A DNA stretch of 64,000 nucleotides, from assembly GCF_013816785.1 (NCBI RefSeq), contig NZ_JACDDV010000003.1:3838-67837 (forward strand), given 5' to 3'. The notes below the pieces were generated by a model that searched no databases, was not told the origin of the DNA, and was given only the letters and a program-made list of their open reading frames with translations. Source of the stretch: Sphingomonas sp. GTDB taxonomy: Bacteria; Pseudomonadota; Alphaproteobacteria; Sphingomonadales; Sphingomonadaceae. The position numbers and the translations under genes were made by a program. Below, one piece after another: positions 1 to 64,000 of the stretch (position 1 is its first letter; every line of letters starts with the position of its first letter).

Positions 1-656
1 CCAATGCGATCAACATGCCCAGCCTCAGCGCTGAGGAAGCGCCGCGCCTGCGTCCTTACATGGCACTGGCCGAAAAGCTCGGGAAGCTGGTCGGGCAGAT
101 TGTCGGCGAGGACGTCAGGTCGGTGGCGGTCGAGGTCGAAGGGGCGGCGGCGCAGCTCAACCAGAAGCCGATCACAGGCGCCGTGCTGGCCGGGCTGATG
201 GGCACCTATTCACAGACCGTGAACATGGTGAACGCGCCGTTCCTGGCCAAGGAACGCGGCCTTGACGTGCGCGAGGTCCGGCACGACCGCGAGGGCGATT
301 ATCACACGCTGGTCGCGCTGGAAGTCGGCACAAGCTCGGGGACGCGCCGCGTCGCCGGCACGCTGTTCGGCAATTCCGGGCCGAGGCTGGTCGAGATGTT
401 CGGGGTAGAGGTCGAGGCTGAGCTCGAGGGCGCGATGATCTACATCGTCAACAACGACGCCCCGGGGTTTATCGGCAAGCTTGGCACGGCGCTGGGCGAG
501 GCAGGCATCAATATCGCCACCTTCAACCTCGGCCGCCGCGCCGCAGGCGGCGAGGCCGTCGCGCTAATTGCGGTCGACAGCGATGTGCCACACTCGGTGG
601 TCGAGCAACTATGCGCGATCGACGGGGTTCGACGGGTCGTGCCGCTTACCTTTTAG
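1..656 (+). CDS. serA: D-3-phosphoglycerate dehydrogenase, C-terminal part (5' end outside window)
   Basis: Frame-3 ORF is open to the window edge. The translation (...NAPFLAKERGLDVREV... and ACT-like ...IVNNDAPGFIGKLGTALGEAGINIATFNLGR...) matches the C-terminus of long-form SerA. Confidence 0.8.
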   Translation, partial: NAINMPSLSAEEAPRLRPYMALAEKLGKLVGQIVGEDVRSVAVEVEGAAAQLNQKPITGAVLAGLMGTYSQTVNMVNAPFLAKERGLDVREVRHDREGDYHTLVALEVGTSSGTRRVAGTLFGNSGPRLVEMFGVEVEAELEGAMIYIVNNDAPGFIGKLGTALGEAGINIATFNLGRRAAGGEAVALIAVDSDVPHSVVEQLCAIDGVRRVVPLTF

Positions 657-665
657 GACAATCGC

Positions 666-1472
666 ATGACCGACGACATGAAATTGGTTCTGAGCAAGGT
701 TCCTGCCGTCACGCTCGGCTTCTGGATCATCAAGATCCTCGCCACCACGCTCGGCGAGACCGGCGGCGATAGCGTCAGCATGACATGGCTGGGCGAGACC
801 ACTCCCAACGCCCCCCAATCCTGGCTCGGCGGCTATTTGATCGGCACTTTCATCTTCGGCGCGCTGCTTGCGGTGCTGGTGTGGCTGCAGATAAGGGCGC
901 GGCGGTTCCACCCGTTGCTCTATTGGGCGACGATCATTGCCTCGACGACCGCCGGCACTACCCTCGCCGATTTCGCCACGCGATCGCTCGGCATCGGCTA
1001 TGCCGGCGGATCGCTGCTGCTGCTGTCGTGCGTGCTCATTTCACTGTTCACGTGGTACCGGACGATGGGCAGCGTCAGCGTCGACACGGTCAACACGCCG
1101 AAGGTCGAGCTGTTTTATTGGATCACCATCACCTTCTCGCAAACGCTGGGCACCGCGCTCGGCGACTGGGTCGCCGATTCCGGGCCGGGCTATTCGGGCG
1201 GCGCGTTGATCTTCGGCGCCGCGCTCGCGGTGTTGGCGCTGCTTTACTACGCGACCAGCATCAGCCGGGTGATGCTGTTCTGGGCGGCGTTCATCCTCAC
1301 GCGGCCGCTCGGCGCGACGGTCGGCGATTATCTCGACAAGCCGGTCGCCAAGGGCGGGCTCGAGTTCAGCCGCCCGCTAGCCACCGCCGTCCTCGCGATC
1401 GTTATCCTCGCGCTGATCCTGCTACTGCCACAGCGCCCCGGCGAGCATCCGCGCGCCGAGGCCACCGCGTAG
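666..1472 (+). CDS. conserved polytopic membrane protein (COG4705-like)
   Basis: 268-aa ORF with several TM helices. The KVPAVTLGFWIIKILATTLGETGGD motif is echoed internally (ITITFSQTLGTALGDW). It starts 10 nt after the serA stop. Confidence 0.7.
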   Translation: MTDDMKLVLSKVPAVTLGFWIIKILATTLGETGGDSVSMTWLGETTPNAPQSWLGGYLIGTFIFGALLAVLVWLQIRARRFHPLLYWATIIASTTAGTTLADFATRSLGIGYAGGSLLLLSCVLISLFTWYRTMGSVSVDTVNTPKVELFYWITITFSQTLGTALGDWVADSGPGYSGGALIFGAALAVLALLYYATSISRVMLFWAAFILTRPLGATVGDYLDKPVAKGGLEFSRPLATAVLAIVILALILLLPQRPGEHPRAEATA

Positions 1473-1547
1473 CTGGACGCCTCGCGCTCCAGTCAATAGG
1501 AGGCGCGCTGAACCGCGACCGGCCGCTTAGGGTTAAGGAATTTCGAC

Positions 1548-2837
<1,290 letters not shown>

Positions 2838-2885
2838 CTTGAGCGTCCGCTTTCGACCCATTGCGGACATTCGACAAGCGAGGAT

Positions 2886-3485
2886 TCAGCGCTTCTGTAG
2901 AGTGACGGCCAGCCATGGTCCGGTGCCGGACTCATAGCCGCCGCCTTCATATTCGAGTAGCGATTTGAGATGCCAATCACCGGCGCTGTGATAAGCCTCC
3001 ATGAGACCGTCGCGAGTTAGGTAATTGAAGTAGCGACCAGCGCTGTCTCGACCTTCCTGCTTGCCTGCCTTGTAACTGGCGCAATGAACCCCGTCGGTCT
3101 TTAGAGCGCGATGCACTAGCGAAATAACCTGAGGGAGCTCCGCGCGGGGGACATGCAGTAGGCTCGCGCTCGCCCAAACGGCATCATACTCCTCGTGAGC
3201 ATCAAGCTCGTCAAAGCGCATCACGCGAACGGATCGGTCAAGGCGAGCTTGAGCAAGCTGTGCCATGGCGGGGACCGCATCCGTAGCCTCTACCTCGAAC
3301 CCCGCAGCTAGCATCGCTCTTGCATCTCGCCCGGCGCCACAGCCCAGGTCGAGAATCCTTGCTCCAGTTGGAAGCAACTCAATGAAGCTATGGAGGTGCC
3401 GACTAACGCCGTCTGGTCCAGCAGCTGCGTAGTCCGGACAATACGATTGATAGAAACTGAGCGTGTCCGCGTCATACCTGGGCAT
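2886..3485 (-). CDS. class I SAM-dependent methyltransferase
   Basis: 199 aa with SAM-binding motif ILDLGCGAGRD and downstream acidic loop FEVEATD. Confidence 0.8.
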   Translation of the reverse strand: MPRYDADTLSFYQSYCPDYAAAGPDGVSRHLHSFIELLPTGARILDLGCGAGRDARAMLAAGFEVEATDAVPAMAQLAQARLDRSVRVMRFDELDAHEEYDAVWASASLLHVPRAELPQVISLVHRALKTDGVHCASYKAGKQEGRDSAGRYFNYLTRDGLMEAYHSAGDWHLKSLLEYEGGGYESGTGPWLAVTLQKR

Positions 3486-3745
3486 GATTACCGGCTAGAG
3501 CATTGTGGCAATATCTGGAATGCCCGCTTTCTACCCAGATCGGGCTTCGCGAAAAACCCCTGTCCTACAACCTGGCAATCATGCCATCGCAGGGATGGCT
3601 CTTTCGCAATCGAATCCACGACCCGCGCGATCCGGAAAATCCCGGCCGGCGACAAGCGACGTGACCATGAACACGTGTGAACATTCGCCCTGAATACCCC
3701 TCCCGGGAAGGGAGGGGCCGGGGGTGGGTTGACCTCCTGCTTGTT

Positions 3746-3821
3746 CCCCGGCGAAGGCCGGGGTCCAGGGCGGTGCGCAGCAGCGCCTGTCGGCGCTCCT
3801 GGGCCCCTGCCTTCGCCGGGG
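3746..3821. repeat. GC-rich palindromic (REP-like) element / possible fabI terminator hairpin
   Basis: 24-nt arms CCCCGGCGAAGGCCGGGGTCCAGG (3746-3769) and CCTGGGCCCCTGCCTTCGCCGGGG (3798-3821) are 22/24 complementary. The element starts 2 nt after the fabI stop. A second small hairpin CCCCTCCC/GGGAGGGG lies at 3697-3717. Confidence 0.6.
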
Positions 3822-3823
3822 TA

Positions 3824-4627
3824 CTAGACCGTCGCTATATCGGGCGCGTCTTCGGCCTTCATTCCGACGACGTTGTAGCCCGCGTCTACGTGATGGATTT
3901 CGCCGGTGACGCCGCTCGCCAGATCGCTGCACAGATAGAGTCCCGCGCCGCCAACATCCTCGATCGTGACGTTCCGCCTCAACGGCGCATTATATTCGTT
4001 CCACTTCATGATGTAGCGGAAGTCGCCGATGCCGCTCGCCGCCAGCGTCTTGATCGGTCCGGCGCTGATCGCGTTGACGCGAATGCCCTCGGGGCCGAGG
4101 TCGGCGGCGAGATATTTGACGCTCGCTTCGAGCGCGGCCTTGGCGACACCCATGACATTGTAATGCGGGATGACCTTTTCCGCGCCATAATAGCTGAGCG
4201 TCAGCAGCGATCCGCCCGGCCTCATCATCGCCCGCGCGCGCTGCGCCACCGCGCAGAAGCTGTAGACCGAGATGTTCATCGTCATCAGGAAATTGTCGAG
4301 GCTGGTATCGACATAGCCGCCGCGCAGCTCGTTCTTGTCCGAAAAGCCGATCGCGTGGACGACGAAGTCGAGCCCGTCCCAGCGCGCCTTCAGCGCATTG
4401 AACGCGGCGTCGAGCCTGCCCATATCCGCCACATCGCAATCAATCAGCAGGTCGGAGCCGAGTTGTGCCGCGAGCGGACGAACCCGCTTTTCAATCGATT
4501 CGCCCTGGTAGGCAAATGCCAGCTTGGCACCGGCATTGCCGAGCGCCTGGGCGATGCCCCACGCCAGCGATCGATCATTGGCAAGGCCCATGATCAGCCC
4601 GCGCTTGCCCGTCATGATGCCGCTCAT
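3824..4627 (-). CDS. fabI: enoyl-[acyl-carrier-protein] reductase (NADH)
   Basis: 267-aa SDR with GKRGLIMGLANDRSLAWGIA at the N-terminus and the SYYGAEKVIPHYNVMGVAKAALE catalytic Y/K region typical of FabI. Confidence 0.95.
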   Translation of the reverse strand: MSGIMTGKRGLIMGLANDRSLAWGIAQALGNAGAKLAFAYQGESIEKRVRPLAAQLGSDLLIDCDVADMGRLDAAFNALKARWDGLDFVVHAIGFSDKNELRGGYVDTSLDNFLMTMNISVYSFCAVAQRARAMMRPGGSLLTLSYYGAEKVIPHYNVMGVAKAALEASVKYLAADLGPEGIRVNAISAGPIKTLAASGIGDFRYIMKWNEYNAPLRRNVTIEDVGGAGLYLCSDLASGVTGEIHHVDAGYNVVGMKAEDAPDIATV

Positions 4628-5655
4628 CGGCTATTCCCCCCCATCACTTCCTTGGGCACCACTTCGTCGGGAGCCGGCTCCTCGACCGTCAGTTCGTCGC
4701 TGTGTGGCCCCTCATATTGCTCCCCCTTTAGCGCCGTATCGCCGGCGTCGGCTAGGGCCGCGTTGAGTTCTGCCCCGGTGACTACTCCCAGCCCGATGAC
4801 GAAGAAGAACAGCAGTACGACCATCACCCCGCCAAGGCTGCCGTAGGTCAGCTCATAGCCGCCGAACAGGCCGATGGTCGGCGGCAGCAGCTCGACGGTG
4901 ATCATCCACCAGACGGTCACGAATAACGCGCCCGGCCATTTGCGGCACTGAAGATTACGGTAGCGCGAGGGGGTCAGCGCCAGGAATAAAATATAGAAGG
5001 TCGCGAACAATGTTAGGCCCGGGATAACTCGATAGAATCCCAGTTGATGGCCAAGTCCTTCTGAAAATGGCAGCCGTGCGACTACGAAATGTTGAGCGGA
5101 GGTGAGGAACAGGGTCACGCCGAACGCGATCAGCAGCAGGATGACGGCGGCAACGATACCCGCCATCGATCCGAGGCGATATTGCCAGAAGCTCGCCGAA
5201 TATTTGACGCCATAGGCGCGGCGCAGGATGTCGCGGATCGTCTCGATGAAGCTCGCCGCGGTCCACAGTCCGACGATCGCGCCGAACCACAGTAAATTGC
5301 CCGAGCGGCCCTTGAGCACTTCGGCGATCGGCATAGCGAGCACATCGCGTACTTCCGGGGGAAGCCGGGCAAGTATGGTCACGACGGTCTGCTGCCCCTG
5401 CTCGCCGCTGCCGAGAAGGTGAGCGACCGCAGCGGCGAGGATCAGGAACGGGAACAGCGCCAGCAGCGCGAGATAGGCAAGGTTGCCGGCGTGGACGAAG
5501 CCGTCCTCATAAACCCCGAGTCCAACGCGTTTGAGCACAGTGAGCAGCGGCGGGCCTCGCCTCATCCGCCTGACGAAATCCGAGCCCCAGCGCGCATGCG
5601 CGCTTGCTAGCTGCTTGCGCCGCTCTTCGGGCGATTGGGGATGAATTTCTTCCAC
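4624..5655 (-). CDS. YihY/BrkB (ribonuclease BN-like) family membrane protein
   Basis: 343 aa, multiple TM segments, AGNLAYLALLALFPFLIL motif. Its stop overlaps the fabI start (4624-4627). Confidence 0.85.
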   Translation of the reverse strand: MEEIHPQSPEERRKQLASAHARWGSDFVRRMRRGPPLLTVLKRVGLGVYEDGFVHAGNLAYLALLALFPFLILAAAVAHLLGSGEQGQQTVVTILARLPPEVRDVLAMPIAEVLKGRSGNLLWFGAIVGLWTAASFIETIRDILRRAYGVKYSASFWQYRLGSMAGIVAAVILLLIAFGVTLFLTSAQHFVVARLPFSEGLGHQLGFYRVIPGLTLFATFYILFLALTPSRYRNLQCRKWPGALFVTVWWMITVELLPPTIGLFGGYELTYGSLGGVMVVLLFFFVIGLGVVTGAELNAALADAGDTALKGEQYEGPHSDELTVEEPAPDEVVPKEVMGGNSR

Positions 5656-5664
5656 GTGAGTGAG

Positions 5665-6603
5665 CTAAACCCCCAGCGACGCGCGCGGGTTGCCTCCGCC
5701 GGCCCACTCGCCGACGAACCGTTCGAGCGCTTCGTCGCCCGCGGGCACGTCGACCGCCAGCTGGACGATCTGGTCGCCGCGCGTCCCGTCCCTGGCGGTA
5801 AAGCCGCGATTCTTAAGCCGTAGCAGCTTGCCCGAGCTCGAACCCTTGGGGATGGTCAGCATCACCGGGCCCTCGGGGGTCGGCACCCTGACCTTGGCTC
5901 CCTCGACCGCTTCCTTAAGCGTGATCGGCAGCGCCAGACGGATATTCTTACCCTCGCGACTGTAGAAACTATGCCCGCCAATTTCGATCGCGACGATTGC
6001 GTCGCCGCGTCCGCCGGGGCCTTCCTGACCTTGGCCCGCGAGCCTGATCTTGCTGCCATCCTCGACGCCATTGGGCAGTTTAAGGTTGATCGACCGCCCG
6101 CCCGACAGCGTCACCCGCTGCTCCTTCATCGTCGCCGCATCGACAAACGAGACTTTCAGGCGATAGGCGACGTCGGCGCCTTTTTGGGGCGGCCGGTTGC
6201 GCCCGAAGTTGCCGGTGCTGCCACGCCGCGGACCGCCCGCGCCACCGAACAGACCTTCGAACAGGTCGGACAGGTCGGCGGTGTCGGCGCCCTGAAACCC
6301 GCCGGGATAGCCTTCGAATCCACCGCCCGGCCGCGGGCCGCCGCCGCCGTTGCCGGTGAAGCCACCGCCGAACGGCATCCGTGGATTGCCGTCATCGTCG
6401 ATTTCGCCGCGGTCGTAGCGCGCACGCTTGTCCTTGTCCGACAGAAGGTCATAGGCGCGGGTAACGCTCGCGAAACGCTCGGTCGACTTGGGATTATCCT
6501 TGTTGCGGTCGGGATGCAGCTGCTTGGCGAGACTGCGATAGGCCTTCTTGATCTCGGCCTCGCTCGCTCCCCGGCCGACGCCCAACTGCTGGTACAGGTC
6601 CAT
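5665..6603 (-). CDS. DnaJ-class co-chaperone, CbpA-like (J domain, no zinc finger)
   Basis: J domain DLYQQLGV...HPDRN, Gly-rich linker and DnaJ C-terminal repeats, with no CxxCxGxG motifs. ATG 6603 (MDLYQQ) is preferred; an upstream ATG at 6651 is possible. Confidence 0.85.
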   Translation of the reverse strand: MDLYQQLGVGRGASEAEIKKAYRSLAKQLHPDRNKDNPKSTERFASVTRAYDLLSDKDKRARYDRGEIDDDGNPRMPFGGGFTGNGGGGPRPGGGFEGYPGGFQGADTADLSDLFEGLFGGAGGPRRGSTGNFGRNRPPQKGADVAYRLKVSFVDAATMKEQRVTLSGGRSINLKLPNGVEDGSKIRLAGQGQEGPGGRGDAIVAIEIGGHSFYSREGKNIRLALPITLKEAVEGAKVRVPTPEGPVMLTIPKGSSSGKLLRLKNRGFTARDGTRGDQIVQLAVDVPAGDEALERFVGEWAGGGNPRASLGV

Positions 6604-6705
6604 TCCATTCCCTTCGTCGCCCCGTTTCGGAGCCGCGTCTGCGTCCGTCAAGCTTCAACGGCTCTTTGCAGAACGTTAAGCCTCTGCCACGAAGAAGCGG
6701 GGGAT

Positions 6706-7320
6706 ATGAAGAGCACCGATCCGAATGCCAATCGCCGGCCGCTCAAATCGCGCTCGACCGGCTGGGCCGCTCTCGCCGCCAGGGGTGCGCTGGCGCTTGG
6801 CCTGAGCGCCAATCAGGTGAGCTTCCTCGGAATCATGGTGGCCGCTCTCGGCGCCTGGGCGATGGTCGCGGCGCCGGATCAGCCCCTCCTGTTCCTTGCC
6901 GCCGCCGCCGCGATCCAGTTGCGCCTGCTGGCCAACATGATCGACGGGATGGTCGCGCTCGAAGGCGGGCGCGGCGGGCCGACCGGAGCGATCTGGAACG
7001 AATTTCCCGACCGGATCGAAGACAGTTTGTTCCTCGTGGCCGCAGGCTATGCCGCCGAGATGCCATGGCTCGGCTGGCTGGCCGCGCTGCTCTCCGCGGT
7101 CTGCGCCTATGTACGACTGCTCGGCGGAACGCTCGACCGGCCACAGGACTTCGGCGGTCCGATGGCCAAGCCGCACCGCATGGCAGCGCTGACGATCGGA
7201 TGCCTGATCGCCACTGCTTGGTTCGGTGGCCTGCAGCTTGCGCTCGGCCTCATCGCGGCCGGCACCGTCCTGACCATCGCTCTCCGCCTGATGCGTCTGT
7301 CGCGGGCGTTGCACACATGA
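6706..7320 (+). CDS. CDP-alcohol phosphatidyltransferase family protein (YnbA-like)
   Basis: Internal ATG of track ORF 5971..7320; the upstream part is antisense to the dnaJ-like gene. Membrane protein with the motif DGMVALEGGRGGPTGAIWNEFPDRIED. Confidence 0.8.
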   Translation: MKSTDPNANRRPLKSRSTGWAALAARGALALGLSANQVSFLGIMVAALGAWAMVAAPDQPLLFLAAAAAIQLRLLANMIDGMVALEGGRGGPTGAIWNEFPDRIEDSLFLVAAGYAAEMPWLGWLAALLSAVCAYVRLLGGTLDRPQDFGGPMAKPHRMAALTIGCLIATAWFGGLQLALGLIAAGTVLTIALRLMRLSRALHT

Positions 7321-7907
7321 TCGGCGGTCTGATCGTCGGGCTGACCCGGGTGCTGGTCGGCGGCCAGGGCCTGTGGTTCGATTGCGCCCCGACCGATCGC
7401 CAGGCGATTTATTTCGCCAATCATTCCAGCCACCTCGACACAATCCTCATCTGGGCGACCATGCCGCCGGAGTTGCGCCGCCGCGTTCGCCCGGTCGCCG
7501 CCGCCGACTATTGGGGCAAGGGCCGCATTCAGCGCCACATTGCACTGAAGGTGCTCAATGCCGTGCTGATCGATCGTACGACCCGCTCAAGCAACCCCCT
7601 CGCCCCGCTCGAGGCGGCGCTCCACGCCGGTGACAGCTTGATCTTGTTTCCCGAGGGCACACGCGGCAATGGCGAATTGCCGGGCTCGTTCAAGCCGGGA
7701 CTCTATCATCTGGCTAGGGCTTTTCCCGAGGTCGATCTCGTGCCCGTCTATCTCGACAATCTTCGCCGCGCCCTGCCCAAAGGCAGCCATCTTCCAGTGC
7801 CGCTCAACTGCGTCGCTCGCTTCGGGTGCGCGACGCGCCTCGGCGACGGCGAGGCCAAGGCTTCCTTCCTCGATCGCACTCGCGCCGCGGTGGTGAGCTT
7901 GGCATGA
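7317..7907 (+). CDS. lysophospholipid / 1-acyl-sn-glycerol-3-phosphate acyltransferase family protein
   Basis: HxxxxD box NHSSHLD and FPEGTRG box. The ATG overlaps the upstream stop (ATGA at 7317-7320). Confidence 0.85.
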   Translation: MIGGLIVGLTRVLVGGQGLWFDCAPTDRQAIYFANHSSHLDTILIWATMPPELRRRVRPVAAADYWGKGRIQRHIALKVLNAVLIDRTTRSSNPLAPLEAALHAGDSLILFPEGTRGNGELPGSFKPGLYHLARAFPEVDLVPVYLDNLRRALPKGSHLPVPLNCVARFGCATRLGDGEAKASFLDRTRAAVVSLA

Positions 7908-8848
7908 GCCTGCCTCCGCTCGAAAATATGCATTACCTCATCGGCGGCGTGATCGCGCTGCTCGGCCTCTCCTCCCTGATCGGCTGGGTGCTTGCGCGCC
8001 GGGTCACCAGCGACTCCGGCCGCGAGACGGTGCGCAACCTCAATGCGCGGATCAAGGCGTGGTGGGTGATGGTCGCGATCTTCGCCATCGCCTTCATCTT
8101 TGGCAAGGGCGTCACCATCCTGTTGTTCGCCACGGTCAGCTTCTATTGTCTGCGAGAATTCTACTCGCTGACCCCGACTGATCCCAGCGACCATCCGGCG
8201 ATGGCCGTCGCCTTTTACCTGTTCCTGCCGTTGCAATATTGGCTGGTTTGGGCCGACTGGGTGACGATGCTGACCATCGCCATCCCGGTCTATGCGTTCC
8301 TCGCCCTGCCGGTGCTGTCGATCGTTAAGGGTGTCACCGCCGACTATCTGCAACGTGTCGCCAAGATTCAGTGGGGCCTGATGCTTGCGGTGTTTTGCAT
8401 CAGCCACGCCCCGGCGCTGTTGATACTCGATCTCGGCGGGCCGAAGCCGGTCTATCTGCTGTTTTTCCTGGTCACCGTCGTCCAGCTGTCCGACGTCTTT
8501 CAATATATCGCCGGCAAGTTGGTCGGCCGCCGCAAAATGGCGCCGAACGTCAGCCCATCGAAGACCTGGGAGGGGCTGATCCTCGGCGGCCTTGCGGCGA
8601 CCGGGGTCGGCGCGGGGCTATGGTGGATCACCCCGTTCAGTCCGTTGGAAGCGGCCGGAATGGCGCTCGCCATCGTCGTGGCGGGAGCATTGGGCGGGCT
8701 GGTCCTATCGGCGGTGAAGCGCTCGCTCGGCGCCAAGGATTGGGGCGTGATGATTCAGGGGCATGGCGGCGCGCTCGATCGAATGGATTCGGTGACCTTT
8801 GCCGCCCCATTGTTCTTCCACCTGACCAATTATTTCTTTGCCCGATGA
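7904..8848 (+). CDS. phosphatidate cytidylyltransferase family protein (CdsA paralogue-like)
   Basis: CdsA signature SAVKRSLGAKDWGVMIQGHGGALDRMD, polytopic. ATGA overlap at 7904-7907. Confidence 0.9.
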   Translation: MSLPPLENMHYLIGGVIALLGLSSLIGWVLARRVTSDSGRETVRNLNARIKAWWVMVAIFAIAFIFGKGVTILLFATVSFYCLREFYSLTPTDPSDHPAMAVAFYLFLPLQYWLVWADWVTMLTIAIPVYAFLALPVLSIVKGVTADYLQRVAKIQWGLMLAVFCISHAPALLILDLGGPKPVYLLFFLVTVVQLSDVFQYIAGKLVGRRKMAPNVSPSKTWEGLILGGLAATGVGAGLWWITPFSPLEAAGMALAIVVAGALGGLVLSAVKRSLGAKDWGVMIQGHGGALDRMDSVTFAAPLFFHLTNYFFAR

Positions 8849-9423
8849 GCATCGCGGCGCTGCTGCTTTTTATCCGCGCGCTCAGTCTGACCTTGCCACT
8901 GTGGCTGGTCGCGGGCTGGTCGGCGGCAGAGGCGGCGATCTTCTTCCTCGTCGCGGACATTCCGATCAGCTGGATCGCGGTGCGCAGCGGCACCCGCGCC
9001 GCGATTCTCGCGGCGATCGTCGCCGCCCTAGCCTCCGCAGCCGGCGCGCTGGCAATGTGGGTCTGGGCTCAGCACGACCCGAGCGGCGCGGCGGCGACCA
9101 TGGCTGCGCTGCCCGGCATCGACGGCGGGCTGATCGGCGAAGCAGCCGACCGTTTGCACCACGGCCCGCACGCGGTCCTCGCCGGTTCGTTTACCGGCAT
9201 TCCGTTCAAGCTGTTCGCCCTCGAAGCGGCCAGGGAAGGCAACTTCACCTTCCTCTTGCTCGCTCCCTTGCTTCGCCTGCCGCGCTTCCTTGCCGTCGCG
9301 CTTCTGTCGGGGACGGTATCGCGTTGGCTGTCGCGCCGGACGACGGGTCGCCAGCGCCTTGCCCTTCTCATATCCCTATGGACCGCCTTCTACGCCTGGT
9401 ATTTCTCGGCGATGCCGCGCTGA
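8845..9423 (+). CDS. small polytopic membrane protein, DedA/YqaA-like (tentative)
   Basis: 192 aa with 4-5 TM helices and a GIPFKLFA segment reminiscent of the DedA/VTT family. ATGA overlap at 8845-8848. The family assignment is tentative. Confidence 0.6.
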   Translation: MSIAALLLFIRALSLTLPLWLVAGWSAAEAAIFFLVADIPISWIAVRSGTRAAILAAIVAALASAAGALAMWVWAQHDPSGAAATMAALPGIDGGLIGEAADRLHHGPHAVLAGSFTGIPFKLFALEAAREGNFTFLLLAPLLRLPRFLAVALLSGTVSRWLSRRTTGRQRLALLISLWTAFYAWYFSAMPR

Positions 9424-9462
9424 CCCTCGACAGTGCGGCCGCGACGCGGCAAAGCGCCAGCC

Positions 9463-10041
9463 ATGGCCGACGATCCTTTCGCCTTGTTCGATGCCTGGCT
9501 TGGCGATGCGAAGGACAGCGAGCCCAATGACCCCGAAGCCATGGCGCTCGCGACGGCCGACGCCACGGGACGCCCCTCGGTGCGGATGGTGCTTCTGAAG
9601 GGCCATGGGCCGGACGGATTCTCGTTCCGCACCAACCTCGATAGCCGTAAGGGCGAGGAGTTGGCCGCCAATCCGAACGCTGCCTTGCTGTTTCACTGGA
9701 AAAGCCGGCGACGCCAAGTGCGCATTGAAGGTCCGGTGGGGCCGATCGACGACGATGAGGCTGACGAATATTTCGCCGGTCGCGGCCGCGATTCGCAGCT
9801 CGGCGCCTGGGCATCCGACCAATCGCGCCCGCTAGCCAGCCGGGCAATTTTCGAGGCGCAGTTCGAGGCGATGCAAGAGCGGTTCGTAGGAGGTGACGTG
9901 CCCCGCCCGCCGCGCTGGTCGGGGTTTAAGCTTTTTCCGATCCAGTTCGAATTTTGGTCGGACAGGCCGCACCGGCTGCATGAGCGACGGTTATTCACCC
10001 GCGACGGCGACGGCTGGCGCGAAGGATTGCTCTACCCGTGA
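9463..10041 (+). CDS. pdxH: pyridoxamine 5'-phosphate oxidase
   Basis: RMVLLKG, FRTNLDSRKG, LLFHW, RQVRIEG and C-terminal ...RLHERRLF...LLYP blocks. ATG 9463 (MADDPF) is preferred over 9433. Confidence 0.9.
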   Translation: MADDPFALFDAWLGDAKDSEPNDPEAMALATADATGRPSVRMVLLKGHGPDGFSFRTNLDSRKGEELAANPNAALLFHWKSRRRQVRIEGPVGPIDDDEADEYFAGRGRDSQLGAWASDQSRPLASRAIFEAQFEAMQERFVGGDVPRPPRWSGFKLFPIQFEFWSDRPHRLHERRLFTRDGDGWREGLLYP

Positions 10042-11006
10042 GCGGCGGCCATCATCACGGACATTCCCATCACGGCCATTCCCACCCTGGCGACGAGCGC
10101 GCCCGGCTGACCAGCCGTGCCGCGCTGGCGAGCATTGCCACGGCGCTCTTCCTGGTCGCAATCAAAAGCTACGCAGCTTGGGACACCGGCTCGGTAGCGA
10201 TGCTCGGCAGCCTTGCCGACACTGCGCTCGACCTGGTTGCCAGCCTCGTTACCCTGTTCGGCGTGAGCTGGGCGGCGATGCCCGCCGACGAGGACCATCG
10301 CTTCGGCCACGGCAAAGCCGAAGCGCTTGCCGCCCTGATCCAGGTCATCCTGATCGCGGTCTCGGCGATCGTCATCGCCTGGCGCGCGGTCGACCGCCTG
10401 ATGCGCGGCGAAGTGACGCAAGGGCTCGAACTGGGGGTCGGCGTTTCGCTCGTTGCGATGGCGGTCACTATCGCCCTGCTCGCTTATCAGCGCACCGTCA
10501 TTCGCAGGACCGGATCGGTCGCAATCCGGACCGACCATGTCCATTATCAATCTGACTTGCTCCTCAATTTGTCGGTGATCGTGTCGTTAACGCTCGACCA
10601 ATTACTCGGCTGGCACCTCGCCGATCCTTTGCTTGGCCTGATCATCGCCGCCTGGCTGTTGTATGGTGCGTGGCGCGCCGCCAGCCATTCGGTCGATCAG
10701 CTGATGGACCGCGAATGGAATGAGGCGGAGCGCGCAGCCTTCCTATCGGCGACCCGTGATTACCCGGCGCTGTCGGGCCTCCACGACCTCCGTACCCGCT
10801 CATCCGGAGCGCACCGCTTCGTCCAGTTCCACGTCTGGGTGCCCGGCGACTGGACGGTGCGCGAAGCCCATGATCGGCTCGACGAATGCGAGGAATCGCT
10901 TCAGGCGCGGTTTCCGGGCACCGAGATCATCATTCACCTCGATCCGCAGGGCCATACCGACCGCGAAACGATGCTGCCTTCCAGCCTGACGGAAGCCAAC
11001 CCATGA
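10038..11006 (+). CDS. cation diffusion facilitator (CDF) family divalent-metal efflux transporter
   Basis: His-rich N-terminus MSGGHHHGHSHHGHSHPGDE, six TM segments, SLADTALDLVAS motif and a C-terminal cytoplasmic domain. The GTG start overlaps the pdxH stop (GTGA). Confidence 0.9.
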   Translation: MSGGHHHGHSHHGHSHPGDERARLTSRAALASIATALFLVAIKSYAAWDTGSVAMLGSLADTALDLVASLVTLFGVSWAAMPADEDHRFGHGKAEALAALIQVILIAVSAIVIAWRAVDRLMRGEVTQGLELGVGVSLVAMAVTIALLAYQRTVIRRTGSVAIRTDHVHYQSDLLLNLSVIVSLTLDQLLGWHLADPLLGLIIAAWLLYGAWRAASHSVDQLMDREWNEAERAAFLSATRDYPALSGLHDLRTRSSGAHRFVQFHVWVPGDWTVREAHDRLDECEESLQARFPGTEIIIHLDPQGHTDRETMLPSSLTEANP

Positions 11007-11022
11007 CCACGCTCCCTTTCTT

Positions 11023-11511
11023 TTAGGTCGACGCCTTCGCCATCCGCTCGTCGCCGGATGCCAAGAACTGCTCACTCACCTTTGGCCATGCCTGGTTCGC
11101 GAAGAGCAATCCAGCGGCGAACAACACCGTGTCTTTAAGCAGAAATCCGCCCATGCCGGAAATCGCCGGGAAGCCACCCGCCGATTCCTCGAATACGCCG
11201 GGCATGACGAAGAACAGAGTCACTGTGATAAAAAAGGTGATCATCGCCAGCACCCCGCCGAAAAAACTCGCCAGTGCGCTGCGGAAACCAAGTAGCAGCA
11301 ACACGCCCGCGCTAATCTCCATCACGCCCAGGAAGGCGGAGGCGCCCGCCTTGCCGAACGCTGGCAGTAGCCACGACAGCAGCGGATGGGCGGATATCAA
11401 TGGCTCGACGCCGTCGGCCTCGAACGGAAAGAATTTCACGTAGCCGAAGGCCACAAAGACCAGCGCGAGCGCCAAACGCAACACTCCGTCGGACAGTCGG
11501 CGATCGGACAT
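11023..11511 (-). CDS. DUF417/YkgB-like membrane protein
   Basis: Four TM helices and VFVAFGYVKFFPFEADGVEPLI. ATG 11511 is preferred over 11562. Confidence 0.7.
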   Translation of the reverse strand: MSDRRLSDGVLRLALALVFVAFGYVKFFPFEADGVEPLISAHPLLSWLLPAFGKAGASAFLGVMEISAGVLLLLGFRSALASFFGGVLAMITFFITVTLFFVMPGVFEESAGGFPAISGMGGFLLKDTVLFAAGLLFANQAWPKVSEQFLASGDERMAKAST

Positions 11512-11617
11512 AGCAGTTCCTTTTTCGGTCAGCACTGCATCGAGTTCGCTACGACCTTGCAAAGGGTTACTCGAAGTTGGTGGTCTGCCGACGATCGAAG
11601 GCCGACATCAGCGGCGC

Positions 11618-12103
11618 CTATAGCGAGGGGCCGACGATCGGCGGGGCAATGCTGTGCAGCGCCAGCGTGAAGCGCAGAACGCTGTTGGCTGGGATGGGGC
11701 CGGTGGCTCGTTCGCCATAACCTAGCGCAGGCGGTATCCAGACCACCCACTCGTCGCCCGGCCGCATCAGCATGAGCGCTTCGGTAAAGCCCGGCACGAA
11801 CTGGTCGACGCGTCCGGTCAGCGGTTTGCCGGCATCATAGCTGCTGTCGAACTTCTCGCCGGTCGTTAGCCGACCATCGTAGTCGAAGGTGACCGTGTCG
11901 TCCGCCGCGGGGCGCCGGCCGGACTTCAGACCCGACCGGACGACGAAATATTGCAGCCCGCTGGGCAAGGCGACGACATGCCTGGCGGCAGCGTTGCGGG
12001 TTAGGAAGTCGGATCCGGCGGCAGTCGCTGGCGGGGAAGGAACGGTCGAGCAGGCGCTCGTCGCGAGCAGCAGGCCGAGGGCGGCGATGTCGATGGCTTT
12101 CAT
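11618..12103 (-). CDS. FKBP-type peptidyl-prolyl cis-trans isomerase, exported
   Basis: Leader MKAIDIAALGLLLATSAC followed by the FKBP domain VTFDYDGRLTTGEKFDSSY...FVPGFTEAL...IPPALGYG. The upstream 150 aa of the 313-aa track ORF is rejected as Arg/Ser-rich shadow. Confidence 0.85.
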   Translation of the reverse strand: MKAIDIAALGLLLATSACSTVPSPPATAAGSDFLTRNAAARHVVALPSGLQYFVVRSGLKSGRRPAADDTVTFDYDGRLTTGEKFDSSYDAGKPLTGRVDQFVPGFTEALMLMRPGDEWVVWIPPALGYGERATGPIPANSVLRFTLALHSIAPPIVGPSL

Positions 12104-12158
12104 GCCGCCCTGTTTAGCAAGGCCGCCGGATTTGCAAACTAGCGATGTGCGGGCTTTT

Positions 12159-13265
12159 CTAGGCGGCCCTTTCGAGCGCCGCCGCCTCGGTCTCGACGAT
12201 CGTGCCACCTCCGAGCAGGCGCTCGCCATCGTAGAACACCGCCGACTGCCCCGGCGCAACGCCATATTCGGGCGAATCGAACGCAAGCCGCTCGCCGTCC
12301 CACAGTGCCGCAACCGGCCGTGCGAGACTCCTGACCTTGGTCTCGATCTCGCACTGGTCCTCGGCGAGCCAGTTGATGGCGTCGACGGTAGCCGCCCCGA
12401 CCGCCAGCGCGCGGCGCGGCCCGACCACCAGCCGCCGCGTCGCAGGCTCGATCCGTACGACGTAAAGCGCCTCGGCCTGACCGCCAACGTCGATGCCGCG
12501 ACGTTGGCCGATGGTGAAATGGACCACGCCCGCATGCTCGCCGAGCACGCCGCCCTCAAGATCGACGATCTCGCCAGGCGCCGCGGTTTCGGGCCGCAGC
12601 TTCTTGACCAGGCTAGCGTAATCCCCGTCGGGAACGAAGCAGATGTCTTGACTGTCGGGCTTGGCCGCGACGGTCAGCCCCGCCTCCCCGGCCAGCCGGC
12701 GCACCTCGCTCTTGGGGAGATCGCCCAACGGAAACCGAAGATAATCGAGCTGAGCGGCGGTCGTGCCGTAGAGGAAATAGCTCTGATCGCGCGCCGGATC
12801 GCGGCCCTTCCACAGCTCGACGCGGCCCGCTCGCACGATTCTCCGGACATAATGGCCGGTCGCCAGGCAATCGGCACCTAATTCGCGTGCAAAAGCGATC
12901 AGGTCGACGAACTTGACCCCCTGGTTGCACAGCGAACAGGGAACCGGCGTTCGACCGGCGGCATATTCATCGGCGAACCGGTCGATGACCCCGGTGCGAA
13001 ACCTGCTTTCATAGTCGAGGACGTAATGCGCGATCCCCAGCCGATCGCAAACTGTCCTGGCGTCGTAAATGTCCTGGCCCGCGCAGCATGAGCCGGCGCG
13101 CTTCACCGCCTCGCCATAATCATAGAGTTGCAGGGTCACGCCGATTACTTCGGCGCCGGTCCGCGCGGCCAGCGCGGCGACCACGCTCGAATCGACGCCG
13201 CCCGACATGGCGACGACGATGCGGGTGGCGCTTGGCGCGCGATCAAGGTCGAATGATGCCGACAT
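12159..13265 (-). CDS. mnmA: tRNA 2-thiouridine(34) synthase
   Basis: PP-loop [11 protein letters not shown], full-length homology. ATG at 13265 (MSASFDL). Confidence 0.95.
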
Positions 13266-13663
13266 GGTGCGGGTCTTTACTCGAAATTCACCCTGTCCGG
13301 CTAGACATGTCCGACCGACAACGGGGTAAGGGACGCTAATTGTCACGATTTGAAGGCCGATTGACAGCGGCGGGCGACGTCCCGCTCGAGATGACCGAGT
13401 TGATGCAATTGCTGGTATCATCGGCTCCGGTCGACCAGCGCCACCGCGTCGACGCCATCGCCTGTTTGCTGTCCGTCAGCGAGGGGTGGAGGGAAGCAAA
13501 ATCGTCGCTCGACGGCACGTTCGCGCCGGTCGCCGAAGAGACTGGGTTAAGGGGCGGCAAGGAATGATGAAGGGAAAAATTACCAGCCGCATTCAGAACT
13601 TTTCAACGGCCTTCGGTTAAATCCTGGCCACTGACAGCAGTTTAACGAGATTGAGGTTTATCG

Positions 13664-13963
13664 ATGCTCGAGAATCAGAAAATTCGACCAGCACAGGTGA
13701 TCGGACCGCTCGGCGAACCGCTGACGATCGACTCGCTGCCGCCGCCCGCCACCACCCGCTGGGTCGTGCGGCGCAAGGCGGAAGTCGTCGCGGCCGTCGC
13801 CGGCGGGCTGCTCAGCGTCGATGAAGCCTGTCAGCGCTACACGCTCAGCCTCGAGGAATTCACCAGTTGGCAGCGCGCCGTCGACCGGTCCGGCATGCCC
13901 GGCCTGCGCGTCACCCGGATTAAACATTATCGCGACCAGTACGAGCGTCAGCAGCGCTACTGA
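13664..13963 (+). CDS. DUF1153 domain protein (SciP-like small transcription factor)
   Basis: 99 aa with ...PPPATTRWVVRRKAEVVAAVAGGLLSVDEACQRYTLSLEEFTSWQRAV.... From memory, this family includes the Caulobacter CtrA antagonist SciP. Confidence 0.8.
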   Translation: MLENQKIRPAQVIGPLGEPLTIDSLPPPATTRWVVRRKAEVVAAVAGGLLSVDEACQRYTLSLEEFTSWQRAVDRSGMPGLRVTRIKHYRDQYERQQRY

Positions 13964-13989
13964 TCGTCCTCCTCCGAAACATAAAAAAG

Positions 13990-14022
13990 AAGGGTCGGCT
14001 CCTTAGTGGGCGGACCCTTTTT
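13990..14022 (+). terminator. possible rho-independent terminator
   Basis: AAGGGTC ... GACCCTT stem followed by a T-run (TTTTCGATTT), 27 nt after the DUF1153 stop. The loop is long, so confidence is modest. Confidence 0.4.
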
Positions 14023-14147
14023 CGATTTGTTTCGCATCCGCACTAGACATGGCGTTGCTTTGCCGGAACAACATGCGGGCATCACGCGTCTTTGATGCCA
14101 GAAGGCGCCTCGCATTCAATGGGGCGGCCTCGAACAGGAGGAACGCA

Positions 14148-14417
14148 ATGACCTTGATCCTGATTATCATTGTCGGCGGCATTTTGGGCTGGCTCGCCAG
14201 CATCGTCATGCGCACCGACGGCCAGCAGGGAATTCTGCTCAACGTCGTCGTCGGTATCGTCGGCGCGGTTCTGGGTGGCCTGCTGCTGGCTCCGTTGCTT
14301 GGCGGCGGTTCGATCACAAGTGGTGATTTCTCGCTTCCCAACCTGCTGATCTCGCTGCTTGGCGCGATCATCCTGCTGGCGATCGTCAACCTCGTTCGCC
14401 GCGGCAACGTCCGCTAA
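14148..14417 (+). CDS. GlsB/YeaQ/YmgE family stress-response membrane protein
   Basis: MTLILIIIVGGILGWLASIVM... is a typical transglycosylase-associated small membrane protein. AGGAGG RBS at 14136-14141. Confidence 0.8.
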   Translation: MTLILIIIVGGILGWLASIVMRTDGQQGILLNVVVGIVGAVLGGLLLAPLLGGGSITSGDFSLPNLLISLLGAIILLAIVNLVRRGNVR

Positions 14418-14441
14418 GGCGCGACAGACGCGAATGAAATT

Positions 14442-14475
14442 GGGCCGCCCGGGATGACCGGGCGGCCCTTTTTAT
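14442..14475. terminator. bidirectional rho-independent terminator
   Basis: GGGCCGCCCGG-GATGA-CCGGGCGGCCC perfect 11-bp stem followed by TTTTTATT, between convergent genes ending at 14417 (+) and 14472 (-). Confidence 0.65.
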
Positions 14476-15194
14476 TGAAGTTCGAAGCTCATCGACAAAG
14501 TGACCTGGAGCTGTTGGGTGCCAGGTTCGATCTCGGTCTTCGCCGCCCGCGCGCTGACCATCATCGAGTCGCGCTCATAGGGCATCGGCGGCGGCACATA
14601 GGATCCGCTTTCGCTGACCGACAGCAGCCGAACGACCCGCTTCCCAAGCGCGCGCGCATAAAGCTCGGCGCGCGCCTGCCCGGCCGCGATCGCCTTCGCC
14701 CGCGCCGCGTCATAAGCCGCTTCGGGTTTATCGATCGTCAGGCTTGGCCCATTGATCTGGTTGGCTCCTTCGGCGACCAGGGCATCGAGAATCGCGCCGG
14801 TGCGCTTGAGGTCGCGGAATTTGACATTGACGCTGTTGCTTGCGCGATAGCCGGTCAGCGTCGGCGGCTGATTTTCTACGTAGCGATATTCGGGGTTGAG
14901 GTTGATCGACGAGGTCTGGATGTCCTTATCGGCGATACCCGCCCGTTTGAGCGCCGCGCGCACCCGCTCCATCCGAGTCGCATTCTCCTCGATCGCGCCG
15001 GTCGCGGTCGGCTTCAGCGTCTGAACCCCGGCCGAAATGATCGCGAGATCGGGCACTCGCGTCACTTCGCCGGTGGCGTTGATGTCGAGCCGCGTCCCGC
15101 TAAGCACGGGAATATTTGCCCCCGCCTGCGCCATCGCCGCCGCTGGCACCATCGCCGCGCCTAGCGCCAGCGCGGTCAAAATCCCTTTGCGCAT
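14472..15194 (-). CDS. SIMPL domain (DUF541) periplasmic protein
   Basis: Signal peptide MRKGILTALALGAAMVPAAAMAQA, then SIMPL-like ...GYRASNSVNVKFRDL.... ATG at 15194; the upstream ORF extension is rejected. Confidence 0.85.
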   Translation of the reverse strand: MRKGILTALALGAAMVPAAAMAQAGANIPVLSGTRLDINATGEVTRVPDLAIISAGVQTLKPTATGAIEENATRMERVRAALKRAGIADKDIQTSSINLNPEYRYVENQPPTLTGYRASNSVNVKFRDLKRTGAILDALVAEGANQINGPSLTIDKPEAAYDAARAKAIAAGQARAELYARALGKRVVRLLSVSESGSYVPPPMPYERDSMMVSARAAKTEIEPGTQQLQVTLSMSFELQ

Positions 15195-15280
15195 TCTCAC
15201 CTCCCATGGAAAAAAAGACCATCGCCCTGCGATCTGACGCAGCGGCGATGGCCCCTCAATGAACAACCGTAACGTGGCGA

Positions 15281-15541
15281 TCAGCGGCGTCGAAGCACCA
15301 GCCGGTAAATCAGCAGAATCAGGAATGCGCCGACGATCGCGGCGACGAAACCGGCCGCTTCGCCCTGATCGTACCAGCCGACCATCTTGCCGAGAAATCC
15401 GGCGAGCAACGCGCCGGCAATACCCAGCAGCATCGTGATCAGGCAACCACCCGGATCCTTGCCCGGCATCAGAAATTTGGCGATCGCTCCGGCGAGCAGG
15501 CCGATCACGATCCAGCCGATTATTCCGTAACTTTCGATCAT
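15281..15541 (-). CDS. GlsB/YeaQ/YmgE family stress-response membrane protein (second copy)
   Basis: 86 aa with GIIGWIVIGLLAGAIAKFLMPGKDPGG, the hallmark of the family. Confidence 0.8.
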   Translation of the reverse strand: MIESYGIIGWIVIGLLAGAIAKFLMPGKDPGGCLITMLLGIAGALLAGFLGKMVGWYDQGEAAGFVAAIVGAFLILLIYRLVLRRR

Positions 15542-15756
15542 CCCACGTCGCTCCCTGTGCTATTGGTCAGGCGCCCGCCTTGAACCACGCTTGTTGCACC
15601 TTGGCAACAACGCGCGTCGGTGTAAGGGGTGCCGCCGTTCGTAGAAAATCGCTTTCCAAGACCATAGGCGAGGGTAGCAGTTGCGCCCGGTGACTTATTT
15701 ACGTAATACAGCGGCGGCAGATAGGCTGCCAATGAGCATAGCAAAGTGGCGAAAAG

Positions 15757-16950
15757 ATGCGGTATATGAACCGGGAAACGAAATTCGCGAACGCCGATAC
15801 GCTGGTCGTGGTCGACCGCTCGGCGCGTCGGCGGACGATCATCATCGCCGCGATCGTTGTCGCGGTGCTGGCGATCGCAGCGTTCATGTATTTCGGTGGC
15901 AAGGACGATCCGGTCGCCGGGTCGGTAGCGGGCGCCAAGGGGCCAGGCGGCCGCGGCCAGATACCGACCGTCTCGGTGATCGTCCCGGGCCGCGGCTCGG
16001 TCTCGCGCGTCCTGACCGCCTCGGGCGCGCTGGCCGCGCTTCGCGACCAGCCAGTCGGCATCGCAGGCGAAGGCGGACTGGTCCGCGCCGTGACGGTCGA
16101 CGCCGGCAGCTGGGTCCGCCAAGGCCAGGTGCTGGCTTCGATCGATCGATCGGTCCAGTCGCAAACAGCCGCCCAGCTCGCGGCGCAGGTCCAGGCGGCG
16201 CGCGCCGATGCCTCGCTCGCCCAGAATGAATTTGAACGCAGCCGGGCGCTGGTCGGGCGCGGTTTTGTCAGCAAGGCCGACCTCGACCGCAAGCGTGGTG
16301 CGCGCGATGCCGCCCAGGCCCGCGTCCACGTCGCCCAGGCGCAACTCGGCGCCACCCGCGCTCAGATCGGTCGGCTCGATATTCGCGCACCCACCAATGG
16401 CCTGATCTTGGCGCGCAGCATCGAGGTCGGTCAGATCGTCGGGCCGGGCGCCGGCGCTTTGTTCCGGCTAGCCAAGGGCGGCCTGATGGAGCTGCGGGCG
16501 CAAATGTCGCAACAGGATCTGGCATTCGTGCGCGGCGGCATGGCCGCGTCGGTCACGCCGATCGGATCGGATCGCAGCTTCTCTGGCTCGGTGCGCCTGG
16601 TCTCTCCGGTGATCGATCCGACCAGCCGCCAAGGCGAGGTGCGCATTTCTGTGCCTTACGACACGTCGATTCGTCCCGGCGGCTTCGCTGAAGCCAAGAT
16701 TCAAGCTGGTGGAACAACCGCCCCGCTACTGCCCCAAAGCGCGGTGCTGAGCGACGAAAAGGGCAATTATGTCTACATCGTCAACCGCAAGAAAGAGGTC
16801 GAGCGCCGCCCTATCAAGATCGGCAATGTCGACGATCAGGGCGTGACCATCGCGGAGGGCCTGTCAGGCCAGGAAGCGGTGGTCCTGTCGGCCGGCCCGT
16901 TCCTCAACCCGGGGCAGAAAATCACGCCCAAACGGCAAGTTGCGCGATAG
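15757..16950 (+). CDS. efflux RND transporter periplasmic adaptor (MFP)
   Basis: N-terminal TM anchor, lipoyl/coiled-coil/beta-barrel pattern (GLVRAVTVDAGSWVRQGQVLASID...). Alternative ATG at 15766. Confidence 0.85.
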   Translation: MRYMNRETKFANADTLVVVDRSARRRTIIIAAIVVAVLAIAAFMYFGGKDDPVAGSVAGAKGPGGRGQIPTVSVIVPGRGSVSRVLTASGALAALRDQPVGIAGEGGLVRAVTVDAGSWVRQGQVLASIDRSVQSQTAAQLAAQVQAARADASLAQNEFERSRALVGRGFVSKADLDRKRGARDAAQARVHVAQAQLGATRAQIGRLDIRAPTNGLILARSIEVGQIVGPGAGALFRLAKGGLMELRAQMSQQDLAFVRGGMAASVTPIGSDRSFSGSVRLVSPVIDPTSRQGEVRISVPYDTSIRPGGFAEAKIQAGGTTAPLLPQSAVLSDEKGNYVYIVNRKKEVERRPIKIGNVDDQGVTIAEGLSGQEAVVLSAGPFLNPGQKITPKRQVAR

Positions 16951-16980
16951 CGGAACTCGATTGAAGCGAAGGCTTACCCA

Positions 16981-19900
16981 ATGAATTTCCGCAATATTTC
17001 GTCCTGGTGCATCAAGAATCCGGTACCGCCGATTGTGCTGTTCATCGGCCTGATGCTGGCCGGGATCGTCGCCTTCCTGCAGATGGACGTCAACAATAAC
17101 CCGGACATCGATTTCCCGGCTGCCGAAGTGACGATCTCTCAGCCGGGCGCCGCGCCGACCGAGATGGAAAACCAGATCACGCAGAAGGTCGAGGCCGCGA
17201 TCCGTTCGGTCAACGGCGTTGACGAGATCAACAGTTCGGTCCGTGAGGGCAGCAGTACGACCTTCGTCCAGTTCGAAATCGGCACCCCGACCGATCGGGC
17301 GATCAACGACGTGCGCGATGCCGTCGCCCAGATTCGCGGCGACCTGCCCGACGGCATCCTTGAGCCGCAAATCAACCGCGTCGACATTTCCGGCGATCCG
17401 ATCCTGTTCGTCGCCGCCGAAACCACCGACATGAGCCTGGAGCAACTGTCCTGGTACGTCGACAATAGCGTCTCGCGCCGACTGCTCGGCGTGGAAGGTG
17501 TCGCAGCGGTGACCCGCGAGGGCGGCGTCGATCGACAGATCCGCGTCATCCTCGATCCCGCCGCGCTCCAGGCGCAGGGCATTACGGCAGCGCAGGTCAA
17601 CCAGCAGCTGCGCCTGACCAATATGAACGGCACCGGCGGCCGGGCGGAAATCGCCGGGTCGGAACAGTCGGTGCGCGTGCTCGGCAATGCCAAGGACGCC
17701 TATGGTCTGTCGCAGACTAACATCATCGTGCCGGGCGGCCGTACGGTCCGGCTCGCCGACCTCGGGGAGGTCAAGGACGCCTATTCGGAGCAGCGCACCA
17801 TCGCCAAGATGAACGGGCGGCAGGTGATCAGCTTCAACGTCCAGCGTTCCAAGGGCGCGTCGGAAGTCACCGCCTATGACGACGCGTGGAAGGAACTGCA
17901 CAAGATCGAGAAGGAAGATCCGCGCATCCACTTCGCCGAGATCGTCAACCAGGTCGATTATACCAAGGAGCAATATAAGTCGGCGATGGAAGGGCTGATC
18001 GAGGGAGCAGTGCTGGCCGTCCTCGTCGTCTTCCTGTTCCTCCGCGATTTCCGAGCGACGCTGATTTCCGCAATTGCTATCCCGCTATCGGCAATCCCCG
18101 CCTTCTGGTTCATGAACCTGATGGGGATTACCCTGAACGGCTTGTCGCTGCTGGCGATGAGCCTGGTCGCGGGTGTGCTGGTGGATGACGCGATCGTCGA
18201 GATCGAAAACATCGTCCGCCACATGCGCATGGGCAAGACGGCCTACCAGGCGTCGATGGACGCCGCCGACGAGATCGGGCTGGCGGTGGTCGCCACCACC
18301 ATGGCGATCGTCGCGGTGTTTCTGCCGGTGGCGCTGATGCCGGGCATTTCCGGGCAATTCTTCAAGAGCTTCGGCTACACCGTCGTCATCTCGGTGCTGA
18401 TGAGCCTGTTCGTCGCACGGATGATCACACCGCTGGTTGCGGCCTATTTTCTCAAATCGCATGGCGAGCAGCCCCACGCCTCGGGCAAGTCGATGGCGCG
18501 CTACCTCGGGCTCCTCAACTGGAGCCTCGACACCAGCAAGGCGGAATCTTACCGGGCCCGCCACCGTGGCTTCTGGCGCGCCGTCTGGTCGCTGACCCGA
18601 GATCATCGATTTTATATGGTCGGCGCCGGCATCATCGCTTTCATCATCCAGGGCGTGCTGTTCGCGACGCTATCTATGTCGTTTCAGCCGCCGCTCAACC
18701 TCGACTTTTCGAGCGTCCGCATCGGCATGCCCCCGGGCGCTACTCTCAAGCAGACCGAGGTGGTCGCCGATCGCGCCGCAACGATCCTCGAGAAGGATCT
18801 GGCGGTTGATCGAGTGTTCCAGCGCGTGTTTGTCGGCGCCGGCAACCTCAACATCGTTCTCAAGAAAGACCGCAAGGTCACTTCGACCGAATTCGAGCGC
18901 GGCCTGACTCCGCAGATGTCGGCGATCCCCGACGCGCGAGTCAATTTCCAGAGCCAGGGCGGCGGTGGGCCCGGCAGCGGCGGGCGCGACATCGTGCTCT
19001 ATCTGGGCAGCGACAATCCGGATCTGCTGGCGGCCACCGCCAACAAGATTTCGGAGGAAATGGCGACCCTGCCGCAGCTGGTGGCGCCACGCGCAATGGG
19101 CGATCTGGTCCGGCCCGAGATCACGATCAAGCCGCGTTTCGACCTGGCCGCCGACCTTGGCGTCACCACGGCCGCGCTTAGCCAGACCATTCGCATTGCG
19201 ACACTGGGCGACATCGCCCAGAACAGCGCCAAATTCTCGCTCGCCGACCGCCAAGTTCCGATCACCGTGTCGCTCCCCGAAAGCGCGCGTCGCGACCTTT
19301 CGGTGCTGGAAAACCTCCCCGTCCCAACCGCTTCGGGCGGATCGGTCGCGCTGAAGTCGGTCGCCGAGATCGGCTTCGGCGCCGGCCCGACCACCGTCCA
19401 GCGGACCAACCAGATCCGCCGCCTGGCAGTCGGCGCCGACCTCGCACCGGGGCTGGTGTCGGGCGACGTCTGGCCCAAGATCAATGCGTTGACGACGGTC
19501 AAGAACCTGCCCGACGGAGTCCAGAAGCTCGAGCTTGGCGACAGCAAATGGCAGGCCGAATTGCTGTTCTACTTCGCCATCGCGCTGGCGTCGGGCGTGC
19601 TGCTGGTGTTCGCGGTGCTGGTGCTGCTCTATCGCCGTTTCCTGTCGCCGTTCGTCAATATGGGCTCGCTGCTGCTCGCCCCATTGGGCGCCGCGGTGGG
19701 ATTGCACCTGACCTTCAATCCGGTATCGCTGCCGGTGCTGATCGGCATCCTGATGCTGTTCGGGATCGTCGCCAAAAATTCGATCCTGCTGGTCGATTTC
19801 GCGGTCGAGATGATGGGTCATGGCATGGCCAAGAACGACGCCATTTACGAAGCCGGGCACAAGCGCGCGCAGCCAATCGTGATGACCACCGTCGCGATGG

Positions 19901-20142
19901 TTGCCGGCATGGTGCCGATCGCCATCTCGCTGTCGGGTGACGGCAGCTGGCGCGCGCCGATGGGCGTCACCGTAATCGGCGGCCTGATCTTCTCGACCGC
20001 GTTGACGCTGCTGCTAGTGCCGGCCTTCTTCTCGATCGCAATCGATATCGAGAGCTGGATCGCGCGCAAGTTCGGCAAGTTCATCGACAATGGCGAGGTG
20101 CACAAGCCGATGGACGGCCCAATCCCGCAACCGGCGGAGTGA
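16981..20142 (+). CDS. efflux RND transporter permease (AcrB/HAE-type)
   Basis: 1053 aa with 12-TM, two-large-loop RND architecture and the conserved LVAGVLVDDAIVEIENI TM4 motif. Confidence 0.95.
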   Translation: MNFRNISSWCIKNPVPPIVLFIGLMLAGIVAFLQMDVNNNPDIDFPAAEVTISQPGAAPTEMENQITQKVEAAIRSVNGVDEINSSVREGSSTTFVQFEIGTPTDRAINDVRDAVAQIRGDLPDGILEPQINRVDISGDPILFVAAETTDMSLEQLSWYVDNSVSRRLLGVEGVAAVTREGGVDRQIRVILDPAALQAQGITAAQVNQQLRLTNMNGTGGRAEIAGSEQSVRVLGNAKDAYGLSQTNIIVPGGRTVRLADLGEVKDAYSEQRTIAKMNGRQVISFNVQRSKGASEVTAYDDAWKELHKIEKEDPRIHFAEIVNQVDYTKEQYKSAMEGLIEGAVLAVLVVFLFLRDFRATLISAIAIPLSAIPAFWFMNLMGITLNGLSLLAMSLVAGVLVDDAIVEIENIVRHMRMGKTAYQASMDAADEIGLAVVATTMAIVAVFLPVALMPGISGQFFKSFGYTVVISVLMSLFVARMITPLVAAYFLKSHGEQPHASGKSMARYLGLLNWSLDTSKAESYRARHRGFWRAVWSLTRDHRFYMVGAGIIAFIIQGVLFATLSMSFQPPLNLDFSSVRIGMPPGATLKQTEVVADRAATILEKDLAVDRVFQRVFVGAGNLNIVLKKDRKVTSTEFERGLTPQMSAIPDARVNFQSQGGGGPGSGGRDIVLYLGSDNPDLLAATANKISEEMATLPQLVAPRAMGDLVRPEITIKPRFDLAADLGVTTAALSQTIRIATLGDIAQNSAKFSLADRQVPITVSLPESARRDLSVLENLPVPTASGGSVALKSVAEIGFGAGPTTVQRTNQIRRLAVGADLAPGLVSGDVWPKINALTTVKNLPDGVQKLELGDSKWQAELLFYFAIALASGVLLVFAVLVLLYRRFLSPFVNMGSLLLAPLGAAVGLHLTFNPVSLPVLIGILMLFGIVAKNSILLVDFAVEMMGHGMAKNDAIYEAGHKRAQPIVMTTVAMVAGMVPIAISLSGDGSWRAPMGVTVIGGLIFSTALTLLLVPAFFSIAIDIESWIARKFGKFIDNGEVHKPMDGPIPQPAE

Positions 20143-20173
20143 CATCGCCCATCCGGAGGCTAGAGTGGCGGCG

Positions 20174-21442
20174 ATGAGCCCGCCGCTGCAACCGCCGGTC
20201 CTGACCCGCTTCAACCCGGCCCAGCCGGGGACCGCGGGGATGAAGCGCGCCGCGACCGGCCTGTTAGTGGTGATGGCGGCAATCTTCATCGCCGCCCGCG
20301 CGTTCGAACCGGCTTATCCCTGGCTCGCCTGGGTCAAGGCCTTTGCCGAAGCCGGAATGGTCGGCGGCCTGGCCGACTGGTTCGCGGTCACCGCGCTGTT
20401 CCGTCACCCGCTTGGCCTGCCGATTCCGCACACCGCGATCATCCCCCGTAACAAGGACCGTATCGGTCAGGCGCTGGCCAATTTCCTCAAGGAGAATTTC
20501 CTGATCGCGCCGGTGGTGGCGCGTCGGATGCGGAACATCGACATCGCCGGTGCGGCCGGCCGCTTCCTGCAGGCGCCGCAGGGCGAGGAAACCCGCATTC
20601 GCCGCGGCGCATCGCGGCTGATCGCCGACTTGTTCGAAAGTCTCGACGATGAGCGGCTTGGCGGCCTCGTCAAGAGCGCCATCGCCAATCGGCTGCGCAA
20701 GATGGAGGTGTCGCCGCTGCTCGGCCATGCGCTCGCCTCGGCGATCAACGAGGACCGCCATGTGCCGATGCTCGAGGCCGCGATCCGCTGGACGACGCGC
20801 GCGCTCGACGCCAACGAGGGGCTGATCCGCGAGATGGTGCACAAGCGCGCCAACTGGGTGCTCAAGCTCGCCGGGCTTGATGCCAAGCTGGCCGACGCGA
20901 TCGTCGACGGCCTGAGGAAGCTCAGCGCCGACATGCACACCGATCCGGCCCACCCGGTCCGCATCAAGATCGAGGAAGCGCTGGCGAGCCTCGCCAACGA
21001 CCTCCAGACCAAGCCCGAGACGCGCGAGCGGGTGGAAGCAATGAAGGTCGAGCTGCTCGACAACCAGTCGGTGTCGCTATGGCTCGACACGCTGTGGCAA
21101 AAGGCCCGCGAGGCGATGATCCGCGCCGCGCGCAACCCCGACGCGGCGATGGCCGGCAAATTGGGCGAGGTGCTCAGGTCGATGGGGCAGAATCTGGAAA
21201 AAGACGCCCGGATGAAGTCGGCGATCAACATGTTCGCCCGCCGCGCCGTCTCGGGCATGGCCGCCAGCTACGGCAGCTCGATCGTCAAGCTGGTCAGCGA
21301 GACGGTGCGCGGCTGGGACGCCCAGACCATTACCAACCGCCTGGAAAGCGCGGTCGGCCGCGACCTCCAATACATCCGCATCAACGGCACGCTGGTTGGC
21401 GGACTGGTCGGCCTGGTGCTTCACGCGCTCGACGGGCTGTGA
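20174..21442 (+). CDS. DUF445 domain membrane-associated protein
   Basis: ...[39 protein letters not shown]... is the typical DUF445 N-terminus. ATG 20174 is preferred; upstream candidates overlap the RND gene. Confidence 0.8.
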
Positions 21443-22143
21443 GTGAGGAAGCCGACGCGCTGGCCGAAATGGCTCGAAACCGCGGGCTCAAGCTGGTTCG
21501 CTCACGCGTCAGGACGCCCGGCAAGCGAGCATTTGGGAAATTCGCCCTGGTTGACCCGTCGGGCAAGACCGTGCTCGGTGCGGGCGATAAGCATCCGACC
21601 GCCACGCGCGAGGAGGTCGAAGCTTATTTGCGCACCGCCACCGCGACCGGCTGGAGCGCCTCGCTGGGGGTCACGCCGTCGCGCCGGCGCAAGACGGCCA
21701 AGCCCAAGCCCGCGCCGCCTCCTGCGCCCGAACTCAAGGTGCGCGAAGCCAAGCCGGCCGACGCCGCCGCGCTGGTCAAGCTCATTGCTCTGCTCGACCA
21801 CCGCGTCACGGCCGCAGGGGTTAGGAAGCGCCTCGTCAACGCGGGCCTCCCGACGCTGGTTGCGGTGGAAGGCAAGGCGGTCGTCGGGCTGTGCGGCCTA
21901 CACCAGATGAGCGCCATCCACCGCGACCAGCCGGTCGGACGAATCACCATCCTGGTCGTTGCCGAGGCATGGCGGGGAAAGGGTATCGGCCGCCTGCTCC
22001 TCGAGACCGCCGAGCATAGGCTGATCGACGCGGGCTGCGGCCCGATCGAAATTACCAGCAACGACCGTCTGGCCGAAGCTCACGGCTTCTATCGGAAGAT
22101 GGATTACGAACAGACCAGCCGGAGGTTCGTCAAAACGCTTTGA
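21439..22143 (+). CDS. GNAT family N-acetyltransferase with ~90-aa N-terminal extension
   Basis: The C-terminal half carries the acetyl-CoA motif [19 protein letters not shown] 21439 overlaps the DUF445 stop (GTGA); an alternative ATG lies at 21469. Confidence 0.75.
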
Positions 22144-22179
22144 CCCGCTTTCGTCAGGCAGACCGTCCCCCGGACGGTC

Positions 22180-23463
22180 TTAGCCTGCCGAAACCCGCTC
22201 AATGCTCGCGCCGACGCCCTGCAATTTCTCCTCGAGCCGCTCATAGCCTCGGTCGAGGTGATAGACGCGCAGCACTTCGGTCTCGCCCTCGGCGGCCAGT
22301 CCGGCGAGCACCAGGCTCATCGACGCGCGCAAATCGGTCGCCATGACCTGGGCCCCGGTCAGCCCTTCGACGCCGTGGACGATCGCCGAGCGACCGCGCA
22401 CGTCGACCTCGGCGCCCATCCGGCGCAGTTCCGGGACGTGCATGTAGCGGTTTTCGAAGATCGTTTCCTCGAGGAAGCTTTCGCCGCTCGCCAGCGCCAG
22501 CATCGCCATGAACTGCGCTTGCATGTCGGTCGGGAAGCCGGGATAGGGCGCGGTCGAGATGGCCAGCGGCTTCAATGGCTTGTCGGCGGTCACGCGCATG
22601 CCGTTGTCGGTCATCTCGATCATCAAACCCGCCGCCGCGAGCGCGTTGGTGATCGCCAGCATGTCCGACGGTTTGGCGCCAAGCAGTTCGATCGAGCCGC
22701 CGGTGATCCCCGCCGCGCAAGCGTAGCTGCCCGCCTCGATCCGGTCGGGCATGACCGAATAAGTACAACCATGGAGCCCCTCGACTCCATCGATAATCAG
22801 GTGCGACGAGCCGATACCCTCGATCTTGCCGCCCATCGCCACCAGCAGATTGCACAGGTCGACGATCTCGGGCTCGCGCGCGGCGTTGAACAATTGGCTG
22901 CGTCCAGTCGCCAGCACTGCGGCCATCAGCGCGTTTTCGGTCGCGCCGACCGACACCACCGGAAAACTGTAATCGCCGCCCGACAGGCGCCCCTTGAGGG
23001 CCGACGCTTTGACATAGCCAGCCGCCAGTTCGATTTCCGCGCCGAGACATTCGAGTGCCCTTAGATGTAGATCGATCGGCCGGTCGCCGATGGCGCAGCC
23101 GCCCGGCAGCGACACCGTCGCTTCGCCGGCCCGCGCCAGCATCGGACCCAACACCAGGATCGACGCGCGCATCTTGCGCACCATGTCATAGGGCGCGACA
23201 GTCGAGGCAATGTCCTTGGCCTCCAGCGTCATCTGCCGGCCGAACTCGCCTTTCTTGACGCCTTCAACCTTGGTCGAGACGCCGAGACCGTTGAGCAGGT
23301 GCGAAAAATTGTCGACATCGGCCAGCCGCGGCAGGTTGGCGAGCGTCAGCTTCTCGTCGGTCAGCAGTGCGCACGGCAGCAGCGCCAGCGCGCTGTTCTT
23401 CGCCCCCGAAATCGGGATCTGCCCCTCGAGGCGCTTGCCCCCAGTAATGCGAATGGAATCCAT
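22180..23463 (-). CDS. murA: UDP-N-acetylglucosamine 1-carboxyvinyltransferase
   Basis: 427 aa with [26 protein letters not shown] and active-site region [15 protein letters not shown]. Confidence 0.95.
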
Positions 23464-23528
23464 CGACGCGCTTTAGCGGCTGGCGGGGTACTGTAAATCC
23501 TCGCCCAGAGCGCGGAGGATATTTCAGG

Positions 23529-23942
23529 TCACGCTTTTTCCAGCGTGCATTGCAGCGGATGCTGATTTTCACGGGCGAAATCGATCACTTGGCTGACCTT
23601 GGTTTCCGCGACTTCGTAGGTAAACACGCCGCAGATCGCGAGGCCCTGCTGGTGGACCTGGAGCATGACTCGGGTCGCATCCTCGATGCTCATCGAGAAA
23701 TAGCGCTGCAGCACGAGCACGACGAATTCCATCGGCGTATAGTCGTCGTTGAGCATCAGTACTTTGTAATTGCTCGGCTTTTTTGTCCGCGGGCGAGTGC
23801 GCGTGACCACGCCGGTCTCGATCTCGTCGAGCCCGTCACCGCGTCCGGGCTCGTCGCCCGCCATCAGAATCACGTCGCTAATCATCTGCGCCCCACGATA
23901 TGGCATCGCGCCAACGCGCTGCAAGGCACTGCGGTCCGTCAT
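23529..23942 (-). CDS. clpS: ATP-dependent Clp protease adaptor
   Basis: Core [24 protein letters not shown]...[12 protein letters not shown]. The N-terminal start is uncertain because later ATGs are possible. Confidence 0.85.
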
Positions 23943-23955
23943 TCGTCCCGAAATG

Positions 23956-23994
23956 AAAAGCGGCCGCCCCCGACTCTACGCTGGGGACGGCCGC
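23956..23994 (-). terminator. rho-independent terminator of the phasin gene
   Basis: On the minus strand: GCGGCCGTCCCC-loop-GGGGGCGGCCGC followed by TTTTCATTT. It lies between the phasin stop (24027) and the clpS start (23942). Confidence 0.6.
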
Positions 23995-24026
23995 ACACTG
24001 GTTGCCCTCACGAGGAGGGGAGAAGT

Positions 24027-24797
24027 TTAGGCAACCAATTTGTTGACGCGCTCGGCGTTGATGCTGGCGCGATTCTGCAGCGGCTGCACGGCTTCGCCGG
24101 CAAGCTTGACGACGCGCTCGGTCAGCTTCGAGCTTTCCGCCACGATGCGGTCGAACGAGGCGCGGGCCAGTTCCGACTGGATCTGAAAGAACTCGGTCGG
24201 TGACTTGGCTTCGGCCAGCGTCTTGACCGCATCCGACGCCCGCTCAAGGCCCTGCTTGCTCGAGGCCAGGGCATCCTGACCGATCGCCTTGGCGCCGTTG
24301 GCGGCAATGCGGCCGGCTTCGACGATCGCGTCGACGTTCGCCTTGGCTAGATCGGTCATCTCTTCGGCGGTCTTCTGCGACTTGGCGACGAGCTGCTGGC
24401 TGCGCTCGCCGGCACCGGCGAACAGATTTTGGAACTTCTCGTTGCCGGGAAGCTGGAAGCCGGCGAACAGCGAGTTGAAATCATAAGCCATGGTGTTGAT
24501 CCTTTCGATGGGGGCCACGGTTGCGGCAATCGCCGCCTTCCGCGTGGCGCGAACGGTCTTGACCGCGCGCTTGTTGTTGTTCTTGACGGCAGCGACGATT
24601 TTCGCCGGAGCCTTGCGGGCGCGGCGGGTCCGCACCACCTTCTTGACCTTGGCAAGAGGCTTCGTCACCGCCGCGCGGTTAGTCGAGGCGGGCTTCGCAG
24701 CCGCCGCTTGAGTCGCTTCAATAGCGGCCTTGGCCGGCGCTGCGACGGCATCAACGGCCGCGTTCACACTGCTCTGGGTCTTCTTATCGTCTGCCAC
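24027..24797 (-). CDS. phasin family protein with N-terminal Ala/Lys-rich basic domain
   Basis: The C-terminal 150 aa (MAYDFNSLFAGFQ...QSELARASFDRIVAESSKLTE...) are phasin-like. The upstream in-frame AKP/KK-rich segment is included because GTG 24797 has AAGGAG 6 nt upstream. The remaining 275 upstream codons of the track ORF are antisense to gmk and are rejected. Confidence 0.8.
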   Translation of the reverse strand: MADDKKTQSSVNAAVDAVAAPAKAAIEATQAAAAKPASTNRAAVTKPLAKVKKVVRTRRARKAPAKIVAAVKNNNKRAVKTVRATRKAAIAATVAPIERINTMAYDFNSLFAGFQLPGNEKFQNLFAGAGERSQQLVAKSQKTAEEMTDLAKANVDAIVEAGRIAANGAKAIGQDALASSKQGLERASDAVKTLAEAKSPTEFFQIQSELARASFDRIVAESSKLTERVVKLAGEAVQPLQNRASINAERVNKLVA

Positions 24798-24923
24798 GTC
24801 AAACTCCTTATGTTGCAGTGCACAATAATAGATCGCGGCCGACATTTCAAGCGTTTTTGTGCGTTGCAGCATAAACTGACCGAGCTGCTTGACGGGTCGC
24901 GCCCAACGGGGGCAAGTGCGGCC

Positions 24924-25577
24924 ATGGCCGACCCGAGCAGCTCCCCCGATCCGCGCCGCCGCCGTGGCCTTTTGATCGTGCTGTCCTCGCCCTCCGGCGC
25001 CGGCAAGACGACCATCAGCCATATGCTGAGGGAAGCCGACCCGGAGATCACCATGTCGGTTTCCGCGACCACGCGGCCGATGCGACCGGGCGAGGTCGAT
25101 AAGGTAGACTATCATTTCGTCGACGATGCCGGTTTTCAGTCGATGATCGACGACGGCGATTTCGCCGAGTGGGCCTATGTCTTCGATCATCGCTACGGCA
25201 CGCCCAAGGCGCCGATCAAGGCCGCGCTCAAGGACGGCCGCGACATCTTGTTCGACATCGACTGGCAGGGAACCCAGCAGCTCGAGGCGGGCATGGGCGA
25301 GGATCTGGTCAGCATCTTCATCTTGCCGCCATCGATGAAGGAACTCGACCGCCGCCTCCATGCGCGCGGAACCGACCGCGATGACGTCATCGCCGAGCGC
25401 ATGCGCCGCGCCGCCAGCGAGATCGGCCATTGGGCCGAATATGATTATGTGCTGATCAACGAGGATATGGATCGCTGCCTCGCCGAAGTGGAGGCGATCG
25501 TAGCCGCCGAACGCTTGAAGCGCACGCGCCAGCCGGGCCTTGTCGCCTTCGTCCGAGAGTTGGTCGAGCGCCCCTAG
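24924..25577 (+). CDS. gmk: guanylate kinase
   Basis: P-loop SSPSGAGKTT, ...SATTRPMRPGEVDKVDYHFV.... ATG 24924. Confidence 0.95.
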   Translation: MADPSSSPDPRRRRGLLIVLSSPSGAGKTTISHMLREADPEITMSVSATTRPMRPGEVDKVDYHFVDDAGFQSMIDDGDFAEWAYVFDHRYGTPKAPIKAALKDGRDILFDIDWQGTQQLEAGMGEDLVSIFILPPSMKELDRRLHARGTDRDDVIAERMRRAASEIGHWAEYDYVLINEDMDRCLAEVEAIVAAERLKRTRQPGLVAFVRELVERP

Positions 25578-25578
25578 G

Positions 25579-26280
25579 CTATCGGGGCGAGTCGAGCAGC
25601 CGCAGGAAGCGCGCTCCGGCAAGAAAGTCGCGCCGCCGCGCTTCGAGCGCCGTTACGGCCTCGGCATCGGCGCCCCATTGCTCGGCCTGCCACCGCTCGT
25701 CTAGGCTGACCGCCCACCACGCGTCCTCCGGCGCTAAGGCCTTCTCATACACCGCCAGGGCGACGATCAAGGATCCGCTGATCGTGACCAGCGGAGACAG
25801 TCCGGCCAGGTTAAAAGCGGCCATCGTGCCGACTGCATCGCCCAGCCGAGCGACCGACGGCCCTGGCTGGGCAACATGCATGATCTCTTGTGAGGTCGCG
25901 AGCTCAGCCCCGAACCGCCGCTTCGCCCAATCGAGCAACGGATCCCATTCCTCCTCCTGCATCGTGACCAGAGATTTCGGCCGTTGTGCGCGATAACAGA
26001 GGAGGTCGCTTTCGCCATATTTGGCGAGTTCCGCCGCGAATCTTGCTGGATCAGGCGCGACTTGGTCGATCGCCGCATTAGAGAGCCCAGTTAGTGGCAT
26101 CGCACGCGGATCGACCGTTTCGCCGCTGGCGTTCCACTCCGAGGCGATCGCCTCGGCCAGCGCCCGGGTCGGCACGACCAGGTCGGCCCGCGCCGGCGTT
26201 TTCACCCGGCGCCCGTCGAGCATGATGGCATAGCCTTTCCCGGCCTCGACCACCTCGGCATTTTTCCAGAATCGCTTCAC
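25579..26280 (-). CDS. ATP12 family F1-ATPase assembly chaperone
   Basis: MKRFWKNAEV...GYAIMLDGRRVKTPA...LTGLSNAAID is the typical alphaproteobacterial ATP12 pattern. Confidence 0.85.
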   Translation of the reverse strand: MKRFWKNAEVVEAGKGYAIMLDGRRVKTPARADLVVPTRALAEAIASEWNASGETVDPRAMPLTGLSNAAIDQVAPDPARFAAELAKYGESDLLCYRAQRPKSLVTMQEEEWDPLLDWAKRRFGAELATSQEIMHVAQPGPSVARLGDAVGTMAAFNLAGLSPLVTISGSLIVALAVYEKALAPEDAWWAVSLDERWQAEQWGADAEAVTALEARRRDFLAGARFLRLLDSPR

Positions 26281-26510
26281 TTGCGCCTCGACGCGCGCCG
26301 CCTGACATGCGTCGCGAAAACGGCTTCCAGGGCGCCGGTGATGGCCAATATGCCGCCGAGCAGCGGCCAGCCGCCCGGTTTGAGAATGTCGCTGAAGGCA
26401 ATTGCAATTCCGCCTAGGAACAGGGCGAGGCCCATCAGCCGAATCGCCGTGAATGCCTTGAACTCCTGCCTGGCCCTCTCTTCGTCGCTCACCCGATCCT
26501 CCCGGTCCAT
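26277..26510 (-). CDS. small two-TM membrane protein, hypothetical
   Basis: 77 aa, two hydrophobic helices. Its stop overlaps the ATP12 start and it sits 4 nt after the rluC-type stop. No family recognised. Confidence 0.45.
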   Translation of the reverse strand: MDREDRVSDEERARQEFKAFTAIRLMGLALFLGGIAIAFSDILKPGGWPLLGGILAITGALEAVFATHVRRRASRRK

Positions 26511-26514
26511 CTGA

Positions 26515-27663
26515 TCATTTGCGCTTGGGTTTGCGCGATGTCGGCTTGGTCAATGGCGCACTTCCACGTGCCCGCCGCTCGCCCTTGCGGGCCTTGCGCG
26601 CCGACTTGGCCGCCGCCGCCACGCGCTTGGCCTTTGTCACCGGCGACTTGGCCGGATCGGGCGTGTCGAGCGGCATCATCTCGCCAGCGATCTGCTCAAA
26701 CCCGAGGGTCGCCAGGCTCTCGGCGAAATGCGCCGGCAGGTCGGCGGTGTAATCGATCGGCTTTCCGTCGAGACCCTCGACCTTCAGCCGCCGAGCATGG
26801 AGGTGCATCTTGCGGCTGATCCCGCCGGTCAGGAACGCTTCCGCCCCGCCATATTTGGCGTCGCCGACGATCGGATGGCCGATCGCCGCCATGTGCGCGC
26901 GCAGCTGATGCGTGCGCCCGGTCATCGGTTGGAGCTCGACCCAGGCGGCACGGTTGCCGGCGCGATCGATCAACCGATAGCGGGTTCGCGCGGGCAGGCC
27001 ATTCTCCTCATCGACGTGCATCTTTTCGCCGCCGGTCCCGGGCTGCTTGGCGAGCGGCGCATCGACCACGCCTTCGTCGAGCGACGGCACTCCGACGATC
27101 AGCGCCCAATAGACTTTGCGCGCGGTGCGGCCCGAAAATGCTTTCGCGAAATGCCCCGCCGCCCGCGCCGATCGCGCCACGAGAAGCACGCCGCTGGTGT
27201 CCTTGTCGAGGCGGTGGACCAGCTTGGGGCGGTGGCCCTGAGCGTCGGCAAGCCCGTCGAGCAGCCGGTCGATATGCTGCACGGTCTTGGTCCCGCCCTG
27301 CGTGGCGAGGCCCGGCGGCTTGTTGAGCATGAACCAGTCGCGGCCCTTGGCCATGACCATGTCCTGGACATAGGCGGCCTCATCATCGCTCAGCGGCTCG
27401 ACGACCCGCTGAGGCCGCGCGCCGGGGCCTTCCGCGAGCGTCGGCTCGGCCGGCGGCACGCGCAGCGTCTGCCCGGTCTGCAGCCGGTCACCGGGCGCGG
27501 CGCGCCTACCGTCGATGCGCACCTGCCCGGTCCGCGCCCAGCGAGACACGAGGTTGAAGCTGACGTCGGGCAAATGCCGCTTGAACCATCGGTCGAGGCG
27601 GATGCCGTCGTCGTCGTCGTCGACGCGAAACGTCCGGACATTGTCGGTGGGAGCCAGGGCCAT
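26515..27663 (-). CDS. RluA-family 23S rRNA pseudouridine synthase (RluC/D-type) with basic C-terminal tail
   Basis: S4 domain (IRLDRWFKRHLP...), catalytic HRLDKDTSGVLLVA, and a Lys/Arg-rich tail ...KAKRVAAAAKSARKARKGERRARG...RKPKRK. ATG 27663. Confidence 0.9.
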   Translation of the reverse strand: MALAPTDNVRTFRVDDDDDGIRLDRWFKRHLPDVSFNLVSRWARTGQVRIDGRRAAPGDRLQTGQTLRVPPAEPTLAEGPGARPQRVVEPLSDDEAAYVQDMVMAKGRDWFMLNKPPGLATQGGTKTVQHIDRLLDGLADAQGHRPKLVHRLDKDTSGVLLVARSARAAGHFAKAFSGRTARKVYWALIVGVPSLDEGVVDAPLAKQPGTGGEKMHVDEENGLPARTRYRLIDRAGNRAAWVELQPMTGRTHQLRAHMAAIGHPIVGDAKYGGAEAFLTGGISRKMHLHARRLKVEGLDGKPIDYTADLPAHFAESLATLGFEQIAGEMMPLDTPDPAKSPVTKAKRVAAAAKSARKARKGERRARGSAPLTKPTSRKPKRK

Positions 27664-27671
27664 GGCCGCCC

Positions 27672-28046
27672 TTAGCCGGAAGCCTGCTCGTCCGCCATTG
27701 CCCAATAATCCAATGTGCGGCGCTGCAGTTGCTTGATGAATCGCGCGGCCTTCGCCCCCTCCCACGGCCCCTTATAGCCATGCGCCGACCCGCCGCCAGC
27801 GACCCACCAGCCCTGCCCCGGCAGCCCATCCGACTGTCGCGCCACCAAGACCGCCAGCTCGGGCTCGCCACGATCTGCGGCCTCGGCGTCGACCGCGCCT
27901 AGCGTCTTGCACAAGGCGCGCATCTTGGGCCGGGAAAATCCGTACCCGAGCCGTTCGAGCAATTCCGAATAGGTCAGCCCATGCCCGGCCGATGCCGCCG
28001 CGACGAGATGCGCGCGGACCTCCTCTGGGTCCGAAATGCCGCTCAC
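27672..28046 (-). CDS. conserved hypothetical protein
   Basis: 124-aa ORF with normal coding composition, 8 nt upstream of the rluC-type gene. No family recognised with certainty. Confidence 0.55.
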   Translation of the reverse strand: MSGISDPEEVRAHLVAAASAGHGLTYSELLERLGYGFSRPKMRALCKTLGAVDAEAADRGEPELAVLVARQSDGLPGQGWWVAGGGSAHGYKGPWEGAKAARFIKQLQRRTLDYWAMADEQASG

Positions 28047-28070
28047 GTTGCTCCGCTCACGTTGGCCTGC

Positions 28071-28733
28071 TCACTTCGGCTGGTCGGCGACCGGGGTGAG
28101 TTCGAATACGTCGAGTCTGGCGCCGTTGTGCGGATAGGGGATCACCAGCCGCCACTTGAACGGAGCGATCCGCTCGAAGACGCCAGCCATATCGCGCTTG
28201 GGATCGTCGCCATAGGCACGCGCCTCCTCTTCGTTGCCGAGTGCCAGGCTGCCAAGGAAGATCAGGCGGCTGGGCAGATCGTCTTCCCACAATCGGCCGG
28301 CTGGCCGCTGGCTGCCAGTCTGCTTGACGATGGTGAATTGGTCGCCCTCGACCTGGATATAGCAGAAGAACGGCTGGAATTTCTGAAACGCCGGCCCCTT
28401 GCCGCCCTGCCGCCCCAGCGTGATCACGCGGCAACTGTAGCTCCCCGGGGTCGGCGCCGGGCGCGGAAGGGCCGCGTTGGGGTCGAGCAGCCTGCCTTCG
28501 GCCTTGACCCCATCGCGAAAGGCCGCTGCGCGCGCTTCGGTCAGCCCGCTAGACCAGGCAGCCGCGACCCGCCGGATACGGTTGAGGTCGGTGGGATTGG
28601 CGACCGCCTGCCAGATATCGGCCCTGGTGCGCTGCGCCGCGGTGACTACCGGCCGCGGCGCCTGCTTGGCCGGAAACACGCATCCAGCAAGGCCGCAGGC
28701 GCTCAGCAGGATGAAGGGCCGACAGGGTCTCAA
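28071..28733 (-). CDS. DUF4893-like lipoprotein
   Basis: TTG 28733 has GGAG 8 nt upstream and gives the leader MRPCRPFILLSAC (lipobox LSAC). The body ...GSYSCRVITLG...FFCYIQVEGD...GSLALGNE... resembles DUF4893. Confidence 0.7.
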   Translation of the reverse strand: MRPCRPFILLSACGLAGCVFPAKQAPRPVVTAAQRTRADIWQAVANPTDLNRIRRVAAAWSSGLTEARAAAFRDGVKAEGRLLDPNAALPRPAPTPGSYSCRVITLGRQGGKGPAFQKFQPFFCYIQVEGDQFTIVKQTGSQRPAGRLWEDDLPSRLIFLGSLALGNEEEARAYGDDPKRDMAGVFERIAPFKWRLVIPYPHNGARLDVFELTPVADQPK

Positions 28734-28822
28734 CGTCTCGACTCCTAAAAATGCAGGCCAGCTGCGCGCACCGTGACAAAGGCCGCGTCCGCTTTCAACC
28801 AACGATATCTTTGCCATGACGA

Positions 28823-29800
28823 TTGACTGGGCGATGGCAGCCGTTACGCGAACGGCGGGTGAACGCACCGATCCTCTCTCCGCCAGTTTCCGACCAGGCC
28901 GCCCGCCATGCACGGGCAGGACTGTTCTACGGCCTTGCCGCCTACGGGCTGTGGGGTGTCCTGCCGATTTATTTCAAGCTGTTGAAGGGGGTTCCTTCGG
29001 TCGACATCGTCGCCCACCGAATCGTCTGGTCGATGGTCGCGCTAGCCCTTCTGGTGACCGTCGCCCGTGCCTCGAATCAAGTGAAGGCGGCATTTCGTCA
29101 GCGCCGTACATTGGCGGTACTGGCAGTGACCGCCGTTCTGATCGGCACCAACTGGTTACTCTATGTCTATGCAATCAATTCGGGGCATATCCTCGCCGGC
29201 AGCCTAGGCTATTATCTCAATCCGCTCGCCAACATCCTGCTGGGACGGTTCATCCTCAAAGAGAGGCTGACCCGGCTGCAATGGGCGGCGGTGGCCATTG
29301 CCGCGGCCGGAATCGCGGTGCTGGCGGCCGGCGCACTTGGCACGCTGTGGATCAGCCTGACACTATGCTTCAGCTTCGCCACCTATGGCCTGCTCAGAAA
29401 GATCGTCGCGGTTGAATCGCTTGCCGGCCTGACTATCGAGACGATGATCCTGTTTCCACTGGCGCTCGGCTGGCTGCTGATCGGCGGCGCCGAGGGGCGG
29501 CCATTCCTCGGCAGCGGCGGCGGGTCCGAAACGGCCTTGCTGATGGCCGCCGGGATTGTCTCGACCGTGCCACTGCTGTGCTTCACCGCCGCCGCGCGGC
29601 GTTTGCCCTATTCAACTGTCGGCATCCTTCAATTCCTCGCTCCCACGCTGCAGTTTTTGCTCGCTGTCGCGGTCTATGGCGAAACGTTCACGCGCGCCCA
29701 TGCCATCGCCTTCGGGGCGATCTGGATCGCGCTCATCCTCTATGTTTCGTCGCTGATCGCCACCCGCCGCCGCGCGGCCCTTGCCGAGGGCGCCGGTTAA
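28823..29800 (+). CDS. rarD: EamA/RarD family transporter
   Basis: GLFYGLAAYGLWGVLPIYFKLL and 10 TM segments. Start uncertain: TTG 28823 or GTG 28859. Confidence 0.85.
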   Translation: MTGRWQPLRERRVNAPILSPPVSDQAARHARAGLFYGLAAYGLWGVLPIYFKLLKGVPSVDIVAHRIVWSMVALALLVTVARASNQVKAAFRQRRTLAVLAVTAVLIGTNWLLYVYAINSGHILAGSLGYYLNPLANILLGRFILKERLTRLQWAAVAIAAAGIAVLAAGALGTLWISLTLCFSFATYGLLRKIVAVESLAGLTIETMILFPLALGWLLIGGAEGRPFLGSGGGSETALLMAAGIVSTVPLLCFTAAARRLPYSTVGILQFLAPTLQFLLAVAVYGETFTRAHAIAFGAIWIALILYVSSLIATRRRAALAEGAG

Positions 29801-29815
29801 GGGCATCCTCGCGCC

Positions 29816-30037
29816 ATGCTCAACCTCGTCTCGATCATCATCGGCCTTGTCGCGCTGGTCTGCGCCGCGATCGCCTTCATCCCGCTGCTCGGCTGGGCCA
29901 ATTGGCTGATCATTCCGCTGGCCGTGGTCGGCGCGGGTATCGGCGCGATGGGTGCGGGCAAGGCGGGGCGCAACCTCAACCTGTTCGTCATCGTCGTCGG
30001 CATCATCCGGCTGATGATCGGCGGCGGGATCATTTGA
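29816..30037 (+). CDS. small hydrophobic membrane protein, hypothetical
   Basis: 73 aa, 2-3 TM helices, coupled to the next gene (TTGA overlap at 30034-30037). Confidence 0.5.
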   Translation: MLNLVSIIIGLVALVCAAIAFIPLLGWANWLIIPLAVVGAGIGAMGAGKAGRNLNLFVIVVGIIRLMIGGGII

Positions 30038-30630
30038 GCCGCGATCCGCGCATCGACGCCTACATCGCGAAGGCCCGGCCCTTCGCCCAGGATATTCTAA
30101 CGCACGTCCGCGAGCGCGTTCATGCCGTCGTTCCCGATGTCGAAGAAACGCTCAAATGGAGCATGCCCGCCTATACCAGGGGCGGCGCGATCCTGCTGAT
30201 CGCCGCCGCTTTCAAGGCACATGCAGCCTTGAATTTCTGGCGAGGTCAGGAACTCGCCTCGTCCCACGACACGGTCGGGGCGATGGGGCAGTTCGGCAAG
30301 CTTAAAAGTCTCGCCGACTTGCCGTCCGACGCCAAGCTCGACGCGATGATCTCCGATGCTGCGCGCCTGGCCGCGGGCGCGGCCGTACCACGCAAGCCCA
30401 AGCACGCGCCGAAGCCGCCAGCCGAGCTTCACCCCGATTTCGCCGCCGCGCTCAGCGCCGATCCGAAAGCTAAAGCGACTCTCGACAGCTTTCCGATCTC
30501 AGCGCAGCGCGATTATTTCGGCTGGATCGCGGAAGCGAAGCAGGAGGCGACTCGAGCGAAACGCATCGCGACTGCGGTGGAATGGCTGGCCGAAGGCAAA
30601 CGCCGGCTATGGAAGTATGAAAAATGCTGA
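30034..30630 (+). CDS. DUF1801 / YdeI-type domain protein
   Basis: ...IDAYIAKARPFAQDILTHVRERVHAVVPDVEETLKWSMPAY... followed by the C-terminal YdeI-like ...QRDYFGWIAEAKQEATRAKRI.... TTG start 30034. Confidence 0.7.
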   Translation: MSRDPRIDAYIAKARPFAQDILTHVRERVHAVVPDVEETLKWSMPAYTRGGAILLIAAAFKAHAALNFWRGQELASSHDTVGAMGQFGKLKSLADLPSDAKLDAMISDAARLAAGAAVPRKPKHAPKPPAELHPDFAAALSADPKAKATLDSFPISAQRDYFGWIAEAKQEATRAKRIATAVEWLAEGKRRLWKYEKC

Positions 30631-30673
30631 TGCCGGGGGCATGAGTAGTTTTGATACTCAAAATCGCTGAACC

Positions 30674-32410
30674 TCAGCGCGTCCTGACATATCTTCCCGG
30701 CGCATCCTCAATCGCCTTGAGCTTGCCCGCCCCCGGCACGCGCGCCCCATCGGCCTTGATCGTCTTCGGCGCCTCGGCCCTGAGCCATTCGACCCAGTCC
30801 GGCCACCAACTGCCTTTTTGCTCAGTCGCGCCCGCGACAAACTCGTTGAGGGTCGCGGCCGCGCTCTCATTGGTCCAATATTGATACTTGCCTGCGGCTG
30901 GCGGGTTGACCACCCCGGCGATATGCCCCGACCCCGCCAGCACGAAGCGCTTGGGACCGGTCAATATTCTCATCAGCTTCCACACGCTGGCGCTCGGCGC
31001 GATATGGTCTTCGCGGCCCGCCTGAATATAGGCCGGCGTGTCGATCTTGGTCAGATCGATCGGCACCCCGGCAATTTCGATCGCCCCCGGCTTAACCAGC
31101 AGATTGTCGCGATACAGCCGCTGCAGATAATCGCGGTGCCATTCGCCCGGCAGGTTGGTGACGTCGCCGTTCCAGTGCAGCAGATCAAACGGCGGCGGGT
31201 CGTTGCCCATCAGATAGTTATTGACGACATAATTCCAGATCAGGTCGCGGCCGCGTAGCAAATTAAACGTCGCCGCCATCACCCGCCCGTCGAGCACGCC
31301 CTTTTCGGCGGTCAGCTTGGTTAGCATCGCCATCGTCTCGTCGCCGAGGAACAATTTTAGGTCGCCAGCTTCCTCGAAATCGACTTGGGCGGTGAAGAAG
31401 GTCACGCTCGCAACTCTGTCCGCTTCGCCTTTCGCCGCCAGCCACGCCAGCGCGGCCGCTAGCGTCGTCCCCGCGACGCAATAGCCGATGGTGTGGACCG
31501 ATTTCACGCCGAGCAGGTCGCGGATCACCTCGACCGCCTCGACCTGCGCCGCGACATAATCGTCCATTGTCACATCGCGGATCGTCTCGTCGGCCGATTT
31601 CCAGCTGACCATGAACAGGCTGACCCCCTGGTCGACGGTCCATTTGACGAAGCTTTTTTCGGGCGTGAGATCGAGGATGTAGAAGCGGTTGATCCACGGC
31701 GGGAAGATGACGAGCGGCGTCTCGAGCACCGTTTCGGTGGTCGGGGCATAGTGGATCAATTGAAACAGCCGCGTTTCGTGAATCACCTTGCCAGGTGTCG
31801 TCGCCAGATTGCGCCCCAGCTCGAACGCGCCCTCGGGGCTTTGCGTCACCTGCCCGCGCGAAATGTCGCCAAGCATGTTCTTGAGGCCGGCGAGCAAATT
31901 CTCGCCTTTGGTCTCGACCGTCCGCTTCATCACTTCGGGGTTGGTCGCCATGAAATTGGCCGGGCTCATCGCATCGACGAATCCCTTGGTGGCGAAGCGC
32001 AGGCGGCTCCGCGCGGCCTCGTCGAGCCCCTCGATCTCTTCGACCGTGCCGAGAAGTTTGTCCGAAATCGCCAGATAGCCCTGCCGCACCATGTCGAAGA
32101 CCGGATTCTCTTTCCACTCGGGGCTGTTGAAGCGGCGGTCCCTCGCCTCGCCCGCTTGGGTCGCCTGCCCGATCATCTGGCCCCACGCCTCGAGCCCCTT
32201 CGACCAGGCCTCGGCTCCGGCGCTCATCCATTGCATCGGGTCTGTCGCGCTGGCCGGCGTCTGAGCGAGTCCAAGGCCCGGCATATGGCTCGCCTTGCCG
32301 AGATTGTCCGCCCAGGCGGCCATGATCATCTCATTAGCCCGCGCCATCACCAGCGCCCAATGCTGCCAGTCCTCTATCCCCGGAACGGTGGTCGTCGTGT
32401 CGTCGGTCAT
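30674..32410 (-). CDS. phaC: class I poly(R)-hydroxyalkanoate synthase
   Basis: Lipase box GYCVAGT and full-length PhaC homology. ATG 32410 (MTDDTTT) is preferred because the track start 32431 lies inside the palindromic repeat. Confidence 0.95.
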   Translation of the reverse strand: MTDDTTTTVPGIEDWQHWALVMARANEMIMAAWADNLGKASHMPGLGLAQTPASATDPMQWMSAGAEAWSKGLEAWGQMIGQATQAGEARDRRFNSPEWKENPVFDMVRQGYLAISDKLLGTVEEIEGLDEAARSRLRFATKGFVDAMSPANFMATNPEVMKRTVETKGENLLAGLKNMLGDISRGQVTQSPEGAFELGRNLATTPGKVIHETRLFQLIHYAPTTETVLETPLVIFPPWINRFYILDLTPEKSFVKWTVDQGVSLFMVSWKSADETIRDVTMDDYVAAQVEAVEVIRDLLGVKSVHTIGYCVAGTTLAAALAWLAAKGEADRVASVTFFTAQVDFEEAGDLKLFLGDETMAMLTKLTAEKGVLDGRVMAATFNLLRGRDLIWNYVVNNYLMGNDPPPFDLLHWNGDVTNLPGEWHRDYLQRLYRDNLLVKPGAIEIAGVPIDLTKIDTPAYIQAGREDHIAPSASVWKLMRILTGPKRFVLAGSGHIAGVVNPPAAGKYQYWTNESAAATLNEFVAGATEQKGSWWPDWVEWLRAEAPKTIKADGARVPGAGKLKAIEDAPGRYVRTR

Positions 32411-32424
32411 GGACCGCCCTATAC

Positions 32425-32505
32425 TCGTCATTGCGAGCGGAGCGAAGTAATCCAGTTTCTTGTTCGCGCTGGATTGCTTCGTCGCTTCGCTCCTCGCAAT
32501 GACGA
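32425..32505. repeat. palindromic REP/MITE-like element (CATTGCGAG...CTCGCAATG family)
   Basis: Imperfect inverted repeat: TCGTCATTGCGAGCGGAGCGAAGTAATCCAG (32425-32455) and CTGGATTGCTTCGTCGCTTCGCTCCTCGCAATGACGA (32469-32505). Its spurious translations give the familiar RHCEERSDEAIQ / LDCFVASLLAMT peptides. Confidence 0.75.
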
Positions 32506-32511
32506 ATCACC

Positions 32512-33132
32512 ATGACCCCGCCCGCGATCATCCCCGACGCCCTCGTCCTACTCGATTATATTGGCATCGCGGTGTTCGCGGTGTCCGGCGCGCTGCTCGC
32601 CGCCGAGAAGAAGCAAACCTTGGTCACCTTCATTTTCTTCGCCGTCGTCACCGGTATCGGTGGAGGTACGATGCGCGACTTGCTGATCGGCGCGCCGGTG
32701 TTCTGGGTCCACACCAACGCCACGCTGCTGATCTGCATCGGCGCGGCGCTTGGCGTTTGGACCTTGAGCCGCAAGGCAATCGCTGACCGCGCGCTGCTGT
32801 GGTTCGACGCGATCGGCCTTGCTGCTTACGCGACTTACGGCGCGTCGAAAGCGCTGACCTTCGGCGTCGCCCCGGTCCCAGCCTTTGCCATGGGCGTGAT
32901 GACCGCCTGCGTCGGCGGCATCATCCGCGACGTGCTGGCTAACGAGCCGTCGATCCTGATGCGACCCGAACTCTACGTCACCGCAGCCGCGCTGGCTTCG
33001 GGCCTGTTCGTCGGGCTGAGCCTGGCCGGCGCTCCGCCGACCCTCGCCGCGCTGGTCGCCGGTCTGGCAGGTTTTTCGCTAAGAGGCGCGGCGATTGCGC
33101 GCGGTTTGAGTCTGCCTGCCTACAATCGATAG
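32512..33132 (+). CDS. trimeric intracellular cation channel (UPF0126/YadS) family protein
   Basis: Two UPF0126 repeats with AVSGALLAAEKK and GIGGGTMRDLL / CVGGIIRDVL motifs. Confidence 0.85.
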   Translation: MTPPAIIPDALVLLDYIGIAVFAVSGALLAAEKKQTLVTFIFFAVVTGIGGGTMRDLLIGAPVFWVHTNATLLICIGAALGVWTLSRKAIADRALLWFDAIGLAAYATYGASKALTFGVAPVPAFAMGVMTACVGGIIRDVLANEPSILMRPELYVTAAALASGLFVGLSLAGAPPTLAALVAGLAGFSLRGAAIARGLSLPAYNR

Positions 33133-33311
33133 TCGCGCCAAGTTTTGGTATCACCCGAGCGAAGTGGGGCGTCTCCTGAATAATCGTTATCGACATACCG
33201 AGGCTTTGCTGCGTTCGTCTCGGCTCGCCAGTTAACGTCAAACGCTTGTGATTCGACCAGTCCTGCTGCACTCCAGCAAGTGCGCGCCCTTCGGCACGCG
33301 CGGGGACGGAC

Positions 33312-33893
33312 ATGAAGAAGCTCTGGTCGGCAATCGTCATCGGCAGCGTGCTCGCATTGGCCGCCTGCTCCACCGCGCCACCGCCCCCGCCGCGGCCGCA
33401 AATCGCGCAGCCGACCTTCACGCCTCCGCCCACCGAATACCGCTGGACCCAGGGCAATGCTGCCAAAGGCTTCGAGGCGATGGCTGGCGCGTTCGGGCGC
33501 ATGACCCTACGACCAGCCGAATTTCTGTGGGCGCCGGTCATTCCTGCCGAGGGTGAAACGCGCCTGGTGGTCGACATCGCCAACCAGATTGCCTTCGTCT
33601 ATCGCGCCGACCAGTTGATCGGCGTGACCAATGTGTCGAGCGGCAAGAAGGGTCACCCGACTCCGCTGGGCTTCTGGTCGGTCCAGTTCAAGCGGCCGAT
33701 GTACCGTTCCAAGAAATACGACAATGCGGCGATGCCGTTCATGCAGAGCATCGACGACCATGGCATCGCTTTCCACGCCGGCGTCACACCCGGCTTTCCG
33801 GCCAGCCACGGCTGCATCCGCATGCCGCCGAAATTCGCCCAGCGGCTCTACGGCCTGACCAAGGTCGGCGACAAGGTGATCATCGAGGGCTGA
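33312..33893 (+). CDS. L,D-transpeptidase (YkuD) family lipoprotein
   Basis: Lipobox LALAACS and the catalytic HGCIRM motif. Confidence 0.9.
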   Translation: MKKLWSAIVIGSVLALAACSTAPPPPPRPQIAQPTFTPPPTEYRWTQGNAAKGFEAMAGAFGRMTLRPAEFLWAPVIPAEGETRLVVDIANQIAFVYRADQLIGVTNVSSGKKGHPTPLGFWSVQFKRPMYRSKKYDNAAMPFMQSIDDHGIAFHAGVTPGFPASHGCIRMPPKFAQRLYGLTKVGDKVIIEG

Positions 33894-33933
33894 TTCCTCG
33901 CCAAGCTAGCCGAGTTGCGGCATATCAGCGCTC

Positions 33934-34420
33934 ATGAGCCCCATTCTGCCCCCGCCGTCGCCCGAGTTGACCCACCTCGCCCAGATCATCGGCCAGGCGG
34001 TCGCGCCGGTGTTCCTGCTCGCCGGGGTCGGCTCGTTCCTTAACGTCTGCGTCGGTCGCCTCTCACGGATCGTCGATCGCGCGCGTACACTCGAGCCGGA
34101 ATTGCTCGGCAGTCGCGGGCGCGAGCATGACCGGTTGGTCCGAGATGCGACTGCTCGACCGCCGCATGGCACTGGTCAGTCGCGCGATCTCGTTATCGGT
34201 GTTTTCGGCGGTGCTTATTTCGGCGGTGGTCGTACTGCTGTTCACCGCCTTCCTCACCGGTTGGAAAATCGGCACGGCGGTTGCGCTGCTGTTCATCGGC
34301 GCGATGGTCGCGATCGGGGTCGGCTTCGCGATCTTCCTGATCGAAACCCGCCTCGGCAGCCGCGCGGTCCGCGTCCGCGCCGACGTCCTGATGCATGAAG
34401 CAGAGGAAGCAGAGGGCTAA
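33934..34420 (+). pseudogene. DUF2721 family membrane protein, disrupted by a 1-nt frameshift near 34141
   Basis: The N-terminal half (33934 frame, ...APVFLLAGVGSFLNVCVGRLSRIVDRARTLE...EHDRLV) and the C-terminal half (34127 frame, EMRLLDRRMALVSRAISLSVFSAVL...) join into one canonical DUF2721 protein if one C at ~34140/34141 is removed. Confidence 0.7.
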
Positions 34421-35037
34421 AGGTCGGCAGCCGTCCAGCGGGTCAGCTGACGGGTGGCGGCGCGCAAGGCGGCGGTCGATTGATCGGCCTTGCCGATCGT
34501 CAGGGCGCCGGTGAACAGCGCGATGACCACATTTGCAAAGCCGGCGGCGTCGCCGCCCGCATAGTCGGCCTGCCCGACGGATCGATCCTGCTCCACTTTC
34601 GCTGTTATCGCCTGGCGCCAATCGTCATAACGATCGGCCAGGGAGGTTCGAATCTCGTCGTCTCTTAGCGCCAACTCGGCGGCGAGATTGCCGAGCGGGC
34701 AACCGCCAACCGACCCCTGCTCCTCAAGCGCCGCCACCACCGAATCGAACACCGCGACAATACCCTGTGCTGCGGTCGGCGCGGCCGTCACCCGCTCAAT
34801 CCACGTCGCCGCCACTTCGGCCGCCACACGCTCGTCGATCACCGCCAGTGCCAGACTCTTCTTACTTGGAAAATGGTGGTGAAGCGCGCCGCCGCTAACT
34901 CCGGTCGCACGGATCAGGTGGTGAACGCTGGTCGCGCCGTAGCCGCTCGATTGAAACGCTTGCGCCGCCGCGTCGAGCACGCGGTTGCGAAGCCCGACGG
35001 GATCGTTGGTGCGACGGCGGCTGCGGGATTTTATCAT
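34417..35037 (-). CDS. TetR/AcrR family transcriptional regulator
   Basis: HTH ...FQSSGYGATSVHHLIRATGVSGGALHHHFPSKK.... ATG 35037. Confidence 0.85.
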   Translation of the reverse strand: MIKSRSRRRTNDPVGLRNRVLDAAAQAFQSSGYGATSVHHLIRATGVSGGALHHHFPSKKSLALAVIDERVAAEVAATWIERVTAAPTAAQGIVAVFDSVVAALEEQGSVGGCPLGNLAAELALRDDEIRTSLADRYDDWRQAITAKVEQDRSVGQADYAGGDAAGFANVVIALFTGALTIGKADQSTAALRAATRQLTRWTAADL

Positions 35038-35222
35038 CCGCGTGCCATAGGCGCATTGATAAAACCGGACAATCGGTCCGTTCGTTTTTCGAAGGGGCGC
35101 GCGTCTCATGGCGATGTCTCGATCGCCGGCACTGAATTTGATCCCGGATCGCTCGACAAGGGCAGGCCCGCGGCCTATCGCCACGCCCGACAATTCAACT
35201 GTCTCGGGAAACTCCTCTCACC

Positions 35223-36200
35223 ATGGTCACAGCCTCTTCGGTCCTCGATCGCGTGCTCGTCCTCGAAATGGTCCGCGTAACCGAGGCGGCGGCGATCGCC
35301 GCTTCCTCGCTGATCGGGCGCGGCGACGAAAAGGCCGCCGACGCCGCGGCGGTCGAGGCGATGCGCGCCGCCCTCAACGAACTGCCGATGGACGGCACCG
35401 TGGTCATCGGCGAGGGCGAGCGCGACGAGGCGCCGATGCTGTTCATCGGCGAAAAGGTCGGTTCTGCGCAGGGCAGCGGCCCCGGCATCGACATTGCGCT
35501 CGACCCACTCGAGGGCACGACCATCACCGCCAAGGCCGGCCCGAACGCGCTGGCGGTGCTGGCCATCGCCGAACAGGGCGGGCTGCTGAATGCCCCCGAC
35601 GTCTATATGGACAAGATCGCCATCGGGCCGGGCTATCCGCAAGGCACGATCGATCTTTCAAAGTCACCGACCGACAATGTCCGCAGCCTGGCCGCCGCGA
35701 AAAATGTCCTGCCGCATGAGATCATTGCCTGCGTTCTCGACCGTCCGCGCCATGCCAGCCTTATCGCGGAACTGCGCGCGCTCGGCTGCGGCATCATGCT
35801 GATCCCCGACGGCGATGTCGCCGGGGTCATCGCGACCACCGATCCCGACACCACGGTCGACATATATATGGGCAGCGGGGGCGCCCCCGAAGGCGTGCTG
35901 GCGGCGGCCGCGCTGCGCTGCGTCGGCGGGCAGATCCAGGGCCGCCTGCTGTTCCGCAACGACGACGAGCGGGCCCGCGCGCGGCGCTGGGGGATCGAGG
36001 ATCTCGACCGGATTTATGCGCTCGAGGACATGGCGCGCGGAGACTGCATCTTTGCCGCCACAGGGGTCACCGATGGGTCGCTGTTGAAAGGCGTCAAGCG
36101 GCGACGCGGCGGCTGCATCGAAACCGAAAGCATCGTCATGCGCGCCAGTTCGGGCACCGTCCGCCGCGTCAGCGCCGAACATCGCAAGGGTCTCGCCTGA
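35223..36200 (+). CDS. glpX: class II fructose-1,6-bisphosphatase
   Basis: ...EMVRVTEAAAIAASSLIGRGDEKAADAAAVEAMR...VVIGEGERDEAPML... is full-length GlpX. Confidence 0.95.
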   Translation: MVTASSVLDRVLVLEMVRVTEAAAIAASSLIGRGDEKAADAAAVEAMRAALNELPMDGTVVIGEGERDEAPMLFIGEKVGSAQGSGPGIDIALDPLEGTTITAKAGPNALAVLAIAEQGGLLNAPDVYMDKIAIGPGYPQGTIDLSKSPTDNVRSLAAAKNVLPHEIIACVLDRPRHASLIAELRALGCGIMLIPDGDVAGVIATTDPDTTVDIYMGSGGAPEGVLAAAALRCVGGQIQGRLLFRNDDERARARRWGIEDLDRIYALEDMARGDCIFAATGVTDGSLLKGVKRRRGGCIETESIVMRASSGTVRRVSAEHRKGLA

Positions 36201-36240
36201 CGGCTCTTGTAGGTGGGCGCCTGCCCTGTAGGTTAACGAC

Positions 36241-36726
36241 ATGACCGCCGAAGTCCTCACTGCCAACCTCCAGCCGGTCGAACCTGCCTACCGAAATGCG
36301 CTGCGCCTTCGCGCCGCAATCTTCTGGGGGCCGGTGTTGGTCGGCGCGCTGGTACTCGACCGGTTGGTGCTGGCCGACACGGCGGTCGGCGGTCTCGTCC
36401 CCGCGCTGGTCGCGTTGCTCGGTCTCGGCGGGGTCGTCGTCGGTCCCAATCGAGTTTACCGTCGCCTCGGTTACGCCATCGACGGTCGCCTGCTGCGGAT
36501 CGCCCGTGGCTGGCTGTTCCACACCGATACCATCGTCCCGTTCGTCCGGGTCCAGCATATCGACGTGACCGAGGGGCCGGTCGACAAGCTTTTCGGCATC
36601 GCCACGCTGGTCGTCCACACCGCCGGCACCCACAACAGCATCGTTACCCTTCCCGGCCTGTCGCCGACCCGCGCCGCCGACATCCGCGAGGCGATCCGGT
36701 CCGAGATTCGCGCCGATTCCGAATGA
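36241..36726 (+). CDS. bacterial PH (bPH_2) domain membrane protein, YdbS-like
   Basis: Two TM helices followed by ...RGWLFHTDTIVPFVRVQHIDVTEGPVDKLFGIATLVVHTAG.... Confidence 0.75.
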   Translation: MTAEVLTANLQPVEPAYRNALRLRAAIFWGPVLVGALVLDRLVLADTAVGGLVPALVALLGLGGVVVGPNRVYRRLGYAIDGRLLRIARGWLFHTDTIVPFVRVQHIDVTEGPVDKLFGIATLVVHTAGTHNSIVTLPGLSPTRAADIREAIRSEIRADSE

Positions 36727-38210
36727 CCGAGGCCGCCGCCCTCACCACCGACGATCCCACACTCGGCCCGCCCGAACGGCTGCACCCGCTGTACCTCGTG
36801 ACCGGTCTCGGCAAGTCGGTGCGCGGCGCCTGGGGGTTGGTCGCGGGCGGCGCGGTACTTGCGACGCAGGGGCGCTGGTGGCTGATCGCGGCGCTGGCGG
36901 TCGGAATGGTCGTTGTGTCCTTGGGCAGGCTGCTGCTCAAATGGCTCAAGCTTGAATATCGCGTCGGCGCGCATGAGTTGCGCATCGACAGCGGCTTTCT
37001 GAACCGCACCAGTCGCGCCATCCCGTTCGACCGGATTACCGACATCGACCTCGAGCAGGGCCCCATCCACCGCCTGTTCGGCCTCGCTCGGGTGCGCCTG
37101 GAAACGGGGGCGTCGGCGGGAGCGAAGACCGAGGACGGCGTGCTCGATACCATCTCGCTCGAGCGGGCCGAGGCGCTGCGCGACCATATCCGCGCCCGCC
37201 ACGGCCGGCCGGCGCCGGCGCTTGCCGAAGCAGAGGAAGAACCCGCTGCGCTGTTCGCGATGAACATCCGCCGGGTGCTAACCGCCGGGTTTTTCAACTT
37301 CTCGCTCGCGGTGCTAGCCGGGTTGTTCGGTCTCAGCCAGACGGTCGGCAATGTGATCGGCTTCGACCCGTTCAGCCGCTCCTTTTGGCGCGCATCGTTC
37401 GACCGGATCGAGCCGTTGCAGGGGTTGCTCCTCGCTCATCAATTCGTCGCTGTAATCGGCGGCTCGCTCCTCCTCGTCGCGGTCGGCATCGGCACCGGTA
37501 TCGTCCGCACCGCGCTGCGCGAGCATGGCTTCCGCCTCGACCGCAGCGACACCGGGTTGCGCCGCCGCCGCGGCCTCCTCACCCTCACCGACGTCTCGAT
37601 CCCCGCAAAGCGCGTCCAGGCCGCAATCCTCGTCACCGGCCCGATCCGCCGCGCGTTCGACTGGGGCCAGCTTAAGCTTCAAAGCCTCGCCCAGGACGGG
37701 GCCAAGGGCGACCATGTCGTCGCTCCGCTGGCGCATCCGGCCGAGACATCGGCGATCCTTGCCTCGCTTGGGTGGCGCGCGACGCCCAAAATGGACGGCT
37801 GGCGGCCGGTGTCCGAAGCTTATGTGACGAGTTTCGCGGTGTTGATGGCGCCAGCCCTTGTCGTCATGCTGGGCGCCACCGCCGCCTTCGGCCCGATCGC
37901 CTTGTTGTCGATCGCTGTCCTCCCCTTAGCCATCGCGGTGCGCTGGTTCGAATGGCGTCACACCCGCTTTGCCCTGTCTGACGGCTCGCTGTTCATTGAT
38001 ACCGGCTGGTGGCGGCAGCGCCGCGCGATCGTTCCGACCCCCAAGATTCAGAGCATCGACCTGACCGAGGATTTCTGGAGCAGGAAGTTCGGCATCTGCG
38101 TGCTCCGCTTGGGCGTCGCGGGGGGCAGCGGCTTTTCGGCACACCACATCCCCGCGCTTATTCGCTCAGAAGCCGAAGCGCTCCGCGCCAAGTTGGTCAA
38201 CCTGCCGTGA
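36723..38210 (+). CDS. triple bPH-domain membrane protein, YdbT-like
   Basis: 495 aa with three repeats of the ...IPFDRITDIDLEQGPIHRLFGLARVRLET... type separated by TM pairs. ATGA overlap with the upstream gene. Confidence 0.75.
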   Translation: MTEAAALTTDDPTLGPPERLHPLYLVTGLGKSVRGAWGLVAGGAVLATQGRWWLIAALAVGMVVVSLGRLLLKWLKLEYRVGAHELRIDSGFLNRTSRAIPFDRITDIDLEQGPIHRLFGLARVRLETGASAGAKTEDGVLDTISLERAEALRDHIRARHGRPAPALAEAEEEPAALFAMNIRRVLTAGFFNFSLAVLAGLFGLSQTVGNVIGFDPFSRSFWRASFDRIEPLQGLLLAHQFVAVIGGSLLLVAVGIGTGIVRTALREHGFRLDRSDTGLRRRRGLLTLTDVSIPAKRVQAAILVTGPIRRAFDWGQLKLQSLAQDGAKGDHVVAPLAHPAETSAILASLGWRATPKMDGWRPVSEAYVTSFAVLMAPALVVMLGATAAFGPIALLSIAVLPLAIAVRWFEWRHTRFALSDGSLFIDTGWWRQRRAIVPTPKIQSIDLTEDFWSRKFGICVLRLGVAGGSGFSAHHIPALIRSEAEALRAKLVNLP

Positions 38211-39964
38211 GTGCCCTCTTCGCCTGCGGGGTGGAGCGCAGCCTGGCCGGCCAGCCATGGCGCTGGCGCCGCGCGGGCGGCGACGAGCTTGGTCGCGACC
38301 TCACCGACCAACTGCTGCTCGCCCGCGGAATCGAGGAAAGCGACCTCGCCCGACACCGCAGCCCAACGATCCGCGATTTCCTGCCCGATCCTTCCGTGTT
38401 CGCCGACATGGACAAGGCCGCCGACCGCCTCGCCGACGCGGTCGAAGCGGAAGAATCGATCGCCATATTCGGCGACTATGACGTCGACGGGGCGACCTCG
38501 GCGGCACTGCTGATGCTGCTGTTACGCCGCCTCGGCAATGAGCCAATGGTCTATATCCCCGACCGGCTGATGGAAGGCTATGGCCCGAGCGGCGCCGCGC
38601 TGGTCGAATTGAAGCGTCGCGGCGCTTCCCTGGCGATCACGGTCGATTGTGGGGCGCAGGCGTTCGAGGCGCTCGATGAGGCCGCCGCGGCCGGGCTCGA
38701 GGTGATCGTCTGCGACCATCACCAATGCGCCGCCCGCCTGCCGATTGCGCTGGCGATGATCAATCCCAACCGTCTCGACGAGAGCGCCGAGGGCGCGGCG
38801 CACGGCCATCTCGCCGCGGTCGGCATGGCGTTCCTGCTCGGCGTCGCCTTGCTGCGCGAACTTCGCCGGCGCGGTCGATTCGTCGGCGACCGCGCCGAGC
38901 CCAAGATCATCGACCTGCTCGACATCGTCGCGCTCGGCACCGTCGCCGATGTTGCGCGGCTCAAGACCCTCAACCGCGCCTTTGTGACGCAGGGCCTCAA
39001 GGTCATGAGCGAAGGCCGCAACATCGGTCTCGTCGCGCTCGCCGAGGCGGCGCGGCTCGTCAAAGCACCAAATTGCCGCGACCTCGGCTTCGCCCTCGGC
39101 CCGCGCATCAACGCGGGCGGCCGGGTCGGCAAGTCGGACTTGGGAGTCCGTCTGCTCACCACCGCCGACCCCGAGGAGGCCCGCGCCATCGCCGCCGAGC
39201 TCGACCGGCTGAACGAGGAGCGCCGCGCGATCGAGATGCTGGTCGGCGAACAGGCCAGCGAAGCCGCCGAGGCGCAAGCCAACGCCCCGCTGATCCTTGT
39301 CTCGGGCCGCGGCTGGCACCCCGGCGTGATCGGCATCGTCGCCAGCCGCTTGAAGGAGCGCTTCGGCCGGCCGGCGATTGTTGTCGCGGAAGAAGAGGAC
39401 GGCACGGGCAAGGGTTCGGGCCGGTCGATATCGGGCGTCGATCTGGGCGCGGCGGTGCTGGCGGCGATGGACAGCGGTTTGCTGATCGCGGGAGGCGGTC
39501 ATGCGATGGCCGCCGGGTTAACCGTGGCGCCGGGGGGAGTGGGCGCGTTAACCGAGTTTCTCCACGACCGGTTGGCCGCCGACATCGAGGCGGCGCGCGG
39601 CGGGCGCTCGCTGCTGCTCGATGCGCTGCTCTCGCCGGGCGGCGTGTCGGGGCCGCTTTGCGATGCACTCGACGCTGCAGGGCCTTATGGCGCTGGCTGG
39701 CCCCCACCACGCGTCGCCGCTGGGCCGGCGCGCCTGCTGCGCCCCGGCATTGTCGGCAACGGACATGTCCGCGCGATTGCCTGCGGCGACGACGGCAAGT
39801 CGTTCAAGCTGATCGCCTTCCGCGCCGCCGATACTCCGCTCGGCCAGGCGCTACTGTCGTCGTCCGGCGACCAGCGCTGGTGGCTCGCGGGCACGATCAA
39901 GCGCGACGAATGGAACGGCGGCAATGCGGCCGAAATGCACCTCGACGACGCCGCCCCTGCTTGA
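38207..39964 (+). CDS. recJ: single-stranded-DNA-specific exonuclease
   Basis: DHH motifs IAIFGDYDVDGATS, ITVDCG, VCDHH and DHHA1 GGGHAMAAG. The GTG start overlaps the ydbT-like stop (GTGA, 38207-38210). Confidence 0.9.
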   Translation: MSALFACGVERSLAGQPWRWRRAGGDELGRDLTDQLLLARGIEESDLARHRSPTIRDFLPDPSVFADMDKAADRLADAVEAEESIAIFGDYDVDGATSAALLMLLLRRLGNEPMVYIPDRLMEGYGPSGAALVELKRRGASLAITVDCGAQAFEALDEAAAAGLEVIVCDHHQCAARLPIALAMINPNRLDESAEGAAHGHLAAVGMAFLLGVALLRELRRRGRFVGDRAEPKIIDLLDIVALGTVADVARLKTLNRAFVTQGLKVMSEGRNIGLVALAEAARLVKAPNCRDLGFALGPRINAGGRVGKSDLGVRLLTTADPEEARAIAAELDRLNEERRAIEMLVGEQASEAAEAQANAPLILVSGRGWHPGVIGIVASRLKERFGRPAIVVAEEEDGTGKGSGRSISGVDLGAAVLAAMDSGLLIAGGGHAMAAGLTVAPGGVGALTEFLHDRLAADIEAARGGRSLLLDALLSPGGVSGPLCDALDAAGPYGAGWPPPRVAAGPARLLRPGIVGNGHVRAIACGDDGKSFKLIAFRAADTPLGQALLSSSGDQRWWLAGTIKRDEWNGGNAAEMHLDDAAPA

Positions 39965-40003
39965 CCGGCGGGCGGCCTTCCCCTAACCGCGCCCCGCTAC
40001 CAC

Positions 40004-40078
40004 GGCCCCTTCGTCTAAGGGTTAGGACGCGGCCCTTTCACGGCTGAAATACGGGTTCGAATCCCGTAGGGGTCACCA
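40004..40078 (+). tRNA. tRNA-Glu (anticodon UUC)
   Basis: Hand-folded cloverleaf: acceptor GGCCCCT/AGGGGTC, D stem GTCT/GGAC, anticodon stem CGGCC/GGCTG with loop CTTTCAC, T arm ACGGG-TTCGAAT-CCCGT, encoded CCA. Close to E. coli tRNA-Glu. Confidence 0.95.
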
Positions 40079-40079
40079 T
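40064..40079. repeat. attL: 16-bp direct repeat (3' end of tRNA-Glu)
   Basis: CCGTAGGGGTCACCAT is identical to 48349-48364. Confidence 0.8.
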
Positions 40080-40133
40080 AGTCAAGCGCTAAACACCTTG
40101 ACCATCCTGAATTTTTCTAACGAAGGGCAAGCG

Positions 40134-40197
40134 AGCCCCACATTTTGTCCCACACATATTTTCGGTCTTCGCTAAACGTCACGGCCCACTCTGGGAC
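40134..40197. repeat. imperfect direct repeat of the integrase 5' end plus upstream region (left copy)
   Basis: AGCCCCACATTTTGTCCCACAC... aligns with 48210-48273 (AGCCCCACATTTAGTCCCACAC...). The first 22 nt match 21/22; overall identity is roughly two-thirds by hand alignment. Confidence 0.6.
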
Positions 40198-40542
40198 AAG
40201 AGTATGCCGATAGGGCTTATCGGGTTCGGCACCGGCTGCTTTTGGCTGGAATCGGACGGTCTGCACCTGCGAGAGTGGCTTTTAAAGACAGCCATTCGTG
40301 CTGAACCTCCGGCGGAGGATCACGGGTACAATCGTGAATTGATCGATTTCACCAGGCACACTGATGTCGCCGATGTTCGCCGGCGCTGTCGAGCTTTGCC
40401 CTGTTGAAGAATGAACTTCGCTTGGATACGGTGAAGCTGCGAATTCGGCCGCGGGCACATTGACTTAAAAGTTAGCCCGCCAAACAGGATCGGATACGAC
40501 TGAGATCGGGCGATTCTGTAACTTTTGCGTCATTGGATCGAA

Positions 40543-40571
40543 TTGACATTCGAACCCTTAACTAGGCTAAT
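40543..40571 (+). promoter_or_regulatory. candidate sigma70-type promoter of the island efflux operon
   Basis: TTGACA (40543-40548), 17-nt spacer, GCTAAT (40566-40571). Motif match only. The -10 box overlaps the first ATG, so translation may start at ATG 40579. Confidence 0.25.
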
Positions 40572-40947
40572 GACGGTGATGTTCCGCTTATTCCATCTTG
40601 GTTTGCTGATAATGACGCTCATTGGTTTGATCGGCCAATCATCAGCGATGGCGATGGCACAGGCGGCTCCCGCGTCGCGTCATGCCTATGCGGTAAACTC
40701 GTGGGCGGCCGGGATGGACTGCGCGCAAATGCCGATGGCGCCTGGCCGGAACAAGGGACCGTGCAAGCAGATTTCGCTGCAGTGCATCGCAGCGATGGGC
40801 TGTTCGCCCTTGGCGCTGACGGTGCCTGATGTACGAAACGCGGAGGCCCAGAGCGTTGAGCCTTCCAAAACCACGCCTAGCGCGGTTGCCCGCCTCGCGG
40901 GTCGATCCTACGGTCCCGAACCGGATCCGCCCACTTTCCTGATCTGA
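40570..40947 (+). CDS. small exported Cys/Met-rich protein, unassigned (first gene of efflux operon)
   Basis: Leader ...FHLGLLIMTLIGLIGQSSAMAMAQA, then ...WAAGMDCAQMPMAPGRNKGPCKQISLQCIAAMGCSPLAL.... Four Cys and several Met. Not CusF-like. Start is 40570 or 40579. Confidence 0.55.
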   Translation: MTVMFRLFHLGLLIMTLIGLIGQSSAMAMAQAAPASRHAYAVNSWAAGMDCAQMPMAPGRNKGPCKQISLQCIAAMGCSPLALTVPDVRNAEAQSVEPSKTTPSAVARLAGRSYGPEPDPPTFLI

Positions 40948-41021
40948 CGCCCGGACTCCGTCACCTCGCCGCCTGACAGGTCGCGAAAACGACGGGCCAG
41001 CTCAGATCGAGGAATAACAAT

Positions 41022-42308
41022 ATGAACATGATTTCAGGCGCGAAGGCCTTGCCGCGCACTTCAGGCAAAGCAGCCGGCGTTGGGTTGTTGACGGCCGCAA
41101 TGCTGTCTATCGTCGTGGCCGCTCCAGCGCGGGCCGATCCCCTCAGTTTCGAACAGGCCATTGCTCGCGCCCAGGCGAACGCGCCCTCGCTCCAGGGGAA
41201 GCGGCTAGGGGCGCAAGCCAGCCAGGCGGCACGAGGAGCTGCTGGCGCGCTGCCGGACCCCAAATTGTCGCTTGGCATCGACAGTTTTCCAATTTCCGGG
41301 CCGCTCGCTTTCAAGCCGTCGCAGGATAATTTCACTTGGGTTAAAATGGGCGTGTCGCAAGATATTCCGAACCCGGCCAAGCGCCGCGCGCAGCGAAATC
41401 GCGCCGATGCCGACATCAATGCGGCCGAGGCCGAAGTCGCGCTTGAGGCGCGTACCGTCGAGGTTGGAACCGCGGTCGCATGGATCAAGCTCGCGTTTGC
41501 CCAGCAACGACTTGCCGTAGTCGATAAGCTGCGCGGCCAGCTTGACCGGCTCGTGCGAATCACCCCCAGCTCGGTCGCCGCAGGAACGGCGCGCCCGGCC
41601 CAAACCCTTGCGGGCCGACAGTCGTTGGCCGAGCTTGATGACCGGCGCGAAGATCTGATCGCCGAAACCGACCGCGCTCGCGCCGAACTGACCCGGTGGA
41701 CGGGGGACGTCGACCCGAGCATCGCCGGTCAGGTCCCCAACTTCGTGGTCGATAGGTCGATCCTTCGCCCCTCCCTCGACCAAAACCCCTTGCTCGCGCC
41801 GGTCGAGGCACGGATCGGCCAGGCGAGCGCCGATGTCCTACTGGCCGAGGCCGACCGAAAGTCCGATTTCGGGGTCGAGGCGGCTTATCAGCATCGTGAC
41901 CCGCGCTTTGGCGACTACGTATCCGCCGGGATCACGGTCAGCCTGCCATTTTTCACGCGAAACCGCCAGAATGCGCTGATCGCCGCCCGTCAAGCGCAAG
42001 CTGGACAGGCCGACGCCGAACGCGAGGCAGCCCTCCGGGCGCTCGCGGCTGACCTCGAAGCGCGGCTGGCGGACCATGCCATGCACCATGCGCAATGGAT
42101 GCGATCGCGGCGGACGCTCGAGCCTCTGGCCCGCGAGCGCGTAGGATTGGAGACCGCCAGCTATGGCGCCGGTCGCGCCAGCCTGGTCGAGGTCGTCGAT
42201 GCCCATATCGCGCTTGTCGACGCGGCGTTGACCACGCTTGACCGCGAGGCACTCGTCGAAATCGACGGCGCCCGACTGACCCTCACGTATCGGAGCGCCG
42301 GACGATGA
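41022..42308 (+). CDS. cusC: TolC-family outer-membrane efflux factor (CusC/CzcC-type)
   Basis: 428 aa, signal peptide, two OEP repeats. Stop overlaps the next start (ATGA). Confidence 0.85.
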   Translation: MNMISGAKALPRTSGKAAGVGLLTAAMLSIVVAAPARADPLSFEQAIARAQANAPSLQGKRLGAQASQAARGAAGALPDPKLSLGIDSFPISGPLAFKPSQDNFTWVKMGVSQDIPNPAKRRAQRNRADADINAAEAEVALEARTVEVGTAVAWIKLAFAQQRLAVVDKLRGQLDRLVRITPSSVAAGTARPAQTLAGRQSLAELDDRREDLIAETDRARAELTRWTGDVDPSIAGQVPNFVVDRSILRPSLDQNPLLAPVEARIGQASADVLLAEADRKSDFGVEAAYQHRDPRFGDYVSAGITVSLPFFTRNRQNALIAARQAQAGQADAEREAALRALAADLEARLADHAMHHAQWMRSRRTLEPLARERVGLETASYGAGRASLVEVVDAHIALVDAALTTLDREALVEIDGARLTLTYRSAGR

Positions 42309-43543
42309 CGCCATTTAACTTCATGCCACGCACTCCGGTGGGCCGGGCGATCATCCTTGCGATCCTCGCCAGCGTCGGCATCGGCTACGGCATCGCGCGA
42401 TGGATTGCGCCCTCGACATCTCAGGTCGCTGGCTCGGCGTCCGACGGGCGCAAGATCCTTTACTGGTATGACCCGATGGTTCCACGGGAGCGGTACGACA
42501 ACCCGGATTCGCTGTCTTCGATGGGAATGAAGACCCAGCCGAAATATGCCGAGGACGGCGCTTCCGATGGACCGCCGGGAGTCGTGGTAGACCCAGCTGC
42601 CAGGCAAAGCCTGGGTATCCGCCTCGCCGCCGTGGAAAGCGGAACGATCGAGTCCGATCTGGTGGTCAGCGGAACGGTCGGCTTCAACGAGCGCAATGTG
42701 GCGGTAATTCAAGCCCGGGCGAGCGGCTTCGTCCAGCGCGTTTACGACCGCGCACCGGGCGACGTCATCCGCGCGGGGGCGCCGATCGCCGACCTGCTGA
42801 TCCCCGAATGGGGTGGCGCGCAGGCCGAATATCGGGCGGTCCAGCAGACCGGCGACCGCGCGCTTATTGCCGCGTCGCGCCAGCGCCTGCGGCTGCTTGG
42901 GGCGCCCGGTGTCGGTGGCAATGGGACGACCACCATAAGAAGCCCGATCGGCGGGGTCATCCAGACGCTCGATGTCCGGCGAGGAATGACCTTATCTGCC
43001 GGGCAGACGCTCGCCCAGGTGACGGGCCTCGGCACGGTGTGGGTCAACGCCGCCGTCCCTGAAGCGCAGTCGGCGGGTATCAGGGTGGGACGCCCGGTCC
43101 GGGTCGAACTGACGGCATTTCCGGGCGAAAGCATCACTGGTCGAATCATCGCGGTACTGCCGACCACGCAGACGGAGAGCCGTACGCTGACGATGCGCGT
43201 CGAACTGCCCAATCGCGGCGGGCGATTGCGGCCGGGTATGTTCGCGACGGTACATTTGGCGGGCTCACTAGCGGGTGGACTTCTGGTTCCGAGCGAAGCA
43301 GTCATTCGAACCGGCAAGCGCAATCTGGTGATGGTCGCGGGCGCGGGCGGGCGCTATCGTCCGGTTGAGGTGCAAGTCGGTCGCGAAGGCGGCGGCAAGA
43401 CGCAGATCCTCGCCGGCCTTGCACCGGGGCAAAGAGTCGTCGCATCGGGTCAGTTCCTGCTCGATTCCGAAGCCAGCCTGAGCGGGATCGAGGCCAGTCC
43501 TGTCGGCGGCGAGCGCATGACCCCGCCGGAGCAGCGGCGTTGA
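42305..43543 (+). CDS. cusB: Cu(I)/Ag(I) efflux RND periplasmic adaptor
   Basis: KILYWYDPM...SMGMK..PKY retains the three N-terminal Met positions of CusB, followed by the MFP barrel domains. Confidence 0.9.
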
Positions 43544-46500
43544 TCGCCGCGATCATCCGCGCCTCGGTCAAGGCGCGCTACTTTGTCCTTCTCGCCGCCT
43601 TCGCGCTCGTCGTGATCGGCATCGGCGCGGTCAGGACGACGCCGGTCGACGCCCTCCCCGATCTCTCCGATGTCCAGGTGATCATCCGCACCACCTATCC
43701 CGGCCAGGCGCCGCGGATTGTCGAGGATCAGATCACCTATCCGTTGGCGACGACTATGTTGTCGGTGCCCGGCGCGCGCGTGGTGCGCGGCTATTCATTC
43801 GTTGGCGACAGCTTCGTCTACGTCCTTTTCGAGGAGGGCACCGACCTTTATTGGGCGCGCAGCCGCGTGCTCGAATATCTAAGCCAGGTCCAGGGCAGCT
43901 TGCCCGACGGCGCCACGGCATCGCTTGGCCCCGATGCGACCGGGGTCGGCTGGATCTACGAATATGCGCTGGTCGACAAAACCGGGCGCCACGACCTGTC
44001 GCAGCTGCGCAGCATCCAGGACTGGTTCCTGCGCTACGAGCTCAAGGCCATTCCGGGGGTCGCCGAGGTCGCGAGCGTCGGCGGGATGGTCAAGCAATAT
44101 CAGGTGGTGCTCGATCCGCAGAAGCTGGCGTCCTACGGAGTCACGCAAGCCGAAGTCACCGATGCGATCAAGCGCGCCAACCAGGAAACCGGCGGGTCGG
44201 TGATCGAACTGGCCGAGGCCGAATATATCGTCCGCGCCTCGGGCTATCTGACCTCGCTCGACGATTTCCGAGCGATACCGCTGAAGGCGGCGGCGGGTGG
44301 CATTCCGGTGCAGCTCGGCGATGTCGCGAACATCCAGCTTGGCCCCGACATGCGGCGGGGCCTCGCCGAACTCAATGGCGAGGGGGAGGTCGCCGGCGGC
44401 ATCATCGTCCTTCGCCAGGGCAAGAATGCGCGCGAGGTCATCGACGGCGTTCGCACCAAGCTCGACGAACTCAAGAAAAGCCTGCCGCCGGGGGTCGAGA
44501 TCATCACCACCTACGATCGCTCGGGGCTGATCGATCGCGCGGTCGAGAACCTCACGTCCAAGCTGATCGAGGAGTTCATCGTTGTCGCGCTCGTTTGCGG
44601 CCTGTTCCTGTGGCATGTCCGTTCGGCGCTGGTCGCGATACTAACGTTGCCGCTCGGCATTCTCATGGCGTTCACCGTCATGCGCATTCAGGGGCTCAAC
44701 GCCAACATCCTGTCGCTGGGCGGAATCGCGATTGCCATCGGGGCGATGGTCGATGCCGCCGTGGTCATGATCGAAAATGCACACAAGCATCTCGAGCATT
44801 GGGCGCGCGACAATCCGGATCGGACATTGGAGACACCCGAGCGGTGGAAAATCATAACCGAAGCGGCGGCCGAGGTCGGTCCGGCACTGTTTCTCAGCCT
44901 GCTCATCATCACATTCTCGTTCATCCCGATTTTTTCACTTCAGGGCCAGGAGGGACGGCTGTTCGCTCCGCTCGCCTTTACCAAGACCTACGCCATGGCG
45001 GCCGCAGCAATCCTGTCCATCACGCTCATTCCCGTCCTGATGGGTTTCCTTATCCGCGGAAAAATCCCGTCCGAGGAGGCCAACCCGATCAACCGCTGGC
45101 TGACCCACATTTATCGGCCGGCGCTCGATTGGGTACTCGAAAAACCAAAGAAGGCGCTGGTCGTCGCGACGCTTCTGTTTGCGACCAGCATCTGGCCGAT
45201 CAGCCAGCTCGGTGGCGAGTTCATTCCCCAGATGAACGAAGGCGACCTGCTTTACATGCCCTCGGCCTTGCCCGGTATTTCGGTCGCGAAGGCGGGAAGC
45301 TTGCTCCAGCTCACCGACCGGCTGATCAAGACCGTGCCCGAGGTCGACAGCGTCTTCGGCAAGGCCGGCCGCGCCGACACCGCCACCGACCCGGCCCCGC
45401 TGGAGATGTTCGAAACCACGATCCGCTTCAAGCCCAAGGACCAGTGGCGCCCCGGCATGACGCAGGACCGCCTGATCGAGGAACTGGACCGTGCCGTCAG
45501 GGTGCCGGGGTTGGCCAACTTCTGGATCCCGCCAATCCGCAACCGCATCGACATGCTGTCGACTGGTATCAAAAGCCCGATCGGCATCAAGGTTGCCGGC
45601 TCCAGTCTCACCGAGATCGACAGCGCCGCCCGCCGGATCGAGCAAGTGGCGAAAACCGTCCCCGGCGTCAGCTCGGCGCTCGCCGAACGTCTGACCGGCG
45701 GGCGCTATATCGACGTGATGGTCAATCGCGCGGCGGCAGCGCGTTACGGAATGAATGTCGCCGACGTTCAGGCGGTCGTGTCGGGCGCGATCGGCGGCGA
45801 AACGATCGGCCAGACGGTCGAGGGGCTGGCGCGCTATCCGATCAGCGTCCGTTATCCTCGGGAACTGCGCGACAGTATCGACGATCTGCGCAACCTGCCG
45901 GTCGTGACGCCATCGCTCCAGCAGATCACGCTGGGGACAGTGGCCAACGTCCGGATCAGCGAAGGCCCGCCGATGCTTCGCAGCGAGAACGGTCGCCCAG
46001 TGACGTGGATCTATATCGACGGACGCGGCCGCGCGCTCACCGCGATCGTCGGTGACTTGCAGCGAGCGATTGCCGCCCAGGTCAAACTGCCTCCCGGGAT
46101 CAGTGTCACCTACACTGGCCAGTTCGAGTTTCTGCAACGCGCCATCGAGAGATTGAAGATCGTCGTGCCGGTAACATTGCTGATCATCTTCCTTTTGCTC
46201 TATGCGACCTTCCGCCGGTTCGACGAGGCTTTGCTGATCATGGCGACCCTGCCGTTCGCGCTGACTGGCGGGCTGTGGCTGCTCTATCTGCTCGGTTATA
46301 ATCAGTCGGTCGCCACCGGCGTCGGCTTCATCGCGCTAGCCGGAGTGTCGGCTGAATTTGGCGTCGTCATGCTGATATATTTGAAGCACGCCTTGGCTGA
46401 GCGCGGCGCCGCACCGGACGAGGCGGCAATCAAGAGCGCCGTTCGTGAAGGCGCGCTGCTCCGCGTCCGTCCCAAAGCCATGACGGTGGCGGTCATCCTT

Positions 46501-46707
46501 GCCGGCCTGTTCCCGATCCTTGTCGGGACCGGCACCGGATCGGAAGTGATGAGCCGGATCGCGGCACCGATGATCGGCGGCATGATCACCGCGCCCCTTT
46601 TATCCATGCTGGTGATACCCGCGGGATTTTTGCTGTTGCGGCGGCGGCGCAAGAATCCAGTGTTCAGATTTGCGCGCGCACGAGCAGGGCCCGATACGAA
46701 TGTCTAA
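43540..46707 (+). CDS. cusA: Cu(I)/Ag(I) efflux RND permease
   Basis: Near-collinear with E. coli CusA. The Met triad contexts are conserved: [28 protein letters not shown]. The TTG start overlaps the cusB stop. Confidence 0.95.
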
Positions 46708-47190
46708 AAATACGGACTAGCCGGTTCTATTTGTTCAAATGCACGCCACCGATCAGAAGGGTGCTGACGAGCCATGAAGAACTCAGCCGATTTAACGGCG
46801 GGTTTCGGGAGCCCTGTAAACATCCCGCGACGACTGCAATGAAACGCAAAGCAGACCCTGGCACTACCGCGAATCCAAGCTGCAAATAACCGGTGCTGTA
46901 ATAAATGGCGGAAATCTGGTATTTTTTATGGCTATGACACCAGTCCGTCGGCCGCAGTGCCAAGAAAATCGTCAAAAAGGGATGTGCAGACAATGGCTTA
47001 CGGCGCGACCAGTGCCGCAGCTTTATCTTGCCTTATGCCCGCCCCCTTCCCCAACCCGCCACCATTCATTCTTCTACGGCAAATCGAAGACCCCCCTGGA
47101 CGCAGGTGGACGCCCCTCACCCAGGAGAAAGGCGACCCAATTAGATGCCCCTCATAGTGGCCGATTTGCAGACGCTACCAGCATGATGTT

Positions 47191-48229
47191 TCACCCGATT
47201 AGCGTGGCCGATCGGCACGAAAAACCGCGCAATGCGCGGTCAACTTCGCATGTAAAAAGCATCGTCATGTCGCTGATCGCCTTCCCACGCGGTCCGGCGA
47301 ACACCAGCTGCTCGGTACCGACCTTTCCGTCGAGCGCGATACGCTCGCCGCGCAAGCGGCGCATGAGTGCGAGCCCCAGAGGGGACAGCGGCACGACATG
47401 CGGATCCTTCATCTTCATCCGGGTTCCCGGGAGCGACCAGGTGGGCCGCATCCAGATCGAACTCTCCCCAGGTCGCGAGGCGGGTCTCGTTCGATCGAAC
47501 CGCAGTCAGCACCGTCAGTTTTAGGGCGTCTCGCCCAACGCTGTTCTCGAGCGTCGAAAGCTCATGCATGAAGGCCGGCACCTTGGCGTAGGGCATGGAC
47601 GCAAAGTGAATGACCTGTCGAGTTTGGCGGGGCAGGCCACGCGTAACCGAACGAAGTGATATCTCCTCGGGCACGAACCCCTTGATGTGGGCGTAGTCGA
47701 GCGTCGTCCTGATCCGCTGCAATATCCGCCGCGCGGTGTCGGGAATGGTCAGCCAGATTGGCTCCAGCACGCCAAGGACGGCGGCGCTATCGACCGCATC
47801 GATCGGGGTCCTGCCGATCAGCGGGAAGACGTAGTTCGTGAGGCTTGGCGTCCACGACGGATGCTCGCCCCCCTTCCATCCGCCCTTCATCGCGTCATAG
47901 CAGGACCTAGCCACTGTCTCGAAACTCGGCGCTGCCATGCGGCGCAGTCCCAGCTCCTTGACCGGATCGAGGCCATTGCGGATCATCCGCCGATAATCGG
48001 CGACGGCGATCCGGGCGTCACTCAGTGATACCTCGCTCACGGACCCAAGGCCAAAGTCGCGCCGCCGGCCGCGATGTTGAATGCGGAGCATCCACGACTT
48101 CGACTGGCTGTTACGGACGACGAGGTAAAGCCCGTGCATATCGGCATACCGGCCAGGACGGGCGTAACGGACTTTAAGCGCGGTTAGCGGCACGAACTGA
48201 CCCTTTCGCAGCCCCACATTTAGTCCCAC
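47191..48229 (-). pseudogene. P4-type tyrosine integrase, frameshifted and C-terminally degraded
   Basis: The N-terminal 255 aa (...LTALKVRYARPGRYADMHGLYLVV...) continue in another frame (TWSLPGTRMKMKDPHVVPLSP...) after an extra base in the GCGGCCCACC run near 47445. The reading frame ends at 47191 before the HxxR/Tyr catalytic region. Only scrambled traces follow. Confidence 0.85.
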
Positions 48230-48273
48230 ACTTTGTGCTGGATTTAGCGAACATCAGTGGCACTGACTGGGAC
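48210..48273. repeat. imperfect direct repeat of the integrase 5' end plus upstream region (right, functional-context copy)
   Basis: Contains the integrase GTG start (48227-48229, minus strand). Partner copy at 40134-40197. Confidence 0.6.
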
Positions 48274-48348
48274 CGATGTTCCGCCTTCAATCGAGCAATA
48301 TCAATGTGTTGAGACTTCCTGGGTTATCTTGCTACGAAGATTTTCTAG

Positions 48349-48364
48349 CCGTAGGGGTCACCAT
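48349..48364. repeat. attR: 16-bp direct repeat
   Basis: CCGTAGGGGTCACCAT is identical to the tRNA-Glu 3' end at 40064-40079. Confidence 0.8.
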
Positions 48365-48501
48365 CGACCGAGTACCCGATAACGTTTGGCCATTTTGTTG
48401 GTTGTGGCGGTGGGGCCGGGGTGTTGGCGAGTTCTTCCTCGCTTTGGAGCGACGACACGACTGTCCGCTTTGGATGGGGACAGCGGACGATTTCTGCTGC
48501 T

Positions 48502-49551
48502 ATGGCCTGGCCAATGCACGACAGACGCACGGCAATCCAGGCCATCGGTTCCTTCGCTGCTGCGGCCGCGCTGCCGTCCGCTGTTCTCAGTGCGACAGGA
48601 GTAAGGCCGAAGCCGCCCCGGCTGCGGCGCGGAGACACGGTGGGCCTGGTCAAACCGGCGGGTTTCCTAGCCGAGGAGTTCGATCTCCAACTCGCCTTGG
48701 AAACCATCGCCGCCATGGGTCTTATCCCCAAGCCGGCACCGCATCTGCAGGCGCGCTTTGGCTATCTGGCGGGAACCGACGAGGCCCGGGCGGCCGACCT
48801 CAACGCCATGTATGCCGACGACAGCGTGCGGGCAGTCTTCGCCGTTCGCGGCGGCTGGGGCTCCGCTCGAATCCTGCCCTATTTGGACTTCGACTTGATC
48901 CGCGCCAATCCAAAGCTGCTGATCGGCTTCAGCGACATCACGGCTTTGCACATGGCATTTGCAGCGCGAGTAGGATTCCCGACCATTCACGGCCCAAACG
49001 CCGCTGGTGCATGGGGAAAACTGTCCTGGAACGCCTTCAAAAGCATTGCCTTCGACGCCAAAACTCCCGTGTACGGCAACCCCATAGCGACTGAGGATCG
49101 GCTCGTGCAGCGCGATTGGCGCACGCAGACGATTCGCCCCGGCAAGGCCGTCGGGCGGCTGCTCGGCGGCAATCTCACAGTTCTCACTTCGCTGATGGGT
49201 ACGCCGTACTTGCCGGCGTTCGACAAGAGCATATTGTTCCTGGAGGATCTCGACGAAGCCGAATATCGTATCGACCGTATGCTCACGCAACTGGCGCTGG
49301 CCGGCGTGCTGCGTCGCGTCGCTGGCGTGATCTTCGGGCAGTGTACCAATTGCAAGTCTTCGGGCCCCTCCTATGGTGGATTTACCGTTTCGCAGGTGTT
49401 GAGGCAGCATCTGCAGCCGCTTGGCGTTCCGGTTTATCAGGGTGCGCTGATCGGACATGTCGACGACCAGTTCAGCATCCCGATCGGAGTTCGAGCCGAG
49501 ATGGACGCCACCGCCGGCACCATCCGAATACTCGAACCCGCTGTCTCCTGA
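48502..49551 (+). CDS. LD-carboxypeptidase (peptidase S66, LdcA-like) with Tat-type leader
   Basis: S66 blocks ...GYLAGTDEARAADLN..., GGWGSARILPYLD, and LIGFSDITALH (nucleophile Ser). Leader MAWPMHDRRTAIQAIGSFAAAAALPSAVLSA. Confidence 0.85.
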   Translation: MAWPMHDRRTAIQAIGSFAAAAALPSAVLSATGVRPKPPRLRRGDTVGLVKPAGFLAEEFDLQLALETIAAMGLIPKPAPHLQARFGYLAGTDEARAADLNAMYADDSVRAVFAVRGGWGSARILPYLDFDLIRANPKLLIGFSDITALHMAFAARVGFPTIHGPNAAGAWGKLSWNAFKSIAFDAKTPVYGNPIATEDRLVQRDWRTQTIRPGKAVGRLLGGNLTVLTSLMGTPYLPAFDKSILFLEDLDEAEYRIDRMLTQLALAGVLRRVAGVIFGQCTNCKSSGPSYGGFTVSQVLRQHLQPLGVPVYQGALIGHVDDQFSIPIGVRAEMDATAGTIRILEPAVS

Positions 49552-49704
49552 CGGACTTCGGCTGGTGCATCGATTCAACGCGAAGGTCTTGGCGCAGAGC
49601 TAAGGTCGCTCAGGTAATAACCTTGGGGTGTCCATCCAACGCTCTCGCGTGCAATGAAGCGGAGGATTGGCGAAATAGCAGTCTGGCGCGTGCGGGAGTT
49701 CACC

Positions 49705-51009
49705 GTGAATCATTTTGAGCTCCGTGACGGCGTACTACATTGCGAAGACGTGCCGCTCCCGCTGATCGCGCGGGAGGTGGGCACGCCGGTCTATGTCTAT
49801 TCGACGGCGGCCATGCAAAGGCATGCGCGGGTTTTCAAATCCGCGTTGGCTTCCCTCCGCGATCCGCTGGTCGCCTTTGCTGTCAAAGCCAACCCGAATG
49901 TCGCAGTTCTGGCGACGCTCGCGGCCGAAGGGTTCGGCGCGGACGTCGTTTCCGGAGGGGAATATCGCCGGGCGCGCGCAGCCGGGATTCCGGCGGACCA
50001 AATCGTGTTTTCCGGAGTCGGGAAAACCGCGGATGAAATGGAACTGGCGCTCGAGGGCGGGCTCTTCCAATTCAACGTCGAGTCCTTAGCCGAAGCCGAG
50101 ATGCTGTCGCACGTCGCGGTGTCCATGGGCCGTGTGGCTCCCATAAGCTTCCGGATAAATCCCGACGTGGCGGCGGGCTCTCACGCGAAGATCTCCACCG
50201 GCGGGGCCCAGGACAAGTTCGGGATCAACGCTGCCGACCTCATTCGCGCCTTCGAAATGGCCCGCGAGCTTCCCGGCTTGGAGGCGAAAGGGATTGCCGT
50301 TCACATCGGCAGTCAGCTTACCAGGCTCGAGCCCCTGGAGGCAGCGTTCACGAAACTCGGCGAGCTCATTGTTGAATTGAGGGCGGCGGGTCATTCGATC
50401 ACGGTGGCCGATCTGGGCGGCGGGCTCGGCGTTCCCTACGATCCCGCTGCGCCGTTGCCGCCAAGCCCTGCCGATTATGCTGCCCTGGTCGACCGTATTG
50501 CCGCTGGATGGGGGCTCCGGCTGGTGTTCGAGCCAGGCCGGCTGATCGTCGGCAACGCCGGCGTTCTCCTGACTCGGGTCATACGATTGAAGGAAGGACC
50601 CAAGTGCCCGTTCGTAATCGTCGACGCGGGGATGAACGACTTGATGCGCCCGAGCCTTTACGATGCTTGGCATGGGATCGAAGCGGTCGCTCCGAGAGGC
50701 GACAACATCGTCGCCGACATCGTCGGCCCGGTTTGTGAATCGGGCGACACCTTCGCGCGAGCGCGGGTCATCAGCCAGGTCGAGCCGGGCGACCTGATGG
50801 TCATTCGGACCGCCGGCGCTTATGCTGCGACGATGGGGAGCACCTATAATTCACGCCCTCTCGCCGCCGAGGTGCTGGTGAATGGCAGCGAATGGGCAGT
50901 TGTCCGCGAGAGGCAGGATGTGGAGGCGCTGATTGCCGGCGACATCGTCCCGCCTTGGCTACCCACAGGGGGTCGCGCCGACGGCGCGTCCCGTCGCGGC
51001 GGCACGTGA
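49705..51009 (+). CDS. lysA: diaminopimelate decarboxylase
   Basis: VNHFELRDGVLHCEDVPL...GTPVYVYS...AVKANPN (PLP Lys)...CESGD. GTG 49705 is preferred. It has about 18 extra C-terminal residues overlapping the next gene. Confidence 0.95.
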   Translation: MNHFELRDGVLHCEDVPLPLIAREVGTPVYVYSTAAMQRHARVFKSALASLRDPLVAFAVKANPNVAVLATLAAEGFGADVVSGGEYRRARAAGIPADQIVFSGVGKTADEMELALEGGLFQFNVESLAEAEMLSHVAVSMGRVAPISFRINPDVAAGSHAKISTGGAQDKFGINAADLIRAFEMARELPGLEAKGIAVHIGSQLTRLEPLEAAFTKLGELIVELRAAGHSITVADLGGGLGVPYDPAAPLPPSPADYAALVDRIAAGWGLRLVFEPGRLIVGNAGVLLTRVIRLKEGPKCPFVIVDAGMNDLMRPSLYDAWHGIEAVAPRGDNIVADIVGPVCESGDTFARARVISQVEPGDLMVIRTAGAYAATMGSTYNSRPLAAEVLVNGSEWAVVRERQDVEALIAGDIVPPWLPTGGRADGASRRGGT

Positions 51010-51890
51010 GGCTTCGCCACATCGAGATCTTCCATGCGGTCTACGTGAACGGTTCGGTCAGCGCGGCCGCGCGTGCATTGAACATATCGCAACCCTCGGT
51101 TTCCAAGACGCTCCGTCACGCGGAGTCGCTGCTCGGTTTCCAGTTGTTTCAGCGTACCAGCGGAGGTCTCGTGCCCACCGGAGACGCGCACGCCCTGTTC
51201 ATCGAGGTCAGCGAGATTCAGGATCGAGTCTACGCCTTACGCGAGGCAGGGCGCAATTTGAGACGCGGCGGGGGTGCGGTACTGCGAGTGTCGGCGCTCC
51301 CGTCGCTGTCTCTTAAAGCCGTGCCGACAGCGGTAGCGCAGTTTTTGCGAACCCATGAAACGGTCAAGTTCGACCTGCAGACGGTCCACCATGACGATCT
51401 CGTGCGCAAGCTGTACGAGCGCGAAACCGATCTCGCGGTCGCCTATCAGGTTCCGCCGGCTGGGCCGATCGGCTGCCAATTGCTCGGCGAGGGCGAGCTG
51501 GTCCTTCTCTACCGCGAGGAGGACATGCCCGCTGCGCCGCCACAGGTAGAACTCAGCCTCCTGCGCGATCAGCGTTTCATCAGCCTTGCCGACAGCGGCC
51601 CGATCGGCTTTCTCTTCACCCAAGAGCTGAAGCGCCTCGAGCTCGAACTCGACGCGGTCGTATCCGCCCGCACTTTCTACATCGCCACCGCGCTGGTCCA
51701 GCAGGGCGTCGGAATGACGGTCGTCGACAGTTTTACTGCCAAGGCATCGGTGGCACCGGGACTGTCGGTGCGCCCGCTAAATCCGCCGCTCACTTTCCCC
51801 GTGCACGGCATGTATCTGCTCAATCGGCCGCCGACGGCGCTCGCCACGGATTTCCTCAAGACGCTTGGGCGAGTGATCGGCGCTCCATAA
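51006..51890 (+). CDS. LysR-type transcriptional regulator
   Basis: HTH LRHIEIFHAVYVNGSVSAAARALNISQPSVSKTLRHAE. The GTG start overlaps the lysA stop (GTGA at 51006-51009). Confidence 0.9.
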   Translation: MRLRHIEIFHAVYVNGSVSAAARALNISQPSVSKTLRHAESLLGFQLFQRTSGGLVPTGDAHALFIEVSEIQDRVYALREAGRNLRRGGGAVLRVSALPSLSLKAVPTAVAQFLRTHETVKFDLQTVHHDDLVRKLYERETDLAVAYQVPPAGPIGCQLLGEGELVLLYREEDMPAAPPQVELSLLRDQRFISLADSGPIGFLFTQELKRLELELDAVVSARTFYIATALVQQGVGMTVVDSFTAKASVAPGLSVRPLNPPLTFPVHGMYLLNRPPTALATDFLKTLGRVIGAP

Positions 51891-51928
51891 CGGGAAGCTA
51901 TGGCGGGCGCCGCACTCGATATGCGCAG

Positions 51929-52969
51929 ATGCCGCTTGGCGGAAGATACGCTTCGCCCAAGATGATCCCCGCCCCGTACCTCCTCTACATTGGCCGCAGC
52001 GTCGATGCCGTCGCTATCAAGACCTCGCGGGGTCTCGCGACCTTCCGCCCCAAGGATTGCGTCGGAGAATTTCGCCACGACAATTGCCCACTGACTCTCG
52101 GGCTGCCCCGCCTCGGCATGGCCGAAGCCGTAGCGGCCGGCGCTCGGACGCTGGTGCTGGGAATCGCCAATCCCGGCGGCACGTTCGAACAGCATCTGAT
52201 CGAAGATGCCGAAGCTGCGCTCCACGCCGGGATGAATGTCGCCGCGGGACTTCATCAACGGCTGCGCGACCAGCAGCGGCTGGCCTCCCTCGCGCGCGAA
52301 CAGAAACTGCAACTGTTCGACGTTCGCGACCGGCCGGCGGATCCCGTCGTCGGCACAGGCTATCCGCGGCCGGGGCATCGACTCCTGACGGTCGGCACCG
52401 ACTGCTCGACCGGCAAGATGTATGCGGCGCTCGCCCTGACCTCCGCCATGCGCGAGCGCGGGCTTGCCGCGGACTTCCGTGCCACCGGCCAGACGGGCAT
52501 CCTGATCGCTGGCGCAGGAGTGCCTGTCGACGCCGTCATCGCCGACTTCATCTCGGGCGCGATCGAACAATTGGCCCCGGCCCGCAGCGACGGCGGCTGG
52601 GATGTGGTAGAGGGTCAGGGCTCGCTGTTTCATCCGTCGTTCGCCGGGGTTTCCACAGGGCTGCTTCACGGAGCGCAGCCGGAAGCGATCGTGATATGTC
52701 ACGATCCCGACCGCACCGACATGCGCGGCCTTCGGGGGCGGGCGCTTCCGGACCTGGCCGAATGCCTTGAGCAGAACCTGAACGTCGGCAGGCTCACCAG
52801 CCCCAACATCCGAGCCGTCGGCATCTGCCTCAACACGTCGCAAATGGATGCCGTGTCAGCACGGCGACTGTGCGAGCGTACCGAAGACCGTCTCGGCGTG
52901 CCCTGCACGGATCCAATCGCGTTTGGCGTCGAAAATATCGTCGACGAATTGTTATGCACCGTACCCTAG
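51929..52969 (+). CDS. DUF1611 domain protein (DgcN-like putative D-glutamate N-acetyltransferase)
   Basis: ...LTVGTDCSTGKMYAALAL...VEGQGSLFHPSFAGVS... is the typical DUF1611 pattern. Alternative ATG at 51962. Confidence 0.85.
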   Translation: MPLGGRYASPKMIPAPYLLYIGRSVDAVAIKTSRGLATFRPKDCVGEFRHDNCPLTLGLPRLGMAEAVAAGARTLVLGIANPGGTFEQHLIEDAEAALHAGMNVAAGLHQRLRDQQRLASLAREQKLQLFDVRDRPADPVVGTGYPRPGHRLLTVGTDCSTGKMYAALALTSAMRERGLAADFRATGQTGILIAGAGVPVDAVIADFISGAIEQLAPARSDGGWDVVEGQGSLFHPSFAGVSTGLLHGAQPEAIVICHDPDRTDMRGLRGRALPDLAECLEQNLNVGRLTSPNIRAVGICLNTSQMDAVSARRLCERTEDRLGVPCTDPIAFGVENIVDELLCTVP

Positions 52970-53949
52970 ACGCGCGACACGAACGCTTCGCCCTTAGCCA
53001 TCCCTTCCGGATTTCCCGCGGCGTCAAGACCGTCGCCGACGTGATCACCGTGACCGTTCGGGAGGAGGGCGCGACCGGCCGTGGAGAGGGCGTTCCCTAC
53101 CAGCGGTACGGAGAGGATGTGGCCAGCGCCCTCGCAGCGGTGGAGGAGGTTCGGGAAGCCGTCGAGGCCGGTGCCAACAGGCACGGGCTGCTGTCGATCC
53201 TGCCAGCCGGCGCCGCTCGCAACGCGATCGATTGCGCGCTCTGGGATCTCGAGGCGCGTCGCTCGAAACGCGACGTGGCGAACATGATCGGAGCGCCGCC
53301 GCCACGGCGCATGACCTCCGCTCTGACCATTGTCATCGACTCTCCCGATGCGATGGAATCTGCCGCCCGGCGCTTCGCGGATGCCCCGCTCCTCAAGGTA
53401 AAAGTCGACTCGAAAGACCCGGCCGCCCAGATCCGAGCGGTGCGAAGGGGGGCGCCCAACGCGGCCCTGATCGTCGACCCCAACGAAAGCTGGGACAAGC
53501 CTTTGGTCGAGGCAATGCAGCCGGTGCTCGTCGAAGCCGCCGTGGCGCTGCTCGAACAGCCCGTGCCCGCTGACGCAGACGCCTGGCTCGAAGGCTTCGT
53601 GTCCGCTGTTCCGATCTGCGCCGACGAAGCGGTCCATTTAGCTTCGGACCTTCCGACAGTCGCCCGGCGCTACCAGGCGGTGAACGTCAAGCTCGACAAG
53701 AGCGGCGGCCTCACCGCCGCACTGGAACTCGCCCGCGCGGCGCGGGCGAGCGGCCTCGGCTTGATGACCGGCTGCATGGTCAGCTCCTCCTTGTCGATTG
53801 CGCCCGCATTGCACATTGCCCGACTCTCCGACTTCGTCGACCTTGACGGCCCGTTGTGGCTGCGGGAGGACAGGCCCGGTGGGGTCAAGAACGAGGACGG
53901 CATCCTCCTTCCCCCCGAAGCGGGGTTTTGGGGGACATCATGCGGTTGA
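52954..53949 (+). CDS. enolase-superfamily dipeptide / N-acyl-amino-acid epimerase (L-Ala-D/L-Glu epimerase / DgcA-like)
   Basis: MR/MLE fold blocks: ...LKVKV (catalytic Lys region), IVDPNESW, LEQPV, ADEA, NVKLDKSGG. 16-nt overlap with the DUF1611 gene. Confidence 0.85.
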   Translation: MHRTLDARHERFALSHPFRISRGVKTVADVITVTVREEGATGRGEGVPYQRYGEDVASALAAVEEVREAVEAGANRHGLLSILPAGAARNAIDCALWDLEARRSKRDVANMIGAPPPRRMTSALTIVIDSPDAMESAARRFADAPLLKVKVDSKDPAAQIRAVRRGAPNAALIVDPNESWDKPLVEAMQPVLVEAAVALLEQPVPADADAWLEGFVSAVPICADEAVHLASDLPTVARRYQAVNVKLDKSGGLTAALELARAARASGLGLMTGCMVSSSLSIAPALHIARLSDFVDLDGPLWLREDRPGGVKNEDGILLPPEAGFWGTSCG

Positions 53950-55508
53950 TCCGGCAAGCCTTGATAGCAGCGGCTTTCCTTGCGCTCACCGCTTGCGCTG
54001 CCCCAAGCTTGGAAACGGCGGATCTGCTGATTCGAGGCGGCACTGTCTACACCGGTTCGGATGCGCCATTTACCGGCGACGTCGCGATCCGCGGCGACAA
54101 GATTTACGCGGTCGGCCGAAGTGTAGGCGGCCGCGCCAAGCGCATCATCGACGCGAGGGGCATGATCGTTGCCCCCGGGTTCATCGATCCGCATACGCAT
54201 CTGGACGAAGAACTGAGTTCCGACGACGCTCGTACCCGGCTCGTTCCCGCCTTCCTGATGCAGGGCGTCACCACGGCGTTCATCGGCAATGACGGCGGCG
54301 GCGATCCGGACGTCGCGGCTGTTCTGCGTAGCGCAGCGACCAGGCCTGTCGGGATCAACTATGCCGCATTTGTCGGCTTTGGCGCAATTCGCAAGACAGT
54401 CGTCGGGGAAGCGAACCGCGCGCCCGCGCCCGGCGAGGTCGCGCGGATGGAGGCGATGGTCGCTCGCGCGATGTGCGAAGGCGCGCTGGGCCTTTCGACC
54501 GGGCTGTTCTACGCACCGGAAAGCTTCGCCGACACCGGAGAGATCGTCGCCTTGGCTAGGAAAGCAGGAGCGCTTGGCGGCATCTACGACACCCACATTC
54601 GCGACGAATCCAGCTACACCGTTGGCCTTGCCGCGGCGGTTGACGAAGCAATCGCCATCGGCCGTCAGGCAAGGCTGCCCATCCACATTTCCCATATCAA
54701 GGCGCTCGGCGTCGATGTGCAAGGTCAGGCGCCGCTGATCATCGCCCAAATCGAGGCCGCGCGTCGTTCCGGCCAGCGCATCACCGCCGACCAATATCCC
54801 TGGTCCGCGTCCGGCACCAAACTGGCCGCCGCGCTGGTGCCGCTGTGGGCGCAGGACGGAGGGCGCCGCGCGTTGCTCGATCGCCTTGGCGATGCCGCGC
54901 TCGCCGAGCGGCTCCGCTCCGGAATGGCCGAAAATCTGCGTAAGCGCGGTGGTGCGGAAGCGCTGCTGATCACCCAAGGCGAGTTCAAGGGACACACACT
55001 CGCCCAGCTGGCGAAATCTCGAGGCGAAGACCCAATCGCCGCGGCAATGACCGTGATCCGGCTTGACGATCCCGCTGTCGCTTCATTCAATCAGAGCGAG
55101 CAGGATATCGCCGCGTTCATGCGGCAGCCGTGGGTGATGACCAGCTCCGATGCCTCTCCAGGCCATCCGCGCGTCTACGGCAGCTTCGCTCGCAAATATG
55201 CGAAATATGTGGTCGCGGAGCACGTGATCTCCCTGCGCGACTTCAACGAGCGTAGCTCGACCCTCACCGCAGAGACGTATGGGCTAGCTGGCCGCGGGCA
55301 CCTGAAGCCTGGCGCCTTTGCCGACATAGTCGTGTTCGATCCCAAGCGCTTCGCCGCCCGCGCCACTTATGAGCAGCCGACCCTGCTCGCCATTGGCGTT
55401 CGCCATGTGCTCGTCAACGGCGTGCTGGCGGTCGATGATGGCCAGCTCACCGGCGGGGCAGCTGGCCGCGCGCTGGCCCACGTGGCGACCCCCGGGAGTT
55501 GCCGATGA
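53940..55508 (+). CDS. N-acyl-D-amino-acid deacylase (D-aminoacylase family amidohydrolase), predicted lipoprotein
   Basis: LLIRGGTVYTG...APGFIDPHTH...ISHIKALG...ADQYPWSASGT. Leader MRLIRQALIAAAFLALTAC (lipobox LTAC). 10-nt overlap with the epimerase gene. Confidence 0.85.
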   Translation: MRLIRQALIAAAFLALTACAAPSLETADLLIRGGTVYTGSDAPFTGDVAIRGDKIYAVGRSVGGRAKRIIDARGMIVAPGFIDPHTHLDEELSSDDARTRLVPAFLMQGVTTAFIGNDGGGDPDVAAVLRSAATRPVGINYAAFVGFGAIRKTVVGEANRAPAPGEVARMEAMVARAMCEGALGLSTGLFYAPESFADTGEIVALARKAGALGGIYDTHIRDESSYTVGLAAAVDEAIAIGRQARLPIHISHIKALGVDVQGQAPLIIAQIEAARRSGQRITADQYPWSASGTKLAAALVPLWAQDGGRRALLDRLGDAALAERLRSGMAENLRKRGGAEALLITQGEFKGHTLAQLAKSRGEDPIAAAMTVIRLDDPAVASFNQSEQDIAAFMRQPWVMTSSDASPGHPRVYGSFARKYAKYVVAEHVISLRDFNERSSTLTAETYGLAGRGHLKPGAFADIVVFDPKRFAARATYEQPTLLAIGVRHVLVNGVLAVDDGQLTGGAAGRALAHVATPGSCR

Positions 55509-56755
55509 GCGTAGTGCGCGGCTGGTTTGCGATACCGCTGTGGAAGCGCGTGCTGGGCGCGCTTGCGCTCGGCGTTGCCTTCGCCTTCCTGTGGCCCGGA
55601 GCGACTCCGGCGGTAGCGTTCATGGGCGATCTGTTCGTTCGCGCGATTCGCATGCTGGTGGCGCCGATCGTGCTCGTGACGATTGCCGCCGGAATCACCA
55701 CGCTTGGCGACCCGAAGCGGCTCGGCGGACTCGGCGGCCGCGCCATTGGACTGTTTGCGCTTACCACGGCCATTGCGGTCTCCGTGGGCATGGCCGTGGC
55801 GACGTTGATCCGGCCCGGCGTGGGCGCGCCGCTCGGCACCGCGGCCCCACATGCACTGGGAGAGCCAGTCACTCCGTATGAGCAGCTCATCGGAATCATC
55901 CCGGTCAATATCGTCGAGGCACTGGCCAAAGGCGATATGCTGGCGCTCATCTTCGTGTCGATTATCATTGGCGTTGGGACGGTCGTGGCCGGTGAGCCGG
56001 GGAAGCCGTTCGCCACCCTTCTGCAATCCACCTCTTCGGTGCTGTTCAAGATCGTCGGCATCGTCATGGAAGCGACGCCTTTCGGCGTATTCGCGCTGAT
56101 TGCGAACGCCGTCGCTGCCAACGGCGCCGCGGTGTTCGTCAACGTCGGCTGGCTTGCGCTTGCGGTGGTCCTTGGGTCGTTGATTCAAATACTCGTGGTC
56201 CACACATTGTTGTTGAGGTTCGTCGCTCGGGTGCCGATTCTCCCTTATTTCCGCAGCATCGTTGATGCGCTGGTGGTCGCCTTCGCGACCGCGTCGAGCT
56301 CCGCGACTCTGCCGGTGGCAATGCGCGTCGCGGAAAAGAATCTCGGGGTCGCGCGGCCGATTTTCTCGACGGTCCTGCCGCTGGGGGCGAGCATCGGCAA
56401 GGACGGCACGGCAATGTATGTCGGACTGCTCAGCCTGTTCGCGCTCCAGGCGTTCGGGGCACCGCTCACACCCACGGTCTACGGGCTCGTCCTGTTGACC
56501 GGCGCTCTCGCCGCGTTCGGCACCGCGCCGGTGCCATCCGCCTCGCTGTTCATGCTTGCCGCGGTGCTTTCGGCGGTCGGCATCGCCCCCGAGCAGACCG
56601 CGCTGGTGGTCGGTTTCGTGTTGCCGTTCGACCGGCTCCTCGACATGACACGCACGGTTCCCAGCGCGAGCGCCAACCTAGCGGTGACGACGGCGGTCGC
56701 CCGCTTGGAAGGCGAGCTGAACGAGGAGGTCTACCGCGCCCGACCGGAAGCCTGA
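55505..56755 (+). CDS. dicarboxylate/amino acid:cation symporter (DAACS/GltP family)
   Basis: ...FVRAIRMLVAPIVLVTIAAGI..., ...SSSATLPV..., ...GASIGKDGTAMY... conserved DAACS blocks. ATGA overlap with the upstream gene. Confidence 0.9.
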   Translation: MSVVRGWFAIPLWKRVLGALALGVAFAFLWPGATPAVAFMGDLFVRAIRMLVAPIVLVTIAAGITTLGDPKRLGGLGGRAIGLFALTTAIAVSVGMAVATLIRPGVGAPLGTAAPHALGEPVTPYEQLIGIIPVNIVEALAKGDMLALIFVSIIIGVGTVVAGEPGKPFATLLQSTSSVLFKIVGIVMEATPFGVFALIANAVAANGAAVFVNVGWLALAVVLGSLIQILVVHTLLLRFVARVPILPYFRSIVDALVVAFATASSSATLPVAMRVAEKNLGVARPIFSTVLPLGASIGKDGTAMYVGLLSLFALQAFGAPLTPTVYGLVLLTGALAAFGTAPVPSASLFMLAAVLSAVGIAPEQTALVVGFVLPFDRLLDMTRTVPSASANLAVTTAVARLEGELNEEVYRARPEA

Positions 56756-56824
56756 GCACACTCGCTGTGAGGAGTTGGCCGCTCGCCGTATTGTTCCGGC
56801 GGCTATCGTCGCTAACGTCAGCTG

Positions 56825-58306
56825 ATGTCATCGAAACCGACAGCCTGGCTCCCGGCTATCCTTGGTCTGGCTCTCGGCCTTGCTTCGCCGGCCGCCGGTC
56901 GAGAGGCGCCCCGACAGCTCGGGCTCAAACAGCGAGTAGAATTGATTCTCGCCGAAGCAGGCCCCGGGACACGCTTCGGACTGGTGGTCGCAACGGCGGA
57001 CGGCACGGAGCTGGTCGCCATTGCCCCCGACGCACGCTTCATGCCGGCGTCGAATACCAAGATCTTCACCACCGCGGCGGCCTTCGAAACACTCACCGGA
57101 CTCGATAAGCCTGACGTTGAAGGCGGCACGACGGTCCGGCTCGAGCGCAACGGACGAAGCGTTCCGGACGTGATTCTCGAAGGGCGCGGTGACGCACGTC
57201 TGTCGAGCGCTCCCGGCTGCCTGACCGACTGTCTGGCGAGCCTGGCCGACGCGGTGGCCGCGAAGACTCGGGTCGTGCGTGACGTGGTCGGAGACGATCG
57301 CCTCTTTCCCGATGAGCGGTGGAGTCCGGGGATGAGCTGGAACAACATCCCGACGAGTTCCGGCACCGCAATTTCCGCGCTGACTCTCGACGATAACGAA
57401 CTCGCGCTGCGCGTCACGCCTGGCGCCCTCGGACAGCCACCGAAGTTCGAAATCGCTTCTTATTACTCGGTTGAAAACCGGGCGATCACCGTGCCGGAGG
57501 GTAAGACCCAACTCAGCTTCGAGCGACTGCCGGGCGGCACCGTCGTACGCCTGATCGGCACAATTGCGGTCGACGCCGAACCTGAACTTCTTTCCCTCGG
57601 GCTCGACGAGCCGGCGCACTACGCGGCGTGGCGCTTCAGGGGCTTGCTCCAGGAGCGCGGTGTTCGCGTTACCGGTAATGTTACCGCCAGGCATCGGCCA
57701 AGTGCGGCGCCCGGTGGTCCGGTCATCCGCGACATCGCGCCACGCCCGGCTTCCGCCGGCGGCGAAGTCCTTGCCCGGCTGGCGCCACGGCCGCTCGCCG
57801 AGGATCTCAGGCTGATCAACAAGGTCAGTCAGAATGTTCACGCAGAACTGATTCTCCGGCGGGTCGCCAATCGCCGCGGCAGCGGCTCGATTGCCGACGG
57901 AATCGCCGAAGTGCGCGCGATGCTCGAGCGGGCTGGCGTGCCGCGCTCGGCCTACGATCTTTCAGACGGATCGGGGATGTCGACCTACAATCGGGTCGCT
58001 CCGCGCGGAATGGTCAAGCTACTGCGCTGGATCGCCGCTCAGCCTTGGGGGGCCAGCTGGCGCTCCACGCTTCCCGTCGCCGGCGTCGATGGAACGCTCG
58101 CCAAGCGATTCCGCGGCACTCTTCTTCAGGGCCGCCTGTTTGCCAAGACAGGATCCCTTAACGCCACCGCTGCGCTATCCGGCTACCTGATCGCCAAAAG
58201 CGGCCGCACCTTGCTGTTCTCGGCCTATGCCAACGATGTCCCCGAGGACGTCAGCGCGACTAAGCCTATGGACGCCGCATTGCAGCTGATCGCACAGGAA
58301 AATTAG
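56825..58306 (+). CDS. dacB: D-alanyl-D-alanine carboxypeptidase/endopeptidase (PBP4, peptidase S13)
   Basis: Signal peptide, SxxK as PASNTKIF, ...KVSQNVHAE..., ...AKTGSL (KTG box). Confidence 0.9.
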   Translation: MSSKPTAWLPAILGLALGLASPAAGREAPRQLGLKQRVELILAEAGPGTRFGLVVATADGTELVAIAPDARFMPASNTKIFTTAAAFETLTGLDKPDVEGGTTVRLERNGRSVPDVILEGRGDARLSSAPGCLTDCLASLADAVAAKTRVVRDVVGDDRLFPDERWSPGMSWNNIPTSSGTAISALTLDDNELALRVTPGALGQPPKFEIASYYSVENRAITVPEGKTQLSFERLPGGTVVRLIGTIAVDAEPELLSLGLDEPAHYAAWRFRGLLQERGVRVTGNVTARHRPSAAPGGPVIRDIAPRPASAGGEVLARLAPRPLAEDLRLINKVSQNVHAELILRRVANRRGSGSIADGIAEVRAMLERAGVPRSAYDLSDGSGMSTYNRVAPRGMVKLLRWIAAQPWGASWRSTLPVAGVDGTLAKRFRGTLLQGRLFAKTGSLNATAALSGYLIAKSGRTLLFSAYANDVPEDVSATKPMDAALQLIAQEN

Positions 58307-58527
58307 CCGTTCATAGCGGAAACGGCGAAGCCCGCACACGCCGGAGCGGTGGCGGCCCTTGAAGCATGATCGGTGCCGTAACTGTGGCGCACACAACACG
58401 ATTACGGCGTCGCAACGAAAAGATGCCGACAGGTTATAGCTCCCGGAATGAAAACTATGGCGTTTTGTGACGCTTTTGTTCCTTAATGCCCGGGCTGTGC
58501 GCCACATGCGCACTGGGGGGACTTGCC

Positions 58528-61482
58528 ATGCTTTGTGCTAAATCGCTCAAACGCGCCCTGGTTTCGGGAACTGCTCTTGCAGCCGTCACCGGCGCCGTCG
58601 CAGTTCCGGCATACGCGCAGGTCAGCGTCAGAGACACGACGCCTCCAGCGGCGACCCCGACGACAGCCGCCACGCCGGACGAGGACAAAGAAATCATCGT
58701 CACCGGATCGCGGATCAAGCGCGACCCGAACGAGAGCGCGCTGCCGCTGCAGATCATCACCACCCAGGAACTCGAGCGCAACGGGATCAGCAATCCCGAG
58801 CAGCTGGTCGCTTTTCTTCCGACCAACGGCTCGGGGGCCGACAACCTCGCGAGCAACTCCGACATTGTCGCTGGCCAGCAGCGCGGCAACAATGGCGCGT
58901 CATTCGCCAATTTGCGCGGCCAGGGCTCGGGCGCGACGCTGGTTCTGCTCAACGGCCGGCGGGTCGCCGCCCACGGCCTCCAGGGCTCAGCGGTCGACGT
59001 CAACCAGATCCCGTTCGCCGCGGTCGAGCGGGTCGAAGTGTTGAAGGAAGGCGCGTCGGCGATCTACGGAACCGACGCGATCGGCGGGGTGATCAACTTC
59101 ATCCTCCGCAAGGATTATGAAGGCCTTGGAATCCAAGGCTTCACCGACTTCACCCAGCGCGGCGACCATACGATCTACCGGACCTCGGCGATCGCCGGCT
59201 ACGGCAAGCTTTCCGACCAGGGCTTCAACGTCATGGCGGCGGTCAGCTATAGCGATATCCCGGAGCTTCGCGGCGACCAGCGCAAATTCGTCGACACTTT
59301 TCAGCCCGAACGCGGCCTGTCGGTAGACACGCGGGGCACCCCGCATGCGACGCTGATCAGGTTGGCCGGAACCTTCTTCCCGAGTAACGGCTCCTTTCCG
59401 TTTATTCCGGGCACGACCACTCGAACCAGCGGCGGAATCAACGTCCTCGATCTGCCCGGCGGCGAAGGCTGCACTTCGGTCCCCGGTATGGACGCCTACG
59501 ATACCCGGCTGTGGGAGTTCCCGGAGGCCGAGTTCGCCTGCGCCTGGGACACCGGCCGCGCGGCTGTGCTCCAGCAGCCGCTCAAGACCCTGACCTGGCT
59601 CGGCCGCGGTGTCGTCCGGCTGGGAAACCACGAGATTTCGGCCGAGGCCACCGGTTCCGACGCGACCGCGAGCAAGCGTTTCTCGAACCTTCAGATCACT
59701 CCCAACACCACTACCCAGCGCTATGGCTATCCGGTCGGAGCGCCAAATTACGACGCGATCTACAACCGGCTGATCGCCGCTTTTCCCGAGCTTGCGACCC
59801 GGCCGAAGGCGCCCTTCGCCTATCGCTGGCGGTGCATCGAGTGCGGGCGCCGCGAGATCTCCACCGATACCAAGACCAAGCGCTTCGCGCTCGGCGCCGA
59901 CGGCCCGCTGTTTGCCGGCTGGGACTATCGCGCCGGCGCGTCCTACGCCTCGAGCGAATCCCAATCTGAACTTGGCTCCGGCTATTATTTCCGGGGCACG
60001 ACCAGCACCGGCGCGCCCGACCCCAATGTGCCGATCGCGCCTGGGGCGACGCTTCCGGGGATCATCGGCCTGCTCAATACCGGGATCATCAACCCGTTCC
60101 TGCTCCCCGGCCAGGCCCAGTCGCAGCAGGCGCTCGACGCGCTTGCCGCGGTCTCGGCCGAAGGAACCATTCTCTATGGCGGCAAATATTCAGTCACCCA
60201 GCTTGACGGATCGGTGTCGGGGCCGCTGTTCCGGCTGCCCGGCGGCCGGGTCAGGGCGGCACTCGGGGTCGATCACCGCAAGGAGAAATACCGGTTCAAC
60301 GGCGACCCCCGCGAAGCCGCGGCCCAGCCCGTGATCATCGCCGCACCGTTCGACAACGAGAATGCGCTGAAAGGCGCGTCGCGGACGATCAAGGCGGTCT
60401 ATGGCGAAATCCTGTTCCCGATTCTCGACTCTCTCGAGGTCACGCTCGCCGGACGGGTCGATGATTATTCGGACGTCGGAAGCACCACCAATCCGATGGC
60501 CTCGTTTAAATTCCGGCCGATCCGGCCGCTGATGCTGCGCGGCAATTACAACACCGGCTTTAGGGTTCCTAGCTTCAACCAGATTTTCAACGGCCGACAG
60601 GAATCCGATTTCGCCGGTCGTGACCTCGCCGATCCGGCAAAATGCCCGGGCGGTGTGCCCAACACGACCGATCCGGGATGCGCCTCGCTCGACCGTCAGA
60701 TCGACATCATCAACGGTGGCAACCCGAACCTCAGGCCTGAGACCGCGAAGCTGGCGAGCCTCGGCGTGGTCTTCCAGCCGCTGCGCGACTTCAGCGCCTC
60801 GGTCGACTGGTGGGTGATCAATCGCGATAACAACATCCAGGTGCTGAGCCTTCGACAGCTGGTCGACAATTTCGAACTGTTCCAGGACCGCTTCATCCGC
60901 GATTCGAGCGGCACTCTGCTCGCCATCGACCAGACTTGGATCAATGCCGGCGCTTCGAAAACGCAAGGACTCGAAATCGCCCTTCGCGGCGGCGGTCGGC
61001 TGCTGGGCGGGCGCCTGACGGGCGGCCTCGACGGCACTTATCTGTTGAAGAAGAAGGAACAGCTGGTCGACGGCGGCGCGTTCGAAAACCGCCGCGGAGT
61101 CTTCTCCTTCTCGGGCGACCTCGGCCTTAAGTGGAAGCACAATGCGTTCGTCAGCTTCAACCGCGAGCCCTGGACCTTCACCTTCACCCAGATCTTCCGC
61201 TCGAGCTACAAGAACCATCAATTGCCTGGAGTCGAAAACGGCTCCGTCGACCCGCCGAACGACATCGATCGGGTAGCCAAATATGTGACCTACAATCTTA
61301 GCGGGTCGGTCGACATCAACAAGCGGATGCGGATGACCGCGGGAATCAAGAATCTGTTCGACAAGGACCCGCCGTTCGCGATCACCTATGACACCAATTT
61401 CGGCAGCGGCAGCTCGTGGGAGCCGCGCGTCGCCGATCCGCGCGGCCGCTCGTTCACGATGAACGTGGACGTGAAGTTCTGA
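58528..61482 (+). CDS. TonB-dependent outer-membrane receptor
   Basis: Signal peptide ending AYAQ, TonB box EIIVTGSRI, plug domain, about 22-strand barrel, terminal ...MNVDVKF. Confidence 0.95.
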   Translation: MLCAKSLKRALVSGTALAAVTGAVAVPAYAQVSVRDTTPPAATPTTAATPDEDKEIIVTGSRIKRDPNESALPLQIITTQELERNGISNPEQLVAFLPTNGSGADNLASNSDIVAGQQRGNNGASFANLRGQGSGATLVLLNGRRVAAHGLQGSAVDVNQIPFAAVERVEVLKEGASAIYGTDAIGGVINFILRKDYEGLGIQGFTDFTQRGDHTIYRTSAIAGYGKLSDQGFNVMAAVSYSDIPELRGDQRKFVDTFQPERGLSVDTRGTPHATLIRLAGTFFPSNGSFPFIPGTTTRTSGGINVLDLPGGEGCTSVPGMDAYDTRLWEFPEAEFACAWDTGRAAVLQQPLKTLTWLGRGVVRLGNHEISAEATGSDATASKRFSNLQITPNTTTQRYGYPVGAPNYDAIYNRLIAAFPELATRPKAPFAYRWRCIECGRREISTDTKTKRFALGADGPLFAGWDYRAGASYASSESQSELGSGYYFRGTTSTGAPDPNVPIAPGATLPGIIGLLNTGIINPFLLPGQAQSQQALDALAAVSAEGTILYGGKYSVTQLDGSVSGPLFRLPGGRVRAALGVDHRKEKYRFNGDPREAAAQPVIIAAPFDNENALKGASRTIKAVYGEILFPILDSLEVTLAGRVDDYSDVGSTTNPMASFKFRPIRPLMLRGNYNTGFRVPSFNQIFNGRQESDFAGRDLADPAKCPGGVPNTTDPGCASLDRQIDIINGGNPNLRPETAKLASLGVVFQPLRDFSASVDWWVINRDNNIQVLSLRQLVDNFELFQDRFIRDSSGTLLAIDQTWINAGASKTQGLEIALRGGGRLLGGRLTGGLDGTYLLKKKEQLVDGGAFENRRGVFSFSGDLGLKWKHNAFVSFNREPWTFTFTQIFRSSYKNHQLPGVENGSVDPPNDIDRVAKYVTYNLSGSVDINKRMRMTAGIKNLFDKDPPFAITYDTNFGSGSSWEPRVADPRGRSFTMNVDVKF

Positions 61483-61493
61483 GGCCGTCCTGA

Positions 61494-62699
61494 CTAACGC
61501 CGAAGCAGCTCGAGAGAGCGGGTCAGCGCCGCTTCTTCCGCCGTCCGATAGGCGCTGCGCCCGCGCGGCGGGCTTTCGGCAAGGCCAGTGACAAAATAAG
61601 CGACGCCGGTCCGGCTGGCACGGTCGATCCACAACCCGGATCGCAACCCGTAAGCGTCCCCGGAATGACCCACCCGACCGATTCCGTCGCCAGCCGGATC
61701 ATCGTTGCAGCCCGGCATCCGGGCCGGCATTTGCTGGCTGGCGAGCCCGTAGCTACAATAATAACCATGGTCAGTATCGCCGTTGCTGCCGTTGAAACGC
61801 CACGCCGGCGAGAGCAACGTGTCTACCGACTGGGGCGAGAGGATGCGCACTCCGTCCAGCGTGCCGCCGTTGAGCAGCATTCGCCCGGCCCGAGCCAATC
61901 CGCGGGCCGAGATTCGGAGCCCGCCCTGGGGAGCGAACAAAGCTCCATTCTCGCCGGCTCGCCATCTCGACAGATCGCAGCTTCCATCCTCGCCAGGAAC
62001 CGCCGGACATTCTGGCCGCTTCCCGCCAAGGTCGTCGCGCACCGTTTTGCCGTCCTGCATCAGGACCACCGCGCGCGCGATCGCCTCGTCGCTGCAGCCG
62101 GACCAGTTCAAGCACGCATCAAGCCGCATCGGCGCGAGCACCTCGGCCCGCATCCACCGGTCAAAGCGTTCGCCGGTGATGCGCTCGACCAGCGACGCGA
62201 GGATCGGGAAGTTCAAATTCGAATAGGTGAAATAGCCGCCGGGCGGATGGCGATCGTCCCACACCTTTGCGTCCGCCACGGAGCCCTCGATCGAGGCGCC
62301 GAGCGGAATCGCCCAATAGTCGATCCCGTCGCGAACGCTCGACGTGTGCGACAATAACATGCGCGCGCTAATCGGCCGGGCGGGGAAGGCCGGATTGCGC
62401 AACCGCCACCCGAGCTTGGCCGAGACATCGCTGTCGAGATCGAGCCGGCCTTGCTCGACCAGACGCATGATGCCGATGGCGACGAACAGCTTGGTAATCG
62501 AGGCGACGCGCGCTGGATCGTCCGGGGTGATTGCGCGGCTGCTTTGCGGATCTGCCAACCCGTCTGCGAAGCTGCCGACCTCGCCGCCTTGGTCGAAGGC
62601 AACTCCGACCTGCGCCACGGGCGGAGCATCGTCATGCGTCTGATCCCGAATCGTGGCGCAGCCGGACAGCATGGAAAGCAAAGCTATGGTGAGGCGCAT
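61494..62699 (-). CDS. beta-lactamase-fold serine hydrolase (class C / DD-peptidase-like), lipoprotein
   Basis: Lipobox LSGC, SxxK as SITK, YSN motif. 401 aa. Confidence 0.85.
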   Translation of the reverse strand: MRLTIALLSMLSGCATIRDQTHDDAPPVAQVGVAFDQGGEVGSFADGLADPQSSRAITPDDPARVASITKLFVAIGIMRLVEQGRLDLDSDVSAKLGWRLRNPAFPARPISARMLLSHTSSVRDGIDYWAIPLGASIEGSVADAKVWDDRHPPGGYFTYSNLNFPILASLVERITGERFDRWMRAEVLAPMRLDACLNWSGCSDEAIARAVVLMQDGKTVRDDLGGKRPECPAVPGEDGSCDLSRWRAGENGALFAPQGGLRISARGLARAGRMLLNGGTLDGVRILSPQSVDTLLSPAWRFNGSNGDTDHGYYCSYGLASQQMPARMPGCNDDPAGDGIGRVGHSGDAYGLRSGLWIDRASRTGVAYFVTGLAESPPRGRSAYRTAEEAALTRSLELLRR

Positions 62700-62797
62700 T
62701 TCCGGTTCTCAAACCCCTCGCAAAAATTCGAACGCGACAACTGCCAACTGATCGCCCGCGACCGCGGTGGCAATTCAATACCGTTGGAAGACGAAAG

Positions 62798-64000
62798 CTA
62801 GCGCGGCCTTCTCTCCTTCGCGAGCCTGCTCATCAAAATCGCGGCGCGCTTGGCCTGGAGATAGATCGATCCGATGTCGACCTTCTCGCGGGGGGAATGC
62901 GAGCCACTCCCGGCAGGGCCGAGTCCGACGAGCCCGTCGACGTCCTTGGCGACGAAACTAATGTCGGCGGCGCCACGCCGAACCGGGTCGAGCTCGCCCA
63001 TTTCCGGCAAGTTCATGTCGCGATTGACTTGGTTCAGGCGGTTGAGCAGCGCGCGACTGCCCTCGGTGGGGGCCATGGGCGGATAGCCGTCGGGAGCGAA
63101 TTTGATTTCCGCCGTCGCGCCGATCAGCGGCTGAGCGACGATGGCGCGCATCTTCGCCTGGGCGCGGGCGATCTGCTCGGGGCTGATCCCGCGCATGTCG
63201 CCGCGAGCGATTGCGGTTCCGGCAATGACGTTGGTCTTGCCGGTCGCGGCAATGCGCAGATTGTCCCCGGTGAGCTCGGCCGAGGTGCCACCGCCGATCA
63301 GCCCGACGTTGAAGGTCAGCTTGTCCTCGGTGAGATCGCGGCGGAATGTGTCGATGATTCGCGCCAGCTCGTAGATTGCTCCCGAGCCGGCGCTGGGCGA
63401 GAAGATCCCGCTGGAATGGCCGCTTCGCGCCGCTACCACGAGGGTCCACTCGTCCGAACTGCGCCGCGCGATCGAGCCCATGTCGCGTCCGTCGACTTGG
63501 GCCAAAGCTTCGAAATCGAGCGCGACATCCGCCCATTTGCCGGCCGCGATCAGATCGCGCCGAGCGATTTCAAGCGGCCCGGCATCCTCTTCATCGCCGC
63601 TCATAAACACGGTCATGTCCGCGTTTTTCAACGTTCCGGCTGCCTTCATGGCACGCACCGCGGCTACGATCACCGCCATCCCGCCCTTATCGTCGCCGGC
63701 GCCTGGGCCGAGGCCTAAATTTCCTTCCCGGCTCCACCGCTGGAACGGGGAGTCGGGTTCGAATACCGTGTCGAGATGGCCGATCAGCAGCAAGCGCTTG
63801 CCGCGGCCGTTGCCCTTGTGACGAGCGACGATATGGCCGGCGCGGTTAGCTGTGCTGATGTCGATCCAATCAACCTTGAAGCCGAGCGGCTCGAGTTCGA
63901 CGCGAAGCATGTCCCCAACCGCCTTCACGCCGGCAAAGTTCATGGTCCCGCTATTCTGATTGACCCACTTCTCGAGCATTGCGACCGTGCGCTCCTGCTC
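62798..64000 (-). CDS. M20 family metallopeptidase, carboxypeptidase G2-like (5' end outside window)
   Basis: ...LLIGHLDTVF...GPGAGDDKGG... is collinear with CPG2-type glutamate carboxypeptidases. The ORF is open past 63979 to the window edge. Confidence 0.85.
   Translation of the reverse strand, partial: EQERTVAMLEKWVNQNSGTMNFAGVKAVGDMLRVELEPLGFKVDWIDISTANRAGHIVARHKGNGRGKRLLLIGHLDTVFEPDSPFQRWSREGNLGLGPGAGDDKGGMAVIVAAVRAMKAAGTLKNADMTVFMSGDEEDAGPLEIARRDLIAAGKWADVALDFEALAQVDGRDMGSIARRSSDEWTLVVAARSGHSSGIFSPSAGSGAIYELARIIDTFRRDLTEDKLTFNVGLIGGGTSAELTGDNLRIAATGKTNVIAGTAIARGDMRGISPEQIARAQAKMRAIVAQPLIGATAEIKFAPDGYPPMAPTEGSRALLNRLNQVNRDMNLPEMGELDPVRRGAADISFVAKDVDGLVGLGPAGSGSHSPREKVDIGSIYLQAKRAAILMSRLAKERRPR

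Follow-up and report, generated by a model that had tools for sequence, protein, structure and literature searches.

An uninterrupted series of 11 genes, running from position 48502 to the end of the window (the whole stretch of 64,000 nucleotides that was analyzed), on balance probably encodes an envelope-spanning pathway for the uptake and use of peptidoglycan stem peptides, and possibly of muropeptides. The locus itself is real: using Pfam and NCBIfam for the profile searches that the initial annotation had proposed, all 11 consecutive genes were found to belong to the families named there, and every family assignment stands. The locus had also been placed beside a tRNA/island hotspot; it natively flanks tRNA-Glu and forms no part of the neighboring island. 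The gaps between the nine plus-strand genes, with starts as called on the identical contig, are in order 102, -4, 71, -16, -10, -4, 69, and 221 nt. This operon-like packing, with overlapping stop and start codons, counts in favor of a single pathway.

Five hydrolases had been described as exported on the basis of their leaders, and four of these leaders are legible within the window. The first gene (48502 to 49551, plus strand) encodes an exported LD-carboxypeptidase-family serine peptidase with Peptidase_S66 and S66C domains, the twin-arginine leader of which reads MAWPMHDRRTAIQAIGSFAAAAALPSAVLSA (also given as MAWPMHDRRTAIQ...). RR leaders are present on almost all receptor-adjacent S66 homologues, and alignment A3 shows no variation in the columns of the GFSD Ser, FLED Glu, and GH His. 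Its best PDB matches are MccF microcin C immunity proteins, with nearly equal scores for LdcA and MccF, and it scores under the NCBIfam LdcA equivalog cutoff. A PBP4-type DD-carboxypeptidase/endopeptidase (56825 to 58306, plus strand; Peptidase_S13, 260 bits; TIGR00666, 208 bits versus a cutoff of 108) carries a Sec-type leader and the motifs SNTK and KTG, and its PDB matches are DacC, R39, and PBP4. Two lipoproteins were read from their lipoboxes. One, a D-aminoacylase-family subtype V amidohydrolase with an Amidohydro_3 domain (53940 to 55508, plus strand), has the lipobox LTAC in its leader, MRLIRQALIAAAFLALTAC; it matches D-aminoacylase 1M7J at 211 bits and N-acyl-D-glutamate deacylase 3GIP at 187 bits, and its orthologues have signal peptides. 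The other, a beta-lactamase/S12-fold protein (61494 to 62699, minus strand; Pfam Beta-lactamase, 140 bits), has the lipobox LSGC in its leader, MRLTIALLSMLSGC, and the motifs SITK, YSN, and HSG. It is DD-peptidase- or D-peptidase-like, as its best PDB matches are the Streptomyces R61 DD-peptidase, alkaline D-peptidase, and an S12 peptidase, versus only about 28 bits with class C beta-lactamases. The fifth hydrolase is a CPG2-like M20 metallopeptidase (62798 to 64000, minus strand) with Peptidase_M20 and M20_dimer domains and carboxypeptidase G2 as its best PDB match. Its reading frame stays open up to the end of the window, and its alignment to the 417-position NF004788 model begins at model position 50. 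As the gene, including its N terminus, runs past the window end, its leader is illegible here; the orthologues in loci L002 and L004 (84 to 85% identity) begin MAFLFRALCAAFALTLSAHASA, a Sec leader.

The cytoplasmic enzymes were identified by model scores. LysA (49654 to 51009, plus strand; TIGR01048, 439 bits versus a cutoff of 298) is a diaminopimelate decarboxylase converting meso-DAP to L-lysine. DgcN, the DUF1611 protein (51962 to 52969, plus strand; Pfam DUF1611_N and DUF1611), is a D-glutamate N-acetyltransferase, scoring 489.5 bits on equivalog NF041892 (cutoff, 480), and DgcA, of the enolase superfamily (MR_MLE; 52954 to 53949, plus strand), is an N-acetyl-D-glutamate racemase, scoring 430 bits on equivalog NF042940 (cutoff, 400). 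As an L-Ala-D/L-Glu epimerase, DgcA reached 310 bits, under the model cutoff of 343. The initial annotation had assigned this pair to D-Glu or L-Ala-D-Glu chemistry; the chemistry is not an unknown one, as both proteins exceed the equivalog cutoffs for the D-glutamate pathway published by Yu et al. (2023, ISME J 17:537), as cited in PMC12363236 (reference 27) and PMC10845958. The inner membrane symporter of the DAACS family (55505 to 56755, plus strand; Pfam SDF, 325 bits) falls under the NCBIfam cutoffs for DctA, GltP, and SstT and is called at the family level only, as SDF.

The single regulator (51006 to 51890, plus strand; HTH_1 and LysR_substrate domains) overlaps the lysA stop codon by 4 nt, indicating translational coupling. 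Its best NCBIfam model is NF008239, that of E. coli LysR, to which it is 32% identical over the full length. Given this likeness and coupling, lysA-lysR could be an ordinary lysine biosynthesis pair. Between the regulator gene and dgcN lies the palindrome CCATA-N9-TATGG (51885 to 51903, no strand assigned), which contains a T-N11-A box and has the form of a putative LTTR-binding site.

The receptor gene (58528 to 61482, plus strand) encodes a TonB-dependent outer membrane receptor of 984 amino acids with Plug and TonB_dep_Rec_b-barrel domains. It scored far under the NCBIfam cutoffs of all named receptor models, including those for siderophores, B12, and SusC (22 bits versus 368 for SusC/RagA; 32 bits versus 310 for TonB-Xanth-Caul), and its likeness to solved receptors in the PDB is confined to the plug region. 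By these models it stands apart from siderophore, B12, and glycan receptors; a grouping with any of them had been named in the initial annotation as telling against its reading. The region upstream of the gene (58380 to 58500, plus strand) is conserved, with two copies of AACTRTGGCG at 58380 to 58389 and 58453 to 58462, and persists among orthologous loci despite a different upstream gene in some of them (AmpG in L036 and L005).

Relatives of the receptor (50 to 78% identity) were examined at 80 genomic loci from Sphingomonadales, Betaproteobacteria, Steroidobacteraceae, and Maricaulis. A peptidoglycan-specific gene (S13/PBP4, Tat-exported S66, AmpG, AmiD, MurQ, D-Ala-D-Ala dipeptidase [M15], or ElsL) was found within 5 kb of the receptor in 56 of the 80 loci, and the immediate neighbor was peptidoglycan related in 59, although many of the loci are related and the counts are of nonindependent events. 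The neighborhood, which the initial annotation had proposed comparing among genomes, is therefore conserved well beyond close relatives. Immediately upstream of the receptor, S13 was found in 18 and AmpG in 8 of the 80 loci; immediately downstream, S66 was found in 22 and an S12-fold protein in 11. The beta-lactamase/S12-fold protein adjoins the receptor in 17 of the 80 loci. Betaproteobacterial versions also hold AmiD amidase, MurQ, NagK-like and NagX-like proteins, D-Ala-D-Ala dipeptidase, SBP_bac_5, and an LTTR. M20 (2 of 80) and D-aminoacylase (4 of 80) were present in close relatives only. Across these loci the order of genes is shuffled and their membership retained, a pattern that typically points to functional coupling and not to inherited synteny. 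The receptor family is linked to peptidoglycan genes, and the link is conserved.

This link is one-sided. In the reverse test, 39 metagenome loci that had been found through S66 and were 9 kb or longer were examined, and only 5 of them contained the receptor; relatives of S66 thus mostly occur without it, as would be expected if independent modules had come together by coincidence: a lysA-lysR pair, a self-contained dgc operon bringing its transporter and exported deacylase with it, and a receptor, with no single peptidoglycan pathway. The receptor substrate would then be another D-amino-acid compound, with N-acyl-D-amino acids, poly-gamma-D-glutamate fragments, and nonribosomal peptides as candidates, and a TonB-dependent transporter beside a D-aminoacylase has earlier been read as an N-acyl-D-amino-acid importer (PMC3400609). 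The likeness of the regulator to E. coli LysR and its coupling to lysA are consistent with such an assembly. The modules are also separable: L004 and L082, the closest relatives, lack dgc, the deacylase, and the symporter between S66/LysA and PBP4/receptor. However, unrelated arrangements repeatedly place PBP4, S66, AmpG, AmiD, MurQ, D-Ala-D-Ala dipeptidase, and ElsL next to the receptor, LysA adjoins it in three different arrangements (L004, L005, L013, and L082; L006 has only a 44% LysA-like gene), and in L008, L018, L036, and L044 the dgc module again lies no more than 10 kb from it. We consider a chance assembly unlikely.

A stem-peptide-scavenging reading of the locus is plausible. From the gene families, export signals, and receptor neighborhoods, which were observed directly, we infer the following steps, of which the DgcN/DgcA enzymology is published. 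The receptor would carry cell wall fragments over the outer membrane; in the periplasm, PBP4 would cleave D-Ala-mDAP cross-links and trim terminal D-Ala, the Tat-exported S66 would take D-Ala off tetrapeptides, and the S12-fold lipoprotein and the M20 peptidase would cleave remaining bonds of D residues. M20 is a candidate for the gamma-D-Glu-mDAP bond because of the similarity of this bond to the N-acyl-DAP bond, the target of the related DapE enzymes. The D-aminoacylase-family lipoprotein may release D-Glu from L-Ala-D-Glu or another N-acyl-D-Glu, and the symporter may move D-Glu, perhaps with other products, to the cytoplasm, where DgcN and DgcA would turn it into N-acetyl-L-Glu and LysA would turn meso-DAP into lysine. 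The LysR-like regulator would switch on at least the dgc operon, possibly in response to DAP like E. coli LysR. Other bacteria have been documented to grow on peptidoglycan and on D-Glu (PMC6962226; PMC11747546). The earlier proposal of a one-to-one match between the genes and the bonds or residues of the stem peptide proved too neat, as homology assigns no gene of the locus to the gamma-D-Glu-mDAP bond, the MurNAc-L-Ala amide, or D-Ala catabolism. The window holds no amidase, glycosidase, AmpG, AmpD, NagZ, MpaA, or Mpl homologue, and therefore release of the peptide from glycan, like the gamma-D-Glu-mDAP step, has no homology-assigned gene. It also counts against the pathway that free tri- and tetrapeptides, being small, have no obvious need of a TonB-dependent route, that S66 is no closer to LdcA than to MccF, and that M20 and the D-aminoacylase are confined to close relatives.

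The same machinery could serve the cell's own peptidoglycan, with PBP4, S66, and the S12-fold protein acting in the periplasm to trim the sacculus and its turnover products, the receptor only recapturing leaked fragments, and feeding on foreign debris not being the selected function. PBP4, LD-carboxypeptidase, and AmpG are classical remodeling and recycling proteins (PMC13046382), the recycling genes AmpG and MurQ adjoin the receptor in other taxa, and maintenance and scavenging cannot be separated by sequence alone. However, products freed inside the periplasm need no TonB-energized importer, dgc and LysA route D-Glu and DAP to L-Glu and lysine without reuse of the intact tripeptide, and the locus has no Mpl, so that a purely housekeeping role seems quite improbable. 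That the receptor is a gate for Trojan-horse peptide antibiotics or beta-lactam-like molecules, detoxified in the periplasm by S66, the beta-lactamase-fold protein, and PBP4, is very improbable: the MccF matches of S66 and the two proteins flanking the receptor would suit such a defense, but S66 scores nearly as well for LdcA, the beta-lactamase-fold protein is nearest DD- and D-peptidases, and DgcN/DgcA, LysA, and the neighborhood AmpG, AmiD, MurQ, and D-Ala-D-Ala dipeptidase are left unexplained.

The scavenging pathway would act on the same stem peptide bonds as cytoplasmic recycling in E. coli and Pseudomonas (AmpG, AmpD, NagZ, LdcA, MpaA, YcjG, and Mpl), and both include an S66 LD-carboxypeptidase and an enolase-superfamily enzyme around D-Glu. 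There, the hydrolases are cytoplasmic and products are religated, whereas here the hydrolases bear Tat, Sec, or lipoprotein leaders, products would be routed to L-Glu and lysine, an outer membrane TonB-dependent step is added, and AmpG, AmpD, NagZ, MpaA, and Mpl are absent from the window. RagAB of Porphyromonas gingivalis is a TonB-dependent outer membrane importer of nutrient oligopeptides, in which the SusC-like RagA pairs with a RagB/SusD lipoprotein; the present receptor falls far below the SusC/RagA cutoff and has no adjoining SusD-like gene. The DgcN-DgcA pathway likewise has adjacent, overlapping dgcN and dgcA, a route from D-Glu through N-acetyl-D-Glu to N-acetyl-L-Glu, and an adjoining regulator gene, but here these stand in one string with the exported D-aminoacylase-family lipoprotein, the symporter, PBP4, and the receptor; an N-acetyl-L-Glu deacetylase was not identified in the locus.

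An outer membrane, TonB-energized system had been thought undescribed. No publication on this receptor family was found in the literature, but the idea itself is older: Tang et al. (2012; PMC3400609) predicted TonB-dependent uptake of N-acyl-D-amino acids/peptidoglycan in marine bacteria from genome context, and NixC of the Xanthomonas Nix system was proposed from genetics as an importer of peptidoglycan products (PMC4173781, 2014). Tang et al. similarly read a receptor beside D-aminoacylase or peptidoglycan genes as the importer of those compounds, but in the gammaproteobacterium NOR5-3 and Pedobacter, with no multitaxon neighborhood analysis and without connecting the receptor to Dgc, LysA, S66, or S13. 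Tannerella forsythia, also Gram negative, takes up peptidoglycan fragments shed by other bacteria (PMC5388701, PMC7670621); this serves MurNAc auxotrophy, only the inner membrane step (AmpG) is defined, and there is no stem peptide catabolic module. The TonB-dependent loci serving GlcNAc-containing nutrients, the Caulobacter NagA cluster and Xanthomonas Nix (PMC4173781, PMC13046382), likewise combine a receptor, periplasmic hydrolases, an inner membrane transporter, cytoplasmic catabolic enzymes, and a regulator, with peptidoglycan products suggested as the substrate. The present receptor lies under the TonB-Xanth-Caul cutoff, and while those loci are aimed at the sugar moiety (glycosidases, NagA/NagB, and PTS or NagP), the enzymes encoded here are directed solely at peptides and amino acids.

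Profile searches against Pfam and NCBIfam bore out the eleven consecutive genes of the families named in the initial annotation, and no unrelated gene interrupts the run that starts near 48.4 kb and reaches the end of the window. Nine of the genes lie on the plus strand, encoding an S66 peptidase (48502-49551), LysA (49654-51009), a LysR-type regulator (LTTR) with HTH_1 and LysR_substrate domains (51006-51890), the DUF1611 protein DgcN (51962-52969), the enolase-superfamily epimerase DgcA (52954-53949), an Amidohydro_3 protein of the D-aminoacylase family (53940-55508), an SDF/DAACS symporter (55505-56755; Pfam SDF, 325 bits), the S13 peptidase PBP4 (56825-58306), and the TonB-dependent receptor (58528-61482). 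These are closely spaced, with 102, -4, 71, -16, -10, -4, 69, and 221 nt between neighbors. The two minus-strand genes, for a beta-lactamase-fold (S12-fold) protein (61494-62699; Pfam, 140 bits) and a CPG2-like M20 peptidase (62798-64000, running off the window end), are convergent with the 3' end of the receptor gene. The same genes are present on a public contig bearing an identical receptor, from whose gene calls the start codons were taken. One fetched locus, L081 (GCA_020064125.1, contig JAITZQ012536074.1; 16.8 kb), holds an identical receptor together with the genes upstream of it; that assembly, whose contig numbers reach millions, is probably a large non-bacterial or metagenomic one with this bacterium as a passenger.

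Both the N- and C-terminal S66 domains were found in the S66 protein (Pfam), and an alignment of 13 homologs revealed invariant S144 (in GFSD), E248, and H319, which we take to be the Ser-Glu-His triad of the Pseudomonas aeruginosa LdcA and MccF structures. The protein did not reach the cut-off of the LdcA equivalog NF008424 (185 versus 378 bits), and its PDB scores to MccF and LdcA were about equal; MccF-type antibiotic immunity is a low-probability reading of the gene. LdcA is cytoplasmic, whereas the S66 protein in the window has a conserved twin-arginine leader (MAWPMHDRRTAIQAIGSFAAAAALPSAVLSA). As RR leaders were identified on almost all receptor-adjacent S66 homologs of other genomes (e.g., TRRQIMAGLAA and SRRGFGTLMAAA), export is a trait of the family and not a start-codon artefact.

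Lipoprotein leaders were identified at the N termini of the amidohydrolase (MRLIRQALIAAAFLALTAC) and the beta-lactamase-fold protein (MRLTIALLSMLSGC), and Sec leaders on PBP4 and the receptor. PBP4, with SNTK and KTGS motifs, passed the cut-off of the equivalog TIGR00666 (208 versus 108 bits). The beta-lactamase-fold protein contains SITK, YSN, and HSG motifs, and its nearest PDB matches were the R61 DD-peptidase of Streptomyces, an alkaline D-peptidase, and S12 peptidases rather than class C beta-lactamases. The closest PDB match of the M20 protein was carboxypeptidase G2. The leader originally reported for the M20 protein could not be upheld: its reading frame is open through the last base of the window and the alignment to the best model begins at position 50, placing the N terminus outside the window. 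Orthologs of this protein sharing 84-85% identity begin MAFLFRALCAAFALTLSAHASA. LysA was matched at equivalog level by TIGR01048 (439 bits; cut-off, 298).

The receptor scored 63 bits to the Pfam plug and 130 bits to the barrel. Its leader ends VPAYA-QV and is followed by the TonB-box-like sequence EIIVTGSRI, and the C terminus is VKF, such that the plug and 22-strand barrel domain, signal peptide, and C-terminal aromatic residue of TonB-dependent transporters are all present. Grouping of the receptor with siderophore, B12, or glycan receptors, which the initial annotation had named as counting against its interpretation, was not observed; these identities were excluded, as every curated model scored far under its cut-off and likeness to solved receptors in the PDB was confined to the plug. 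The best siderophore, B12, or haem models were BtuB (83 versus a cut-off of 600), FepA (77 versus 493), and CirA (73 versus 745). The SusC/RagA model TIGR04056 gave 22 bits (cut-off, 368), and the Xanthomonas-Caulobacter subfamily model (NCBIfam) was also far from being reached. Receptors of the SusC/RagA type have an adjacent SusD/RagB lipoprotein, whereas the receptor in the window is instead flanked by PBP4 and the S12-fold lipoprotein.

Relatives of the receptor number in the thousands, with the closest in Sphingomicrobium, Sphingomonas, Allosphingosinicella, and Tsuneonella. Using an alignment of 15 receptors for the search, 80 loci (50-78% identity) were fetched from one-genome-per-species contigs of the Sphingomonadales, Betaproteobacteria (Massilia, Telluria, Undibacterium, Rubrivivax, Leptothrix, and Inhella), Steroidobacteraceae, and Maricaulis, and neighbors were counted by tblastn with the window proteins and by clustering of all ORFs. 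Culturable carriers among them include Sphingomonas hankookensis, Sphingorhabdus spp., and Massilia agrisoli. An immediate neighbor of the receptor was peptidoglycan related in 59 of the 80 loci, many of which are related, and the counts are not independent events. PBP4 (18/80) or AmpG (8/80) was located directly upstream and S66 (22/80) or the S12-fold protein (11/80) directly downstream. The neighborhood conservation called for in the initial annotation was also evident across the Sphingomonadales and beyond, as 56 of the 80 loci carried S66, S13, AmpG, M15 dipeptidase, AmiD, MurQ, or ElsL within 5 kb of the receptor. By our estimate, one copy or a few of each such gene would be expected per genome of a few thousand genes; adjacency in about a quarter of the loci each is thus far above chance.

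The stronger argument for the association is that gene orders are shuffled across classes. At least five distinct orders were identified around the receptor: PBP4 > receptor > S12-fold; receptor > S66; PBP4 < Gate < > SBP5 > receptor > S66; receptor > LTTR > M15 > S66 < PBP4 > AmiD > GHL10 > MurQ; and GHL10 > receptor ... ElsL, MurQ, LTTR, S12-fold, M15. Additional neighboring clusters were assigned by profile search to the AmpG family (333 bits), MurQ (365 bits), Amidase_2 with PG_binding_1, D-Ala-D-Ala dipeptidase (Peptidase_M15), ElsL-like LD-carboxypeptidase, GHL10, SBP_bac_5, and NagX-like, NagK-like, and cytoplasmic PBP4B-like proteins.

Nine of the fetched betaproteobacterial loci (L016, L019, L066, L067, L069, L072, L075, L078, and L079) harbor the receptor family inside large clusters. 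These comprise an AmiD-type amidase, MurQ, a NagK-like kinase, a NagX-like acetyltransferase, a GHL10 lipoprotein, a D-Ala-D-Ala dipeptidase, a binding protein of the SBP_bac_5 family, a membrane protein with a Gate domain, and an AstE/M14-like protein, together with S66 or, in its place, an ElsL-like LD-carboxypeptidase, and look like complete muropeptide utilization loci. In seven loci of Sphingomonadaceae (L005, L013, L018, L036, L060, L061, and L071), the receptor is divergent from the genes for a permease of the AmpG family and a PBP4B-like beta-lactamase-fold protein that has no leader; this pair is missing from the version in the window.

The link runs from the receptor to peptidoglycan genes and not the reverse. 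In a reverse search with an S66 alignment, the receptor was present in just 6 of 80 metagenome loci (5 of the 39 of at least 9 kb); S66 is therefore not a marker of the system, and the exported S66 family serves many other contexts. Among the 80 receptor loci, M20 was found with the receptor in two and the D-aminoacylase in four, all in close relatives, and the dgc module (dgcN and dgcA) accompanies it in only a few Sphingomonadaceae. Loci L004 and L082, from the nearest relatives, have the order PBP4-receptor-S12-M20 / LysA-S66 and lack the dgc block, from which the window looks like the core set with an inserted LTTR-dgcNA-deacylase-symporter block. Within the 64-kb window, no homologs of AmpG, AmiD/amidase, MurQ, M15, or AstE/M14- or MpaA-like proteins were found by tblastn, and the E. 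coli-type recycling set (the AmpG permease with AmpD, NagZ, MpaA, and Mpl) is not represented; such genes may be located in other parts of the genome.

The DUF1611 protein and enolase-type epimerase had been assigned to D-Glu chemistry; the families and the role stood, but the pair is not novel, being the published DgcN/DgcA. DgcN matched the full NF041892 equivalog (positions 1-326) with 489.5 bits (cut-off, 480) and DgcA matched NF042940 (NCBIfam) with 430 bits (cut-off, 400); on the YcjG-type L-Ala-D/L-Glu epimerase model NF011708, DgcA gave 310 bits, under the cut-off of 343. The two genes are adjacent, share a strand, and overlap by 16 nt (52954-52969), an arrangement that fits co-transcription. 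The DgcN/DgcA pathway dates from 2023 (ref. 27 of PMC12363236), and it has been used in PMC10845958 and PMC11747546; this part of the locus is known biology. By sequence similarity, the amidohydrolase groups with D-aminoacylases/subtype V amidohydrolases, a family for which PMC12017989 gives background. It is about equidistant from the Alcaligenes type, which prefers hydrophobic D-residues, and the D-Glu type of Bordetella, with 211 bits to the Alcaligenes D-aminoacylase (1M7J) and 187 bits to N-acyl-D-glutamate deacylase of Bordetella (3GIP). A cytoplasmic deacetylase for N-acetyl-L-Glu is not present among the genes of the locus.

The best NCBIfam model of the LTTR was NF008239, a model to which E. 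coli LysR itself scores 591 bits, and the regulator is 32% identical to E. coli LysR over its full length. Its gene overlaps the stop codon of lysA, and the two may form an ordinary lysA-lysR pair with a housekeeping role. The alternative, that the LTTR is a DAP-responsive activator driving the dgc operon too, is weakly favored, as betaproteobacterial clusters without lysA still hold related LTTRs (29-36% identity). A palindrome, CCATA-N9-TATGG (a T-N11-A box), at 51885-51903 overlaps the stop codon of the regulator gene, lies 59 nt upstream of dgcN, and has the form of a candidate LTTR binding site.

Upstream of the receptor, a block at 58380-58500 is conserved in four fetched loci (L002, L005, L013, and L036), including those with a different upstream gene. 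The block, which may be an operator or promoter, reads ... AACTRTGGCG ... AAAACTATGGCG-N6-TGACnCTTTTGTTnCTTAATG. Two exact copies of AACTRTGGCG are located upstream of the receptor and a one-mismatch copy (51896-51905) upstream of dgcN; across the window its frequency was not significant (10 versus 5.6 expected). A scan for sigma-70 promoters and terminators yielded nothing exceeding background in the window, where the Rfam search returned tRNA-Glu as the sole RNA element.

An 8.3-kb segment between tRNA-Glu and the locus (40080-48348) carries czcCBA-type heavy-metal efflux genes (CzcA, 1,390 bits) and an integrase. An exact 16-nt direct repeat matching the tRNA-Glu 3' end, CCGTAGGGGTCACCAT, flanks the segment on both sides (40064-40079 and 48349-48364), and the two copies resemble att sites of an island that has integrated. 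Carriage of the locus as island cargo was ruled out, since the repeats enclose the czc/integrase segment and the locus, the native flank of tRNA-Glu, begins just outside. The P4-type integrase (47191-48229, minus strand) is degraded, comprising a 329-amino-acid ORF with the arm-binding and central domains and without the catalytic domain, the start of which is resembled by a frameshifted 86-amino-acid fragment (47191-47451); the island has probably lost its mobility. A further repeat, of 22 nt with 95% identity, lies just after tRNA-Glu (40134-40155) and at the integrase gene start (48210-48231) and may have been left by an earlier integration or a tandem one. Elsewhere in the window, ORF sizes and N-terminal sequences pointed to a second RND-type efflux operon (15757-21442) of a membrane-fusion-like gene, a 1,053-amino-acid pump, and an outer-membrane factor-like gene. 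An ORF at 22180-23463 (minus strand) looks by eye, from its N-terminal sequence, like MurA, which carries out the first committed step in making peptidoglycan; nothing evident connects this ORF with the locus.

Families, leaders, and the conserved receptor association are direct observations, and DgcN/DgcA and LysA chemistry as well as PBP4 and LdcA-type activities are established for characterized members. Taken together, we regard peptidoglycan scavenging as somewhat probable for the locus. The interpretation as first proposed is partly supported: its core passed the two computational tests named with it, but the assignment of one bond or residue to each gene was overstated, one module had been published before, and lysA-lysR could have a housekeeping role. 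In the proposed route, the receptor would import stem peptides or muropeptides, which PBP4, S66, the S12-fold protein, and M20 would dismantle in the periplasm. For M20, cleavage of the gamma-D-Glu-mDAP bond is a guess prompted by the resemblance of this bond to the N-acyl-DAP bond cut by related DapE enzymes. The D-aminoacylase-family lipoprotein would free D-Glu from L-Ala-D-Glu or another N-acyl-D-Glu, the symporter would take it up, LysA would consume the released DAP, and the LTTR would sense DAP or a related product. As the receptor is found with AmpG, AmiD, and MurQ in other loci, the substrate of the family may be sugar-bearing muropeptides, which are too large for porins, and this would explain the need for TonB; the version in the window looks specialized for the peptide part.

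More tentatively, the receptor family of the Sphingomonadales, several betaproteobacterial genera, Steroidobacteraceae, and Maricaulis could be a dedicated outer-membrane importer of stem peptides or muropeptides, forming with exported LD- and DD-peptidases a peptidoglycan utilization locus that takes the peptide apart in the periplasm. In soils and oceans, peptidoglycan and its D-amino acids constitute a large reserve of organic carbon and nitrogen that turns over slowly, and we know of no established route by which peptidoglycan fragments cross the Gram-negative outer membrane. The receptor family and the stem-peptide hydrolases offer a concrete candidate importer and a full gene set for culturable Sphingomonas, Sphingorhabdus, Massilia, and Undibacterium. 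If true, oligotrophs rich in TonB-dependent receptors would have a specific route to bacterial necromass and its D-amino acids, the DgcN/DgcA D-glutamate pathway would be tied to its natural source, and cell-wall peptides would join the substrates of TonB-dependent nutrient loci. It would also bear on recycling in alphaproteobacteria without LdcA or Mpl and could open a way into the cell for drugs that mimic peptidoglycan.

Other bacteria have been documented to grow on peptidoglycan and D-Glu (PMC6962226; PMC11747546). A full-text literature search found context-based or indirect proposals only, and neither this receptor family nor a comparable peptide-directed locus. To this extent the claim that the system was undescribed stands, but receptors for peptidoglycan products have been proposed earlier: NixC was put forward as the first outer-membrane transporter for such products (PMC4173781), and a 2012 survey used gene context to infer receptors for N-acyl-D-amino acids and for peptidoglycan (PMC3400609). 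The cytoplasmic recycling pathway AmpG-LdcA-MpaA-YcjG-Mpl (PMC13046382) acts on the same bonds as the locus but handles them inside the cell. Caulobacter and Xanthomonas have TonB-dependent loci for GlcNAc-containing molecules, whereas the locus described here would be a TonB-dependent nutrient locus for the peptide half of peptidoglycan, joined to a known D-Glu module.
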